From Amoebophrya sp. A120 (lineage: Eukaryota > Protista > Dinoflagellata): a stretch of 64,000 nt of DNA. This document shows positions 1-64,000 of this stretch, one piece after another. The DNA lies in assembly GCA_905178155.1 (NCBI GenBank), contig CAJINV010000001.1, positions 14,443,379-14,507,378 of the forward strand, written 5' to 3'. The position numbers were made by a program, and so were the translations under genes. The notes beneath the pieces were generated by a model, which saw nothing but the letters and a program-made list of their open reading frames with translations, was not told the DNA's origin and ran no database searches. How positions within the stretch are numbered: the stretch's first letter is position 1; the number at the start of each line of letters is the position of its first letter.

Positions 1-1484
1 CGGCTGGCCCATTCATTGTGAGGGAGGCCGGCGAGCCCCCTCGGCGCCGCGCCCGCTTTCTTGCATCCCGGGCGTTACGCTTTCCTGCCGGGCGGCCAGC
101 CGCCTTCCGCCTTGGAACAAGGCCAGCGGGCTGCACCTGGGAAAGGCGAAACACGGAAGCCATCGAAACGATGGCGGGCCCACGCCCAACGCAAAATCGG
201 TGCCCCAGGAAGCAGGAACACACAATGCGCGCATGCTCTTCCCGCGGACTCTCCTAACCAAGAGTGGGAGCGCGCGGTCGGGCCGTCCCGATGCCCAGGC
301 CGGTGGCCCAAGAAATCCGGCGCCACTTTCGCACGCCCCTTCCCAAGACGGCGCCCCCCACCCTCCACCGCCTCTCTCCAACGCCACAAGAAACACAACA
401 GAGCCTCGGGTGGGTTGCCAGAAATCGAGCAGCGCGCGGCGGTTTCTGCTATCGAACAAACAGACATGGTCCCTCCACAAGACCTCCAGGCGCGCCCGCG
501 AGTAGCTTCACTATGTTTACGAGCGCTGACTAAATTTCATCGAGTTCAATGCTTTAAAGGCCGAAATCGATCAAATTTAGCCAGCACTTTTGTGGCTAAA
601 GCCAGCGCGCGCGCTGGCTAAAGCCATCAGCCGGGGGGGTTAATTTTTGGCACTATGTACCTCCTTATGCGCTAGCAGAAGGAATTTTTAAGATTGCGAT
701 TGCAATCTGTAGTCGTCGGCGGCCGCCAGGATCTTCACACATAAAAACTGATCTTGCAGCTTCGCTTTTATTTGGGGGTGGAGATCATTCGGTAATGCAC
801 TGCTCGAGTGTGTGAACTATCTAAGTACTAAGTGAAAAGGACCAAATTTCAACATTCACTAATGGATTCAGAGCCCCCTTTATTCGATTTTGTGTTCCTC
901 TGAGCAGGAGCAGCGCGTGCATTCTTCCGTCAAGATGCACAAGCCTCCTGACATGAATCATGATCATGATCATCCTCATGATTAATTTGAATTTCCATAT
1001 CAAGAATGCCTCGGCCGTTGGTTCTGGTATCGATGCTAGCTTAAGAGATCTCGATTGAAAATGAAACGGACTCCAGAATCATCCTCATCGTGGGGGACCA
1101 AACGTCAATAGATGGATCAACTGCTAACTCGCACGACGATTTCAAGCGACAAACGAAGGCTCAAGTTCACCTTCGCCGGAGCCCTCCGTACACGGACGAC
1201 TGGAATTGAAGGCGTCACTACATCCCACATGCGTGGAGACACCATGTTTGCGTGTTCTTGTAACTACCGCAAATGCAAGGCTACCGCTTTGTGTTTTTTG
1301 TTCAGAGGTGGGAAAAAACAACTGTATGTTCGAAAAGAAAATGAAACTGTACTCCTAGGATTGCGCGAACGCCGAATCTGGACAGTCGTCAATATCGGTA
1401 AGACCCAGCGCATCCATGCAAAAGCTCGGAGTCCGTCAACTCAAGCAGGCCGACGCGGTACAGCACAGAGGAACTGGATATTTA

Positions 1485-3890
1485 TCACGACAAAAAAAAA
1501 ACTACGCACATGCATACAAAATAGGCACTGCAAGTGCAAGACGTGAGCTGACTCCGAACTTCAGCAGGCAAAGGATAAACGTCGAGCCCGGCGCTAGTAA
1601 CCTGCATCCAGGGGAAGGCCCAGACGTTGGGGAGCCCGTAGTGCGCCACCCCCGGAAAAACCTCGGACCCGTCTTTGCGCTGCCAGCGAAAGGGCGGCTG
1701 GCCGGCGGTGGTCGGCCCGGACTTGGCCTGCACGCTCATGACGCGTGCGAGGCAGTGGTTGACCAGCTTCGCGTCGATGGCGCCGTTGGGAATAGGGTTT
1801 TGCCTTGCCAGATCCATCCGTGCGGCCACGTCGTGACCGGGCGACGTGGGTCCCGGCCAGGCACCCCACTTGTTCTCCACTAGAAGTCCCCGCATGTCGA
1901 GCAGTGACCCGGGTGCCGCGGCCGTCAGAATCTTCATCCGCGGCGCATTTGTCGCCGAATACAGGTCCCCGTGCGACTTTTCCGCTGCGGCAAAGCCCGT
2001 TTTTTCCCGCATCTGCGCGAACACCGGGCGGTTGACCGAGCCGATGAACTTCTTCTCGGACAGGGTCGCCGACACGTCATGCGCCTCGGTTGCACCGGGG
2101 ACCGTTTCGACCATCCACAGTGTGCCCGGCGCCAGCGGCGACTGGCCCGGGCTGTACTGCTGGTAGCTCACGACCAGCCACTGCGCATTTCGCGTGCCGG
2201 CGTTCCGCGTCTGGTAGCGACTCGCCCAGTCGGCGCCCGTGCGCGCCAGTCGGTTCACGGCCATCAGGTGCATGAAGCCCGGCACGGTGGGCTTGTCGTC
2301 CACCTTGTCGTACAGCGTGGAGTCGAGGACCTCCAAACTCGTGTCCATAATCACCAACCCCGTATCTGTCAAATAGTGATCGTCCCCGGAGGAAATCAAG
2401 CCGGGGTAGGAGCTCATGGCGATCTTCCTCGCGGAGGTGTCGCCCCCGGGCAGCGCGAAATCGTAGTACTTGTACACGCGAAGCATCTGCGCGTAGTCTC
2501 CCCAGGTGGCGTGTCCGACCAGCATATCTGTGTCCGTAATCCGCACGTACGCCGTGCAGTGCCCGTCCTCGGCCAGGCGACGCTCCCAGTGCGCATCGTC
2601 CAGGAGGTCCTCCCGCTGTCCTTCTTGTTGAACCACGGGTGCAACTTTTTCAGTAGCTTTATTTCCAGGCTGTACTTCCATTTCTTGATGAGGTTCTTTA
2701 TTTCCTACCGAGGATTGTGCCCCTGTTCGTGTTCTTTGTTTGGCTTGTTCCTTCTTTTCCTTTTGCAGAAACACGAGCGCTCCAGCCCCGATGGCCTCCG
2801 TGCGGTCCAGGATGGCGCGCGGGCTGTAGGCTTTCATCATTTGCTGCAGCTCCGCTAACGAATTCAGCAAGAGTAGGTCCACCATGTTTAATTTGTGGAT
2901 GTAGTAGTGCGTGGCCATGTGGTTGTAGCCGTCCAGCATGCCCCACAGCTGGAACAGCATGTAGCGGATTTGCCGGCTATAGGCGTCCGGCGGCTCCTCG
3001 GGCAGCACGTGGTCTTCGAACACGCTCTGCTCCCGCACCGCGGCAATTTCATTCTGCAGCACTGTTTTGATGTTCAACAGCGCGTGGTTGGCTTTCTCTG
3101 ACTCGAGGAGCAGCTTGTGGTGGTTCGCGTAGAATTCGGAGATCCGCACGGACGTGAGCAGTCCCTCGATGTAGCCGGCACTGTACATCTTCACGTCCTC
3201 ATCCACGCCGGGCATGTCCGCGTTGGTGGAGACGTTAAAGTGCGCCCAGCCCTGGTACTCGATGCTGTCAGTGAAAGTCGCTTCCGCAATACCGCGACCG
3301 CCCCGCCCCGACACGTCCAACCGGAGCGAGGCCTCATCGGCGTCCCAAACCATCAACAGGGAGCTCGGGAGCTGCTCCACATCAAAGTTTAGCTTGATCG
3401 GAAAAAGGCTGCTGGTGGTGCGTGTTTTCGTCTCAGCTTTCAGCTGCACTCCAGCGCGCTGGGCCTTCTGCAGAAAGGATGCTTGCTGTCTGGTGGTTTC
3501 TTTCCCTTGGCGGTTGAAATCCTTGATGTTGTCGCTTTCTGCCTTATTTTCGGTCGTCGTGGTGCCGGTTCGCGTACGGTCATAATTGGGACTTTTGTCC
3601 TTCCATGCAAACCGGAACTTCTGCGTTTTGGGGTCCTTAGCGATGTGGTTGTAAGGCATTGCCCACGGATCCTTGGCACTCTTGTTCTCCGCCGCACCTT
3701 TCTCAGCTTCAGCAGCGTCCGGGCGCCGGAGCCTGCCGTGGTGCTGGCCATGTGGTCGACCCGGTACGCCTACGGGGGAAACGAAGTCAGCAACTACGAA
3801 ACCAGGGCGGGCGACGAAAAAATACCAGCATGTGGCCACAGCCGTGCCGGCACGGCAGAAACGATCGAGCGGGCTCCTGCTCGACATCAT
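1485..3890 (-). CDS. Phospholipase B-like (PLBD1/PLBD2 family, Ntn-hydrolase), apparently intronless, ~801 aa
   Basis: Family motifs: GWAHFNVST, YSAGYIEGLLT, the autocleavage/nucleophile site DGHCTAYVRIT...GHATWGDY..MLRVYKYY, SSYPGLISSGDD, NAGTRNAQW, N.P.F, ARMDL...GAIDAKL and SGPT...PPFRW. Hydrophobic N-terminal segment. Confidence 0.9.
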   Translation of the reverse strand: MMSSRSPLDRFCRAGTAVATCWYFFVARPGFVVADFVSPVGVPGRPHGQHHGRLRRPDAAEAEKGAAENKSAKDPWAMPYNHIAKDPKTQKFRFAWKDKSPNYDRTRTGTTTTENKAESDNIKDFNRQGKETTRQQASFLQKAQRAGVQLKAETKTRTTSSLFPIKLNFDVEQLPSSLLMVWDADEASLRLDVSGRGGRGIAEATFTDSIEYQGWAHFNVSTNADMPGVDEDVKMYSAGYIEGLLTSVRISEFYANHHKLLLESEKANHALLNIKTVLQNEIAAVREQSVFEDHVLPEEPPDAYSRQIRYMLFQLWGMLDGYNHMATHYYIHKLNMVDLLLLNSLAELQQMMKAYSPRAILDRTEAIGAGALVFLQKEKKEQAKQRTRTGAQSSVGNKEPHQEMEVQPGNKATEKVAPVVQQEGQREDLLDDAHWERRLAEDGHCTAYVRITDTDMLVGHATWGDYAQMLRVYKYYDFALPGGDTSARKIAMSSYPGLISSGDDHYLTDTGLVIMDTSLEVLDSTLYDKVDDKPTVPGFMHLMAVNRLARTGADWASRYQTRNAGTRNAQWLVVSYQQYSPGQSPLAPGTLWMVETVPGATEAHDVSATLSEKKFIGSVNRPVFAQMREKTGFAAAEKSHGDLYSATNAPRMKILTAAAPGSLLDMRGLLVENKWGAWPGPTSPGHDVAARMDLARQNPIPNGAIDAKLVNHCLARVMSVQAKSGPTTAGQPPFRWQRKDGSEVFPGVAHYGLPNVWAFPWMQVTSAGLDVYPLPAEVRSQLTSCTCSAYFVCMCVVFFLS

Positions 3891-5228
3891 TATTCTCCCC
3901 AGTCAATGAAGTCGCTCGGTCGCCGCTCAGCTCTGCATACTCAGGCGCATCGCGGCCATCGCGTCTTGTGGACGCCCGCCAGTAGCGCCAGAGGCACCCG
4001 GCCGTAGACGAGCATGCTATTTGGGCCTCTCTTTTTCCTATTTTTTTAACTAAGCAAAAGATTGATTTCTCTCGAGCTCTACTTCGCTTATCTTCTTACC
4101 GCACTCAACATCAAGCGCTCACTCTTGTATTCTCTTTTTCCTTTTCCTGCATAGCACTTGCGCAGCGACAAGCCAGCAGAACAAGATCAAGAGGCCCATA
4201 AAAGGACCGACGGTTGTTTATGTTTTTGTGCACGCCCGTCACCGCATCAGAACCCTGCGCATCACCGCCGAAAAAGCGGCCCGCTTTCTCGTCGGTGATG
4301 CGCTGCAACACGAACCCAAGCTGTAGTGCTACCAAAACCGCCTGTGGTCCGATACATTGTAACTGCTGTGTCTGACGCTACTAACTTAGCTGATTTTTGT
4401 ACCATCGAGTTCTTCCTCTTCTTCATAAAAGCACTCGCAGCACGAGGCACAAGCACACGCCAACATATACAACTTGGCACTGTGCGTTTCAGTGTGTTTC
4501 ATCGTAGACCGGATGCATATGCAATTTCTTTCGTACAATACAAGTTCAGGAGTTCGTTGAGGATGGTACCAGTGAGTCCGGGTTTAATTTTCGTTTTCAT
4601 ACCTTTTTTAGAAGATAAATTCGAGTTCATCGCCGGGCCATTTGCTCCGAAACGGAGGTAGCCGGAGCACTGTTGTGAAATATCTATCGGCATCTCTTCT
4701 ACGTGGTTATCGCTATCTTCCGAAGAAGCAGATGATTGTAACAGTAACAATTGGGCAAAAGATAAAAATTCCGTTTGAGTTGATTCATATCAGTTTCAGT
4801 TGCGTTTATTTGTGAAAGGAGAAAATTGACAAATTGAAGTTGTTTGATTTCGAGGCACTTGACAAATTGAAGGTTGTTTATGCATGGAGGGTCCAGCTGA
4901 TCCTGGCCGATGCATGTGAGAGCTGACTCTCTCAGTTTTACCTTGTACGCGAATAGAGGTTTATAACAAAAGTCAATTACTATCGACGAGGATGACGTAA
5001 AAATCGCATCAGCTGCGTCATCTTCGCCGTTCGGAATCCGTATGCATTTTGAGTTTTCCTTTTCTTTCCGCTAACCCTTTATTGTCATTTTTGGTTTAGT
5101 TCATTCGAAACTACTTACTAGTGAAGTTTAAGTTTTTCAATCATACATAGTCGCAGGACCTGTAGGTGTTGTAACCACGTAGTGGACGTTGATCTTCTTC
5201 TTCATTTGCTCAAAGAACAGCATATGAA

Positions 5229-8200
5229 TCACTCCTCTGCATCCTCCACGTGGTGATGATGGTAATGCGAGTAGTGTTCAAACTCTTCCACGTCCTGCGG
5301 CGACAGACGCTGGGAGGAGTTCTGACTGCCGTACCCGCGGAGGATTTGCGAGTTGCCTCGCTCGTGCGGCAGCGGCAGCGGCACAAAGTGCTTGTCGCGG
5401 AGGTACCGTGGCCTCCTCGTGTCGGCGTAGGAGTCGATTGCGGTGCTGATGTTGTGACAGAACTGCCGCAGCCCCGTGCGCTTTCCGAGTTTCTGCAAGC
5501 CCTTCGGAGACAACGGGCCCGGGGGCTTCGTAATGGTTTCGTCGGTAGAAACGGGCGGGATCACCAGCTCCACCGGCGGCGGGACGCCCCCCTCTTCCAC
5601 GAAGTTCTGGGCGTTGACTCCGTGCGGAACGTGGTAGTGTACGTGTTGCTGGATTTCCTTATCCGGTTGGTTTGCCGGATCTTTCCTGCTCCTGCTGCTC
5701 ATTGATGTTGCTGCACCACCAGCATGTATTACATTTTCCTCCTCTGTAGTCGAAGGCACCAGATAACTACCCGCGTCGTTTTCCGTTTCCGTCCCGGACA
5801 CGGTCGGCGCCTCGTTTTGCAGCGCGCCCTCCGTGAGCCTGCTTCCTCCGTCGACCGGCATGTTGGCCGTTTGGGCGAGGGGCGAGGCGTTCTCGGCACC
5901 TTTTCGCATCACCGAGGACTCGGACTCGCGCTCCACGTGGACCCGCGCCGCGTGCGAGAGCTCCTCCTCCCCGTCTTCCGTGACGTGGTGGTAGTGAATG
6001 TGGTGGTGCACATGACGGTGCACCTCCCCGGTGTGTGGGTCGCGCTGGTGCGCGGAGTCGTGCTCGGACAGCCGCGCCCCCTCGATCTGCTTCACCAGCT
6101 GAAATTTCTTCTTCTCCGCTGCCTGGAGCCGTCTCTCGCGCTCTTCCGCCCGCTCCATGTCGAGCTTGTCGAGCTTTGCCTGCCGCTCCTCCTTTTTCCG
6201 TATCACCAGTTCTATCGTCTCCTGCTCTTTTCGCTTCTTCTTCTTCGCCATTTCCTCCTTTTCCGCCAGCCACTTCGTGAGCGTCTCCACGCGCTTCGCC
6301 TCCCGTTCGTGCAGCTCCGAGTTGACGCCAACCATCTGCTGATGAAACCGCTCGCGCTCGTCTTCCTGTCGCTCGCGCTGCCGTGCGTCGAAGTCGCGCT
6401 TCTTCTTCGCGAGAAAAACGACTTTCCGCTTCCGCTCCTCCTTCAGGTCGTACAGGATCGACTGCTTCTATGGAAGTGTCAGGATTGAAATCGACAAATT
6501 TCTCACGCAGGAACTGCAAGGCATGAAGTGCCTCTCTTGCAGGAATGGCAAGGGAGGCCGACTGTTAGCCTGTTTGGGGTCTGTGAAGATAGAGCTGCTA
6601 AAGTAGCATGACAAGAGACGCCTTCTGTCCCTAAACAGCATGACAAACTGGATTTAGTAGACAGTGCCGAAAGTTCTCGTGCACCGCTTAGAAATTGGGC
6701 TTCCAACTGGTATCGATTTTATGCATTACAAGTTATTTCAACTTGTTTGTCGATTTCAATTCTGACACTCCCATAGCTTCTCCCGCTCGGACAGGTCCTT
6801 GTACTGCCGCCGGTTGCGGTATGGAAGCGTCAGGACAGAATCGTTAAAGTTGAAATAATTTCTCATGCAGGAACTGCAAGGCACGCAGTGCCTCTCTTGC
6901 AGGGATTGCAAGTGAGGCCGACAGTCAGCCTGTTTGGGGTCTGCGAGAGAGCTGCTAAAGTAGCATGACAAAAGACGCCTTCTGTCCCTCAACAGCATGA
7001 CAAACTGGATTTAAACGGTCCCGAAATTTGTCATGCAACGCTTAGAAATTGGGCTTCTAACTGCAACTGGTATCAATTTTATGCATTACAAATCCTTTCA
7101 ACTTTGTCGATTTCAATCCTGACACATCCATATGCGGTAGAACCGGCCCTCCCGAAACTCGCCGGCGTAGCTCTTGCGGTCCGCAACTTTCCCGGTCACG
7201 CTGTGTTCCACCTGCAGTGATGAAGACGTGCGCCATATTTATAACATCCTCTACTTCAAGCTCGCCAGGGTCTAAAAATTTAAGCGCGCCGTCATCCGCG
7301 CAGGCCCAGGTTTACACGCAAGATACTAGAACTTGAACTACTACAGTAGTACTAGTAGTACTAGTACATGTAGAAAATAAAAAGCTACCTGGCTAGCGAA
7401 GTTGTAATCAAATCAAGCAATACTGTAAGCTCCGGCCTGAATGGATTTCTCGGGAGAGGGGCTGGAAATTTGCCTTTGCGCCGTCTCTTGGGAGACGAGC
7501 TGGGGCTGCTGCCGCCAACCTCCTCACCTTCGACGGGACCTGCTCCCTCCTCTTTGCTTTCCGTCCGCGCTGCGGCTGCAGGGGAAGCCGCGGTGGACCT
7601 GAAAATGTTTACGCCCACATGACTAAGACAACGGAAGAGGCAAGACCAAGATCAAGATAGATCGACGAAATGATATTTTCCACAAACTTTCTCTAGGCTG
7701 GCTAGACTCACTTCCAATTCCAAACTAGTAGATCAAACAGTAGTTGTGTCTCACCCGCTTCCCGGTCTTCTGGGGTCGAACGCAGCTTGGGAGCTGGTGG
7801 CGGTAGGTATTCGCTCGGGACTCTGGCTTTTTCTTTTCGGCATTCGCGCTTCGAGATCCGTCATGTCGGGCGCGTAATCTCCCGCTTTCTCCTTGAACAG
7901 TATCCACGAAAAAACACCCATCCCCATCCAATTTGTCATGCGAAACATGCATGAAGTGCACTATTTGACGTCATGCAAAAAATGGATGGGGATGGGTGTT
8001 TTTTCCTGGATAAACAGCGTATGCACCGCACTGGGGTCTGGATCGGTGAAGATGAAGGCAGAATTGGTTACTTTTCGTTTTTTCTCCTTCTCTTTCTGTT
8101 GGTCTACCTGCTTTCCGTCGCCTTTTTTTGGCGACTTGATACCGATGGGGGATCCCTGGTGCTCCTTCTTTCCCTTTGTATTTGTGGCGAGTGGCATGCC

Positions 8201-11200
8201 GGACTCTGCTCGCGCCGCGTCCCAGTCCTTTAAGCGGTCCACCTCTTCATGAACCGCGATCGTCTCGAGCTCTATCGTAGTGAGGCGCTCCTTTGATTTC
8301 GATACCGGTGGTGGTGGCGGCGATGCAGCGGAATCTGCTGCAGCTGCAGCTATTGCTGGTGGTGCGTCTTCTGCAACTTTTGCAGGCTCTGGCGCAGCAC
8401 CAGCAACCGTTTCCGTTCCAGCAGACGGCGCTTCTGCTGCTTCTTTCGTCTGTGCTGGTGCCTCTTGTTGTTCTATGGGAAGATCATTTCGCGTTACGTC
8501 AAGCGCTGCGGCGTCTTCTGTCGCTGCTGTGGCTGCACTTGCGCCTCCGGCATCTGGTGGCGCGCCTTCGGGACCTGCTGCGAGATCTCTTTCCGTCTTT
8601 CCACCATCCTCTCCCACTGGTGGTGCCGGTGCGCTAGTGCTTGTCTCCTCTACCGCCTCATGCTTCTCTGCCTCGGCTGGTGGCTCTAAATCGTTAGGCG
8701 CGGCGCTCTCGGGTTCAGCGACAGAAGGCGGCTCAACCTGAAGTTAGTGGATCGATCATGGGAGCTGCCGTACTTTGGGAAAAAATCGAAATCAAACATT
8801 CGGATTCGGTGAGAGGTTGAATCGGAACCAAACCAGCAAAACAAGAGCTGGGAACAAAAGTATGAACAACAAAGCGATGTTACCCGCACCACACGCAACG
8901 AACTTACCTCGCCCTCCTCCATCACCACCTCTGCATCTGTTTGTTGAAAGTGTTTTTCCGCGGCCGGTCCGCGTAGAAAGTGGCCGGACGGCGACACCGG
9001 CGGTCGGGGACTCTCTGCCAGGGGCAGCCTTGGTTGGTGTCGCTTCATCGCGGTTTTGCTTGGTTTCAAGAGATTTCGGTCCTGCAGGTACTGGTCCTAT
9101 CCACAGTAAATTTTCCGTACACGTGGTACAGGTACACATGCGGTTTCTGCATGACAAAACTTGGCTTCGATCCTAGTTTAGCATAACAATTTTTACGCTT
9201 CAAATTGGTGAAATTTGTGATGCATCTTGTACATGTGCGGGAAATTTGTATTGCATAGGTCCACACAGAGCGCAACTTCCAGCTCCATCTCCTCCAACGC
9301 GAGCGACAAGTCCTCCACGTCGCCGTACCGCTCAAACTATGCATTGCAAAACCAAAAGTATCGTACTAGTATACTTAAAATGCATATACAAATTTTCCCA
9401 AGAAAAAAAAGCAATTTGTCATGCTATTTCAGGTAGATGAACATGAGAGTTGGATTTGTCATGCATATCTGCACCTAGTACGAGTACGAAACAACTTTTG
9501 CACAGGATACAAAGTACCGGTACTCGTCGAAGTGCCGGGAGGGGTAGAAATTCACCTGCACCATGACGGAATCCGGGCCGGTCTGCTGGTACTCGAAAAA
9601 CCCCCGCAGCGGCCAGCACGACTCCTCGATCAGGTCCTCCACGAGTTTGCGCCCCAAGTACCCCCGCCAGTGCCTCTGGATGGTGGTGGCGTTCTGCCGC
9701 AGCCACTGGTTCGCGAGTTCGACCTTCAGGTACTGGGTCGCCCACACCTGCTTCATCTTCTGCTGCACGAGCAGCAGTGCCTGGTGCGCCTTGCTGCCCT
9801 CGCGACTGAAACGAAGGAAAAGTTGCTCGCGTTCGATCTGAGATTTGTTTGTGAACCAACAGCAACAGGATAGATAGATCATGCCTGCTTACAGTGGGGG
9901 CTTAAGTCTTTCCTTCCTCGCGGATCTCTTGCTCATGGAGTGTGAAGTAGCGAAAGTCAGTATTGCGCTGCAGAAACAGCGGAGCGTTGGCGGAAGAAGT
10001 AGTGGTCTATCAATTGAAAAAATGATTTCTTCATGTTTATTGAGCATCAGTACGTCTCTGCTTCGCACGAGGAACCCTCTTGCTCTAGCCTGAATCGTTA
10101 CGGAAGCCTCGGCGCGGGCGTCGACCAAACCGAGAGCGTCCCGGAGAGCCTCCATTACCGGGGCGCGACCTACCATCATCCTACGCAGCTTGGCGATCCG
10201 GACTAGGGAACCTCGGAGTACGCGCTGGATGTCTACGATGCACTTCAACATGTAAGCCTGCTGCGCAGGTTCGCTATTGAAAAGCTCGTAAACGCCGTTC
10301 CTGTTTGTCGTGTTTCGGAATTCACAAAATGTAGTTTCCTCGGTAGTAGTACTCGTCGTGTTCTACATCAACACCACGACGTCGAACATTTTCACACAAA
10401 GACAAAACCGCAACCAAAACAGCCAAGCTCAAAAACAAGTCGTATCTGCCTGCTTGTGCGTATATATCAAATACGGCTTTTTGAGGATTTTTCCGGCCTT
10501 CACCGGTGCCATCTGGAGTCTGAAACGCCACGGGACAAAAGAGTCTTCTTGCAGAATGAAGTTGCACAAGACTGGGCGCTCTGCAATGGCGAGCATCTGA
10601 ATCTTTTTCGCCGCCAAGAACCTGTCAAATTCGTTTTGTGTCAAGAATCAGGAGGATGAGGAAAGGATGCGAGGGGGTTTTCTTTGATGCTGAAAGAAAC
10701 TGCAGTAAAAAGGGTCGCAACATCATGATTTTCTACTGTGTTGTAGTCTCAAAGAGACGAATTTCGGCCAAAACCTCCGGCGATCATGTAATTTAAGTCT
10801 GAAGATATCAACAGAGTATACCAGAAGAGTTTATAGAATCCCGGGTCCCAGGGTAGGGAGGACCAGGGAGGAGATTTTGCTATATAAAACCCAAAACCGA
10901 AAACCGAAAAATCATAAAAACCCCAATCGCGGCGGTATGGTGCTCTTTAACAATTTGCGCGAGTTTTCCATGCGGAATATACTCAATCCCCATGGTAGTG
11001 CGATGTCGGGAATGCGGCGACAAAAGACAAAGCTATAAGGCGACGCGATGGCAAAGGCAAAGCTACCCTACAAACGGACCGCGCAAAGCTTTTCAAAAAT
11101 ATTTCAACAATAAATTTCCAGCACATACACAAAATTTGCCCCTGATCCACATCCAACCGCCCCGGGCTTTGGACTGTTTTCTCCCCCGCGGGTTAGGCAC

Positions 11201-14200
11201 CCTGCCCGCATTAATTCCAAGGTCTTTACTCCCGTGCCACGCCGTCATGACTAAATAATGGCTATGCCTATTGAGTAATGTTCTGCAGGACACGGCGGCG
11301 CGGCGACCGATAAAGGAAAAGCAAGACCAAGACCCACGGCCCCTCTGGACCCGAACTACGCGAGAGGGCCCAGAGAAAGCCGCGCGCGGCAGGCCGGGCA
11401 CGGCCCGCCCGGCTGTCACAACGGTGCCCATAGCATGGGCGCGCACATGGGGTGGATGCCCAGGCCGAGGCCCACTGCCGCCCAACTTTTGGCGGGCCCC
11501 GCCCCTGCTCTTTTTGCCAGTCTTCATTCTCATTAGGGCGGCGGCATGCAGCTTCTCTGCTCCATCGTTCCTCGGGCCCTCGCCGGCAGTTCGGCCGCCG
11601 AGCTGGTTTGCCTGCGTGGGTGCGTGCCCACCGCCATTGCGACCGACCGGGCGAAGTCAGTCAGTCCAGTGGGCAAAATAAGTGGCGCCACCCTTCCTGC
11701 GGGCCCCTTCGCCCGCGCACGCCTGTCCTGGGGCCGGCCCCTTTTTCGTGCCCGCCCGCGCGGGCGGGGCGCGCCACGCAGGCAGTTTCTGGCTAGGGCG
11801 CGGGCGGTACACCCGCACGCCGAGTGCGTGGGACACACGCACGGGCCGGGCAATACAAGGAGCGAAGGCCCGGGGCCCCCGGCGAAATGGACGGGCGCGC
11901 GCCGGGGCGGACGGAGGCGGGCCAACAGGCCGCCTGGCTGCCCCGAAGCACAAGGCCGGCCAAAAGACTGCCATGGGGCGGCGCGGAGGGCAGGGCAGAA
12001 GCGAAAGCCGCCGGGGCGGGCTCGGACGGCAAAGGGCAGACTGGCCCGCCTCCCTGGCCGCGCTCTGCGGCGCACCCTTTCCCCGGGGCGGGCCAACGCC
12101 TCCAATATGCGGGCGCGCCTCCCGTGCGGCGGGCCCGGGCAGACGCACCAACGCGGAGGCCGCAAGGCGGGCCCCCCCGTTCTTCTTTTTTCTGGAAAAA
12201 CTGGAAAGAGCACGGCAGGGGCCTCCCGAATATCTCCCCGAAGCCTTCCCAAAATTTTCCAAAGCCAATAGAATGAAAAGCCAACGCAGAAAACACCCGG
12301 CGCCCCCTTGAAATACTTTCTTTCGGAAGCACTCACTGCGCTGGGCCGCGGCGGGCCAAAGCCGCCCGGAGCCATTCCGGACCCCATCCCCAGCGAGCAT
12401 AGCTACAAAAGAAGCCCGCGCCTATGCCGGGGCGGGAATGGAACACCACCAGCCCCCCTAGCCCGCCCGAATGAAATAGCCGCCGGGGCCTTGGGGCGAC
12501 CGCGGGCGGTCGCTCGGGTTGGGCCGGGCGCTGCGCACAAGGCCGCGGAGGCCAGAGAGACGCTTGCCGCTTGCGGCCGGCCGCAAGAAGCCTCCGGGCT
12601 TCGCGCGCAAAAGCCAGCGGGCGCCGGGCCCCCGGCGCGCGGCTGTTCTTTCACTCTGCAACAAAAAACCGGCGGGGGGGCCTGGCCCGGGCAACTTCTA
12701 ATGGCCCACCCGGGGTGCGTGGCGCAGGGGCCAAAACCCGGGCCCAGTCAAAAGCTAGCGCAGGGGGGGCCTTAGCCCCCGCCCCCGAGTTGCTTCGCCC
12801 GCGATCGCCAAAGAGCCGCAATACCCTACAGCACCAACGGACGCACCCACTGGCGCCGCGGTATGTAAGGTCAGCGGGAGGCATTTGCGTGCGCCCACTG
12901 CCATCCTGGCTCCTGGGCCAAGTCGCCTCCCCGCCGGCCTGCCATTTTGCCCGGTGGCGGGCGGCCTCACTCGCGGGACCTCCCAAAGGCTGGCCTGCAA
13001 AAACCGCGCGGGGCCCCGCCTTGCCACAACGCCCCCGCCCCGCGCTGCTCTGCCAAAATCGCGCGCGAGGGGCGCTGGCGACCCCAAAAGGGCCACCGAC
13101 ACAACAAAGGGAGCGGGCGCCCCTGGGCATGGCGAAAAACGCAAGACCCACGAAGGGCAGCCCTTTCGGTGTTTGTACATACTTAGTGCCAGGCGGCTCA
13201 AAAAAAAAAAAGGGCCCGGCGGCGCGCCGCGCCGGAGTGTCTTCCCAATGCCAAACGCGGCGCGAGCTGGGCAGCCGAGGGCACGGCACGCACAAACGGC
13301 GCCCCGGCTGGCGGGCAACAGACGCGCCAAGGGCTTGGGGCTTTGGAAACTTTTATTTTGGAAAGTGGGTGGGGAACTTGCGCTAACAGGGGTCGCCACT
13401 TGTGCGCCCCTTGCTCTGCGCCATGCTCTACGAACAGAGAGCGCGTCTGGATTCAGCTCCCAGGAGCGGAGTCCAGCCTTCCTCGGACCCAGCTCCCGGC
13501 GAAAACTGCACGGCGGCACGACTTTTGGCGCCTGAGTTTTATGGCTATGGCGCTCGCCGGCCTGCGTGGCAGCTTGCCAAAGTCAACGGCTGGCAAGCTG
13601 TAGCGCACAAATGAGGCTGAGGGGCCAAGGAAGTGCGAAGCTGTTGAAGTGGCTTTCTCAACTCTCAGTAGCTTTATTCTCCTTCGTTTCTGCGTTACAA
13701 ATGCAGAAATGAAGGACAAAAGAAACGCGAAGAGCTTTCTCCTGTCCTTCGTTTCTGCGTTACAAATTGCCATCATGATTGGCAAGCTGTAGCGCAGAAA
13801 TGAAGGGCAAACTATTGAAGTGGCTACTCCAACTGTCCTCCATCGGAAGAAAGTTGAAAAAGTAGCCACTTCGATAACAACTGCATGACAAATTGCCACA
13901 GTAGTGGCAGTTGTTGAAATTGAACAACAACGCAAACGCGTTCAAATTATAGCCACTGCAGCAAGAATTATCTGTGTTGTTGTTCAGTTTGCAACTTGTC
14001 ACGCAGCTTTTGATGAAGTGGCCACTTCAACTCTCCACCAGAGTGTCGTGAGCAGCTGCGCGACACGTTGCAAACTGAAGCTGGACAACGACGCCAATTG
14101 TTGAAGTGGCTATGTCAACAATTTGCGTCGTGTGCGAGCAAAAATTGTGAAAGTGGCCACTTCAGCAGTTCGGGTTCTGCGAATTGTTGAAGTGGCCACT

Positions 14201-17200
14201 TCAGCAATTCGGGTTGTGCAAAATGTTGAAATGGCCACTTCAACAAAACCCGAATTGCTGAAGTGGCCACTTCAACACTTTGCACAATTATTTCAACAAT
14301 TTGCACAACGCAAATTGTTGAAATAGCCATTTCAACAATTTGCACAACCCAAATTGTTGAAGTGGCCACTTCAACAATTTGGGTTGTGCAAAGTGTTGAA
14401 ATGGCCATTTCAACAGTTCGGGTTCTGCGAATTGTTGAAATGGCCACTTCAACAATTCGGGTTCTGCGAATTGTTGAAGTGGCCACTTCAACAATTCGGG
14501 TTGTGCAAAATGTTGAAATGGCCATTTCAACAATTCGGGTTCTGCGAATTGTTGAAGTGGCCACTTCAACAGTTCGGGTTGTGCAAAGTGTTGAAGTGGC
14601 CATTTCAACAATTCGGGTTCTGCGAATTGTTGAAATAATTCGGGTCGTGCAAAATGTTGAAATGGCCATTTCAACAATTGCAATTTAGGGTTTTGTTGAA
14701 ATGGCCATTTCAACACTTTGCACAGCCCGAATTTTTGAAATCATGGCCACTTCAACAATTCGCAGAACCCGAATTGTTGAAGTGGCCACTTTCGCAATTT
14801 TTGTTCAATTTCAATAAATTGTCACTATTGTGGCAATTTGTCATGCGCTTGCTATTCAAATGGCTACCTCAACTCTCCGCGAAGTTGAAGTAGCCACTTC
14901 AACACAAGCTGCGTGACACGTTGCAAACCCAAGCCGAACAACAACAAGAACGCAAATTGTTGAAGTGACTACTTCAAAAATTTGCACAACGCAAGTTTTT
15001 GAAATGGCAACTTCAACAGTTTGCCTGTGCGAATTGAAGTAGCCACTTCCATAACAACTGCATGGCAAGTTGTAAACTGAACAACAACGCAAACTGTTGA
15101 AGTGGCTACTTCAACAATTTACTGCGTCGCTGTTCAATTTCGTCACGCAGTTGTTATTGGTATGGCTATCAGAAAGCTGAAGGGGCCTTGGCCCGAAAGT
15201 TCGCCATGCCATCGGTGAACACATTTTGAAAAAATGCCCGATGCTTTTTTTATATAGACGCGAACGCTCCTCCCTGGTCCTCCCTGGTCCTCCAGGGTCC
15301 TCCCTACTCCCTGTCTATAAATTTCTCTGGTATACAGAGCGACGAGCTGTGGAGGAGAAATACAAAGTGGAGGAAAAATACAACTTAGATAGTACGATTT
15401 CATGGCAGAAGCCAATGTCTTCTGTGCGATGCCGCGACGCTGCTCTTTCATTCGTCGCCTTCTTCGGACTGCCAGCGTCATTCGAAAAGCGCACTGCATC
15501 ATGACGATCTGTTCGTTCTTTCTCTTCTCGGCGCCCTGTTCCGTCAACATCCTTCGATATCGCTCGCGACCTTTGATCCTGTGAAGTCATGGCCATGGAG
15601 TCGGAGATGGAATGTAACTGACGGTGCGAGAACAAGGCAGTAACACTTTAACTTTATTCGCACGGCCGTCTCGTCCAACAGCGAGTCCATAATTTGAAAT
15701 TGGATGCACAGATTTTGCGCATGGTCATCTTGCCTTTTTTCAGACCAGAGAAGGAGTAATCCGCCATGACCCAGAGAGTGAATGTGAAGTAGTTGTAGTA
15801 GCTAGACCGAGTTCATCCTCGTGGCATTTATCTTTATAAAAGTACCCTCTTTGCAGTGCTTGAATTGAAGTGGCGGAGCGAATGAATTTTCGATTTCGCA
15901 TCCGGGCCACTAGCTTTTTCGCCAATACGATTCGCATCCGCGTCTGTATGGGAACTACTATCTTCCCCAGGTGTCTTCGGTGCGCCAGGAGCGGCTTGAT
16001 GCGTTTCCTGACGATGTAACTTCGCGCAAGACTTTGTATTCGCACCGCGGCTTTGTCCCGACGCGCTCCGGTGGTTTGCGACAGCAGCAGTTCCTCTTTG
16101 CCGTCATCCGTCTTCTGGACCTTTAGCCGGAGTTTCCCCCGTAAGGAGGGCGCCACGCCACGCGTCAGGCTGGTTCCCTTCTTCTCTCTGTTGTGTGATA
16201 TTCATCACGTGCGGAAAAAAGTGCTATATTCCTATAGCTACTCGGGTTGTCAACATGGATCTTCTGAAGAACGTGACGGTTAGGGCGGTGATGTTCAAGA
16301 GTTGTTAGAAGTATCTAGACTATTTAACTGCGTCATCAACATAAGTTGTGAACAAGAACAAAACGTACTTCATTTCCTTAAAGCGCTTCTTCGCTAGTAG
16401 TGATCGAATCACTGCCTGCACTCGGATCGCGACCGCGGCTAGCTGGGCGTCTCCACTAACTTCGAAGGTCGGCTTCTGTGGGTCGTTCGGATCTGGCTTT
16501 TTGGCGACCGCCATACTCGGATGCCGTTCCTTCATTGCCTGCAGAAGCTTGAGTTTCACGAACAGCTTGTGATTCCAGAGCGCCGCTGGGTCAGCGTAAG
16601 TGCTTTTCCCAGTGGATTTGTTGTGGAAAAACCGCTCCCCCTTGTCGTCCTGGCCCTCGGTCCACTGGTCGAGCTCCTTTTTTGTTTTCTCCTCCTCCTT
16701 CGCAAGCTTCTCTTCCAGTAGCCAAAAGCCGCCACGAGAAACCGCGTCGCGGTAAGATTGCGCCATGTCTCGGTAGACATCATCCAGTGGATGGCTCCAG
16801 CTGCTCTCCCCACTGGTGGAACAGTAAAAGTAGACGCGGCCTGCGTTTTTCAGCCAAGTGATTTGAGGAAAACTTGTCTCAAACCATTGATTGGATTCTT
16901 GATGTATGAAAGATTGACAATAGCCTAAAACCCTACTAAATAGGGTTTTAGGTGGTCATCACGATCACTGAACATATTCATCATATGATATGAAAATGAA
17001 AAAGAAAACTGAAAAATACATATCGCGTACCTTGCGGGTCCATGTACTCTCCCCAATCTGGCGGCAATGCTGCTTGGTAGGCTGCCTCTGCGATCCAGAG
17101 CATGTGGGGGTCTCTGAGTGGGTCAATTTCAAGCGTCTTGACGTACTCCATCATTTCGACCACACCGGGCTCTTGGACCCCGCCGTCGCTACTGCTTGTG

Positions 17201-17208
17201 GCCACCAT
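5229..17208 (-). CDS. Multi-exon WW-domain / IQ-motif / coiled-coil protein with CEP164-like N-terminal WW module; 15 exons, ~1,524 aa
   Basis: GT-AG introns at 16841-17030, 16188-16368, 15579-15845, 10622-15395, 10301-10474, 9838-10053, 8738-8907, 7623-7754 and 7212-7423, plus introners at 9338-9509, 9098-9257, 7901-8012, 6820-7132 and 6469-6775. The spliced CDS is 4,575 nt and in frame. Splicing rebuilds the WW motif LPPDWGEYMDPQG|RVYFYCSTSGESSWSHP and the IQ motif IQALQRG|IKGR. A second WW (WTEGQDDKGERFFHNKSTGKSTYADP) and further IQ motifs (IQSLARSY, IQRVLRGS, IQARARGF, IQRHWRGY) are present. The start codon is not certain. Confidence 0.78.
6469..6775. mobile_element. Introner family A, copy 1 (307 bp)
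   Basis: 30-bp TIR TATGGAAGTGTCAGGATTGAAATCGACAAA with 2 mismatches. Perfect TSD GCTTC (6464-6468 / 6776-6780). Removal restores EREK|QSILY. Confidence 0.93.
6820..7132. mobile_element. Introner family A, copy 2 (313 bp)
   Basis: Alignable along its length with 6469-6775. Perfect TSD TGCGG (6815-6819 / 7133-7137). Removal restores RFYR|NRRQY. Confidence 0.93.
7901..8012. mobile_element. Introner family B (112 bp)
   Basis: 30-bp TIR TATCCA(C/G)GAAAAAACACCCATCCCCATCCA with 1 mismatch. TSD AACAG. Contains an in-frame stop; removal gives HTLF|KEKAG. Confidence 0.93.
9098..9257. mobile_element. Introner (160 bp)
   Basis: Imperfect TIR TATCCACAGTAAATTTTCCGTACA / TATGCAATACAAATTTCCCGCACA. Perfect TSD GGTCC. 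Removal gives CVD|QYLQD. Confidence 0.88.
9338..9509. mobile_element. Introner family C (172 bp)
   Basis: Ends TATGCATTGCAAAA..AGTATCGTACT / ..CTTTTGCACAGGATA. TSD CAAAC/CAAAG. Removal gives YRYF|ERYGD. Confidence 0.87.
10817..15334. mobile_element. 4.5-kb TIR element nested in a canonical GT-AG intron
   Basis: TIR TATACCAGAAGAGTTTATAGA / TATACCAGAGAAATTTATAGA followed by subterminal (G)GAGGACCAGG repeats and CTATATAAAA on both arms. Perfect TSD CAGAG (10812-10816 / 15335-15339). No recognisable transposase. Confidence 0.87.
13640..15140. repeat. 39-bp palindromic satellite (core ~14095-14790) with degenerate flanks
   Basis: The unit is a 30-bp palindrome GAATTGTTGAAGTGGCCACTTCAACAATTC (perfect copy at 14468-14497) plus a 9-bp linker GGGTT(C/G)TGC found in both orientations. 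The core is bracketed by ~46-bp inverted arms at 13883-13928 / 14801-14846. Confidence 0.92.
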
Positions 17209-18480
17209 TGTCGGAGAGTTTTTTGTTCGAATCCGAGACGTTGACGTCCCTCTTACTTCTTCTGCACTCTTTCCACTACACCTGCTCCTCCGGGTGTGCC
17301 CGCAGCAGACCTCTCTGCAAAATGCTGCAGGGTACGGTCAGGTAAAAGCTGTGTGCAACCTGACCCTGAGTGCAACCTGACTTGAACTTGGAGAGCTAGG
17401 AGTCGGGCACTGTCTACTGCAGTTTACTACCAGCTGCAGTTTGCTCGCTCCGGTTCGCCTTCGCCTTCGCGCAAATTGAAAATATCAACTGGGACGCTGC
17501 CCTCGCGCCGCCCAAGTTTCCCGAGATGACTGCACCCGCGTCTTTTGGTACTCCACAGCCGTGCCCGCTTACTCCGTCAGTGTGCGCCTCCAAGCTGAAC
17601 GCAAATACGACATGGCGAAATGTCGAACAGCACATGGCTTACCTATGCGTCCATCGTGCCGTCGCCTGGTTGTCTAGGCGACTCTTTGAAGATGGCCTCA
17701 CCGTGCTGAACACCAAGGAGATACGTAGTTGCAAAGTCGCCAAGCAGGTCATCCGAGACGTGCGTCGAGGACTTCAAGGCATGTTGGTGTTCATTCTGTG
17801 CCTACGGCCCACGCTGTCTTGCCTTGGAAGGTTCCCTGCGAGTACACGCAAGACATCAAGATGAGCGTCGCCGTGAACATCGTGATACGAGAATTGCATG
17901 CACATCAAACTCAAAGCAGTGGCGAAAAATCGATCGCGTCCCTACAGCGAACACGACGACACGACAAACGAGAAAAGCACTCCTTACAGGCAGAGAATCG
18001 ATAGAACGTCCGACAATCATCATATAGTACAAGTCCTCTCTCATCATGCTTCACTTTCACATACTCATACACATCCACCGCCCGCCAAGAAAAAAACATG
18101 TCGCCTCTGAAACCAAATAGCAATCACAGCCTTGTACTCAAACGACTCCGACTTCTCAGTGACTGTAGTTCCTTGTTTCCGACTAAACTGGACGAGAACG
18201 AAGTGTACTACGCGCGTCAACATCATCTGCAGACCAATCAAAAACAAAAATTGACCGCATTCGCCTCTAAGTCTTCTCACTTTTCGTCGACAATATACGA
18301 GTGCTAACGGTAACGGAAAACCGGTATCTTAGTACATGAAACACCAGTGTGTCCAGCGAAGAGAGACTGACGCACGACATCAATATCAGAGGTCGCCGTT
18401 TTATTCTTCGTACTTTCCACTTTGTATGTGTCAATATGCGAGCGAGTGACTGAGAATCTAGAAGTTCTTGTAACGTCGAT

Positions 18481-19705
18481 TCAATGCTGTTTATTCAAAA
18501 CTGTCTTTCTCATGAGAAAAAGAATGGACACGCCAGCTACAAGAACCGAGCCCGCGGCTACAATTGCCAGCGCAGCTGTATCGGTTGTTGGATGCTGGAA
18601 CATAGTTGAAATCTTCGGAGCCACTCGTTGCACATAAAACAGCTCAGCCTTAGCTCGAGATCGGCGCAGCGCGGACATTGTGCGAATTTCGTGCTTCAGT
18701 TTGTCGCGTTCCCACTCGCAATTTGCAACCGCAAGCGACTCCCAGTCTTCATGCAGTGGGCCAAAAAGTTGAAGCGACGCTTTCTTGTTTGATTTAAGGT
18801 CCGGCGCCGTCGAAGTAGAATCTACTCTGTGAGGATCTTCCTCAGGCTCCTCTGGCAGCAGCGAGCTCAGGAAATTTAGACGCCCTAGCGTAAAGCAATC
18901 AGGGGACAACACGGAATAGGTGTATTCGAACGCCACACTCTTTGTGTACCGCTCATATCCCTCCGAATCGGGAAGCGCCAGAATTGACAGGTCTAGATCG
19001 AGAAACAGTGACCCCACGAGGTCTTTATCTGCAAGTAATCGGTCGTGCTTATGTCCCGCTGTCTCCCGGATCCACCTTGCTACACGCCTGACAGATTTGT
19101 CTTCCAGCAGTTGCGCGTTTCTCTGAAATTGCACTTTCTGGACGTCGGCGTAGAAATCAGACTCGAATATTCGCGCCGAAACCTCCTCGTTGTCTTGCCG
19201 CGCTGGGTCGTAAACCAGGTCGTGAAAAAAAACCGCAAGCTGCAGGTCCCGCAAATCTTGGGATGTGAGCAAGATCCCCCCTTTCAGACGGGCTGTTTCG
19301 TCTTCTAATTTTCGCAAGAGAAACGCAAGATGCTCGAGCGTATGGTACCTGCGGTGCACTTCGCAATAGCGGTCTTCGATCACCTGCCACCAGTACCGCA
19401 CCTGGTCGGGATTCAGCCGGAGCGTATCCTGTGCCAAAGTATCGTACCTACTCGTATATAGTAAATGCAAGTCTTGCATCGCAAATTTTTGTCTGAAGGC
19501 AAATCAACATTACAAGTTTTATTTTTCATGCTGAGGAAATTTGTAATGCATTTATACGAGTACGATACTTTTGCAGTTCATAGAGCGTTACTTCGGACAA
19601 TTCGCGCCACGACCGCTCGACGTAACCCGCGGAGGCAGCAGATATGTGTTCCTGCGGCGGCACGCCAAAGGCTCGAGAAAGAAGTACTTCATTGTTGTTG
19701 GGCAT
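18481..19705 (-). CDS. HD-superfamily metal-dependent phosphohydrolase (COG4339-like) with C-terminal transmembrane tail; 2 exons, ~353 aa
   Basis: Motifs RRYHTLEHL, AVFFHDLVYDP, DNEEVSA, FLDLDLSIL, YTKSVAFEY and GRLNFL. C-terminal AALAIVAAGSVLVAGVSILFLMRK. Removing the introner at 19425-19582 plus 5 nt joins ..RELSEVTL|RLNPDQV, so the ORF-track N-terminus lies inside the intron. Confidence 0.82.
19425..19582. mobile_element. Introner family C (158 bp) in the HD gene
   Basis: Ends TATCCTGTGCCAAAGTATCGTAC / GTACGATACTTTTGCAGTTCATA. Perfect TSD GAGCG. Frame restored. Confidence 0.9.
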
Positions 19706-20971
19706 TTTTACGTTTAGGCCTTGGAGGGGGGAAAGCTGTTTCGCAGACATGTAACACACTGTGGCTGTCCTGCGCGATGCGCTCGCTATGCCTATGTCGC
19801 TCTTCTTCGTCCGTGATTGTACTTTGCCATTTGCATTGATTTTCAAATCTGATCAGTAATAAACTCAATGAAACTAGAAGAGGTCGCGGTCGGCCGCCTA
19901 CAATCACAGCAATGTTGATCAAAATTTGACGTTTAAGATCAACAGAAGACCTGACGCCAGAGAAGCAGGAAAGCTTGTATCATTGCGCTTTGTTTATAGC
20001 AAGAGGAGGCCTGACTGTCTTTGATCATTCATAGCGAAACAAAAAGGATAAGAGCGAACAAAGCGTGAAGTGATTAAAGCGACCGACTTGTTCACTGAAG
20101 CAATGTGACTTTGCTGAATGCTCCTATACCGATCGGAAGATGTCAATCTAGTCCACCAGTTCAGAAATTGTGTGGCCGCTAACACCATTTTGTCGATCTC
20201 GTATTTACTGTACCTTGTTCTTCAATTGCCCAGTATATTCCGATTGATTCCGCTTTACTAGTATCTGCCGCAAGCATGACTATGACAACATGTTTTTTTG
20301 CGTGAAGCCATCTTGTCGAACATCTCCTGCTCCCAGCCAAGGTCTTTATGCAGTCGAGTCAGTTCCAAGTACAACTCGCGACTCCACTATAATATGCTTG
20401 GCGTGAAGATGAAGCTTTTGCGATTTGGTCGCGGCGTTGCAGTTGTCTTTTCAAGTCGTGCTTACCTGCATTCCCATTCGCTCCGTTTTTTTTTTTTATT
20501 TCATATATAATATTATTGTGGTAGTGGTTGTTGTTCTGTTATATTTCATTCTGCACACAAGAGGCATCGCAAAAAAATCATACAGGAAGGAGAATGTGGG
20601 CGAAGGCAATAGAAAAGAAGCGGACAAAGATAGTATCAAAAAAGGCCGGCAGTATATATCAACAATGGACGTGGAAGCTCAACAACAAAAAACAGATCTC
20701 GGCAGTGAATGCCAGCGGCCGTGGCCAATTCTTCGCCCTCATGTGGTTTTACACAGAATTCATTTTATCTACATCGATCCATCTACATAAATCGCACTCG
20801 ACATCTTTATGCTGATTATACCCACTACCTTCACTAGACCTAACTACACGAAAACGCACGAAAAGTGCAATTGCTATTAAACGCTCTAGTTTGCAAGAAG
20901 TTCTGCGCGGCTTGATCGACCATATGGAGCCGCAACGTAGTCCTCGCGCGAAAAGAATTACGTCACCAGTA

Positions 20972-22171
20972 CTATTCCCGAAATGGCAGGACTTTCCCGT
21001 CGCGCTCAACGAAGCGCCAACGTCGCATGTAGTACACAAAGACGTCGCTAAGCGACTGTCTTTTCAGGTGGTCTTCGGAATAGGGAGGCAACTTCGGCTG
21101 GTACGCACTCGCCTGCTGTACGATTTCCATCGCCCAGTCCGGGTTCCCGATGGAGGCGCGAGCGGACCCGAGCAAATCCGCTCCTTGCTGCAGACCCAGC
21201 AAGCAGTCGTCGTGCGTCCAGATTCGGCCCGTCGTGATCACCGGCGGCAGGTCCTTTATTCGCGAGGTGAAGTGCTCGGTCAGCGTTTTGCTGGAATTCG
21301 TCTCCTGTGAGGAGGTTTGGCGAATGTCCCAGCAGGAGAGATGAATGAAGTCCACCTGCAGGTCCCGCAGCTGCTTCGTCAGCTCGATGCTGTCTTCCAG
21401 CAAGACCCCACAATTCCTCTCCGGCGAGATGCGGACGCCGATCAGAAAGGGGCGGAAGTCGGCCGCGCCCGGTGGCGGTAAAATCCGCCGGATCGCGGCA
21501 ATGATTTCGAACAGAAAGCGAAACCGGTTCTGCCGCGTGCCGCCGAACCCGTCCGTTCGAAAATTGGTTTCCGCCCCCAGGAACTGGTTGATCAGATACC
21601 CGTGCGCCCCGTGCAGCTCGACGCCGTCGAATCCTGCATCAAAGACCCGCCGGGTCGCGGTCGCGAAGGCGTCGATTACGTCCCAGACCTCCGATTCCGT
21701 GAACTCCCGGGAGAGCCCCGTTTCCGACAGGTGCGTGCCTACCTGCAGCGGTCCCGAGGGGCTCTTCGGGACCTCGCCGGTCAGGTGCTGCGGCGCCTGG
21801 AGCCCGGCGTGAAATATCTGAACCAGGGACAGCGCGCCGTGTTTGCGCAGCTCCGTGGCAAGAAACCCCAGGCCCAGCAGGTGCTTGTCGTCGAACACGC
21901 CGAGCTCGCCCGGAAAGCCTTGCCCGTCCCGCGTCACGTGCGCACACGCCGTGGTGACGATGCCAAACCCGCCCTGCGCTCGCCGGACCAGAAAATCAAC
22001 TTCCTCCTTTGACAGCGTGCCGTCCGGAAACGACTGCCGGTTGGTCATGGCCGCGAGAACGGTCCGGTTGCGGGCGACCAACCCCGTCCGCGGAAATGTG
22101 AATGCGGCGGCCACATCGCGCGCCACGGGAAGAAGGCCTGCAGCCCGGGATGTGGAAGAAGAACGAACCAT
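20972..22171 (-). CDS. NADH:flavin oxidoreductase / Old Yellow Enzyme family, intronless, 399 aa
   Basis: RNRTVLAAMT, RRAQGGFGIV, QIFHAG, AGFDGVELHGAHGYLINQF, NFRTDGFGG..NRFRF, GVRISPE, DFIHLS and GNPDW motifs of the FMN-binding TIM barrel. Confidence 0.93.
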   Translation of the reverse strand: MVRSSSTSRAAGLLPVARDVAAAFTFPRTGLVARNRTVLAAMTNRQSFPDGTLSKEEVDFLVRRAQGGFGIVTTACAHVTRDGQGFPGELGVFDDKHLLGLGFLATELRKHGALSLVQIFHAGLQAPQHLTGEVPKSPSGPLQVGTHLSETGLSREFTESEVWDVIDAFATATRRVFDAGFDGVELHGAHGYLINQFLGAETNFRTDGFGGTRQNRFRFLFEIIAAIRRILPPPGAADFRPFLIGVRISPERNCGVLLEDSIELTKQLRDLQVDFIHLSCWDIRQTSSQETNSSKTLTEHFTSRIKDLPPVITTGRIWTHDDCLLGLQQGADLLGSARASIGNPDWAMEIVQQASAYQPKLPPYSEDHLKRQSLSDVFVYYMRRWRFVERDGKVLPFRE

Positions 22172-23593
22172 GTTTTTGCTTGCGCGCGAAAAGTTGTAGA
22201 CTGCTTGGTTGCGGTTGCGACAAAAACTACTCTATCAGTTTCGAAGAAGAACAACTCAGCAAATAGGTGTACGTTAGAATAAAAAGGAAAGGGAAATTTC
22301 GCAAATAATGGGTCTCTCTAAGTATATGTGAATGGCTACCACATAATGTTGGGTTCTGCGGACTTTGATTGGTTCTGCCACGGGTAGACTACTTCGTAGT
22401 CTTAGAAGTGCATTTCTTTGTATTAACTCGCTAGTTGTAGTCCGAAAATTCACACAAAGCTGGTCCATTTCCAGATGTCAGGGTACGCGGTCGTCTCTGG
22501 CCTGCTCGTAGTCATGATCAGCACACATTCCTTCTACTTTGTTATGTTTGCAGTTGGACGCGTTTTTCCCCACGTATGATCTCTACCGAGAAGCTGCTAG
22601 CACCGGAAGAACATGTCCGAATAAAGCAACAGGTTTATTTGAACAGCTCTAAAGCTAAATTACCGACGAATTTCCGCTTTTGAAGAACACAAAACTAAAT
22701 GATGCGATGGAGTGTGAATGTCCTCAACCTCATGACTGCCCTGAGTCACACACTTTTTTTTGCTGCAACGCAGCGGACGTTGCGTCAGAAACTACGAGAT
22801 AAGTCAACAATTAGAGTGCCGGATAGACAAGAAACAATCACACTTGTATATTCCTCGATTATTTCTTTTGATTTTGCTTATTTCTATTAGTACTTTCTGT
22901 TTCTGCTCGTTAGATTTTCATCGTTCTCGAGAGTTCTATGGGTAGTACATTTGTGTTCGTCTAAGTACACTAAGTGTAGCAAAAAAAGTTCAATAATAAG
23001 GAGCTGTATGTATGTCTTGTGCGTTAGCAATGATTTCTATCCAAAAAAATCTCGAAACTACATAAACTGATGGGCAAGAACAGGAGGCGAGAACGTCCTC
23101 GGCCAACTGTGTGGTCCATGAGAAATGAAAAGTGAAAAGTACAAGTATGAGCACAAAGGACTGAAAATGGTCATAGAGCTACAGCGAAACACCACGCATA
23201 GCTAAAAGTATGTCAGTCGTCGTGTGTGCCCTCTTTATTCCCAATAAAATTCTCGACTTGCTAATGGTAATGCTATGAAAGTAGAAGATTCGTTCTTGTA
23301 CGTACAAATTTTTTATATGTATATCGGCAGTGTTCCTATGTGTTCATCACGACACGACCTCACCATTTTCTATGTGCGAACTTGATGAAAAGTTCTCGAA
23401 AGAACCCGACGAAATTCCGTCCATGGGTTCTTGTAGTGTACCGAGTCTTCGTGATGTTGATCGTAGTGGCGGTTGTAGAAGCACACTTTAGTTCAGCATG
23501 CGTTACACTTTGTGTGTAGAGATACAGAGTAAAAGATGGCGATAAAGCATCAGTACAGAAAAAGAAGGCTAGAGACACTTGCTATCGATCTGC

Positions 23594-26500
23594 CTAGGCG
23601 AGTACAAAGCGGCGAAAGTGATTTCCGTCGACGTAGCCCACGAGGTACATGCCGTTCCGTTGCAGTGCATCCTGGAGCTCTTTCCATCCAGCGAAGCGCT
23701 GGTACACTTCACTTTTCCACGAGTTCAACTGTTGACGGATAGCTACCTGTTGTTCTCTGTTAAACTGCCTACGCAGGTCCTGCGCCAGCGCTATGCCGCG
23801 ACCGTTGGCGTAGCGCCACTTCGCCATGGCCTCGCGCACCAGGCTCTGTTCGACACACACAGTCCGCTTCCCTTGCAGAAGGCGGTGGTCTGCTGCAAAA
23901 ACAGACGCCAAGTCGGTGGCATCGTTGCCGTCCATGAGGAGCGCGATCCAGCGAGGCAGTTCCAGCTCTTCCCTGGACAGAGGAACGGCCGAGTCAGGCA
24001 TTTGGATGTAGCTCAGGTACTGCTTCAGCATCAGGGTGAACAGATCCTGGCTTGCGTCCGCCCCCAATGTTGGTGCGAACCGCTGGCGGTGAATCTGGAA
24101 TGTCGACATCTGGTCTCCCTTCCCGATCATTACGCGGAACCGCGCTTCGCACAGAACCAAGGCTGCCAACTTCCGCAGCAGTGAGCCTTGCCCGGTTGAT
24201 GCCAGGTTTTGTTCTACTTCGGGGAAGTGCCTTCCGAAAGCGAGCAGCAAAGCTTCCATGCCCTCCCACACCTGTTGAAACAACTCTGGCGGCTTTCCCG
24301 CTTCGTTATGATTTCTGTTGAGGACGAAGGCATTATACTGCTGCTCGAATTGTTCCAGCCAATCCTGCACTTGGTCCTCGTCTTCCTCCTTGGTCGTGAG
24401 AGGTGGAAACAGGTCCCAAAGTAAACTTGCAGCGTCTGGCAAGACGATTTTGTCAACAACCTCATCACTCGTCCAATCCTTTATTCCCACCGCCTTATCG
24501 AGCTTATCCCACGGTTGCCCGTTCGCCAGCGCCTTCGCGACGCTATCCCGTGCCGTCTTCATGTCCCGCGAGACCCGGTTGTGCAGCTCTCCGACGTCTT
24601 CAAATCCCTTCTGAAGGGCATGCAACTCTTCGGGCTGCAGATGTCCCGCTTGGACGGAGTCGTATTCGAGCAATGGGACGTGGATGTTGTGACCGTGGTC
24701 CTGGTCAAACTGATCGATGTTGTTCTGATAGCTGACATTGATCTGGAGGAGCATCCTTTCCACCCTTTCCGCGACTTCTAGCTGCATTTCACCATCTTCA
24801 TCATCCGCACCCCCGTGAAGATGTGCGGGATGATCAAGAACCTCGCGGAGTTTCTGACCAAGGTTCGCCTCATTTCCCAAGCACAGCTCGCGAATTTTGC
24901 TGGCGAAGTGCCTGCGCGGGTTGCCCGGGAGTTTCAACTTCCCCTCGTAGTTCCTGTCAGTGTTGGAGGACGCAAGCAGCGCATTCATGCCGCACGTATT
25001 GTTTTCAGAATCGGCGTCAAGCCAGTGCCAGCGAATCGCACGGCCGGTGCCGTCCAACGGATTACTGATGGCCTCGTCTTCAGTTTCGTTTCCGCACTCC
25101 CCCTCGGTCTTCAAATCGCTGCCCTCACGAGTGTTCAGGAACTGCTCGAAATCGGCTTTCAGTGCGACGAGCGCAGCGGTTTTATTTTCGTCGGCAGTAC
25201 TACTGTCGTTCGGCGAAACTGGCCCTGGTGAAGAAGGTCCAGACGGGCCGTGATGATCTGCGTCCGGGTCATCGTGGTATGCATTGCAAAAGTATCGCAC
25301 TACCTAGCAAGCTAGTATAAATCGCATTTTCTCTGGAATGTCAATTATTTTTTCATTTGTATAAATATATGCTGAATATTATATGACACTCACGAACAAG
25401 AAACCAGATTCGTCGTGCAAGTCTGGTATGTGTACGAGTATGGTACAACAACTTTTGCAATTCATATGTCGTGATCGTCAGCCATACTGCCTCCTTCCGA
25501 CAGCTGCGGGGGAGACTGAACAAGCTGCACTCGGAAGTGCAGATACGCCACTGGTGGTCCTTCCCGGTGTCGATCTTGCTCGTCCACACGACCGTCCTCG
25601 GGCAGCTCGGCTGGGGCTGCTTGCAGCATGGCCTGACTATATTCGTACCGGAACGGAATCCGCGAGATCTCGAAATCCGCGTCGCCCCCGTCCACGCGAT
25701 GGCTCTGGTGAAGGAAAACTAATTGCTGTCGGGAAGCGCCTTGCCATTGAGACTGCCAGTCTTTCAAGTATTCTGCGTAGTCGTTGTCCATTTGTTCGTT
25801 TTGCGCGATGTAGCCGTCAACGAAAGTCCCAGATGCCGCAGCAAACCACCTCTGCAACTCAGGCTCCGATTGCATCACCTCGGTTTCCTGGCCGTCCAGG
25901 ACCCGAACCCGATCCTCGCCTTCATTATCGGATGCGAGACTTGCTTTCTCTGGTCCAGTCCCGTCTTGTTGCAGTACGACCCGGTACTCCAGCTGTAGTT
26001 CCTGGTTGGCCTGCTCGTTCAAGAATCGAAACAACGGAGACCACACATCGCCTGGCGCAAGGCGCTCTCGGTGTGTCACCATATCATTCCAAAGTAATTG
26101 CTCCAAAATGGCATCCAGCTGTGCCCATGCGCTCGCGGTTTCGTATTCACCTTCAGTGGAATCCTGCGGCGCTGCCGCATTTCCCGGGCTATTGTCGTCA
26201 TAGTCCGCCACAGCAGGAGGCATCATACCCACATCTCCAGTATCGATTCCCGCGTGGGGGTGGGGCACAGACGACCCAGCACCACTACCAGCAGAATCAC
26301 TATGTCTATGCAGCTGCTCTCCGCCACTTTGGCCGTTGGAACGCTGCATCGACATCTGCTGGCCGTGCTCGATGGCCCCCCCAGTGCTCGTTGGATCTGC
26401 TTGCTCGCGGCCATCCTGATGCAGCTCAGAAAAAGCGCACGTTTCTCTACTTCCCGGCGGATCTTGTTCGCCTAAGTGCGCAATCTTTTCCTTGTGTTTC

Positions 26501-29500
26501 ATAGGCTGAGTATCAGCACTGATCGACAGCGCCTGCATATTAGTGTCCAAAGCCTCCAAAGACAAAGTCGCGTCGCGCTCGGCGCCTCCTTCTGCATCCG
26601 GATGAAGACCCGCTGCGAATTCATTGCCCTGGTCTCCGTGGTCAACATATAATCTGGCTGAACCATCAAAATGCTGCTCATCGTCGTTGCTATGTCGGCC
26701 TGAACCATCCGAATAAGCATCGCTGTCGGCAGCCTCAGCTTCAGCCTCAGCTTGAGCATCGTCGTTGCTATGTCGGCCTGAACCATCCGAATAAGCATCG
26801 CTGTCGGCTTCAGCTTCAGCTTCAGCTTTAGCATCGTCGTTGCTGTGTCGGCCTGAACCATTCGAATACTGCCCTGACTCCGCGTCGCTCTCATTGTCTG
26901 ATTCCACATCCGCAGTTGCAGAAGGCGGCAGTGGAGTACGAGTAGTGATCTTTTCTTCAATAATATCTGTTACAAAGGTATATTCCAAAACTCTGCTCGT
27001 GCTCATCGCTATTCCGCCCGCTTCTTGTCCAAGAACGGATACCAAGACGATACGAAGTTCGTCTAATGGTAATGTCGTCAAATTTTCTTTTAGGTTGCGA
27101 AGTTTACTGATGACATCATTCTGCTGGTCGTTGCGAAGCTGCGAGGCGATGGCGTGATATGACGCGGAAGTTGTGCTGTGATCATGTGACGGCGGGGCAC
27201 TCGGGTCGTCCACCACGTCCACCATGCCAGTCAGTGTGGCTTCCGACAGCCCAGCAAATTTCCCTTCATGGCGACGTATGCACTGCAAAAATATCGCATT
27301 AGTTTTGGAATCAGAATTTCTCTCTCTCTTTAATGCTGACCCTGACTGAGACTGAAATAGATACCTTTGCGACGATACTTAGTTATCACGACGCTGCTAT
27401 CGAAAGAAAAAGTGTTGACGTTACGGCTTTAAGTTTTTTGGAAAAAAAAAAATTTGGGTGTATGCTGGAGGTATGTTTTTGGTTTGTAAGTCGACCCATT
27501 CCCGCGATTAGTTCTCGCGGGACTGCGACGAAGCTCGCTTGGTTTGACCTAGCTAGTGCACAAAATATGACGGCGTAGGACTTCGCCTACCGGGGCCGCC
27601 CCCTGCCGTGCCTTCTCCCCGCCGCCGGCTCTTAGATCCGGGCCAGAACGCTCAAACCTCGAACCGTGGCTAAACCTCGGACATGTGGGCCTATGAGCTG
27701 GCATCTAGACGGCGTCTCCGCCAGTTCAGCTCTGTGCGGCTTTGCAAGTTTCCATCTCGGACCTTTCGGCGCCTTTTGTCAAATTTTCTCCATGATTGAA
27801 GAAAAGGTGGCACTTTCGAGGATGAGGGAAATGGGCAAATTTTGGGTACCAAAATGCCCAAAATTTGCCGGCACCCCAAAAACCGTCAACGCCTCATCTA
27901 GACACGACGGCATGGTCGATCGGGTCTTCCAGAAGCCTGCTTTTTTGCATGAAATCGACCAAAAAACCGTCAACGCCTCATCTAGCCAGCACGCTATGCT
28001 CGATTTGCCTGCTCAGAAGGTGCGCTCCCGTGCCCGCTCCGGTTTGAGTGAAGGGAAATGGACCATAGCGCGCTGTCTAGATGAGGCGTTGACGGTTTTT
28101 GTGGGATCTGCATTTTTTGGCCTCGAAATGGCGTCAAATCATTGATTTTTTCCTCGGATTTTTCCAATTCCCCAAAAAACCGTCAACATCATATAAAGAC
28201 AGCATGCTATGGCCCATTTTCCCTCACCAAAACAGGTCCATCTCCGGCGTCGATCGTTGCGACGCGTTGGTGGGCGGGTCTTGTCAGCAGTGCCGGGGCC
28301 CTGGCCCACCGGCTTACAGCCATCATGGCTCTTGAGCCCGGACAGGGATTGGGCAGCCATTTCAGGGCTTGAAGGGGCGCAATGTTGTGGCGGGGCCTCA
28401 TAGTTTTCGCACCTTGTGCACTAGCTTCCTCTCCCAGAGTTTTACCACTTTAGAGCCCCGCAGGGGCAAAGAGGGAGGCTGCGCGGCGGCGAGAAAAAAA
28501 AAAATTAAAATGATGGTGCTCAGTACCCACAAAAAATCTTTTTTCCAAAAAACTGCAAACCGTAACGTCAACACTTTTTCTTATGATAGCTGTATTTCCA
28601 GTGCCATTGCGTTTTTCGACAAAAATATATATAGTATTACACGATACTTTTTCACAAGATACCAAGGGTCGACAAGTACTCTCTCGGGAGTATGAAAAGG
28701 GTCCTCAGAAGTCGCAGTCGGTTTTCATCTTCACTTCTTGAGCGAGCATCTGCTGGCGTCGTCTGATTCTGGTCTTGTTCGTCGTGGCCCGCCTGTGTAT
28801 CTTCATGGTGGGCCACAGATGTACTTGCTAATGGTAGTTTCATCCGCCGATAGTACTGTTCCAATGTTACAGCGGCTAGGTCAATTCTTTCTGTGTGGTC
28901 GTTCGCTCCTTCAGCTTCTGTTCTACTTTGGAAGATGACCCGGCTCCAAGCAAATTTGCTCGGATAGTTGCAGAGCTTCCGTGCCCATGCGATCCGAACA
29001 GCAAATGCCCACCAGACTTCATTATCATCGCAAAGAGTGCCAATACGCTGATCCTGATGCATTCTATTGCTATTACTATTCAACCTCAAGTAGTAAGGTG
29101 CGACACCGTCTTGCCCCAGTGAGTCTCCAGATAGTCGCGAGGGTTGAAAACGTTGGAAGGCTGTCTTCAGCATCGTTTTCAGTTGGGCTAGCGGTCTACC
29201 ACCGCGGCCCGCATCATCCTCTGGCGCCAATAATCCGTCGAGAAAAGCCGACTTTAGATGTCGCAGCTTTGGTAGGTTCTTCGTAACGGCGTTGCGCTGT
29301 AGTGCAAACGCCAGATCCTTCATGTTCGCCTGACCTCGGAAGTATTCCTCCTGTAGCCTTGGCTGAAGATGCTCCTCGAACTCGTCCCAGAGTGTCTTCA
29401 CATCCGCTGACATCGTCACTTCTAAAACTTTTTCTTCAAACTCGTTGACGAAGTCGTTTTGGTACCTCGCGCGAAACGCCGTCATGCTTGCAGAATCGTT

Positions 29501-32500
29501 TGCCTGGATATTTAGCACGCCGCACCACAACTCCTCTGTAGCGAGACGACGCAGTTCTTCCATCGTCACTTCCAGAGCAGTATCATCCACGTGCCCGCCG
29601 CCCGTTCGCAAGGCTAACGGGTGCGCTCCACGGACCTTGGTGGCCCACGCGCTCTTGCTTGCGGCGGCTCGTGCATAGACATCGTGCGCCCGTTGGACGG
29701 GACTTGCAGCAACGCCTGCCTCAGCATCACAGCTTGCCGGTGTATCAGCCACAGCAAAAAAATTCGCTGCGTCCCCGTCTGCTATCGCGTCGGCATCGAT
29801 GATGTTCTCGAGAACAGCTTCTAAGACGACGCGCAACGGCTGCGGTAAAGCAGCGGACAAGTCGCTGCTTGCCGCAACATTCCAAGCCTCTTTCCACCTT
29901 TTCAAAGCGTCTCCAAATATCTCGGAAAACTGCTCGTCATGCGATAAGGCCGTCAATACTAGAGGGCTGTCATCCGGAAGGTCCTTCGCAATGACGTTGC
30001 TCCATAGCGAACGAGCCTCCGGGAATAACTGCACCGAGGCGGGAAGCTCTTGCACGGAGGTATCTTCTTCGAGAAGCACAAGCGGTTCATACGTCACTTT
30101 AAATTCGTACTCATGCATCTCGTCCTGTTCTGTATCTGTTTCTGTTAGCGTGGCGATGATATTCATGGTTTTCGTTCGAGGAGCATCGCGTGGTTGGGCT
30201 TCTCCTTGGTCGCCCTGCAACTCTTCTCCTGTCTGCGTGGCCTCCGGCTCCCGGCGCCGGTGCTCCTCCAGCTCTTGATCGAACGCCTGTTTCACTCGTG
30301 CCACTAGACCCTCATCGAGCTGGAGTTCCGCGAAGCCGTCCGACGGTGCCTCGACGTCAGCAGGGCCAGCTTCGTGGGATTCCTCCGCGTCCGGAAAGCG
30401 GTGGCCGTCGATTGCGCCCACGATGTCACCACCGACCGAGCTCGCGCCAGAGGAGATGTGATACACGTTGACGGGTAGAAGTTGCACAACCTGGTGCGCG
30501 CCGGCGCCTACACCGTTTCCATGGTGGTCTTGTAGTTCCTGCATCGCGATGTCGTCATTATCTCCAGCATCTGAGAACTCCACTGACGCCTCGACCTCGT
30601 CGGTTTGTTGTCCGGCGGGATAAGTGCGCCCAGAAGCGGAAGCTGCGTCGCTGCCAGCAGCGTCTGCTTCCTCGCGTTCGAGCTTCGCTTCCTCCGCTGC
30701 CAGTAGCTCGTCCGCCTTGCGCTGCTGCTCGAGCGCACGATTGTAATTGCTCTCCATTTGCTGGGCCCAGCCGGTCTTCCCATTTCGCGCGGTCTCAAAC
30801 ATGGCGATCAACTCTTCCAGCAGACAAAGCGAGAGCTCGGTTGGTATCTCTCTAAAGCTCTCGCGCACACTCTCCGTTGCCTCCCGTGCCGAGCGGCCCG
30901 TCGTCTGGAAGAGGAGTGCGTCCGCATGGTCGATAATTTTGTTCCCCCCGACCCCGTCGAGCGCGAAATACGGTTCGAAAAGATCTATCACCTCGTAGAA
31001 ACGATCGGCAGGCCGCACGTAACCAGGCTCGATGTCGCCAACAAGCCTCTCATGCACAACCCAATACGACGCTAGGTCGTGCAGCGCCAAAGTAATCTGC
31101 TGGGCGCGGCCAGAGCGCAACACGAGACGTGCCGTATCGCGAATGTACGTTCGCTCTTCGACGTCAAGAGACTCGCACCGACGAAAGACGTACTGCGATA
31201 CCGGCAGAAGTGCCGCCTCTTCGGCTGTGATTTTTTCTTTCTCTACGGCTGGCGTTCTCGAGATCGCACGGTTCCCCGCCGTGAAAGCAGGCACACCAAA
31301 ACCAATCTTTTTCTTTTGAGCAGGAGCACAACTGGACCTATCGACATCCCCGGGGTCGTCCGAACCCGCAGTGCTCACAGCTCTCATTTGTCTGTAGTCC
31401 GGATAATCGCACAGAACTGCCTCTGCATAGGGCATGTTGGCACGACTTGCTTCATCGGGGAAAGACTCTCCTGAACGCCGCCGCCGCGCAGTTTCTCTTT
31501 CATCTTCTCTACTGAGCGCATCCAAAATAATCGTAGCAAGGTGCTGGGCAACGTCGGGCTCACCTCGTACAACAGCACCGCCAGGCCCCTCGACCGCTCT
31601 GCGTCCTGTTGCTCCAGAATAATATTGCAGCTGGCGCAGTGCGTGTGCGTCGCCAGAGATTGCCGCGGCCTTGCCAAGATACTGCTGCCCTGACTCTTTT
31701 TCAAAAAAGTTGCTGGGGTACTGGTGGTAGTAGTGGCGAAGCTTTGCCTTCACCTGGGCGTCGCGATCCTCCGGCGCACCGTCGTCCTGGTCTGGAAGCT
31801 TCGGGTCTTCCTTCTTCCACTCCTCGTGCAAAACACTCCAAATCAAGCTAGAAAAGAAGGGTCTGGCTTTGTGCTCTTTCTTTATCAAAAACCACCGCGC
31901 CAGCGTAAACACTTGGCTTGCAGTCACCCGCTGACCGCCCTTCTTTGCGATCTCCTTCAAGAACTCGAGCAATCTTTTGGAGCGCAGCTGCAGTTTCCAG
32001 TTCGTCGTCGAATATTCAAGCAATGCCGTGTTCGCGTATTGCTTCCAATTGAGAACCGCAGCTGACGTCAAATGTGCGAAAGGCAGCCCGGAAGTTGCGT
32101 CTTGCAACATACTCGCTGAAGTAGACCCTGCCAGTGCAGAAGTAGGCTGCACAAGAACTGGACGCGGCGTAACGGCTGCTTCAGGCGGTGACGCGGAGGT
32201 GATAGCAGCGGCACGGCGCGGCGACAGAAACCCGCTGGGGCGGCTCTGCGTAGGAGGAGAGCCGTCAGCACCGCCTCCGTTCGTGCTTGGAGGTTCTTGC
32301 ATGTTCAGCTCGGCGCTGGTCTCGTCCAACCACTCGCGCAGCAGCTCTCGTTGCCGCTTCTGGACCTCCACGCTTATGGCACTTAGCGCACGCCGTTGCG
32401 CAAGTTGGACCTCGTCGACGCGTTGCTGATGCTCGTGCAGAAAGTGGCGCTTCAAGTAGCTTGAGATCGTAGTTACGTCGTGCGTCAGGTTGTCGAGGTC

Positions 32501-35500
32501 TGTGCCTTGGTCGACATGCTGCGGGGGCATCGTTGCTTGGAAGAAGTCCGCAACCAACTTGAGAGGGGTGGGCACGTCGTAAAAATCGAAGAGCAGGCGC
32601 TGCTGGAGCTCGGGGTACTCATCGCCCTTTGCCACCAGGGCCGTGGCGGCATCGGAAGCGGCCGCCGCCACGTCTCCTTGGTGAGTGGGGTGCGAACCAT
32701 AGGGCCCGGCCTCCTCGTTTCGCAGGATTAACAAATCCCGATCAGCCAGGTACAATGCGTAAAAAGTATGCTCCAACTGGTCAACTAACTCCGCATCCTT
32801 ATCCGCCTGCGATCGTGTAGTTTGCGGCGGTTCTACGCCCACTTGTTGCTGTTGCTCCGCTGGTGCTCTGTTTCTGTGCAAGTTCGCGTGCGCAACGAGC
32901 TCCTCCCAGAATCTGTGGCTGTCCCGCGTCCCGAAGACTCCTGCATCTGCATCGCGCAGAGAATGCAGTGCACGGGGTCGCTTCGCACGCCAGGTCTCTT
33001 CTGATATGTAGCCTGCTTGCCGAGCGTGGGCGAGAAGCTCGTTTTGTAAGTTCACCACCTCACGGAACGCTTTCTCCATTTTGCCACCCAGCCCGAAGAG
33101 CTCCTGCATGGTATGACTCCACACCCTGACTGCCGCACCCGCTGCCGCAGAATTACTGCTTGCCCCGCCTGCGGTTGCACCGACAACATCGTATCCCGAT
33201 TGTGACAGCTGCCCAGCCCTGCGGTGATAACTGCGCGCCTGCGAAGGTCCTGCCGCAGAGCTGCCAGAGGAGCTCGAAGGAGTTGTCGATGCTGCCATTA
33301 CTAACTCGACGCATGATTTTTTTTCCCAGTCGGTGGTCGATGACAATGTCCTCTTTTCCACGGCCAAGTGGATCAAGCAGGTGATCGCAGCTTTTCCTGC
33401 TTGCAACGCGTCAACCGTGAGGACGTTGCGCGCGTCGGAGTGCTGTAGACCATCGCCAAGCCTGGATCCGTGGTCGCTCCCGCGATTCGTAATCCCGTAC
33501 GGAAAAGCGTTTAGCCGGGCATCCAACATTTTCTTCAACACATCACCGGAAACTTTGCAAGGGTTGAAGCGCCCGGTCTCCAGGCCTTGCGCCAAATGCG
33601 CCCAGAGCCGAAGCGCAGGGAAAATCAAGGAGGGGCCATTCAACGCTGCGAAGAGCTGCATCCGCCAGTTCTTGGCGTTGCTGGCGAACGAACCAAACAA
33701 CGTGCGAAACACCTTCAGGGGCGCTACTTCGTCACCAGTAGAATCGCGGCCGCGCGTGCCTCTACTTTTGCTCGCCTCGAGACGTGTGCGGATCACCTGC
33801 TCGATCTCGCCGCTTTGCGCCAATCGGATGTTTTCCCCCTCCGCATCGTTAGCCCAGGCGTCAAAAACTTCGCTTTCCACTTGTAGCTTGCTGTGCAGCC
33901 AGCGGTGCAACATGCTGGGAGGCCCTTGGAACTGCAGGATATCGTCTGCCGCGGCTTGAAACGACGCTAACGAGTCCGCGCACGCGTCCGGGCAATCCGG
34001 AATCACGGGGCGCACAACCTGACGCAACGCCTCGCGCTCCCAGAACCGGCGGTGCTTGGGCGCAGAAAAGTCATTGAAGTACGGCAGATAGTCGGCTACC
34101 GCGCTCTTGCGCACCTCGGGAACGTTGGTTGCGAGATCTGGATCTCCGTAGACAGAGGCAATCTTGTCGTCTCTCGGGTTGTCGTTCCACGTCGGGCCGA
34201 TGGCTTCTTTCGCGACATTGTCCCTCTGCACCACCCGACGTACATCAACAGGCGTTCCAAGTTTATCTGCCGCGTTTTGGAAGACTGCAGCGATCTCAAA
34301 AGATGTCAGGTCCACTCCGTCCATGCTCCGTAGCCGTTCCCGCAAGAATCGCACGTCCGAAATCAGGTCCTCGGTGGCAGCAGATAGCCAAGAAAGAGCC
34401 GCGCCGTCGCTGCTTGAGCTGGCGCCACCAGCTGGTGCTGGTGCACCTGCTGCATTTGCGGAAGCAGTATGAACTGCAAAAGTTGTATCGTGCCAGTAGT
34501 AGTAGTTGTAATTGAAATACAATAAATTAGCTCAGCGTGGCAAATGGAATTTGTCATGCTGTTTTGCGTTGGGAACGGGATGGAGGTTGGTAATGCATGA
34601 CTGCGATTTGCACCACGAGTACGATACTTTTCTTGCACAGGATAGCCAGTGGCTGATGTACTTCTTCTCGGTCCATACACGACGTCTGTCAGTACGCGAC
34701 TGGCGTGCACTGCGGCCAGCAGCAGCTGGCGCTCCGTCGAGCCCACGTCGCGCCGGGGGCCCCACCAGTTATCCAGGAAAAAACACCCATCCCCATCCAT
34801 TTTTTCATCATCGATCAATCGGCGGTAGTGCTCTTTGCCGACCGGGTAACCCAACGCCTGGCATGCATATTGACGAGCCCCGTTGTGGGACTATCGAGCC
34901 CATCCACTTTTTGCATGACAAGCACTGGAGCTGGACTTTTTGCATGTTTTGCATGACAAACTGGATGGGGCTGGGTCTTTTTTGTGGATACCAGTACAAA
35001 CGAGAATACGTCTGATCGGGCCCGGGTATGACGCTTTCTGGCCGAGTGCGGTCTTCCTCGGGCGTCACGTTCTCTTTCTCGGCAGACTCGCGTGCGTCTT
35101 GTGGTAAGTTTCGGCGCGCTCGTGGCGAGTGACGTTTCCACATCTCGTTAACCTTATCGAACTCTCCGTCATTGTCCGCCAACACGTCTCCTGTGCGGCC
35201 TTCCTCCTTCAATGCGTCCAGGTCCGCGATCTTCGTTCCTTCTCCGCCCTCCGCTTGTGCGAAGTCGAATTTACGACCGTAGACAAATACGTTGTTGTTG
35301 GTGCCAATCATTTTGTAGTTGTCTGGTGGCAGACCAGTTTCCCCGTGGCCTCCGCCGATCCGCTTGCCGCACACTCCACACGCCCCCTGGTCCCTGCCCA
35401 GCCCGCCACAGGCGGACACGCGCTGAATTCGTCTGCAGAAAATGTGGCGAAACATCGACGTAGTCCGTCTTGAGGTGTCGGCTTCTAGCTTGCTGGTGTA

Positions 35501-38500
35501 CACTGAGTACATGATCTCGGCAAGATCCTCGGAGCCGGACATCCCGGGAAGCCACAGGCTATCGTAGTTCAGAAGCTTTTGTGGGCTCAATGGGTGCAGC
35601 AGCGACACCGCGTAGTCGGCAGTTGCGGGACCTAACTCCTCCTTCGGTGGAAGCATCTGAAGCATCGCCAAACGCAGCAGGAACGTGATTGCCGTCAGTC
35701 GCTCGTCGCTTCCGTAGTCATCATCGTCTTGTTGTTGAACCGCAGTACCTGCGGCCCCTTGCGCGTTGCCGTCTTGTACGCCGGCACCTCCATCGACGAC
35801 GGATGTTGCAGAGTCATGATCCTGTGAAAATGTAATTTGGCGCTGAGCCCAGCCTCGACAGTACTTCAGAACGAGGCGCAGTTGCTGCAAACCAGACGCG
35901 GAGGCATCCGCATCAAGCTCTTCTCTGGCGGCAGCGTCTCCAACGATGTCCCACAGTGTGTTCTATGCATTGCAAATATGTTTGGTTCTGGAACAAGAGA
36001 GCAAGTAAAGTTTGTCATGCTTGTCTCACATGACTCTTAAATCTGTAATGCACGACCAGGAAAAACAAAGGCTCTTCCCTGTCATGCAAGTATGCAGTTT
36101 GTTATGCGGAATGCGAAACACACAGGAGCTTAAAAACTCGTCATGCGTGGCTGCATATTGCAACGCGCCCACGATTCACAAACTAGCATCACAAGTATCC
36201 AGACCCAGGCGTATTTGCATTGGATATGTTCAGCTGCGAGTCAGACAGGTTGTCGTGGAACACATAGCGTTGGACCGCCGCATAGCGGACCGCGCGCCAA
36301 AAGGGCTTGCTTGCGCCTTTTGCTTTTAATATAACCGCACCTCCGGTTCGCGTGCCGATCTCCCGCTGGATGGTTTCCAGAATCCAATTCATCCTATCAA
36401 ACGCGGGGTCCTCGATGGACTCGCTTCCCGAACGCAAGTCCAGCAATTCGTCCCAAACAATGGACATCGCCACGTAAGCTTCTTTTGCGATCAGCGCGTC
36501 ACGAGCGGCAGCGGAATTCTGCTGTATGGCGGTGTTCGGGGCGTCTGCGTGTGCTACTTGCGCTCCCGAGGAGCCCGCCGGCGTGTTTTGTTCATCCTGT
36601 GCAGTGACAACTTTCGCGGCTTCGTAGAAAAGACCACCAAACACATCTGGCGCCACAGGCACACCAGCTGCTTGGTTTTGTTGTTCTCCATCTTCTTGTT
36701 CACTGGGCTGCAACTCTGCAACTGCGAGCCACTTGTTCTTCTGCAGTAGGTTCACCAAGAAGCTGAGGTCGGTCTTTTCTCGGACCAGACGCAGAACGCG
36801 TGCTTGTAATGCAGGACCGTACCTGGTATTCTGCCAAATTTCCTTAGCCTCCGCTACCGAAAACGTTTCGGCTCGCGTGTCTTGATCTTGTCCGTCCTCC
36901 GCAACGAAACGCAGTGCGTTTGCGTTGGAGCCCAGCTTCACTTTGGACAACTCCTCAGCTAGCGCAAGCGACGCTTGGTGCAATACTGCCTGCTCCTTGA
37001 GAACGCGGCTTACAACTTGATCTTGCAAGTCGACCGCCTCTTCGCGGGCAAGTTGCCGGAGCGCACCCTGTATTTCCCTCAGGTACTCAGCAAGAACGGT
37101 CGCGGAATCGCGCACGCCTGAGTGCGCCTGCTGTATTCGCTTCTGAGCCACATACTCGTGCTCATACGCCTCCGAAACAGCACGGCGCAGAAACCGCTTT
37201 TCCTTTGCTTTCTCTTCGTCCGCTTCGAAACATACACATAGAGTCTGCACGAAGTCTTCGAATGGAGACAAGTCGGACTCGGAATTTTCTAGACCCAGAG
37301 CCCTCCGCTCCATAAAGGCAGAGGTGGCTCCTGGCGGAGGGGCGGGCACGTGGCCATCGTCACTCTCACTGTCCACATCCTCTTCATCTTCCTGTTCCGA
37401 ATCGATCTGATGTCGCCGGTGGCATCGTTTTCTTAGCCTTCTTGCAGCGCTTGCCCTCCTCCTTGGCGTCGGACTGGTGTTAGTACAAGTACTGTCAATA
37501 GTCATCACGTGCTGGTGGCGCTCTTTTTCGTGTAAACGTTCGAGGAAAATCTTGGCAACCAGCAGACGCGTTAGGGACCCGGTCTCATCCTTCTCTTCGA
37601 CGATGCTATCAAGGAGCTTCATTACAGCCTCAGGGTCGTCTATCAAATGTCGAAGGAGTCGACGGGATTTCGGACCGAGGGACAGTAGATGACCAAAAAA
37701 CACTCGCAATGTGCTGCGCGGAAACATTGTCTTCATCATTCGGACTTCTTGCATATGTTCTCTCTTGACACCTCCACTGAGCGCGTTCGTGAAGAACTCC
37801 ACCACGGCGCTCGGCTCGCCCTCCTCCATATCAATGAGCGCCCCATGCCCATCCTTAGCTCGACATCCAGAAAAAAACACTTAGCCCCATCAATTTCAAT
37901 TTTCTATTCTGTATGACAAACGCTGGACATGAGTTTGCACTCGTTTTTTTTCATGCATCTTCATGCTTTGCTTTTGCATAAACAAATATATAAAAATTCA
38001 AATTGAATGGGGATGCGTATTTTTTTGTTGATACTCGAAGCTCCGTGAAAATGGGCGCCTGGGATCTTTTGTCCCTTATCCCAGTCTTGTCTGGATCAAA
38101 AAAGTGCTCTCGCTGCGCTGGATTGGTCAAAATGGAAATCATGAGCCACTCTAACTGTAACCTCTCCTCGTTTTTCTTCTTGTGCCCATCGGCCGCCGCA
38201 ACATCGGCGTTTGCGATTTGCCGCGGGAGGGCCGCACGGATGCCGGGGAGGAAGGCCCACCGATGAAAGTGCAACCAGAACTCGAATTTCCGCATTGCTT
38301 CGTCCTCTAAGGCACCTATCGCCCCCTCACTAGTTGTGGGCTGCGGGGATCCGCTGGCCCGGAGCTGCTGCCCGGCTGCTCGCTCCACGTCAGCTCGGCG
38401 GGTGCTGTAGTTACGCCCGTCCAGACTGCGTAAGTCTGTGCGCAGTAGTTGGAATAGGCTTTCCATCCGGGTCACCGATAGTCAGAAAAACACCCACCCC

Positions 38501-41500
38501 CACCCAGCATGTTCTTGTCATACAGAATCAAAATGAACAATCACAATGAAACCCCTAACAGCTCCTCGTAGAGCCCTGTCATCTTCCGCCAACAAGTGAA
38601 ACATCAATGGCGACGAGGTGCCCAGGGCCCCTGGAGGTGGGAAATGAGGGTGGCACCTATAGCCGACCATACCAACTGATCGACCAGAAACCAACTGACC
38701 ATGCAAAATCAAAAAGTGGACCTTCTCCCCTGGAAGTAGCAACTCACGCCACACTACCGCTACCCACTCCGAAGAGCAGGCAAACCGCCGAGCTCTCCCT
38801 GATTCCGAGCACATCGGCAGGGAGGTCGCGCGGGGCGCTAGAGGTGACGGTGACTCTCGATGGTGGCACCCTGTAAAATTCAGTCAGAGACCACACAGGA
38901 CATTCCAAAAGTGGAAACAAAACAATGAACAATGTCATGCACAAAGTGGCCGGGGATGGACGTTTTCTTGCGGATATCACGTGGAAGGTCAAAAGTTCCT
39001 CAAAGTGGTAGGGGAGGCCGTCGTACAGTGCCTCTCTTTTAAGCTCGTGCAGCAAAGGGGACGTCTTAGTCTCACGCGGGATATCGGACGCTGTTATAGT
39101 GGCCGACGCGATCGACTGAATCGCTGCGAGTGCGGCATCGACGATGTATTTATGGACCGTGTCCAGTGGGTGCAAAACCACCGACGCCCGGTCGACGCTG
39201 TGAGAAGCCACGACTTCATGCGCTCGCCGGGCCCGGGCTTTTGATTTTGTGGGTGTGCCAGCCGAATGTTGCTGCGTATTAGAAGCAGGGGGAAGATTCA
39301 AGAGGTTTCGCAGTGTTAGTGCGGAGAGTTCATTCCGCCATGCCTTGAGGCGTTCGCGGGAGGCATTTGGAGTTTGCTCCTCGAGGACGCGGTCACCTGC
39401 TACGGGATCTTGCCCATGTTGGAGTTGGTGTAGCTGACCTGCTCCACCTTGCTCCCGGCCCATTTTTTTCTGCTGCGCCTTCTCTTCCGGAGACAAGCTG
39501 GGATTTTTCCGAAGCTGTACCTGAGCACGTGCGGCCACGGGAAGAAACCCGAGGTAAAAAGCGATTGCACGTAATTCTTCCTGGTACAGACGATAAACGA
39601 ACACCTGATCTGCGAGGCTCATGACCAACTCCTGCAACGTGACAGTGATAGTGACTCGGGTTGTTACGTTGGGAGCCGGAGCCCCCCGCTCAACAAATTC
39701 GTACTCCTGGGCATCGGCGGTGCTGGCCTGGGGAAGATTATTCTTCTTATTCAACGCAAGGGCGTCTTTCTCGAGCAGGCGCCGCAGTTGCACCACGTCT
39801 GCAGGCTGCAGGGCTTCATGCACGTCGCGGTCCTCCGCCACAATCATAGTCGTCAGGTCGTCGAGGAATAGGCCTGTCGCGAGCTCCTTGTTGATTTCCA
39901 TTTCGCCCTTCGCAGTGCCGGTGCCAGAAGTCGTGGGAATAGCATCTGCCTCCTGCCTTACAGCGTAGTGAAACAATCTATGAAGCTTCTCGACGTCAGC
40001 ACCCGCTCCGCTGGCAGCAACCGAGCGGTCGAAGTGAGCACTAAACCGCTCAAAAATTTCCGCAAAAAACGGAAAAGTGACCTGAACATCCTTCGTGATT
40101 GCGTGGAAACTGTGACTTCTCGGGGCGCCCTGGATGCTGCCGTGAAAGTGGCTGCACGCAAAGAACAGGTCTTTACGGTCTTGGTGCCATTTGCTCTCCG
40201 CTGCAAGTGCTGAAGGCGCTGCCGCTACTGCGGCCGCGGCCGAGGATGAAGACGTACCTCCGAGAACAAGATCCCCTCCCCCTGGAGCGGAAACTGCAAA
40301 AGTCATTTTCAGTGACATTGCTGGATTCGGATGAATCATGGAAATCATGTTTTCAAACAAGTTGCCATTGCGATTGAGATCACCGAGGATCTGCCCGACG
40401 CGTTTTGACAACGTGTCGATGAAGTGCATTTCCAGATCTTTGTGAAATGTTGTTGTGATAATCGCGGTGCCGCGCGGACTTCGACCTCCGCCCAGGAATC
40501 CTGTGTCGCCGAGCTGGGCACTGGCCGACTTCCGCCTGTCCGTTCGCGACTTCGCGACTTCCACGAGCCAGGATGCTCTTTCTTCCTCTGTCTTGGCGTA
40601 CCGGTTCGCGACCTGATTGAACACCAACTTCGCAAACTGTTCGCCATCCTCAGAGTTCTTATCCGCGAGGTCGAGCAGGGAGGACAGGAAAAGCTCGTGG
40701 GAGCGCGAGAGTGCTTGCTTCTGCGTTACTCTCGCTGCAGCAGTTGCAGTGCTTCCGTGGAATCCTCCGACCCCACGCATGTGCCGCGATTTTCGGGCTG
40801 CACTCGCGCCAGATACCGAGGTTTGGCTCATCTGCGCCATTAGCGCTGCTTGCTGACCGGCGTTCTGGAGAAATCCTGTTTCACTCATTTCGACAACTGC
40901 GCCGTGTAGGACCTGCTGTAGCAACGACGTGAGCAATTTGGGTTCGCCAGTAGCCAGAATGCTGTCGCGAAGGACGCGAGACATGGTGCGTTTCTGGATC
41001 AGAGTCTTGAGGCTGGGCAAGATCTGCCCGTCGGTCACGGTAACGTGTTCGCTCCGAATGGTAGCATCGTCCAGGTGTGCGACTCGCCAGCCGTTTGGCT
41101 GCACCACGTAGGGGACTGCGGCGCTGTCTCCAGCGGCCCCCGTCAACTGGATCAGAAACACGATAGAGGTGTCCAGAGGGATGTTTTCACGTCTCCAAGA
41201 CTGTTCCAAGATCGAAGGCCTCTCGACACGGTCGTCCCCCCGCAGGTGGCCCGTCGCAGGGCCACTCCGAAAAGACGCGGCGGAGCCGCTCACGCGTTGG
41301 CTACCGACCACAGAACTTCTTCTTGCCGGGGGCACGTATTGTCTGCTGCTCGGAAGACCATCTGACGCAACGCTGGCTTCGTCGAAAGAAGAAGCACTAC
41401 GTCCCCGGCCAAAATGCATTTCCTCCGAAGCAGGCGCATCGGCATTCCTCTCTTGGAAAAATCGCTCGAGATCGGCGCCGAGGGTATGGCGCGCGGACTC

Positions 41501-44500
41501 AATCAGGTGCGCGGTGTCAGGATCGGCTTTAAGCAGAAGCACATGGCGCTTTGATTTCAGAGTGTGCGCTGTGGCTCCTGCTTCGGTAGAACGACCGTGT
41601 GCGGTCCTCCCCTCGGGGGCCGCGGCTTGAACTAGTTTACGCAGGTCCTCCGCATGCTTCTCCTGGGAATCCCGCAGAAACACCTGCAAGATGTGCGACA
41701 GATCGGCGGCCGCGCGCACCTCTCGGAGGCTTCGCAAGTCGACGCGTAGCTGCTTCAGGCCCGCGAGGCTGCCAACATAATTTGGATTTAGGGCACTGGA
41801 GAAAGTGGTGATTTGCACACGCTGCAGATTGATCCGCGTTGGTGCCCCGTTTCCCGCGTCGCTAGCGTCAGACCCTCGACGACCGTGCAAGCGGCCCGTG
41901 CTCCCGCTGGTGCCCACGGAAGAACTTGGTGTCGTCGCTTCTGAAGCAGAGGCTGTGTCGCTGGGTTCTTGAGTGAGACCTTTACTAGAAGGGCCGAAGC
42001 GCACACTGTGCGTGCTGACCCAGGACGCCGCCGTGTCGTGCTCATCAAGGGGCGCCAGAAGAAAATCCGCCAGAGTGCGTTTGTCTTCCGCTTTCTCGGG
42101 GTCGCCAAAGTACGTCCGATACAATGCGAGTTTCAAGCTATTCGGATTGGTCAGTGCAACTCGAGAGTTCCCAGAAGTTGCTGACTGTTCCATCGGCCAC
42201 CAACGATCGGGGCGGGACGCCTTTAGGCAGTCGTGGTAATTAAGCAGTTCTATCGCTGCATCGGGGTAAACGGTTTCAAAGAGCCGCTTCATCGAGCTAT
42301 CCGCAGCTGCGCTTTGCACGCGCTGGTCCTGCTGCGCGACCCCCAGTCTACCGCTCTGCGTGGTTAGCTCTTCCATAGCTAGTAACGCCAACGTCTCGTC
42401 CTCGGAGAAGTGCACGAACTTCAGAGGCCCGTTCATGAACTTTAAAGGCCCGATCTGTGGCAGTCCCAGCTGACTGAATCTCATCTGTTTGAGAGTGGTG
42501 CGAACGTTTTTCTCCTCATTAGAAAGTAGATCCTCGGGGGAGAGTGCGTACTTTTCCATGCGGTTCAGCAGTGGTGTATCTAGCAACTGGGGCTCTGGTT
42601 CCAGAATTACCAGCTTCGCCGTGCTTGCCACCTGCACTTTCGCGTGATCATTTCCCAAACCCAGGTTCACGTACTTTTGGCCGGCGAAGACTGTGTAGTA
42701 CTGGTTGAGTGCGTCATACACCGCTTCGTAAATCTTCGCAGCGTTTACCAACACAACCACTTCGCCAGATTCGAGTCCGTGCTTGACTTTATCAATGCAG
42801 CGATTCAGGAACGCAAGAGACCCATCTTCCGGAAAGCTACTCCCAAAGACGAGCGCGACCTCCTTCCCGAGGATGCCCTTCGTCTGCAACACGTTGACCA
42901 AGCCCAGACCGCCAGTGCTTCTGCCGCGAGGTAGCAGCAGCGGGTAGCGCACCGGGTTTTTACCGTCAGGGTCGGCCTGCGACAGGTTATCTTTCAGAAG
43001 CACGTCGATCGTAAGCGCATCTATGTGCTCTCGTAACCGCTCCTTCCCGCTCTTGGCCTGCGCCGCACCCTCCGCGGCCGCAGCAACTGCACCCCCAGCG
43101 GCAGGCTCGATACCGAGGTAGGGGAGTAGCCGCTCCTGTGCCGTTTTCTGCAGTTCAGCCGAGATCCCCCCGAAGTTTCGCTTTACACAATATGCCAGCG
43201 CTGCGAGCTTCGCTTCGTGCAGAATTTCAGGCGTGACATTCGACGCACTGTTCGCGCGATGCCATTCGTCCGCCCGCTGGTCCAGCATTTTCAGAAAAGA
43301 ATAAAAGTCCCGCAGCCCGTACGACGTGCTCACGTCGCGCTCCTCGGGCTCTGCCCCGCCTCGGTGGGCCGCGCCGGCATCGGCACCAGCATCGCTGCCG
43401 GCATCCTCATCGTCCTCTGTGTCCTCCCCGTCGCCGACCTGCTCAACCGCGCCGACCACGGCCCGATACCCGTCAACAATGGACAGGATGACTTGCTCGC
43501 GCTCGGTGCGCGTACCCGGCTGGTCGTTCGGATCGGTGCGCGAGGCGCCGAAAAGGAGGCTGCCCTCGTGCCGAAAGATGGCCCGGCCGGTGCGAATCAT
43601 CTCCTCGCGGTTCAGCTCCTCGCGCATGACCAGAATCGCGCGGTTCATCTTGGCCGGATCCAGGTTCCAGTTCGACAGACCCATGAACGCCACCTTGTCG
43701 GTGATTTGCTGGCCGAAGTGCCCGTCTGGCGAGATCCCGGTCTCGAGTAGCGGGTGCAGTGCTTTCAAGGGGAGGTGCTGGCTCTCCTCCGCCAGTCCCA
43801 CCTCGTCCAGCACCACCACGGCGATCTCCTTGCGAAGTTCTGCCCGCGTCAGACGGTCCAGCTCCACCCCTTGCAGTGGCGTCGTGCTCCCGGACGACCC
43901 TCGAGCGGCCCCCTCGGGGGCTTGTAGTTGCTTGCTGTCCTTTTCCTCTTTCAAACGACGCTCGTGTGCCCTCCGAACCTCGTTCACCCTTTTCTGAACC
44001 AGTTGATGCTGTACCTTGCTGGCCTTTTGGAAAATATCGAGTATCGACTTTGCCGTGGAGTGAGGAGAGCACTGGTTCGTTTGGAAGGCCGTTCGCCCGA
44101 AGTCCTCGTCTCGTCGGAACAGCGGGACCGGCGAGGAGCTGCCGATCATCACGTCCTGCACGATCGCTTTGCCCAACGATTTGGAGCTGCCGGGCTTCCC
44201 AACGATGAATACCGGGATGCGCAGCTGCGCGCACACAGCGAGCAGCATTACGTTCTCCAACAGCGCTTCGTTGGGCGCAAGGCGGCGCTCCCTCAGGTAA
44301 TCGGCCAGGTCTGCCTTGAAAACTTCTTTCAGAGCGCCCGACGCGCGCTCGAATTCCTCCCGCTCGCCAGGTTCAAAAATGCTGTTCCTGGCCAGGAACT
44401 GGATGCGCTTGCGGACCGGGAGACTGAGGAAATACGCGAAGTACATGCCCAACGGGAGCGCGTCGTTCACCACTTGGCCAGCCTTGGCGAAGCCGCGGTC

Positions 44501-47500
44501 CGTACCGCGCAACTGAATCACGTTGTTTTCTACTCCTGGTCCCAGCACGGGGGCAGTTGTACCATCAGGTTGCGCGGCTACGCCGACACCAGCATCTGCA
44601 GCTGCGTCCACTTGCGGCGGAGGTTGTTGCGGTTCTGCTTGTTCCTCGTCAACATCCATGGCGTCAGGTCGTGGCCCAGCAGCAGCTGCAGTCGATGGCA
44701 TGCGGGGATGCGCAGACAACGTGCGGAACTGTTCGAAGTACTTGTGACTCAAGTAGGACGTCGGAGACTGCAGTCGCTCAGCAAAGAAAGCCACGATATC
44801 CATCAAACGCTCGACATCACGGAGACTCACGGCCCTCAGCTCCGTCCGATTTCCGCCCTCGGCATTGGGATCCTTCCCCCGGATAAACAGGTGCACATTT
44901 ATCACCTGATTCAAGATCCTGCGGGTCGCTACCTGTTCGACGGCAAATGTGTACAAAATCCGCCGCAGCAAAACCGCTGATTTTCTGTTGTTGGCATGAC
45001 CGTCTTGCCAGTTGAAACAAAGCTCGCGACGGTCCAGGTCCGGGTACGGAATGTTGACACCGCCAACAGGAATTGTGCCTTGTTGTGCAGTTTCAAGTCC
45101 CACTGAAGCTGCGCCAACTTCCGAGTTCTGGCCTGCGGAAGAGGCGCTGGCCGACGGGGAACCTGGTGGAGGCGGTCTCCTGAACTGCAATTGCTCGTGC
45201 AAGACGCTGCTCCCTAGCTCCTGGATCTTCGCGGCGACGTGGTCTTCGAAAATCTTGAAATCGTTTCGAAAACAGTTGAACATGTCCGAAAGACTTTGCC
45301 GCAGGGTGGCTGGGATGAGACGGATCTTGCTAGGATCACTTTCCATGGTCTCCACCGCGCCCGCCTCGTCATCCGGATGTTCTACCAGCTGCTCCGCCCC
45401 TTCGCCGGCAGCAATAGCATCTGCACGCAAAGCGGGACCCTGGTCGTGGTTGACGACGGCGGCAGCATGATTGCCGGCGCCGTCCGCCCCCTCACCAGCT
45501 CCTTGGCTCCCAGCAGCTGCGCGTATCACAGAAGACGAAGCCGCTGCCGCTCCCCTCTTTACATAGTACCTTTCATCGCGGAAGTTACGCAGTTCCCTCG
45601 CAAGCGCAGCTTTCAAATTGATCTCTGCTTCTTGATCAGCAGGGTCCACCGCCGCGCCGGCTTCTTGTCCTCCACGCTCCTCCGGAACTGCGGCAGCTCC
45701 ATCGTCTGGTTGCTCTGCCACTGGAGCCGCAGGAGCGTCGCCGACGACATCCTCTGAATCTACCGACGCAAAAACTTCGCGCTCCAGAGCACGGAGTATC
45801 TTTTCTCCTTTGTCATACTTTTCCCGTAATGTCTGCACTGAGGCCACCTTATCGCGCCACACTTCCTCAGGCTCCAGCTCTATATGTACGGCTGCTGCAG
45901 GACTAGCACGACGACTGGCAACATGAGCGACAGGAACGCTCTGCTCTCCTATGTTGCTTCCCGAAGGCAGAGTCGTGTGGGCGGGTCGCTCATGCAGCAT
46001 AGCTTGTATGCGCTTTAGCACAATTTGGCGAGCGTAGTCGGCTTCGGTATCTTCCGGGAGAGAACCAAACTCGAAAATGCTGTCACGCAGAGACGGGGGC
46101 GTCCGCACGACGCGATATACCAGGTCGCGCATCGGGCGGTCACGGGTAGCAGGACTGTCCTGTGGCAAGTCGTTGCCGTCCACGGCTTCCGCGGCGTGCC
46201 GGTACCCCAATCCGGCACGGTGCATCTGTTTTCGCGCCGCCGCCGGTTGCACTCGGTACGGGTTGCAGGCCATCGCGAGCAGCAGGCGAAAAGGGTACGG
46301 TGTCCCGGTCAAGCCATGGGGGTCTTCAAACTCAACGCCTTCCAATTCGCTGCGGAGGTCACGGCCATGAAGACGCCCGTTCGTCATCAGTTCCTTTAGT
46401 CCCCAGACGACATCTCGGGAAGTATTGGCCTCGTCGAAGAACAGCAAAGTCTGGCGCACGCCTCTTCTCGCGTTGTCTCTTGCCAGTTGCAGTGCTTCCC
46501 GCACATAGCCGTTTAGCGCTGCACGATCGACACCCCCATGCACTTTCACAGTTCGCATCAATTTGAGTCCGTCCTCATTCCTTCTTTCCTGGCTTGATGG
46601 ATTCCAGCTGTTCAGCTGCTGCCTCACTTTTGCGTAGTACTCGAGCAGTGCGGTTTTCCCAATTCCGGTTTCGCCAGATATGAACACGGGTAGTCCAGCG
46701 GAAAAGCGCATGTGGATCGCAATGATTTTTTGGCAGACATCCCGCGACAAAACAAATGCAGGGTCGGGATCTTCGAGGTTTTTTGGAATTCCAGCGTTGT
46801 GCTCCCACAAAATCTTGCGTAGAAACCCTAACAGCTCGTCGTGCGACGCGTTTTCAATGTGATTCCCCAAGAAAGAACCGGGCGCCCCGGGTTCAATATT
46901 TGTCGGAAATAAGAAATTCAAACTCGCCCTGGGGTTCGGTTGTTCGGGTGGGGGCGCGAGCACTTGCAAACTGACAAGGCGCGCAACGGCATCTTCGACA
47001 TCAAGTTTTAGCCCCTGCTCTGTCTCGTTGAGGTGGCCCTCCATTTGTCCACCTTGTTCAGCTTGCCAGCGAAAAAGAAAATCCGTGACCTGTGCCACAT
47101 CGGTGCTGTAGTTATAGATTTCGAAAACACCAGCAATGTTAGGTATTAGCAGTGGGGCAGCCTTCTCACACCAGGTGCGTAAGCGTATACGCATCTGCGG
47201 GTCGGCATCCGCGGCTCCGCCCTCGCCCGCCGCGGCAACCGCATTTTGCAGGGCAATTGCAGCAGTAGCGTCTTGTTGCTGTTCATGATTCACTTCCCGC
47301 TGACCATTCAGTCCCATGTACTGTGCGTTAATCCAATTGAGCAGATCTAACCCTATGGCACCGTGCCCGTGCATCAGTTTCTCCTTTTCCCAGTGTGGTT
47401 CACCCGGGGCCGGTCTGCCGCGCACTGGAATAACAATCTGCTCCGATTGCGAAGATTCACCATCACGGATGACTTTGAAATGAAATCCGAAATGAATCAA

Positions 47501-50500
47501 CGACTGGTCCCGCGTAGGCAACAGGTACGGGTGTGCCCGCTCCTCCCACCCGCGGCGGCTGCGGCCAGCTGCGGGAAGGGCGCCTGCTGCTGCGCCGCCG
47601 CCCTCAAACTCTTCCACAATTACGCGACTAGGAGTGGCGAAGTCGATTGCGGCCAGTCGGGCCCTCTCCATCGTAAAGCGCTTGAAGCGATGCGCCTGCC
47701 GAATGTGTCCGCCTTCATTGCTTGGGTCCGTCCAGGAAATCATATACGGGTCCACCGCTTTTCGCAGATCCCTATCAAGTCGCGCGATGAGCTGCACGAA
47801 AGACACCAACACCATCCAGGACGGGTTGTCCTGCTCACTCAGGGCAATGATTCTCCGAAGCGCGTCTACATCCCGCAAGTGTAGGTCATTCCCCGCGATA
47901 CCGATAGCATCACGTCGTCCCTTTCGCGGTTTCCACCAATCCGGAAGTTTCGTCGCGGACTTGTCATACCAAAATTCTTTGAACGCCTCCTCTCCAGGAT
48001 CTTCATTGTTCCTGCCACGGTCGGGGAGACGCGCCGCAAACCAGGCCGCTTGGCGCCAAACCTTGTTTGTGTCTGCCTGCCGGTCTTGTGCGGTTTGATT
48101 CTCATCGGGATCAGGGGGCGTTTCGCCGCGGATGGCTGCCAGCTGTATGTCCAGCATCATGATCATCTTGACATCGGTATTAGACTTCTTCATGGCCTCG
48201 AAATTTTCCACCACAGCCCACGGCGATGGCACATCAAAAACGTGAAGGTGTCTCGCGAACGACAAGCGGTTGTGCATCACCCAACGATTGCTGGACTCGA
48301 CGTAGAGCCGATCTCTGTCACCGAAACGCCAGACACGGTCGCGAGCATCGGTCCAACGACGCAGAACTACGAGCTTGAAAAGCAGCTCATTGAGAAGCGT
48401 GTGCGAGAAGGGAATGCCCGCGCCAATATCCAAATGCAAGGACACGTAGAAGTTTTGATTTTCCAGTTCCGGGCGTGGTTCGTTTCGTCCCACCTTCTTC
48501 TTGTCGGCTTTGCCGCTGCCCCCCGCAAGAACTACATGATCTGCGATTTCGTCCAGAACGCGGGCGCAGAGACTGTCTTCCGTAGGGGGAGAGTAGATTG
48601 GGATGTTGATTCGCAGCTGTTTCGCATGCACCCGGTCCTTGTCTTCGCGCTGGAGCATTGCGACCATCCACGATTTGCCACCTCCGGGCTCCTCGCTAAA
48701 CACAGCTCGAGCGGCCTGGTCCCCCTCTTGTCGCGCGGGCTCGAAAACTTGCCGATCGAGGTAGAGGGGGTGGTCGCGCGTGGCGTCGTCCGGAAGCAAA
48801 TCGGCCGCATTCTCGACGATGCGATCCTCAAAGTGTGCCAGGAGGTTGCTTGTTTTTCGTCCATTGGGATGCGAGTGGATTACAAGAAGCGTTTCGGAAA
48901 AGTTGCTCTCGCTTGCTCGATGTAGTTCTGTGGCATGATCGGAGGTCGCTGCAAGAACATGACTAGTTTTAGCGTCTGCATTCGCCTCCATAGCTTCATC
49001 GTCAACACCCGCAGTAAACGTTTCCTCGATGTGCTGTTCCATGCGACCTTCGCTGCTCGTCGTGCTCGTGCCGGCTTTGAGGTAGAGCACATGGCGCAAG
49101 TTCAAATACAGTTTCGTTGTGGCAACGGCGACTTCGTAAGACAGGCGCTCAACATTCAGCAAAAAGAACAGCGCGGTTCGATCGTGCTTGTTCTTTGAGT
49201 GCGCAGCAGCTGCGGACGTCATGAAGACCCTGCGCAGAAAAAGCTCCAGCTCCGCAGCCGTCGTGCTTGGCGAGCAGAAGAACACGTTGGCGGATCCCAA
49301 CTGCTGGAGACGAGCCTGTCGTGCGAGAGAAGTGACGAACTCGAGCGGTTCGGCGGCGAGTATGACCCTCGCCCAGAACCGGTGCGCTCTAGTACGGTGG
49401 TCCTGGCTCAGGCCGCTGCCCACACTGTCTGAATTCGAGTTCGACTCGCCAGCATCCGCACGCATGAGCAGGGCGGCGGCGTCAAATTCCTCTACATCAC
49501 GAACTTCGTCGAACTCATACCCATCTGGAAGGGGAAGGAGATCTGATCCCCCAGCAGGGGCAGCTCCATCGGCGCGGTCTACATCCAAATGATTCAACAA
49601 AGCACGCAGAACAGCCGGAAGCTTTTGGACGGACAGGCCCCCACTTTCCACGTCAATGCTATTTTTGGATCCGTCAAAGTCAACGAGCCGAGTGTGTACA
49701 GCACGCGGTGCGGCGTCAGACTGCGTGCCGATGCGCTGATCCCGGTGTTCGTCAGCATGAGGGCGGCTGGAGTTCCGACTTGTTGCCGACGGCGGCGCTG
49801 CAGATGTCGTGATAGATAACTTTTTCTCCTCGGTCCAACGGCGCAATATTCCTTTTGCGAGGGACCCGAACACCTCCTCCACGTGTTCCGTCGTGTACGG
49901 TGCCTCACCGTTGTCAAACGAGACAGTGGTGGACCCATCGGAACATTGCTGTGCTGAGCCCGTGACCGCATCACGAACAGCTGCTCCAGGTGTTGAGTAG
50001 AGAGGTGCATGATCTAGATCTACTTCGGCATCCGCCATGTGAACGTCGCCACCGTGCTCGTCCTGCTCCTGACCAGCAACCATAATATCGTGCTGAAAGT
50101 CCTCCTCTTCTTCATCCTCGGCAGAATCATCCTCGTGAAGATCTGCTACTTATGAAATGCAAAAGCATCGCACTTCTAGTAGAAATCGCATTTACAAACT
50201 GGCTCGGAAATTGGAAATGCGGAGATCTGCCTTGATTGCCAGATCTGTACTGTATGGCCACGATTACTACGAGTGCGATAGTACTTTTGCAGTGCATATT
50301 ATTCTTGCTCCTCGTCGTGCGGAACGACAGGAGCCGAAGTCTTGGGTCTGCAGGGAGTATTCCGGTGCGTTTATCAGGTCAAGAACGGTTTCTTGGTCGT
50401 GCCGGAAGGATTCGAACTGCGCAGCACTAACATCCGCAGCGAGCGGGTGCACGTTGCCTCTTCTGTCCAGAAAACGGCTAAGAGCGTCCTCCTCACTCTC

Positions 50501-53500
50501 GAGCAGCCAGGCCACACGACGCCGCATGAGCGGATTTGCCCGCATGGCCGGAATCAGTCGAGCCAGATCGAGTAGCTGCAGGGTCGTAAACCGGCTGAGT
50601 ACTTCCGGAAATTCCCGGCGCGCTGTCTTGAACTCGCTTTCCCACACTTGCTCCACCTGGTTTCGTATCCAAGAAAAAAACTGTGCTAGTGTAAGTCTTT
50701 TGGGAAAACTGCATCACAAGTTTGTCTGCCATGACAGGAAAAGCTTGTTATGCGCAGATAGGAAGGAAAACACCTAGGAAGGGAGCCGATCAGGCATGTT
50801 GAGAATGACAAATGTAACTGTTTTGCATTTTCTGCATCACAGATTTACACTTACACAGTTTTTTTTTTGCATATTTCGCAGCCCGCGTTTAATGGTCCGC
50901 AGAAGCGGCAGCAGCGTCTCGTGAGATCTGGCACTGAAAAAGATGCTAGAGCGGGTATCCAAGGGTTCGTCTGGGAGAGCACCTCCCTCATGTTCAGCCT
51001 GTTGGAGCCGCGCCCGCGCATCCTCCATATCTTTGTAAGTCTGTAGACTAAATTCATCCTGAGCTGCAGGCGGGTCGTGGTTCCCGACTTCCAGCTGCCG
51101 AAAGTGCAGCTGGACTTTGTACGACCTCCAGTGCCCCCCGCTGTTGTTCCTCGCAGCCTCTCCGCGTGCAGCACCTCCCGCATGAATTGCGTTCTTGCCC
51201 GCACTGCGAACGCCAGACTTCTCTCTGGGGCCAGGCGGAGATGGGTCTGGTCCTACCTCAACTACTACGTCGTAAAACAGAGGGATTTGAAAGTCGTTCC
51301 GCAGCCGCCGCAGCTGTTCCCCCAGCGCGCGCAGCTCCTCAAACATGGTATTGAAGGCACGCAGCTGGCTCTGCTTGTCATTCGTGCTTGCGACAAACTG
51401 CACCTTTTCCCACAAGCTGCGCAACTCGGCAGGCGAAAACCTCTTTGCCGGTTGGGCAGGCCTATTTTCCGCCCCCTTCGAAGTTCCTGCTTTTCCGCTT
51501 GTTGCTCCTTTCACGGTGGTTGGACCGTCCCCGTCTTCCGCTGCTTGAAGACGCGGGAGAAAAGCCGATGGAAGGTAACATGCGTCCTCATCACTTTTAT
51601 TCTCCAAGTTGTCTGCGTGCAGCATTTTCGTAGTGGGCAAGACCGAAGACGGTGCGCTGCTGGACGCCGACGCGTTCGCTAGAGCTGATGAAGACCTCGC
51701 TTGTAGCGATGCAGCAGCCCCCGCCGGTCCGTTCTTCTGCACCGTGGGCCGCGGCGCACAGGTAAGCGTAAACACACCATGCGAGAGGAGACTTACAACC
51801 ATGTCCGAGGTTTTGACCTCTGAGGTGGTCGTCTTGTTATCAACCAAATTACGGAACCACACCTCGTTTTGCAAGCCCTCCTCGATCTTTTGCACCAGGC
51901 GTACGTCCTTTGATTCAAAAGGGAGCTCGTTAAACAGCTGCGCGACGAAAACCGGCTTACGTTTGTTCTCACGCAGAAAATTGACCAGTGGCGTTAACTC
52001 CACGAAAAGCGTTTTGAAGGTGTCGATTTTTTGCACGGCAAAGGAGCTCTCCTCGCCTTCCAGCGCCACCTCGACCATTTTCTGAACTTCGCTTTCGCTG
52101 AGTTTTTCGTTCGCATCTTTCAGTAACCACTCAATCAACCCGGAGCTGCTGATCACCTTCTCGTAAACCTGCAGCAGCGACAGTGACGCTCGCACTCTTC
52201 GCAGCAATTTGGCCAGGAGTTCCCAGCAGGCGGGCTTGTTCCCGTCGTCACTGATTTCCGTCGCTACGCTTGCGCTTGGGCTTCCTGTGCCTGTGAAGAC
52301 TCTTCTCGTCCTCCTCATGATCTCCATATTCCTTTTGCTTTGCTCAAACAGGTCGTTGCTGGCTGGTCGGGTGTCGTCGTAGCCATACTCATCTTCTCTC
52401 GTCAGGTCGTCTGGAATGTCCATAGAGTCGCCGTTTCGCTCGACCAGAGAGTATGTCGTCCACGGGTAAACGAAACGGTAGTGGTCTGCGATAGTGAGGC
52501 GGCTCTCAAACGCCAGTAGTAAATTACTGTCTTCAACAAGCTCCCTGGGTTCTTCACCTGCTTCTTGGTCGACTTGCATAGCGTCTGCATCTCCACCTGT
52601 TTCTCCTGCGGGCGAGGATTCGGGAAGCTGGCCTGCCCGTGGACGAGCGACGAGTGGCAGACTGGGCTGAAGATCGCAGCCGGCCGCTTTTTTGATGCTT
52701 CCTTTAGTACGTGCAACAAAATTTTCAATTTGTGGCAGGAGCTTTTCGCGAGCCTCTTCCAGGTTTTGCTGCACCAGCGCAAGTTCATCGAGGAACTGCA
52801 CAAGCGGGGAATCCTGCAGCAAACTTTCCAATGCGGCGGTCGTAAGTGTCGACTCGGCGCGCTGCTCTTCTGCCATCCTTTGCCAGTCCAAAGCAGCCAC
52901 GCGACCAGTTGCATTGTTCAATTGCTGCTCTCCTGCTCTACTTCGGTCGAAATTTGCGTCTTTTGTCCTAAAGTAAACAAAGAGCGCTAAGTGCTTGCGG
53001 ACGAGTTTCCGGGTGCCTGCATCGGGTGCTGCACCACTGGTTGGCGTCGTGCTACCGGTCGAGCCAGAAGGTCCCTGAGAGGTGGCAAGTGCCGACGAGG
53101 CCAACAGATTGATGTGAGCGACCGGGAAAGATCCGTCCACCAGCCGGTGAAAGAAGTTCGCTATGATCTGCCGATCGCCACGGACGGCTTCCTCGAGCTC
53201 CTGCAACTTCTGGCCGTTCTTCACCAGGGCATAAAAGCTCGCTAGGGACTCCAACGCAATAGCGAGAACATCTTCCTCGAGCACGGGGTGCGCGATTTGG
53301 CTTCCTCGAAGAGCAGGAGAATTTTGCCCACCGAGACCCAGCTCGCGGATTTTTGCAGCAAGGGAGCGCCGCTCGAGAATGCTGTGCCGCAGCGGATTCC
53401 AGTGTGTTACAAAAGCCTGCTGCAATTCGCGGCGGCGTTCCGGTTCTATGTTGCCAGGCTCCGGGCGATCAATATCCAGGGCTTGCAAAACCGATACAAA

Positions 53501-56500
53501 TTTGATTTGCTCACTTTCTTCCGGGATTTCCGGAAATCCCAAAAGCTTGTCCCGCAAGCCGTTGGCTGCGGCCATGGCGCGGGCCTCTTCTAGGGCATTC
53601 CTTTTCTTGATGGCACTTCCTGCGTCCCGTCCATCAGCGCCTCCGTCGGGTCGTGTCCAATACGAAAAGTCTGGGGCGTACAAAGTGCCTCTGAGTAATT
53701 GATCCGCTGCGGCCGACCGCCTCTTCCACACATTGTTGGCGAAATTTTCCTCTTTACGACCTGCACAGACTCTCTTGATGGGGGCAAACGAAGGTCGCCC
53801 GACCTCCTCCCAATAGCTATTCACGGAAGCTACAAAGCCCAGCAGTACCTGCAGTTTGTGTTCAGGCGTCTCGAGCACGGGTGTGCGTTGTACGTCCAGC
53901 ACCTGCACCCAATCTTTCTCAACAGTCCGCTCCGGCAGGTCATGGGAAGACGGTCCAAAATTGTCGAGTTCCTCCGAAAAGACAGCGCTGCCCAAAAAGT
54001 CGCAAACCTTCTTGAGCTCAACCCCAGCCCAGTTTTGCCTGCGCTCTCGTGGTTTCATTAGTAGAGGCTGCACACCATTCGTCTCGTCGCGTTGTTCAGC
54101 ATCCGCTCCATCTCCATTCAACTCCCCCTGGCGGCCCTGGTCCGAAGCTAGAGTACCGGCCGATGTGGTGTAAAATTGCGAGAGGTACAGCAATCGGTGC
54201 TGTGCGGCGATGAAAGAGGCTGCAGCGGTTTGCTGCCCCGCAGCCGGAGGCACCCAAACACCGAGGAACCGGCCCAACAGGCGTTCCCATGCGGCGCGGA
54301 ACAGGATGGAGAATAAGCGGGCTTCCTCGTCAACAACCTCGTAACCGTACAGGGCCCCGGCCTCCGCCAGATAGGACATAGCGTCCTGCAGAAGGTTCTC
54401 CAAGTGCGAATAGGTCGTAGAGGCGCCATTGACGGAACTGCTTGTCCTTTCAGCTAAAACATTTTCCGCCGCCGGGGGAACAAGTGCGTCCTGAATCATG
54501 GCCACGGCGCAAGTAGTGCGGTCGCCGAGCAGCAGTTGCCCCGCGTACAGATCATGAAAGGCACCAGCAAGGAAGAACTCTAAAATGCTGTGACTCAGCC
54601 GGCTCTCAGCCAGTTCTTGGAACGGGTGACGTCGCCCCGCAGACAAGATCGGGCCCCTCTCAGCGCGGCGCCGGCGCAAAAGCTGTAACTTGCGGACGAC
54701 TCCGGCGAGTATGTCCTCAACAAAACGCTCGCGCTCCGGTCCCGCGCTCATCAATGCGAGCCGAGTCGTCAAGTGCTGCAAAAATACCGACATGGCGGCA
54801 GCGCTGCGCTGCACCGGAAACCTACGATCCGCTTCGGTCTCGACTTTCTCGTCTGTGTCCATGTGATCTTCTTCATCCGCGCCGCGGGGCACGGGCAACA
54901 GTTCGGCTAGCGTCTCTGAGTCAATGTACGTCACAAACAGGCCCAAGGCCCACGCGTTTGTCACAACCGGCCCCGGCTGCTCTTGTTCTTGAGGGTCCCA
55001 TCTATTTCCTTGGTGCCGTTGGGAAACCTGCTCGGACTGATCTTCCTGCAGCTCGCCACTTCCAGAGGACAGCTGCGCGATTTGCCTCTTTGCTTCCCGT
55101 AGCAAGAACTTGCGCGCGTTTTGGTGAGACTGGACACTTGCGTCTTTCGTGCGCAGTAAGCCACACACACTCTGATCAATCTTGCAGAGCAGGTCGAACT
55201 CATTGTGCTGGTCGGAGCGGAGATAGGGAACGGCCGGGTCGAGCAGGACGTTGCCCTGCCCACCTCCCCAGCCTGAAATGACCACCCCGGACCGGTTTCT
55301 CCAAAACATTCTACGGCTATCAGGTATTGGACCCATGATTCTTTCCATAACCCCCATGTCGCTCGAATCACCTTCAATTTCGACCGGACCGCGCTGCCCA
55401 GCATTGTAGAGCGTGTGGTGCCCTTTCTCTCCCGTACCTCGTTCGCTCCACAGGCGCTGGGTGCAGAACTGCACGAAGAGTTCATGATCATCATGCCCAA
55501 CGAGATTCAACACAGAAAAACCTGAGTCCGAGATCGAGCGCTCCAAGGCCGGCCCTAAATATCTGTTTGCAAGTTTCGTACGCTGAAAGTGTCCTCCCTC
55601 CTTAATCTGAAACAACACTTCGTTGTCCGGCTTTTGTCGATGAAGGCGGTCGTGATTTCCAAAGACTGGCTATGAAAAAGAAAAGCGTCGTCCCCTCGCC
55701 GACAGTACCTCTTACAACCGAAGCAAATAAGTACTAAACGCTTCGTCCCATGATGCGAAATTCACCCATCAGACATCACTTTACTACGTCGTGCTCGTGT
55801 TGCGATTGCATCAACGAGCAACTACACAAATTTGTGAGGCAGAAGATTCGCGTTGCAAATATCTAGGAGAACACGAATGGCGGGGCGTTTCATGCGAAAG
55901 CTGCTGCTAGGTACGCCCGAAAGACGTCACTGCAATGGCATCATAGTGCTGCCTTCCTTGCAAAACAAAATTTCCCCGTTGGAAATTTTGCAACAAGGAA
56001 GTCATGTCATCTCGTCTTATTTTTACTCTTCTGGACATGGTTCCTCGCTTTTCTGTTTGATACGCCCATCGAATCGGGCAGAAAAGTGGAGCCGAAGGAG
56101 TCGAACGGGTGCAGAAAAGTCTCCAATATCTGATAGAGCACAAGGGCCCGCAGGTATCCAAAGTTACTTCGCTGTCGCGCGTCGTTGTCCTCTTCGATTT
56201 TGTACCCGCGCGGGCGGGGCTTGCTGTCAATCGCAGCCCTGTCGAAATACATTTCGTGCCCCCCCGCCATATCAGTCGGAAACCGGAGGAGGCAATCCTC
56301 TTTGTCCACGAGGAGGTCGCGCAGCTGGACGGCAAATTTTCTGCCACTGTGATTCCAAATCATACTGACTGCTTTTGCCTCCGAATCCGTGTTATCATCC
56401 ACGTCCCCGAAACTATTTCTTGCGAACACGCACTCGTTACTTCGGTCTGCGACCAACGCATGCGCCGCACCGATGGTTGAAGACAGGTCTTCGTAGTACT

Positions 56501-58569
56501 GCTCCGATGGCGTTATGAGACCATGACGGCCATCGACGTCACGATTGCCCTCAGCAAGGGCAAGTGGTCCTGCAGCTGTGCCGCCAGTTCTTCGACTAAC
56601 TAGAGTATCGTGCACGGGCGGAACAAACAACTTCGCGAGACGCAGCTGCCAGCCTCCTTCTAGATCCGGCTGCATCAATCCTGCATCCACATAGGAGTCT
56701 TTACCCGCTGTTCCTGCCTTCAACTTCCCCCATGCATCGACTGTAAATGAGCGACGACCATGTAGCAAACGCTCATGGACACTCACCTGAAGTTGATTTA
56801 CAATGACAATGTTGAATGTACTAAAACTAATGAGGAACGTGAATGTATGTAAGTATGAAGATCAACAGGAGCCGCATTGATATGATCGTATAATAAACAG
56901 TTCCTAATTATGCTAATATAACTACCGGGTTCTGGCTCTTCAAATCGTCAGCGGGATCTACCAGCCATTCGTAAGTGTATGTAACGTCGGGCTGGAGACC
57001 GGATATAGGAACTCGCAGCAGGAGCGCAATATCCTTGACGCCGCTTCCGTCATCAAATCCGTTCGCGTTGCGGACCGCGACGTTGTGATAGTCTCGGAGC
57101 CTCAGTGTGTACGCCTGACACAAGTCGTCCGGCATTTCTGCGGAGCCCTGATCTGAGTTGCCAGCTCCAAGCACTCTTTGGACAGCACTTCGGCCGAGGT
57201 TCTTCAAGCCAGCGACCCACCCCTCATCCATTGGGGGCCGCGGGTGGTCTTTGACGCAAACGCGCAGACGCACGCGGCCAGGACTTGGCTTCCCGGCGGG
57301 GCCAACTTCATCCAGCTGGTGGCGCTGCGAACTTGCGAACCACCCGTCAAAACCCGCTCGATTGAGCGGCCAAACCGGATCGTACATAAGAATGCCAGTC
57401 AGGGTCACCGAGTGCCTTCCCGGCCGCCCGGCACCCCCGATGGTCAGCGGACCTTCGGTATCGGGCAGGGCGGTGCTCGCGGAGGACGCATGCCGTTCAG
57501 CATCACCTTCGCGTGGGAAACGCTGGTCGTCGGGTTGCGTTTGCTTCGTTAGCGAACCCTTTACTTTGTTTGTTTTGCCTGCCGCGTTGTCCGACGGCTT
57601 CATTTTGTTGCTGATCCCGGGTGCCGGCTGCTGGGGGAGAGGATTCTGGGACGAAGAGGATGCAGATTTGGAGTAGCCCGGAGGATGATGTCGTCCTGGC
57701 ATGTTCCCTGCCTTGTCTGCTGGTCGGGTACTACGGCTATGCGCAACTTGTGGGGGCTGCGTCTGCGCCGGCAAAGGCCCTTCTTTGACATTCTGGAACG
57801 TTGCCCCCGAACCCGAGCCTCGATCTTGCCCACTGGTAGACACAGCATCCCTGGTGTCGGCGGCGCCCCTCGCGGGCGGATCGAATTTCTGAGTGCTGTA
57901 ACGTGTTCTAGTTGGCTCTACCACAGGGACTGCTTCCCCAGCACTGAATGCTAATTCAGCAGGGTGGCTGCTCCCCAAATAATTGCCCGAAAAATCTTGC
58001 TTGCCGGAACCTGGGAGCCCCAGGGACTCGTTTCCCGGAATGGAAGTATAGAATTTCTTGTTTCCCGACCCCGAGAGTGAACTTGCAGAAGGTGGTGGAG
58101 GTGGAGGTACCGAGACCGGTACCCGTCCTGGAGGAAATCCTGCATTCGGAATGCCAGGCGGCACTGTACTACCCGACGCGAAAGGCGCGAACTTCATCGC
58201 AGGTGGCTTAGCAAACACGCCTACTGCTGGCCGAAAAGCAGGCCCGCTCCCACTGGTGGTGCCGCCGGGAGTGGATGGAGCAGCAACGGACCCCGGCAGC
58301 AGCCCCCGTGCGCCAGACCTTGGGTTTCCGGTCACTCCGCGCCCACCTTCATTGCTACCGGCCGCTCCGGACCCACGACCACCATTAGCGCGCGACCCGG
58401 TCGTTTTCAACGCGTTAGCTCCTGTGGATAAGCCCAAACTACATCCGGCGATAATCACCACCAAGCCAGCGCGCAGCATGGCCGAGGGACCCTTTCCTTT
58501 CGTGCTCCGAATCATCGTCGCAGCTTGTCCAGCTTCCTTGGTACTAGGGATAGCAGAATTAGGATACAT
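23594..58569 (-). CDS. Giant RNF213/mysterin-like AAA+ ATPase with RZ-finger E3 module; 12 exons, ~10,376 aa
   Basis: One GT-AG intron (56787-56925) and ten introners (55671-56062, 50666-50873, 50151-50298, 38477-38976, 37864-38033, 35964-36226, 34770-34990, 34468-34644, 27277-28661, 25278-25466). The 3,845 nt removed leave a 31,131-nt CDS with an open frame across all junctions. RNF213 signatures occur in order: FCSPSTTAAELELFLRR, ERLSYEV, PGGGKS, LHLDI, DPDPAFVL...MRFSAGLPVFISGETGIGKT, VKVHGG, FFDEANT, ACNPYR, LVYRV, VSLRDVER, IPVFIVGKPGSSKSL, QCSPHST, VVVLDEVGLAE..PLKALHPLLE, SNWNLDPAKMNR, GLRDFYS, RNFGG, FGSSFP, YDALNQYY, LLNRMEK and QITTFS. The start could be Met at 58569, 58515 or 58479. 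Confidence 0.82.
25278..25466. mobile_element. Introner family C (189 bp)
   Basis: Ends TATGCATTGCAAAAGT / ACTTTTGCAATTCATA. An offset direct repeat TCGTG, 197 nt apart, restores the frame (DDH|DDPDAD). Confidence 0.8.
26680..26880 (-). repeat. Coding tandem repeat, 3 units of 75-78 bp (SDAYSDGSGRHSNDDAxAEAEAE)
   Basis: Near-identical units start at ~26681, 26759 and 26834 within an exon of the giant gene. Confidence 0.9.
27277..28661. mobile_element. Family-C-like introner (1,385 bp) with a nested inverted-repeat element (~27396-28590)
   Basis: Outer ends TATGCACTGCAAAAATATCG / CGATACTTTTTCACAAGATA. Removing 1,390 nt restores the frame. Inner ~65-bp inverted repeat GCTATC..AAGAAAAAGTGTTGACGTTACGG..AGTTTTTTGGAAAAAA. 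Internal AAAACCGTCAACGCCTCATCTAG motif repeated in both orientations. Confidence 0.8.
34468..34644. mobile_element. Introner family C (177 bp)
   Basis: Ends TATGAACTGCAAAAGTTGTATCGTG / TACGATACTTTTCTTGCACAGGATA. Eroded TSD AGCAG/GCCAG. Removing 182 nt restores the frame. Confidence 0.82.
34770..34990. mobile_element. Introner family B (221 bp)
   Basis: Left end TATCCAGGAAAAAACACCCATCCCCATCCA is identical to the TIR of the 7901-8012 element. Perfect TSD CCAGT. Removal gives RLYW|WGPRR. Confidence 0.92.
35343..35455 (-). other. RZ (RNF213-ZNFX1) finger-like motif
   Basis: FRHIFCRRIQRVSACGGLGRDQGACGVCGKRIGGGHG fits the C-terminal part of the RZ consensus (xCG-x7/8-CxxC-x3-IGGxxH). It lies downstream of the AAA core, as in RNF213. 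Confidence 0.72.
35964..36226. mobile_element. Introner (263 bp)
   Basis: TIR TATGCATTGCAAATA / TATCCAATGCAAATA. Perfect TSD TGTTC. Removal gives SQLN|TLWDI. Confidence 0.88.
37864..38033. mobile_element. Diverged family-B introner (170 bp)
   Basis: Ends CATCCAGAAAAAAACACTTAGCCCCAT / ATGGGGATGCGTATTTTTTTGTTGATA. Perfect TSD CTCGA. Removal gives TELR|AKDGH. Confidence 0.87.
38477..38976. mobile_element. Diverged family-B introner (500 bp)
   Basis: Degenerate family-B ends. TSD TCACC/TCACG. Removal gives TFHV|TRMES. Confidence 0.8.
42550..49300 (-). other. Dynein-like multi-AAA core of the RNF213-like protein
   Basis: AAA2-type P-loop PGGGKS at ~48671-48690. AAA3 Walker A GETGIGKT at ~46652-46675 and Walker B FFDE at ~46430-46445. 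AAA4 Walker A GKPGSSKS at ~44177-44200 and Walker B VLDE at ~43800-43815. Confidence 0.9.
50151..50298. mobile_element. Introner family C (148 bp)
   Basis: Ends TATGAAATGCAAAAGCATCGCAC / GTGCGATAGTACTTTTGCAGTGCATA. Eroded TSD CTACT/TTATT. Removing 153 nt removes a stop and keeps the frame. Confidence 0.83.
50666..50873. mobile_element. Introner (208 bp)
   Basis: 33-bp TIR TATCCAAGAAAAAAACTGTGCTAGTGTAAGTCT / TATGCAAAAAAAAAACTGTGTAAGTGTAAATCT. Perfect TSD TTTCG. Removal gives GLRN|QVEQV. Confidence 0.92.
55671..56062. mobile_element. Old introner (392 bp)
   Basis: TIR TATGAAAAAGAAAAGCG / TATCAAACAGAAAAGCG. TSD eroded (CTGGC/CGCCC). Removing 397 nt restores the frame. Confidence 0.72.
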
Positions 58570-60614
58570 GTAGAAAATCAAAGTGAAATCGAGAGATAGT
58601 AGTCGAATAAAACCAGACGGATTATATACTCTTCTTGTTCTGTCTTCCCCCAACGCAAAAGCGGCCAAGTGATAAACAGACCAAGTGAAGACGTCAATAG
58701 TTTCTTCGGTGTTGTGGCCGACAGTAGAAACGAGACGTTAAGGTTGGAGTCGCAGAAAAATAAATGCTGTACACAATAGCTTAGAGCTAGTCCGTAAAAA
58801 TAAGTGTTGTGTAGTAAAGTCTTCTCCCGATTCAGTAATATCACTACAAAGTTACAGTGTAAACCTTTACACGTGGTAACCAGAGTGACTACTTTGATTT
58901 GTGGTAGCACCAAGACCAAATTGGAATTGAGAGAAATCAACGACTCAGTTGTAAAACGAAGCTACTACTGTTCTCATGCGCACAAATACCTTAGCGGCAA
59001 ATAGCGGAATGAAGTGCCTCCGTCTAGTAAATTTTTCCCGGCTGAACGAGTCTGAGGTTAACTTATTTGAAGCCAGCTTGCTTCCTCTGTCAAAATTTCA
59101 GCGCGAATACTATGTTCACACGTTCTTGTGCAAGTCATAAGGATGACCTTTCCTAATCCTAGTGCTAGAAGTTGTTGCGCCAGGAACTACTGCAATTCTA
59201 AGGCAAACACGTCCGGTGTAGCATGGTGCTTTGAACTAAATATTCGTTAAGCTTAGCTTGTACTCGTCGTTCGTCTTTTTGTTCGTTGTCCTTGTCTATA
59301 GGGAATACTAGAGTTACAGTCGTATTTCATTGATTACGGATCGTCCTAATCGAAAAAAAATCACGATATCACATCTCACCCCAGTAGTACGAGAACGTTT
59401 TCGGAGTTGCGTCTAATTGGATTGCTCACGCTCGCATACAGACCTAGATCTAGATCGAATGCCGAGGAAGAAAACAAAAATAACGGATCCACCAGGTTGT
59501 GTCCCAGGAGGGATCACTTGGCACTTCGTTCTTCACGGTCTATCGATACTAGGATCACAAGTACTCGGACTGCACCTCTATGTGAAAATTGATGAGATCC
59601 GTTGTTCTTCTATGTCGTCTAAGTGCTGTTCTACTAACTTCCACAGGCAATGATGAGATCCGTGAAGATCGTAGCATGATGCTCCGCGCCCGCGCGATCA
59701 GAAAACACTCAAAGTTTGAGTCCAAATGGTGCAGCAAACAAGATCTCTTTTTTTAGTTGCAAAAGCACCTCGTACACCGTCCCTGGGGGAACAAGGAGTA
59801 GCGAAAGAAGCACAGATCCTCACGGGCTGTTGCTGTAGCCTCCAAAATCTTCAGGGTATCATTGATCAACGACAAAATGATATCGTCCTCCATTACAAAT
59901 GGCAATGACTTGTCTAATTCGAAAATATGATGGACTCCTCCATTGATTTTGTAGATTCATTTTCAAAAGCCCATCTCTAAGAACAGCAAAAGATATACGT
60001 TTTTTCGTGTTGCGACATCGCGTCCAGGAGAACCTAGCTTATGAATGCAGAAGTCCCACCTGGCAGAAGGAGGAGACAGAGTCCCGCCCTCCGGTCGTCA
60101 CATGCAGTATGCTTTGTGCAACCGTGCCTCGAACCTGTCGTAGTAGAATTTGGACTGCGGCGGCCGAATTCTGCTATACTTGTTTGCCATTGCAGCGCGG
60201 TATAGGGCCCCGGGGCGACAGCTACTAGTACTTCGCCCCCGAAACAACGATTTCTTGCCCATTTCCACAGTCACGAACTGCGGGGCGTGGCCCCACGTAA
60301 GCTCCACGTGCTGCATATCCTGTGTAAGACAAGCCTTGCCACCACGATCCCGAGTTCTTCTTCTTCTTCTTCTGCACAAGAAATTGCTTCAAGTTCAAAA
60401 GCAAACATCATACGCGTATAATTGACAAACTCTGGGATCGGGGTGGTTACGTTTTTACACAGGATACAACAACCGGTGCCCGAATTCGTAGTACAGGAGA
60501 TCCAGGCACTATCACTGGAAAACACCAAGTGTGGCGTCACTGTGGGTGTGAACTTGTATTCATAACATGCAGAACAGGCTTCACTTTCAGTTTGTCTTGT
60601 TAGAAGAATGAAAC

Positions 60615-61400
60615 TTATGCGACAAAGGCCATCCTCAGCCCTGTTTCATCTCGAAAAGCTAGCAGACCAGATTTCCTGTGTCCCAAGAAGCAAACTAATA
60701 ATTTGCGAAGATTATCACATTCACACTTGTTGTGAGACACTTTTTCTTGCCATAGGAGCGGGTGCCGTACAAACACGGCGCGGTCTGCCTTCCACTCATC
60801 CAGTGCACGCTCGAGGCGACTCAGGTGCTCGCTTGCCGCGACTTGATGCTGGGAGGAGATTGCGTCTTCCTGTGGTTCTTCGTCGTCCTCCTTGTCTCTA
60901 CCATCAACATCTGAGTTGGCGTTCACGAAGCGGAAGCTCCTGCGCAAGTTTCCCGTGCTTGTCCAGGCTTTCTTCGCGTCGGGCGCAGCTGCGGGATCGT
61001 TCCCGGCGGCCGCAGCAGCTGGCCATTTCGCTTTGTTGGCTCCGTACTTTTCCACGAAGTAGGTTAGGGAGGTATTCTGGAACTGCACAAAAGGACGAGA
61101 AGTTGTTGATGCATCGTGTTCATCTTCCACATCTGGTTGTGCAATAAAAGCACTAGCACTCTGCTCAGCCAGCTTGTGATGCACAATGGCGGGGGGCTGC
61201 AGAAGGAGATCGAAAGAAGGAAACGCCTGCGCTTGCTGGCGTTCGTGTGCGCCATAGGACGCGGTCCCTGACCCTGGTGCGGGTGCAACAAGCAGCTCGG
61301 CGTGTGGGGATATTTGGCCGAGCGGAAAAATTCCACCCATGTCAACGCCGAACTCGGCTATGTTGAATTGCAGCCAGAACGTATGCAACAGCAGACAACT
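60615..61400 (-). CDS. Probable exon of a hypothetical protein (may belong to the gene entering from the right edge)
   Basis: Long open frame with coding-like composition (QFNIAEFGVDMGG...ERALDEWKADRAVFVRHP). Splice boundaries not resolved. Confidence 0.4.
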   Translation of the reverse strand, partial: SCLLLHTFWLQFNIAEFGVDMGGIFPLGQISPHAELLVAPAPGSGTASYGAHERQQAQAFPSFDLLLQPPAIVHHKLAEQSASAFIAQPDVEDEHDASTTSRPFVQFQNTSLTYFVEKYGANKAKWPAAAAAGNDPAAAPDAKKAWTSTGNLRRSFRFVNANSDVDGRDKEDDEEPQEDAISSQHQVAASEHLSRLERALDEWKADRAVFVRHPLLWQEKVSHNKCECDNLRKLLVCFLGHRKSGLLAFRDETGLRMAFVA

Positions 61401-62681
61401 TTGCAAAAAATGGCTGATGGATGCCAGCGCTGAAGGTATTTTTGCATTTGATTTCATCGCTCTACAGGTGCTAAAAACAGCTGTGAAATAAAAGCGATCC
61501 ATATTAACGTCGTGTGTGACATTATGCACCACGGTATGATGACGTAGGAACTAGAGCGATTCTATCTTACGACCTCGGGCACCATCAGCAAGAACATCAG
61601 ATTGACTATAACGCGCTGCCACTGCTATATCTACTTGATGCTGATATAAATGAATGTGCGTGTCGTGCACCTGTCTTTTCCTCCTAAGTCACATCGTGCC
61701 TGTTTTCTCCTCGGAAACATCAACCTCCACCAAAATTTGCCTGCTGCCACTGCTGCATACATGGAGAACTTCACCCTTTCACAGCGGCGCAACACGCGCA
61801 GGTATCCACGAGGAATCATCACCACCGACACCACAACTTTACCAGGATTTATTTTTCTAGTTTCTTTTTCACTGAATTGCATGCATTTGTTGTACGACAT
61901 GAGAGGACGCCGACGTCGATGGTGATTCCATCTAGGATAACAGGGCGCCGCGCACGATCTGGTCATCGACAGCTGGCGTTGATGCCCGTAAGTGGCACTC
62001 GAATGATGCAGGAAAATCGCGGTCGCCCTTTTCATCGATTTGTGATGTGGTTCCTGACGCATTTCTAACCTTCGAGTTGGTTCGTTGCATAGGCGAGCTT
62101 GAAGTTGCCGTGTCGAGAACACGTATTACTTGCGTGAAGTAATTGTGTATTGGCTCGTATGGCGCGTCGTCGGGATACACCGAGCGAAGGGGAGTTGTGA
62201 TTTCCTGAAGCTGCCGGCGAAGGTCTTTACGCGTTTGTGTTATTTTCTTTTGGAGACTTTGATTTTCTTTCTGCGATTGGTCGTTCTTCCAGAGCCAATC
62301 TTCCATAGCCCAGTCGAGAGAGCACAGGGATCGCTGAAGCCAACCGGCAATGATATGGATGCGTAAAAAGGGTGAAGCGCGAAGCTTTCTGCGCAACATA
62401 TATTTTCCAGCTCACATTGTGCATGGCAAAATGCAGCAATGTTGACGAATGTGATTTTTTAATTCGCAAAGCTTAACTTTTCAAAGTGCGTCGACACCCA
62501 GTCGATCCTTTCGCAATCCTGTAGGTCAGGAAATACAATCTTGCGTGACATCTCCACAGTGTTAAATACGGAATTCTCTTGCGTGTAGTCATCACAAATG
62601 CAAAAAAAAAAATCTATAATCAAACGTATACGTAAAAAATTCTTCATCAAACAAACTTCACCCGTGCAGTCGATACGTTCA

Positions 62682-64000
62682 TCATCCATACCGTACCACT
62701 TTGTCCACGACCTCTTGACTTTGCTCATGTTTGATGGCATTTGCTTCGTGCGTTGCTCGTTGGCGAAACTCGCCGATCGTTTCGTCCGTGTTGAAAAGCG
62801 AGAAGACGAGTGAGCTGAGAAAGGGATGCATTTTCGTAAAATCCGTTACCACATCGCCATCGCGCTCGTACTTACCAAACAAGCACACCGAAGCGCCGAA
62901 GCGCTGCTCCTCATGATGGTCCTTCTCAACGTTTATTTTCATTGGTGATAATTGCAGCAGCTGGTGTTGGTCATCTTTGGTCCTTTCATTTGCCTTTGGT
63001 TGTGGTTCCATTTGCAGCTTCAGCTCCATCTGCTCCTGGTGTTCTTCGTCGACGCCTACGTCAAAAATTTCTTTGAGCATGACAAACAAGGGCTCATTGC
63101 CCTCCTCGTCATTTTCCGGCAACTCGACGGGAGAGTCGTCTTTGCCATGCACGACCACTCGGCCCTCCCACCAAACACGGTCCTTCCGCAGCATGATAAC
63201 GGCGTCCGCCGCGAGGGTCGCGAGCTGCGTCAGCGGTTCCGCCCGGTCCAACAGGTGAATGCGATGCACTTGCGAACGGGCTGTGTTCTCCGGGTCGAAC
63301 AGCAGCCATGCGCGCTGCGAGTTGTCCCGGGCTTGGCTGTACCCGGGAGCGCCGATCATGTCACGGCCGGGCACGAGGCCGCTGTCTTGGATCCATTTTT
63401 TCGTCACGACCCCGAATTTGATGCGAAATTTGCGAAACAACTCCACCCGCGGCAGTGCCTGATGCCGGTCCGCACTGCGCCAAAAGTGCCGCACACCCTT
63501 CTCACTGCTATCTGCGAGGAAACCCCGCTTGTATTGGCCGGACGACATATGAAAAGACACAACTCGTGGTCCTATCTCGAATTACTCCCGAAACGCTGCG
63601 TCAGTGCTTGGATTTAAGTAGCTACATCCGAACTCCTGCATGTAATCAATGCTGTTCCTAAGCAACAAGAAAACAAGATACAGATAGGCAACAGCATAAC
63701 GTCTTTCCCTTTGAAATAGAATTGATGTAGAGAGCGGGTAGTTCGAGCACGGTGGGCGAGGACGTGTCGAGTTGCATACAACACTTCAAACACGGTATCC
63801 GCACCATCATATCCACCAACGTCTATCAGCGTCGCGACCTTTTGTTTGCTCTGAGACAGGCTTTTTGGTGCCGCAGGTGAGGACGGACGAGATGTCAGGT
63901 CGTCCAGCTCATGCTCAGGATGCTGGCCGCGCTCGTTGTTCTTGCTGGTATTTATTTCAACATCTGCTCCATCCCCGGCGGCACTCTGCAGGATATCGAC
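62682..64000 (-). CDS. Hypothetical protein, partial; starts beyond the window edge, downstream exons unresolved
   Basis: The open frame from 64000 (VDILQSAAGDG...DTVFEVL) joins ORF 62682-63560 (SGQYKRGFL...) after removing the element at 63548-63778 plus 5 nt. Confidence 0.6.
63548..63778. mobile_element. Introner (231 bp)
   Basis: TATG...CATA ends with a weak TIR (TATGAAAAGACAC / TATGCAACTCGACAC). TSD CGACA/CAACA. Removing 236 nt restores the frame. Confidence 0.72.

Follow-up and report, generated by a model that had tools for sequence, protein, structure and literature searches.

A shared internal motif in introners of Amoebophrya sp. A120 as a candidate binding site for a mobilising protein

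In Amoebophrya sp. A120, Farhat et al. (PMC7789003) describe about 30,000 introners, which fall into 1,954 families and for which no mobilising enzyme is known. The 64,000-nucleotide stretch of contig CAJINV010000001.1 analysed here (the window) raises the question of why introners of different families share a short internal motif, and whether this motif serves the movement of the elements or their removal from transcripts. An earlier note on this DNA had seen a decamer shared across introner families and had proposed a common transposase or excision factor as its ligand. We think that the motif is probably a binding site in double-stranded DNA for a mobilising protein, comparable to MITE subterminal repeats, rather than an excision signal.

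The elements of the window, their target-site duplications (TSD) and their motif sites are the following, together with the host gene and the lone exact decamer outside elements.

6469..6775: A1 (family A), ends TATGG…CCATA, TSD GCTTC; sites at 6606 (near), 6638 (exact) and 6723 (TTGTAATGC)
About 6671-6680: third site of A1, decayed; paralogous contigs keep the motif letters at 6673/6676/6679
6820..7132: A2 (family A), TSD TGCGG; exact copies at 6963, 6995 and 7027 in 32-bp steps, variants at 6859 and 7083
7901..8012: B1 (family B), TSD AACAG; exact copy at 7932, immediately inside the 30-bp TIR
9098..9257: D1 (family D), TSD GGTCC; sites at 9149 (exact), 9181 and 9214, centres 31-33 bp apart
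About 9245: motif-like TIR tip of D1, in the same series of site centres 31-33 bp apart
9338..9509: C1 (family C), TSD CAAAC/CAAAG; exact copies at 9415 and 9455
10817..15334: H1, 4,518 bp, TAT…ATA, TSD CAGAG; GC-rich core; 39-bp satellite bracketed by exact copies at 13883 and 14837 that are inverted relative to each other
19425..19582: C2, TSD GAGCG; variants only (TTTGTAATGC at 19540)
25278..25466: C3, old copy, TSD with two mismatches; without TTGTNATGC
27277..28661: C4, old copy, no motif site; hosts the nested G1
27398-28588: G1, nested in C4, 1.2 kb, TSD GCTGC/GCTGT; long TIRs, no motif site
34468..34644: C5; exact copy at 34550, loose contig ends compatible with removal
34770..34990: B2, TSD CCAGT; exact copy at 34951, near copy at 34913
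35964..36226: E1 (family E), TSD TGTTC; exact copy at 36011, variants at about 36042, 36098 and 36186
37864..38033: B3, TSD CTCGA; one-mismatch copies at 37911 and 37947
38477..38976: B4, TSD TCACC/TCACG; two-mismatch copies only (38514, 38931)
50151..50298: C6, old copy; no site at a PWM score of at least 8
50666..50873: F1, TSD TTTCG; variants at 50711, 50745, 50803 and about 50834, forming two pairs 31-33 bp apart
55671..56062: X1, old copy; without TTGTNATGC
23594..56780, minus strand: host gene; with ten elements and one TSD each taken out, a single 9,827-aa open frame
63077..63086, minus strand: lone exact copy outside elements, inside a 299-aa open frame (62682-63581)

A perfect 5-bp border repeat was found in 46 of 83 elements and perfect repeats of 4, 6, 7, 8 or 9 bp in none; the element finder assumed 5 bp, a length that is supported independently by the skips of element plus 5 nt in RNA-like contigs and by the 9,827-aa frame. 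Positions 1-3 of the ends are TAT in 99-100% and A at positions 11-13 reaches 0.70-0.85 (family-weighted), with the caveat that TAT belonged to the search criteria and that the ends of family A diverge after it. Among 166 element ends, 159 start with TAT and 33 with TATGG. Sequencing depth is 38-51 in unique bins and 11,000-80,000 in bins within elements, a ratio not to be taken as a copy number. Parts of H1 and G1 look error-prone, and G1 has many one-base indels relative to the X4 contigs.

All 13 element-internal positions given for the decamer by the earlier note are correct by exact-match count over the window, and so is its single exact copy outside elements. The tiny chance expectation also holds, the 14 exact copies comparing with a shuffle mean of 0.13 and none of 100 shuffles reaching 14. 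Four of its near matches (6606, 34913, 37911 and 50803, noted as 50805) carry one mismatch, but 38514 and 38931 carry two. In terms of density, the elements hold 13 exact copies in 9,926 bp, against one in the 54,074 bp outside. The 13 belong to nine elements of six families, all with TAT…ATA ends and a 5-bp duplication, and are not independent: A1 and A2 are identical at 267 of 298 positions, and B1/B2 as well as C1/C5 each share a TIR family. Both orientations occur, as had been noted (7 of 13 on the plus strand, 6 of 13 on the minus strand), and elements with exact copies on one strand exist both ways within minus-strand genes, on plus only in B1 and C1 and on minus only in A1 and B2. Paralogous contigs carry the motif as well. 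The idea that it unifies the system is borne out insofar as the motif is common to many families, but is too strong, with C4, G1, C6, X3, X4 and L013_3214 lacking any internal site; in the window, the exact decamer is missing from 12 of 21 elements, and even the 9-mer TTGTNATGC from 10 of 21.

The same introner families occur in loci L001-L013 of a second assembly, of which L012, a duplicate of L007, was excluded. In the 12 loci counted, which were retrieved by a family A pattern and therefore over-sample this family, 48 exact decamers were found in 14,475 bp of elements vs 3 in 55,896 bp outside, or 38 in 11,144 bp vs 13 in 59,227 bp when only elements from the TIR/TSD search are counted. A decamer match in the phage-like contig L014 was set aside as chance, no element surrounding it. 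The highest-ranking 10-mer of element interiors was GCATGACAAA, present in 9 of 17 family groups, the maximum over 20 shuffles being 2-4. The density of PWM sites is 13.9/kb inside elements vs 1.15/kb outside, intergenic DNA included.

The full motif is wider than the decamer, about 12 bp, and reads aATTTGT(C/A/G)ATGC(A/G/T). Its conservation was assessed in six families (A, C, D, E, J and K) with a leave-family-out PWM, comparing core and spacer identity against a block null. Core conservation exceeds that of the nearby spacer in five of them (A 0.92/0.82, C 0.87/0.70, E 0.86/0.71, J 0.81/0.72, D 0.99/0.91; p 0.001 or less), with the caveat that the motif itself may anchor the alignments, while family K, with three copies, has no surplus (0.78 vs 0.76, p 0.27). 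In each of the six families the middle column is less conserved than the core, and in A, C, D and K it does not exceed the spacer. A GCA recurs nine bases past the core GCA in 7 of 13 groups; the flank profile does not bear out a 19-bp quasi-palindromic site.

Among the 14 groups with at least two sites, nine have a pair 31-33 bp apart, which a best-window null achieves in 4 of 1,000 cases. Adjacent gaps of 31-33 bp amount to 11.9 of 36.1, the best window of the null having a mean of 4.9 and a maximum of 9 (2,000 runs). Helical phasing from the tip is weak in one orientation (p 0.026 if non-independent entries are counted, 0.054 if each group counts once) and nil in the other. Site number, order and orientation vary between families, although A and D share the layout >32>33<. 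The motif was also considered as a copy of the TIR tip, which is true for families C, D and E only (permutation p 0.0125 overall, with the register picked post hoc); we keep this as a partial relation.

The earlier note had called the families otherwise unrelated. Motif-masked interiors indeed mostly do not align, those of the 83 elements forming 43-54 clusters, but the copies of one family share them by descent, and between families the spacers resemble each other a little more than shuffles do (312 vs 258±12; p 0.025-0.045 once 3-6 nt are trimmed). Either a remote common ancestry of the families contributes to this faint similarity or the motif extends further. How the motif ages was followed in family C by comparing 6 old with 10 young copies, 7 intermediate ones being omitted. 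Divergence in old vs young copies is 0.26 vs 0.08 for the core, 0.39 vs 0.26 for the spacer and 0.09 vs 0.11 for the tips. Thus, in older copies the motif decays like the spacer and the tips persist, a conservation that is partly built in, since elements were found by their tips.

Regarding removal from transcripts, C3 is missing from RNA-like contigs as element plus 5 nt (194), C4 is skipped whole together with its nested G1 (1,390 = 1,385+5), and B4 is skipped in one contig (505 = 500+5), in all cases without GT-AG borders. The skips of C3 and of C4 with G1 occur in 3 of 3 RNA-like runs and that of B4 in 1 of 3; a single sample, taken to be RNA by a guess, is behind all of them. These four elements, one of them nested, have no exact copy, 0-1 internal PWM sites and no TTGTNATGC. 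Because elements free of exact copies are precisely absent from RNA-like contigs, we do not regard the motif as an excision signal, and the excision factor of the earlier note is not supported. Nor does the motif keep the fixed strand relative to the transcript (7 plus, 6 minus) or the presence in every removed intron (C3, C4, G1 and B4 being exceptions) that would mark a spliceosomal cis-signal. On 5000-10400, raw RNA runs gave 0 (X8) and 6 (X9) reads, too few to judge removal there, and the exons of this part have no cover in X3.

Four other readings have to be weighed against a site for a mobilising protein. The site might instead belong to a host DNA-binding or chromatin protein, with stronger amplification or better tolerance of the elements that carry it. 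Such a protein would leave an identical pattern of conservation, of occurrence on either strand and of helical spacing, no transposase is reported in A120 in PMC7789003, and PMC5950925 describes cases of MITEs amplifying host factor sites. We find this rather unlikely, given that outside elements the motif is at chance (one exact copy in 54 kb; 1.15/kb against 13.9/kb for PWM sites) and that the TIR tip scores as motif in C, D and E, which suits an end-binding protein. A neutral relic, in which all families would descend from one ancestor made of ~32-bp repeats and the motif would be its still-recognisable remainder, explains the plain inheritance of copies within a family, the layout common to A and D and the above-shuffle likeness of spacers of different families. 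Neutral decay, however, would not hold the core while spacers diverge and the middle base drifts, and it sits badly with sites that differ among families in number, order and orientation and with masked interiors that fall into so many clusters; to us, such a relic is improbable.

We give equally little credence to an RNA-level signal for a non-canonical splicing or excision machinery. The motif does sit in non-GT-AG introns whose splicing is described as unexplained (PMC7789003), and opposite copies within one intron could base-pair, but it is found on either transcript strand, with single-orientation elements of both kinds, its core decays in old copies, and C3, C4 with G1, and B4 are skipped exactly with no exact copy (in the single sample of guessed RNA status). 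As for an origin by chance, or as an artefact of the sequence composition or of the assembly, the partly error-prone appearance of H1 and G1 might speak for it, but it is refuted by the shuffles, none of which reaches the count, by recovery of the motif in the second assembly and as top de novo 10-mer, and by its presence in paralogous contigs, and we consider it practically untenable.

Sharing across families, constraint within families, regular spacing and strand-independence together fit recognition of the DNA by a mobilising protein common to the families. We picture several transposase or cofactor subunits that would occupy sites on the same face of the DNA, spaced by about three turns of the helix, and by analogy with the subterminal repeats of Emigrant/Lemi1 and Hermes the bound subunits may help to pair the element ends. 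Amplification would be limited to copies with good sites, so that the motif would be kept in master lineages and decay after a copy lands, whereas splicing would rely on the tips and their hairpin rather than on the motif. Our more ambitious proposal, which is possible yet tentative, is that one undescribed transposase (alone or with a cofactor), IS3EU/GingerRoot-like and with 5-bp duplications, moves most of the ~2,000 families of A120 by recognising a shared code of internal ~12-bp boxes that are set three turns of the helix apart, the TIRs being free to diverge and serving mainly as the splicing hairpin.

The elements themselves are already published. Window elements share with the A120 introners of PMC7789003 and PMC12130899 the TAT-N7-AAA inverted ends, short direct repeats, removal without GT-AG and the large number of families; unlike here, no internal motif or spacing rule is given in the portions of these sources covered. 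The motif string is absent from the text and supplement of PMC7789003 and from 12 of 14 supplements of PMC12130899, in a search of text that left figure logos (e.g., Fig. S25) outside. A literature search on subterminal motifs of dinoflagellate introners found no paper, and the internal motif was found in none. Subterminal repeats that bind transposase are described for the Emigrant MITE with Lemi1 (PMC1636448) and for Hermes, with its STRs and BED domains (PMC10368747). As in the portions of these reports covered, our motifs are short, repeated inside the ends in either orientation and distinct from the TIR. Cooperative binding is a feature of those systems, while ours is a putative binding site. 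Moreover, our motif is longer than in Hermes (~12 bp vs 4 bp), common to families with different TIRs and, unlike in both systems, spread through the whole small element at 31-33 bp spacing.

As to the enzyme, Farhat et al. 2021 argued against general transposase-mediated mobilisation and found no transposase in A120 (PMC7789003, section 16). In our scans, 14 ORFs of H1 and one of G1, all of at least 120 aa, had no Pfam match, and 59 of the 88 locus ORFs, scanned from 130 aa upwards, included no transposon family. The TA..TA ends suggest, as a lead only, an integrase-type transposase like that of IS3EU/GingerRoot, whose termini, as given in the parts of PMC10045372 and PMC12730594 covered, are TA..TA; the ends of family A match TAYGG..CCRTA, and TIRs reach at least 30 bp. 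The integrase-like nature of that transposase is in line with fam38 of A120, annotated as '5-bp TSD, TA/TA Termini' and with Copia-like homology (Gozashti et al. 2025, PMC12130899; among 56 of the 58 A120 rows of supplementary file 8). However, their TSD is usually 6 bp vs 5 bp here, and 6-bp perfect repeats number 0 of 83. A 5-bp duplication is compatible with hAT5 (PMC12730594, as far as covered), again as a lead only. Subterminal repeats are also used by hAT elements, and no hAT transposase was seen in the ORFs scanned here.

We think that a shared, constrained and regularly spaced motif offers a concrete bait for the mobilising enzyme and a signature by which its autonomous element could be recognised. 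Two jobs are also told apart within these introners, the internal boxes being likely for moving and the tips likely for splicing.

An internal motif that is real, constrained and spaced is carried by introner elements which have themselves already been published. Neither the motif nor its spacing was found in the literature searched (text and supplements, with figures outside the search), and the motif was not found in the supplements of PMC12130899, two files excepted. Elements were searched for by inverted TAT…ATA ends with a 5-bp direct repeat at the borders (TSD) and completed by hand, giving 21 in the window. Metagenome contigs scanned with the end pattern of family A yielded 13 loci of a second assembly; L012 was dropped as a duplicate of L007, and the window and remaining loci together hold 83 elements. 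In ends, repeats, removal and repetition, the window elements agree with the introners that Farhat et al. describe for A120 (PMC7789003), a signature that makes Amoebophrya A120 the likely host. Depth in the DNA-like run is 11,000–80,000 in element bins versus 38–51 in unique bins. The window also contains two uninterrupted ORFs and one long element:

1485-3902, reverse strand: phospholipase B (PF04916), uninterrupted ORF
10817-15334, 4,518 bp: element H1, TAT…ATA ends, TSD CAGAG
20972-22231, reverse strand: NADH:flavin oxidoreductase (PF00724), uninterrupted ORF

The interior of H1 holds a 39-bp satellite with inverted blocks at about 13.9-15.1 kb, and its GC-rich core gave no Pfam matches; the consensus given for A120 fam103 is of nearly the same length as H1, a comparison by length alone. 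Positions 1-660, GC-rich, with short repeats at their end and H1-core-like in look, may be the terminal part of a further long element that the window edge truncates.

Taking ten elements out of 23594-56780 (reverse strand), each with one repeat copy, leaves a single frame of 9,827 aa with weak AAA matches below the Pfam cut-offs, whose product may, as a guess, be an RNF213-like giant ATPase. Three RNA-like runs come from one sample, and their status as RNA is an automatic guess; their identical exon sequence and a depth declining toward the 5' end of the gene are both consistent with RNA. All three skip element C3 (194 nt = 189 + 5) and skip C4 together with the nested G1 (1,390 = 1,385 + 5), one of the three skips B4 (505 = 500 + 5), and loose ends of RNA-like contigs at C5, B2 and E1 are consistent with removal. 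RNA cover is absent over the elements of 5000-10400. G1 (27398-28588), 1,191 bp long, has inverted arms of 67 nt and lacks a motif site. Compared with it, X4 contigs lack single bases at many places, and one X5 contig spans 28136-28419; G1 may be either a copy rich in assembly errors or a family with another code. At 26708-26811 and 30714, RNA-like contigs of each of the three runs break or carry the same loose ends; a short coding repeat occupies 26680-26860. The terminal inverted repeat (TIR) of family A (7101-7132) is matched at 90-95% by six raw reads from run X9 with differing flanks; family A may be present in the organism of that run.

The decamer occurs exactly 14 times in the window, at the positions listed in the earlier note, against a shuffle mean of 0.13, and 14 was reached by none of 100 shuffles; with one mismatch allowed there are 28 matches versus 5.8. 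Six near matches had also been proposed, of which four carry one mismatch and two carry two. Thirteen exact copies lie in 9,926 bp of element DNA versus one in the 54,074 bp outside. For the loci the figures are 48 in 14,475 bp versus 3 in 55,896 bp, or, on a strict list leaving out 15 elements that BLAST to known elements or inspection of stray motif matches contributed once the automatic search was done, 38 in 11,144 bp versus 13 in 59,227 bp. Sites with a PWM score of at least 8 number 13.9 per kb inside elements versus 1.15 per kb outside, the PWM being trained on elements. The most widely shared interior 10-mer is GCATGACAAA, present in 9 of 17 groups under 600 nt (shuffle maximum 2–4), and the refined motif reads aATTTGT(C/A/G)ATGC(A/G/T).

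Such sharing could reflect ancestry, function or both. Motif-masked whole elements fall into 18 clusters at E 1e-3 and into 26 at 1e-5, and motif-masked interiors into 43 and 54; the grouping used for comparison was eight TIR families plus singletons. The claim of sharing across unrelated families holds in part, in that masked interiors mostly form separate clusters, but the 13 copies are not 13 independent events, because they fall in nine elements of six families. Spacers between paired sites are more alike across families than shuffles are (similarity 312 versus 258±12; p 0.025-0.045 after trimming), and in 7 of 13 groups the core GCA is followed nine bases later by a second GCA; this likeness may be part extended motif and part remote common ancestry. 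TIR tips score as motif in families C, D and E only. When the PWM for each family was built without that family, core columns were more conserved than spacers in A (0.92 vs 0.82; 16 copies), C (0.87 vs 0.70; 23), E (0.86 vs 0.71; 11), J (0.81 vs 0.72; 6) and D (0.99 vs 0.91; 4), and not in K (0.78 vs 0.76; 3). The middle base of the motif falls below core conservation in all six families (0.61-0.83), and so free a base speaks against conservation that stems from nothing more than alignment anchoring or neutral inheritance. The third site of element A1 is decayed at three bases, where paralogous contigs have the motif letters. Ancestry and function are compatible, and selection may have preserved the motif out of an ancestral end.

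The sites are also regularly placed. Nine of the 14 groups having at least two sites contain a pair 31–33 bp apart, a number reached by 4 of 1,000 random layouts, whichever 3-bp window is taken. When each group is represented by one member, gaps of 31–33 bp make up 11.9 of the 36.1 between adjacent sites; the best window of the null averages 4.9 and peaks at 9 in 2,000. DNA has about 10.5 bp per helical turn, hence some 32 bp make three turns. Measured from the tip, inward-reading sites gather near 35, 45 and 53 bp; this phasing is weak (p 0.026 on entries that are not independent, 0.054 when each group counts once) and was absent for the other site orientation. A candidate second preferred spacing of 49–52 bp, mainly between back-to-back sites, appears in A, M and the locus element L011_2932, also in J and K.

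No transposase was found among the scanned ORFs of window elements and loci, and Farhat et al. report none in A120 (PMC7789003). The motif would act in the manner of the transposase-bound subterminal repeats of Emigrant/Lemi1 (PMC1636448) and Hermes (PMC10368747), a kind of which it is a putative member. IS3EU/GingerRoot (PMC10045372, PMC12730594) shares TA..TA ends with the window elements, and the fungal IS3EU termini TAYGG..CCRTA (PMC12730594) are matched by TATGG…CCATA of family A (e.g., 6469, 7132); the IS3EU/GingerRoot TSD, however, is usually 6 bp versus 5 bp here, a length that hAT5 does share. Gozashti et al. annotate one A120 family as '5-bp TSD, TA/TA Termini' with integrase-like homology (PMC12130899).

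Whether the motif would serve moving or splicing bears on the proposal of a site for a transposase or excision factor. It lies on either transcript strand, as the earlier note had said, and single-orientation elements of both kinds exist. Among the 21 window elements, 10 lack the 9-mer, a point against the mobilisation reading. C3, C4, G1 and B4 are without TTGTNATGC (internal PWM sites: 0-1), and their skips are exact all the same. Site density drops as the TSD decays (rho -0.23, p 0.036; 81 elements). In family C, six copies with at least two TSD mismatches were compared with ten having none (seven intermediates excluded): divergence goes from 24/319 to 47/178 in the core and from 105/406 to 95/244 in spacers, and stays flat at the tips (32/280 vs 15/168), intact tips in old copies being partly a detection requirement. 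Selection on the motif acting at transposition, and not after insertion, fits these data, and from the sequence patterns we read the motif, with moderate confidence, as most likely a DNA-level binding site for mobilisation.

Follow-up and report, generated by a model that had tools for sequence, protein, structure and literature searches.

A 35-kb stretch of the Amoebophrya sp. A120 genome is probably a single 12-exon gene for a giant protein of a fast-evolving RNF213-family branch

We find that a 35-kb stretch of the genome of Amoebophrya sp. A120 is very likely one expressed 12-exon gene, which encodes a protein of about 10,367 residues and belongs to a rapidly evolving branch within the family of RNF213, which is studied as an immune ligase of animals and as a Moyamoya disease gene. 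The stretch lies in a window of 64,000 nucleotides; positions below are those of the window, where every feature is on the minus strand, and residue numbers refer to the joined protein unless stated. A preliminary description had joined twelve open fragments into one frame of ~10,400 aa by removing eleven introns, ten of them non-canonical, and had proposed a single giant RNF213-family gene, about twice the human size, in a probable intracellular parasite. We reproduced the join with both of its ends: once the eleven introns are removed, the 12 minus-strand open pieces (58569-23594) give a single stop-free frame of 31,104 nt, or 10,367 aa. Its sole stop stands at the very end, against 331 and 394 in the remaining frames. 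The proposal of a giant protist member of the family is likewise supported, and the organism, Amoebophrya sp. A120, is indeed an intracellular parasite. Searches were run exon by exon, and the join was used solely for stop count, length, hydropathy and motif positions.

All twelve pieces are colinear with a paralog at C2:13.12-13.156 Mb of the same genome, which is continuous in frame at introns 2, 3, 5, 8, 9 and 10. Exon 1 (58569-56926, aa 1-548) begins at the first ATG of the frame and has its GT-AG donor after 56926. Exon 2 (56786-56077, aa 549-784) shares one frame with exon 3 (55667-50874, aa 785-2382) in the paralog, where 57 nt lie between them; exon 3 is 51% identical to the paralog loci. 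The short exon 4 (50660-50306, aa 2383-2501) is flanked by two introners; in the paralog it continues exon 3 directly in the same frame. The RNF213 linker and AAA ring are carried by exon 5 (50143-38977, aa 2502-6223), a single exon of 11,167 nt whose end at 38977 is set by the joint in an RNA contig. Exons 6 (38471-38034, aa 6224-6369) and 7 (37858-36227, aa 6370-6913) are followed by exon 8 (35958-34990, aa 6914-7236), which contains an RZ-like motif. Exon 8, the 113-nt exon 9 (34763-34651, aa 7237-7274) and exon 10 (34468-28661, aa 7275-9210), the last with the bulk of an orphan C-terminal extension, form one continuous frame in the paralog. The model is completed by exon 11 (27270-25474, aa 9211-9809) and exon 12 (25270-23594, aa 9810-10367), which includes the stop codon. 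Its least certain point is the start codon, placed at the first ATG in the open frame, since paralog similarity spans only aa 284-606 of the exon-1 open stretch; the paralog shows no conservation of the first ~230 aa.

Only intron 1 (56787-56925, 139 nt) is of the GT-AG type, with ends that agree with where similarity to the paralog stops and resumes. The other ten are transposon-like introners inserted in this copy specifically, a class defined by Farhat et al. 2021 (PMC7789003) as non-canonical, with direct repeats and terminal inverted repeats. Like Amoebophrya introners described there, these ten have no GT-AG ends, are bordered by direct repeats of 3-6 nt, carry terminal inverted repeats of the TATCC..TGCAAA type and are spliced out of RNA; apart from intron 10, they measure 162-505 nt. 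In A120 as a whole, two thirds of introns are non-canonical and the mean length is about 240 nt (PMC7789003). Intron 3 (50873-50661, 213 nt) has the direct repeat CGAAA and a 33-nt inverted repeat, and intron 4 (50305-50144, 162 nt) has AGCA and the inverted repeat TATGCACTGCAAAAG. Intron 5 (38472-38976, 505 nt), with ends TA..GA and the 4-nt direct repeat GTGA, is absent from the paralog. The direct repeats are TCGAG in intron 6 (38033-37859, 175 nt), GAACA in intron 7 (36226-35959, 268 nt; inverted repeats present), ACTGGT in intron 8 (34989-34764, 226 nt; 31-nt inverted repeat), ACTG in intron 9 (34650-34469, 182 nt) and ACGAT in intron 11 (25473-25271, 203 nt). Nothing essential sets the ten apart from known introners, although intron 10 (27271-28660) is a 1,390-nt composite with a second element of ~1.2 kb, bearing 67-nt inverted repeats, nested inside it.

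The preliminary description had proposed a check of all junctions with RNA. RNA-derived contigs from the same strain (8/8 at least 99% identical), mapped to positions 33401-39400, cover the exons, with zero coverage in the five intron-bearing bins; raw RNA runs yielded no reads here, which is uninformative. They give direct support to 3 of the 11 junctions: at intron 5, a spliced contig links 38471 to 38977; at intron 7, a contig carries a 17-nt overhang equal to 35942-35958; and at intron 9, a contig carries a 12-nt overhang equal to 34651-34662. The junction of intron 10 is given by the public model P0121, and the others are without RNA support. The removal of the non-canonical introns is thus based on RNA for three, on an annotated model for one and on frame and paralog inference for six.

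Demonstrable homology to RNF213 is limited to the middle of the protein, about aa 2,190-5,565, which comprises the linker and the AAA ring. In exon 5 the homologous stretch (40952-49294; aa 286-3066 of the exon-5 open stretch) contains linker and six-AAA ring, enlarged by inserts. When we compared exon 5 with the PDB using phmmer, the RNF213 chains 6TAX, 7OIK and 8S24 were matched at E 2.1e-89. RNF213 chains were the only matches, and neither dynein nor midasin, the other groupings considered in the preliminary description, yielded a PDB chain at E<=1. A family search gave 1,272 RNF213-family matches. Against a profile of 24 animal RNF213 sequences, the ring has colinear matches to positions 2132-3327, and the linker matches positions 1795-2259 by hmmsearch (E 1.5e-7 to 5.8e-5), with hhalign P values of 1e-7 and 8e-10. 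The first weak similarity to the linker appears in the last ~200 aa of exon 3 (by hhalign, P is 7e-4 against P0003 and 0.028 against metazoan RNF213; hmmsearch E 0.01-0.02). At the level of sequence, then, the linker and the six-AAA ring are established as homologues of those of RNF213.

Both Walker A/B pairs are intact, as had been claimed, and they stand in the two modules that are active in RNF213. In the AAA3-equivalent module, Walker A GETGIGKT (46652-46675) aligns to RNF213 GETGCGKT and Walker B FFDEAN (46424-46441) to RNF213 FFDEAN; in the AAA4-equivalent module, Walker A GKPGSSKS (44177-44200) and Walker B VLDEVG (43796-43813) are identical in RNF213. The catalytically active modules of the human protein are those of K2426/E2488 and K2775/E2845 (PMC11549300). 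The succession of a linker and a dynein-like six-AAA ring, with the Walker motifs in the same two modules, is that of animal RNF213 (mysterin), to which the core is about 30% identical (E 2e-89); unlike the animal ring, this one holds inserts of several hundred residues. The protein would work as an ATP-driven RNF213-type machine. In a tree of the AAA core, this gene and the C2 copy cluster with two other Amoebophrya-type sequences, away from animals, and the stem of their branch is very long, at 2.2 changes per site.

About 2,000 aa past the ring, colinear with the RZ finger of animal RNF213, lies a variant RZ-like Cys/His motif (35345-35446, aa 7085-7118) with the pattern H-x2-C-x8-C-x9-C-x2-C-x7-H; an RZ finger had been placed at nearly the same positions (35343-35455). 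The motif aligns with the second half of the RZ finger (hhalign P 5e-5) and, at the colinear place, with the whole metazoan RNF213 alignment (P 1e-3). The RZ finger of Pfam, PF20173, also has four Cys and two His, arranged as C-x3-H-x6-C-x8-C-x2-C-x8-H. Here the first Zn-ligand pair is rearranged, and the residue that matches the Zn-binding His H4509 of human RNF213 is out of place; H4509 is essential in the human protein, where its mutation abolishes activity (PMC11549300). PF20173 does not match this gene even in a genome-wide search at E<=10, whereas at three other A120 loci it reaches 59-80 bits. Unlike animal RNF213, the protein has no RING, neither a Pfam RING family nor a RING pattern being found anywhere in it. 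No sequence or profile similarity was found to the E3 module (shell and core) or the C-terminal domain. For the CBM20/N-arm, Pfam was blank on exons 1-3 at E<=5, and no profile similarity appeared before about aa 2,190. When profiles of the gene and its paralog were aligned by hhalign with animal RNF213, P0005 and P0003, the RZ-like motif alone was recovered past the linker and ring, beyond about aa 3066 of the exon-5 open stretch. For exon 8 and the start of exon 10, AlphaFold2 models built from 2-row alignments reached pLDDT 35 and 36, too low to be of use. The RNF213 motif order noted in the preliminary description therefore holds for the linker, the ring and the variant motif but not for the protein as a whole, and its label of an RZ ubiquitin ligase goes further than the sequence shows.

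These findings bear on what a single gene of this kind would do. We give slightly less than even chances to the reading that its branch lost ligase activity and that the protein acts as an AAA+ ATPase, motor or scaffold only, the Cys/His motif being a structural relic. The missing RING points this way, as do the failure of PF20173 here against its clear scores elsewhere in the genome, the displaced His and the long stem of the branch. However, the four Cys and two His, spread over 34 residues, are all kept in a paralog, although identity in the surrounding sequence is down to ~46%. Moreover, the 10,367-aa protein, in which Cys makes up 0.6%, has no exonic CxxC outside the motif, and the motif sits where an RZ finger would. 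By analogy with RNF213, we tentatively propose, as a somewhat less probable reading, that the motif may still take ubiquitin from an E2 on C7097 without a RING; C7097 would be the equivalent of RNF213 C4516.

On either side of the core the protein is an orphan. The N-terminal ~2,200 aa and the C-terminal ~4,800 aa have the paralog as their sole match among 1.84 billion representatives; for the first 1,200 aa of exon 10, only the gene's own public model and the paralog were found in this set of 1.84e9. Exon 10 was blank in Pfam, the PDB and the ESM Atlas. Pfam, applied to every piece with both strict and loose thresholds, returned nothing but sub-threshold AAA matches; PDB sequence searches were blank for exons 3, 8, 10, 11 and 12, the tail of exon 5 and a profile of exon 7; and the ESM Atlas gave no usable match. 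The ~2,200-aa N-terminal part and the ~3,240-aa part after the RZ-like motif are lineage-specific and largely helical. Animal RNF213, at ~5,200 aa against 10,367 aa here, lacks this orphan tail of ~3,240 aa. We considered an internal duplication of another part of the protein as the source of the extension and rejected it.

That gene finders would split the gene had been foreseen, and the public annotation does so: P0121 is a 1,905-aa fragment that starts at 33846 and stops at 26502. Taken at face value, this fragment would agree with two or three adjacent genes on a polycistronic precursor resolved by spliced-leader trans-splicing, namely an RNF213-like gene, one of ~1,900 aa from near 33846 and one at 26.5-23.6 kb. 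Dinoflagellates, Amoebophrya included, do trans-splice their mRNAs (PMC7789003), and the family search did not return a public model of this locus that bears the AAA core and measures 2,090-6,650 aa. But the boundaries of P0121 do not hold up. Its first 10 aa derive from another frame, and its end depends on excising, as an "intron," exactly the 190 nt of an in-frame tandem repeat within exon 11 (26679-26868; 2.5 copies of 75 nt), which shifts the frame into the stop at 26502; this terminal frameshift is artefactual. RNA contigs pass 33846 without a loose end, and the main frame is open across both break points and colinear with P0002, which spans both in one protein. We therefore regard adjacent genes as unlikely and retain the single 12-exon gene.

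The paralog census that had been suggested returned at least seven RNF213-like loci in the A120 genome, this gene included. The others lie at C2:13.13 Mb (P0002), C13:0.02 Mb (P0001), C8:1.705 Mb (P0005), C8:1.10 Mb, C5:1.84 Mb and C28:0.165 Mb, and the AAA core is common to all. From exon 1 through to the stop codon, the C2 and C13 copies are colinear with this gene and have its entire architecture, the extension and the variant Cys/His motif included; outside these two copies the extension has no detectable counterpart. As annotated, P0002 extends from the AAA ring as far as the C-terminus of this protein: exon 12 is 42% identical to its last 564 aa and ends one residue from that point. Exon 10 is about 40% identical to P0001 and P0002 over ~2,000 aa, and along the gene identity to the nearest paralog is 29-56% (37-56% in long alignments). 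There are also differences. Six introns of this gene are missing from the C2 copy, which has others of its own, and the copies at C5 and C8:1.10 Mb have canonical RZ fingers, unlike this gene. An in-frame stop interrupts the C13 copy in the region of its last exon, which shows that members of this family can decay; still, a decaying pseudogene with a remnant open frame is highly improbable here, because the present gene has no stop in 10,367 codons despite its divergence from the nearest paralog, is transcribed and spliced and keeps its Walker motifs. The dN/dS of about 0.86 between the near-identical C2 and C13 copies comes from very few differences and is uninformative for this gene.

An immune or host-manipulation role, as suggested in the preliminary description, is speculation. 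Across the full model, just two 19-residue windows are hydrophobic; one of them is a signal-peptide-like segment, MLRAGLVVIIAGCSLGLSTGANA (58408-58479), which begins at the third in-frame ATG and lacks conservation in the paralog. If this N-terminus were real, the RING-less giant might be exported into the dinoflagellate host, where its ring and Cys/His motif would modify host or non-protein targets as a parasite-side counterpart of the host RNF213 coat, the 3,240-aa tail serving for targeting; we consider this a long shot.

Among the papers we searched that pair RNF213 with dinoflagellates or protists, none describes a protist homologue, and the Amoebophrya genome paper (PMC7789003) never mentions ubiquitin. 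This locus and at least six sisters show that the RNF213 family is present and diversified in an alveolate parasite. Some A120 copies keep canonical RZ fingers, and in the branch studied here the RING has gone and the RZ motif is rearranged; the contrast among copies amounts to a natural experiment on which components of the RNF213 machine are essential. The locus is also a clear case in which introners and a coding tandem repeat break the public model of a 31-kb coding sequence. The next gene, which encodes an OYE-type oxidoreductase, starts at 22171.

The minus strand carries a series of long stop-free stretches from 58737 to 23597. Junction positions came from four kinds of evidence: contigs derived from RNA, the public protein model mapped onto the window, the direct-repeat and inverted-repeat signature of the introns, and colinearity with a paralogous locus. 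The resulting model (58569..23594) has 12 exons and 11 introns, with a joined length of 31,104 nt, or 10,367 aa, and one stop, which is terminal; the remaining two frames of the joined exons contain 331 and 394 stops. Junction placement and the joined frame thus reproduce the coordinates, the 12 pieces, the 11 introns and the size of about 10,400 aa proposed in the preliminary description. Its count of ten non-canonical introns among the 11 also stands: intron 1 is GT-AG, and the ten others lack GT-AG. Direct RNA support covers introns 5, 7 and 9 only, and the 5′ end of the gene model is provisional.

We then considered whether these pieces belong to one transcript. In the 6-kb stretch 33401-39400, contigs of X1, a run with RNA-derived contigs, lie over the exons at ≥99% identity, and depth is zero in all five intron-bearing bins. 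Since the whole stretch is present in DNA runs from the same strain, X1 behaves as RNA. A single X1 contig connects 38471 with 38977, which splices out intron 5, and two others have overhangs that exactly match the next exon (35942-35958 and 34651-34662), corresponding to introns 7 and 9; this joint and the two overhangs confirm the three introns. No further loose contig ends, such as a spliced leader, were found among the X1 contigs in 33401-39400. All 12 pieces have colinear counterparts, at 29-71% identity, in the paralogous locus on contig C2 (13.12-13.156 Mb), which runs as a single continuous frame across the sites of introns 2, 3, 5, 8, 9 and 10. Therefore, these six introns are insertions specific to the studied copy, and the exons that flank them belong together. 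P0002, a paralog model of 5,073 aa in the annotation, covers the AAA ring and everything after it, its C-terminus falling within one residue of that of the studied gene.

The preliminary description had predicted that gene finders would split this gene, and indeed they did. When the first 1,200 aa of exon 10 were searched against 1.84 billion representatives, two proteins matched, the paralog and P0121, a 1,905-aa public model of the studied locus itself. P0121 begins with 10 residues at 33846 taken from a different frame, uses the 28661/27270 junction, and then excises 26868..26679 as an intron. This "intron" coincides exactly with a coding tandem repeat (26679-26868, minus strand; 190 nt, 75 nt × 2.5), with Ala, Glu, Asp and Ser abundant in its 25-aa units. 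The unspliced frame through the repeat is open and still colinear with the paralog; its excision produces the frameshift and the stop at 26502. The public annotation therefore splits the gene. P0121 also skips 36 nt in frame within exon 10 (31709-31744). These may be a genuine micro-intron, in which case the protein has 10,355 aa, or an artefact of annotation. False junctions bounded by repeats may affect more gene models of Amoebophrya sp. A120. At C8:1700001-1710000 (locus L023), an uninterrupted open frame encodes 8,401 aa, compared to 6,052 aa in the public model P0005, and other RNF213-like giants may be truncated in annotation too. The deposited name of these A120 proteins is "unnamed protein product."

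Searches were made exon by exon. Against the PDB, exon 5 matched solved RNF213 structures (E 2e-89) and nothing else at E≤1. A profile built on 24 animal RNF213 sequences matches exon 5 colinearly at profile positions 1795-3327 of 5,081, and in profile-profile comparison a weak similarity reaches back into the end of exon 3. The Walker pairs GETGIGKT/FFDEAN and GKPGSSKS/VLDEVG, described earlier as two intact active pairs, do align with the motifs of RNF213's two active modules. Together, these matches identify aa ~2,190-5,565 as the linker and AAA ring, stretched by inserts, including one of ~390 aa between the two active modules. Judged by sequence, assignment to the RNF213 family is sound for this core. 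An unrooted AAA-core tree, made quickly, places the studied gene and the C2 copy on a very long stem, with the C8:1.705 Mb protein (P0005) and a EukProt protein as their sister, animals apart, and three further A120 copies long-branched.

Outside the core, the RNF213 motif order claimed earlier holds in part: it covers the linker, the AAA ring and a variant Cys/His motif at the RZ place. Pfam gave no RING match in the protein, and the E3 module, the C-terminal domain and the CBM20-bearing N-arm were undetectable by Pfam, PDB and profile comparisons. Cysteine makes up 0.6% of the protein, and its sole exonic CxxC lies within H-x2-C-x8-C-x9-C-x2-C-x7-H (aa 7085-7118; 35345-35446), colinear with the RZ finger, the ubiquitin-transfer zinc finger of RNF213. 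In hhalign comparisons, the motif's second half (nucleophile Cys, CxxC, IGG..H) matches RZ fingers at P 5e-5 and the full animal alignment at P 1e-3, and all six Cys/His are kept in the paralog. However, the RZ finger starts C-x3-H-x6-C, whereas the first ligand pair here comes in a different order, and Pfam PF20173 did not match the gene at E≤10. Because the corresponding His of human RNF213, H4509, is essential (PMC11549300), ligase activity is only a hypothesis here. The earlier reading of the protein as an RZ ubiquitin ligase is thus hypothetical, and so is the proposed immune or host-manipulation role. PF20173 does score 59-80 bits for canonical RZ fingers at three other places in the A120 genome, C5:1837036-1837191, C8:1110664-1110801 and C1:7111565-7111699. 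Those on C5 and C8 belong to RNF213-like giants whose open frames span ~6,900 and ~6,000 aa; the C1 open frame, 3,136 aa, may be ZNFX1-like.

The 3,240 aa downstream of the Cys/His motif are non-repetitive, lack internal duplication, and drew a blank in Pfam, PDB and Atlas searches. In the all-protein search described above, the 1,200-aa start of exon 10 had relatives only in the C2 and C13 copies; the remaining tail was compared with the paralog models and with two comparison proteins, P0003 and P0005. AlphaFold2, given a two-row alignment, modeled the start of exon 10 as all-helical with low confidence. Hydrophobic segments in the whole model are one AAA core strand and a signal-like stretch at aa 31-54, which is not kept in the paralog.

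The ten non-canonical introns (162-505 nt long, intron 10 being a 1,390-nt composite) are lower in G+C than the exons and have direct repeats of 3-6 nt at their borders and terminal inverted repeats of the TATCC..TGCAAA type. For A120, two-thirds of all introns have been described as non-canonical, being introner elements that carry both inverted and direct repeats (PMC7789003), and these ten fit that description. Into the introner that forms intron 10 (27271-28660, minus strand), a second element of ~1.2 kb has inserted; its terminal inverted repeats, 67 nt each, occupy 27396-27462 and 28524-28590, and it holds three repeats of 46 nt in its interior.

Our census of the A120 genome counted at least seven RNF213-like loci. 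The sister-gene copies lie at a contig end (C2:13119867-13155831) and a contig start (C13:1393-37643) in opposite orientation. Their proteins agree at 91% overall and are near-identical across most of their length (dN/dS ~0.86), and an in-frame stop interrupts the last-exon region of the C13 copy; recent duplication, two haplotypes or a duplication in the assembly could each explain the pair. Lone in-frame TAA/TAG codons amid otherwise continuous paralog matches (C2:13122643-13126257, C2:13135339-13135902 and C13:23346-24077) may be tiny introns or something else. In the literature searched, we found no dinoflagellates or protists as carriers of RNF213; ubiquitin is absent from the text of the A120 genome paper (PMC7789003), and the deepest trace of the ZNFX1 RZ finger is in choanoflagellates (bioRxiv 10.1101/2025.10.14.682297). 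Downstream of the studied gene lies a single-exon Old-Yellow-Enzyme-type NADH:flavin oxidoreductase gene (20975-22171, minus strand; PF00724, E 2e-58).

Follow-up and report, generated by a model that had tools for sequence, protein, structure and literature searches.

RNF213 is a cytosolic host enzyme that puts a ubiquitin coat on bacteria and on parasite vacuoles. The mammalian protein, also known as mysterin, is described as having a disordered N-terminus, a stalk, a dynein-like AAA core with two Walker A/B sets and an RZ-like E3 half (PMC7311170, PMC11549300), and in the account of mouse RNF213, AAA3 and AAA4 alone are catalytic (PMC7311170). The same parts, in the same order, can be recognized in a minus-strand gene within the 64,000-nucleotide stretch of DNA analysed here (the window) from Amoebophrya sp. 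A120, a parasite living inside dinoflagellate algae, but the predicted protein is about twice as long as mammalian RNF213, carries a signal-like leader and has altered first RZ ligands. The leader itself resembles those of apicomplexan secreted effectors from cytosolic enzyme families, such as the ROP and FIKK kinases, and the recessed signals of exported proteins, in its long basic n-region and short core, in the disordered segment that follows it and in the existence of several diverged paralogues. The window protein differs from these effectors in being a far larger cargo and in lacking PEXEL and RRL; neither of these motifs nor RxLR was found in the first 150 residues of the window protein or of its homologue L001. 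A further likeness is to the bipartite signal-plus-transit leaders of complex plastids, in that an F or L directly after the predicted cut is followed by a basic, acid-poor segment, but low-complexity composition can mimic this pattern. Amoebophrya has been reported as plastid-less, its plastid having been lost (PMC7789003).

L001 was the sole homologue recovered by a metagenome scan (1 of 132 candidate stretches) and is 39% identical to the window gene over 1295 aligned columns. The nearest named proteins belong to Amoebophrya sp. A120 (among them P0001 and P0002) and AT5.2 (P0003). One open frame, 58737-56908, holds four in-frame ATGs at the 5′ end of the gene, at 58569 (M1), 58515 (M2), 58479 (M3) and 58197. 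The exon junctions 1-3 were inferred from the genomic sequence and from L001, and the gene and its upstream region are laid out as follows, from 5′ to 3′ along the minus strand.

58846..58894, minus strand: conserved upstream block with palindromic core GTGTAA-N4-TTACAC, a candidate element of the promoter or 5′ UTR (49 nt, 80% identical to L001:3229-3276)
58567..58569, minus strand: M1, the first in-frame ATG, in the weak context TAC ATG and without a match in L001
58544..58545, minus strand: pyrimidine-rich AG between M1 and M2, a candidate spliced-leader or cis 3′ splice acceptor
58471..58515, minus strand: M2 and basic n-region (15 residues, net charge +4), with M3 at 58479 inside it; the ATG and its upstream context align with the L001 ATG at 3714
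58429..58470, minus strand: hydrophobic core AGLVVIIAGCSLGL (best Kyte-Doolittle 11-mer mean 2.52)
58411..58428, minus strand: c-region STGANA with an A-x-A pattern, predicted cleavage before the L at 58410
56926..58410, minus strand: rest of exon 1, a basic, acid-poor G/P/S-rich segment and then a segment conserved in L001 (homology from residue 228)
56787..56925, minus strand: intron 1, GT-AG, 139 nt, phase 0, in frame; an L001 intron (5401-5820) agrees with it in position, phase and splice-site letters
56064..56786, minus strand: exon 2, which aligns to L001
55670..56063, minus strand: intron 2, GT-AG, 394 nt, phase 0; the junction is read straight through in one L001 ORF
50855..55669, minus strand: exon 3, similar in its 3′ part to the final portion of the RNF213 stalk (animal RNF213 profiles, E 0.003 and 0.033)
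50657..50854, minus strand: intron 3, in-frame GT-AG, connecting exon 3 to exon 4
50329..50656, minus strand: exon 4 (3′ end approximate), with the motif found ahead of the AAA core in RNF213 (best window match of the motif profile, E 0.02-0.03)
38978..50142, minus strand: exon 5, with approximate ends, holding the dynein-like AAA core (matches to animal RNF213 around E 1e-90)
35345..35446, minus strand: RZ-like finger, a motif common to P0001 and P0002
23594..38475, minus strand: remaining 3′ exons through the stop codon; P0002 aligned in order to 23600, its residue 5072 of 5073

The original prediction that the leader exon joins the RNF213-like gene in frame through a canonical GT-AG intron is supported by the 139-nt intron 1, by the matching intron in L001 and by the joined exons 1-3, which form 2395 codons without a stop. 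Exons 1-3 were also considered as a separate secreted gene, and this was rejected since RNF213 stalk motifs lie at the end of exon 3 and an in-frame junction leads on from there to exon 4. A single-sequence fold of exon 1 towards its 3′ end had a mean pLDDT of 35.6.

The identity of the gene, which had been called RNF213-like, is supported. Exon 5 contains all seven AAA core motif patterns tested, including both Walker A/B sets (Walker A at 46675 and 44200, Walker B at 46435 and 43807). Profiles of the stalk and associated motifs, built from 83 animal RNF213s and searched against 970 targets, gave weak but colinear matches on exon 3 and exon 4 (E 0.024 on the latter); for the exon 3 profiles, P0003 was the only other match among the 970 targets, and a fourth, more N-terminal profile matched none of them. 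The RZ-like finger keeps a putative catalytic Cys at 35410 and the terminal His, and has H-x2-C in place of C-x3-H as its first two ligands; this alteration is common to the window gene, P0001 and P0002. The animal RZ profile reached only E 0.8 on this finger, with two antisense ORFs scoring higher, there was no Pfam RZ match in the 17 ORFs scanned, and searching the PDB by sequence for relatives of the RZ exon brought up nothing useful. No RING was detected, either by pattern in any minus-strand ORF of the window or by the Pfam scan of 17 ORFs (both would miss a RING that an intron divides), and an animal-derived CBM20 profile had no match in this gene or in P0003. The product, about 10,200 residues long (codon sum 10,168), is likely an RNF213-like AAA-ATPase and is predicted to be a ubiquitin ligase.

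The peptide that had been noticed as signal-like, MLRAGLVVIIAGCSLGLSTGANA-LK, runs on the minus strand from the ATG at 58479, with its A-N-A ending at 58411. A basic n-region, a hydrophobic core and a downstream A-x-A are all present as claimed. The pattern in 58479-58411 stands, but the start is probably another one: 58479 is the third of three in-frame ATGs in the region first described, so that the quoted peptide would be N-terminal only if 58569 and 58515 were both skipped, and from M3 the n-region has a net charge of only +1, as against +4 from M2. We scored such patterns with a heuristic of our own (n-region charge, the best uncharged Kyte-Doolittle 11-residue core and A-x-A) rather than with SignalP. 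With a core of at least 2.5 and a basic n-region as the cut-off, which was set post hoc at the observed value and somewhat overstates the rarity, none of the 405 internal Mets of the coding sequence passed (5 of 405 on the core alone), and 7 of the 637 ATG-open frames of the window did, 58515 and 58479 being two of them (5 of the 635 others). Among these seven, only the starts at 58515 and 58479 have an A-x-A. A fair reading puts the chance rate of the leader pattern at about 1% per start. The first 100 residues after the leader are basic and acid-poor, with 10 K/R against 1 D/E. The leader pattern on this giant RNF213-like gene is real and unusual, and it appears to be partly conserved.

The apparent conservation is in L001, where the ATG at 3714 opens a leader with a +5 n-region, an uncharged core of 1.67 and cleavage-type sites S-G-A/F and V-S-A/F. 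This leader lies on its own short exon, from which an in-frame GT-AG intron leads into the homologous exon. This core is a weak one, with Q, W and G among its residues. It matches in hydrophobicity the leader of a phospholipase B in the window, a family normally secreted or lysosomal, which scores 1.73 by the same measure; a core of 1.5 with a basic n-region is reached by 4 of the 405 internal Mets. The GANALKT of the window leader aligns to GVSAFKT in L001. When ATG-anchored frames of the window were ranked against the L001 leader, M2 came third of 637 by protein and eighth of 637 by DNA, ahead of M1 and M3; in the reverse ranking, the L001 leader came first of 67 by both protein and DNA. Direct alignment of the two leaders showed modest similarity that was not significant by shuffling (P 0.04-0.14 over all tests), with a local protein score of 27 (shuffle P about 0.13; P = 0.96 in a six-frame search), a shuffle P of 0.04 for a global protein alignment that was chosen post hoc, and a shuffle P of 0.06-0.09 for DNA. 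About 190 disordered residues that follow the window leader have no aligned counterpart in L001, and the leader thus seems better kept than its neighbour. Given the rankings, and the position of both leaders between a conserved upstream block and a conserved exon, the two leaders are probably homologous. A single homologue cannot demonstrate selection for a signal function.

The L001 alignment also bears on the choice of start codon. M1 and M3 have no ATG counterpart in L001, position -3 is a pyrimidine at M1 and a purine at M2 and M3, and between 58779 and M2 the only pyrimidine-rich AGs are 58545-58544 and another one 7 nt downstream; M2 would be the first ATG if this candidate acceptor were used. 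Spliced-leader trans-splicing has been reported on 18.5% of transcripts in A25 and 37.8% in A120 (PMC7789003). Codon-usage scoring did not separate M1, M2 and M3. Based on the aligned ATG, the -3 context and the position of the acceptor, M2 is likely the start, which would make the leader 35 residues long, and the start at 58479 is not favoured. It is unlikely that translation begins elsewhere, whether at M1 (with the core recessed 34 residues), at the Met at 58197 (without the leader) or in a hidden upstream exon, leaving the hydrophobic stretch internal or untranslated. Upstream exons can hide in Amoebophrya because its introns are described as mostly non-canonical (PMC7789003); the conserved upstream block holds a donor-like GT-GTAA that could, in each of the two genes, be connected to the main frame by a GT-AG intron, and a CACAG acceptor-like site lies past the core at 58424. 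However, M1 is set in a poor context, the Met at 58197 is preceded by two out-of-frame ATGs (58385 and 58352), and the frames above the upstream block have no ATG. The block itself, about 330 nt upstream of M2, is strongly conserved (E 2.7e-6, a score reached by 0 of 200 dinucleotide shuffles), with four-fold sites of the two genes being just 42% identical (85 of 201). It is probably non-coding, since the two genes differ in it by a 1-nt indel, its core is palindromic and its best conservation falls on the side that would be intron. In contigs that are probably RNA, a poly(A) at 59847 closes the next gene upstream, which is thus a separate gene rather than the source of the N-terminus. Introns other than GT-AG occur in the neighbouring gene, in line with the account of the genus (PMC7789003). 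A short intron excising just the core was also considered and rejected, as removal of the candidate GT-to-CACAG spans would either throw the reading frame out or introduce a stop codon.

If the leader is indeed N-terminal from M2, it may act as a cleavable signal, as a membrane anchor or not as a signal at all. The proposal of a membrane-anchored ligase, in which an uncleaved signal anchor would tether a cytosol-facing enzyme to a parasite membrane, has the merit of reconciling a hydrophobic N-terminus with cytosolic chemistry, but it is highly improbable. The best 19-mer of the leader, although the most hydrophobic exonic 19-mer among the ORFs of the gene scanned, has an insertion score of +2.6 kcal/mol and that of L001 +6.9 kcal/mol, compared with -1.4 kcal/mol for a control transmembrane stretch in the window (Hessa scale, no positional terms), and by this measure a transmembrane helix would need a less polar core. 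With a charge of +4 before the core and +2 across the 15 residues after it, the positive-inside rule would moreover place the C-terminus in the lumen, which is the wrong side for a cytosol-facing ligase. With a core too polar and a C-terminus directed to the lumen, the leader, if used at all, would be a cleavable signal. That the leader is the true N-terminus from 58515 and works as a cleavable ER signal peptide is our leading but tentative reading, for which we would allow a little less than an even chance. The start would be set at 58515 either by use of the AG at 58545-58544 as a splice acceptor or by leaky scanning that passes over the weak M1; SRP would then recognize the core, with signal peptidase cutting behind A-N-A. 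As the leader is rarer than chance and apparently kept in L001, it is a serious hypothesis that the protein enters the secretory pathway, and secretion is plausible as a prediction. A protein of about 1.1 MDa that includes ATPase modules would be a demanding secretory cargo, which counts against an ER signal.

It is also possible, if somewhat unlikely, that the protein starts at or near M2 and stays in the parasite cytosol, the leader being an inherited chance hydrophobic stretch or a peripheral membrane- or lipid-binding patch. The similarity between the two leaders is weak and the L001 core marginal, the gene has retained its Walker motifs and the Cys/His of the RZ-like finger, which require chemistry of a cytosolic kind, and none of the other family members checked has such a leader: it is missing from all 49 full-length animal RNF213s examined, and P0003, which keeps the stalk motifs, has an acidic N-terminus without a hydrophobic core. 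Among the homologues, a similar, weaker leader is seen in L001 and none in P0003, and the leader would be specific to one subfamily. Against a cytosolic protein, the leader pattern is rare in both null sets, and the order of n-region, core and cleavage-type motif recurs in L001 despite near-saturated neutral sites. The number of N-glycosylation sequons (36, with 42.5 expected) is uninformative. As described, mammalian RNF213 is recruited from the cytosol and acts on bacteria and parasite vacuoles (PMC11549300), and A120 passes through a vacuole-bound cytoplasmic stage before the trophont grows in the host nucleus (PMC9478091). Ubiquitin, E1 and E2 are cytosolic or nuclear and the ER lumen lacks ubiquitin and E2, so a secreted ligase would be useful only once released into the host; for a nucleus-dwelling parasite, release might conceivably be into the host nucleoplasm or cytosol. 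The fuller scenario, in which one subfamily of Amoebophrya RNF213-like ligases gained a signal peptide and is secreted into the cytosol or nucleus of the host alga to use host ATP and the host ubiquitin machinery, is rather doubtful.

Were it true, a cell-autonomous defence enzyme would have been turned into a parasite effector of about a megadalton, and a secreted RNF213 in a parasite that lives inside bloom-forming algae would invert the known role of the enzyme. Amoebophrya, whose effectors have been described as largely unknown (PMC6176090), would then have a concrete candidate for one. A cytosolic protein would still leave the locus defining an RNF213 subfamily of doubled size that appears to be unannotated: a literature search pairing RNF213 with Amoebophrya, with subscription journals largely outside its reach, found nothing, and none of 1.84 billion representatives matched the first 1200 residues of exon 3. 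Other searches were equally empty within their scope. Residues 330-545 of exon 1 matched none of 1093 candidate proteins of 955-2725 aa, the AAA core found no new Amoebophrya protein in the best 120 of 521 matches among proteins of 3501-5000 aa, viral contigs held no homologue, and single-exon products from the four starts were absent from the protein collection.

P0001 and P0002 align with the whole 3′ half of the window gene in long segments of 29-49% identity, one 40-residue piece reaching 78%. The models of P0001, P0002 and P0005, all from A120, begin mid-gene, and P0001 and P0002 cover 3′ halves only. Four contigs from one sample (X1-X4), whose RNA nature is a guess and none of which reaches 58400-58569 or crosses an exon junction, match the gene at 57519-57736 (218 nt, in exon 1) and at 42813-42963, and the only further matches fall on repeats around intron 3 and on 32 nt near the end of exon 4.

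In both the giant RNF213-like gene and L001, a metagenome-derived homologue, the signal-like leader is followed by a basic segment (58410-58111, minus strand, in the window and L001:3858-4050 in the homologue), which in the window is also poor in acidic residues, and the residue directly after the predicted cleavage site is L or F. These two features resemble bipartite organelle-targeting leaders; the Amoebophrya plastid is reported as lost (PMC7789003). The exon-1 equivalent of L001 (L001:4765-5304) is split by two additional interruptions, neither of which is found in the window.

Two features lie upstream of the likely start codon of the RNF213-like gene:

58894-58846, minus strand, conserved, probably non-coding block whose core is palindromic (counterpart L001:3229-3276)
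61378-59847, minus strand, gene whose expression is indicated by probable-RNA contigs

The complete palindrome is present at a single site in the window and at a single site in L001. The block is a candidate promoter element; Amoebophrya promoters are poorly known. According to the probable-RNA contigs, the upstream gene is polyadenylated at 59847; its two introns, at 60753-60504 and 60466-60311, are not of the GT-AG type, and its main ORF has no match in Pfam.

Within the RNF213-like gene, intron 3 holds a repeated element (50666-50873) sharing 90-99% identity with many unrelated contigs, although the intron's own ends are GT-AG. Further downstream is a zinc-finger-like feature:

35446-35345, minus strand, RZ-like finger, also found in P0001 and P0002

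This finger carries H-x2-C in the window and in these two A120 paralogues, whereas animal RZ fingers carry C-x3-H at the same place. The annotated A120 RNF213-like models P0001, P0002 and P0005 all begin mid-gene, and the first two seem to be recent duplicates. The RNF213-like family is expanded, and its 5′ halves appear to be unannotated.

Four co-oriented neighbours are found elsewhere in the window:

1485-3902, minus strand, phospholipase B, bearing a signal-like leader that is weak
16320-16955, minus strand, WW/IQ protein
18481-19503, minus strand, HD-domain protein, transmembrane stretch at its C-terminus
20972-22231, minus strand, NADH:flavin oxidoreductase

A GC-rich island (65-69%) at 11000-13600, with dense overlapping ORFs, contrasts with its surroundings and is possibly a repeat or mobile element.
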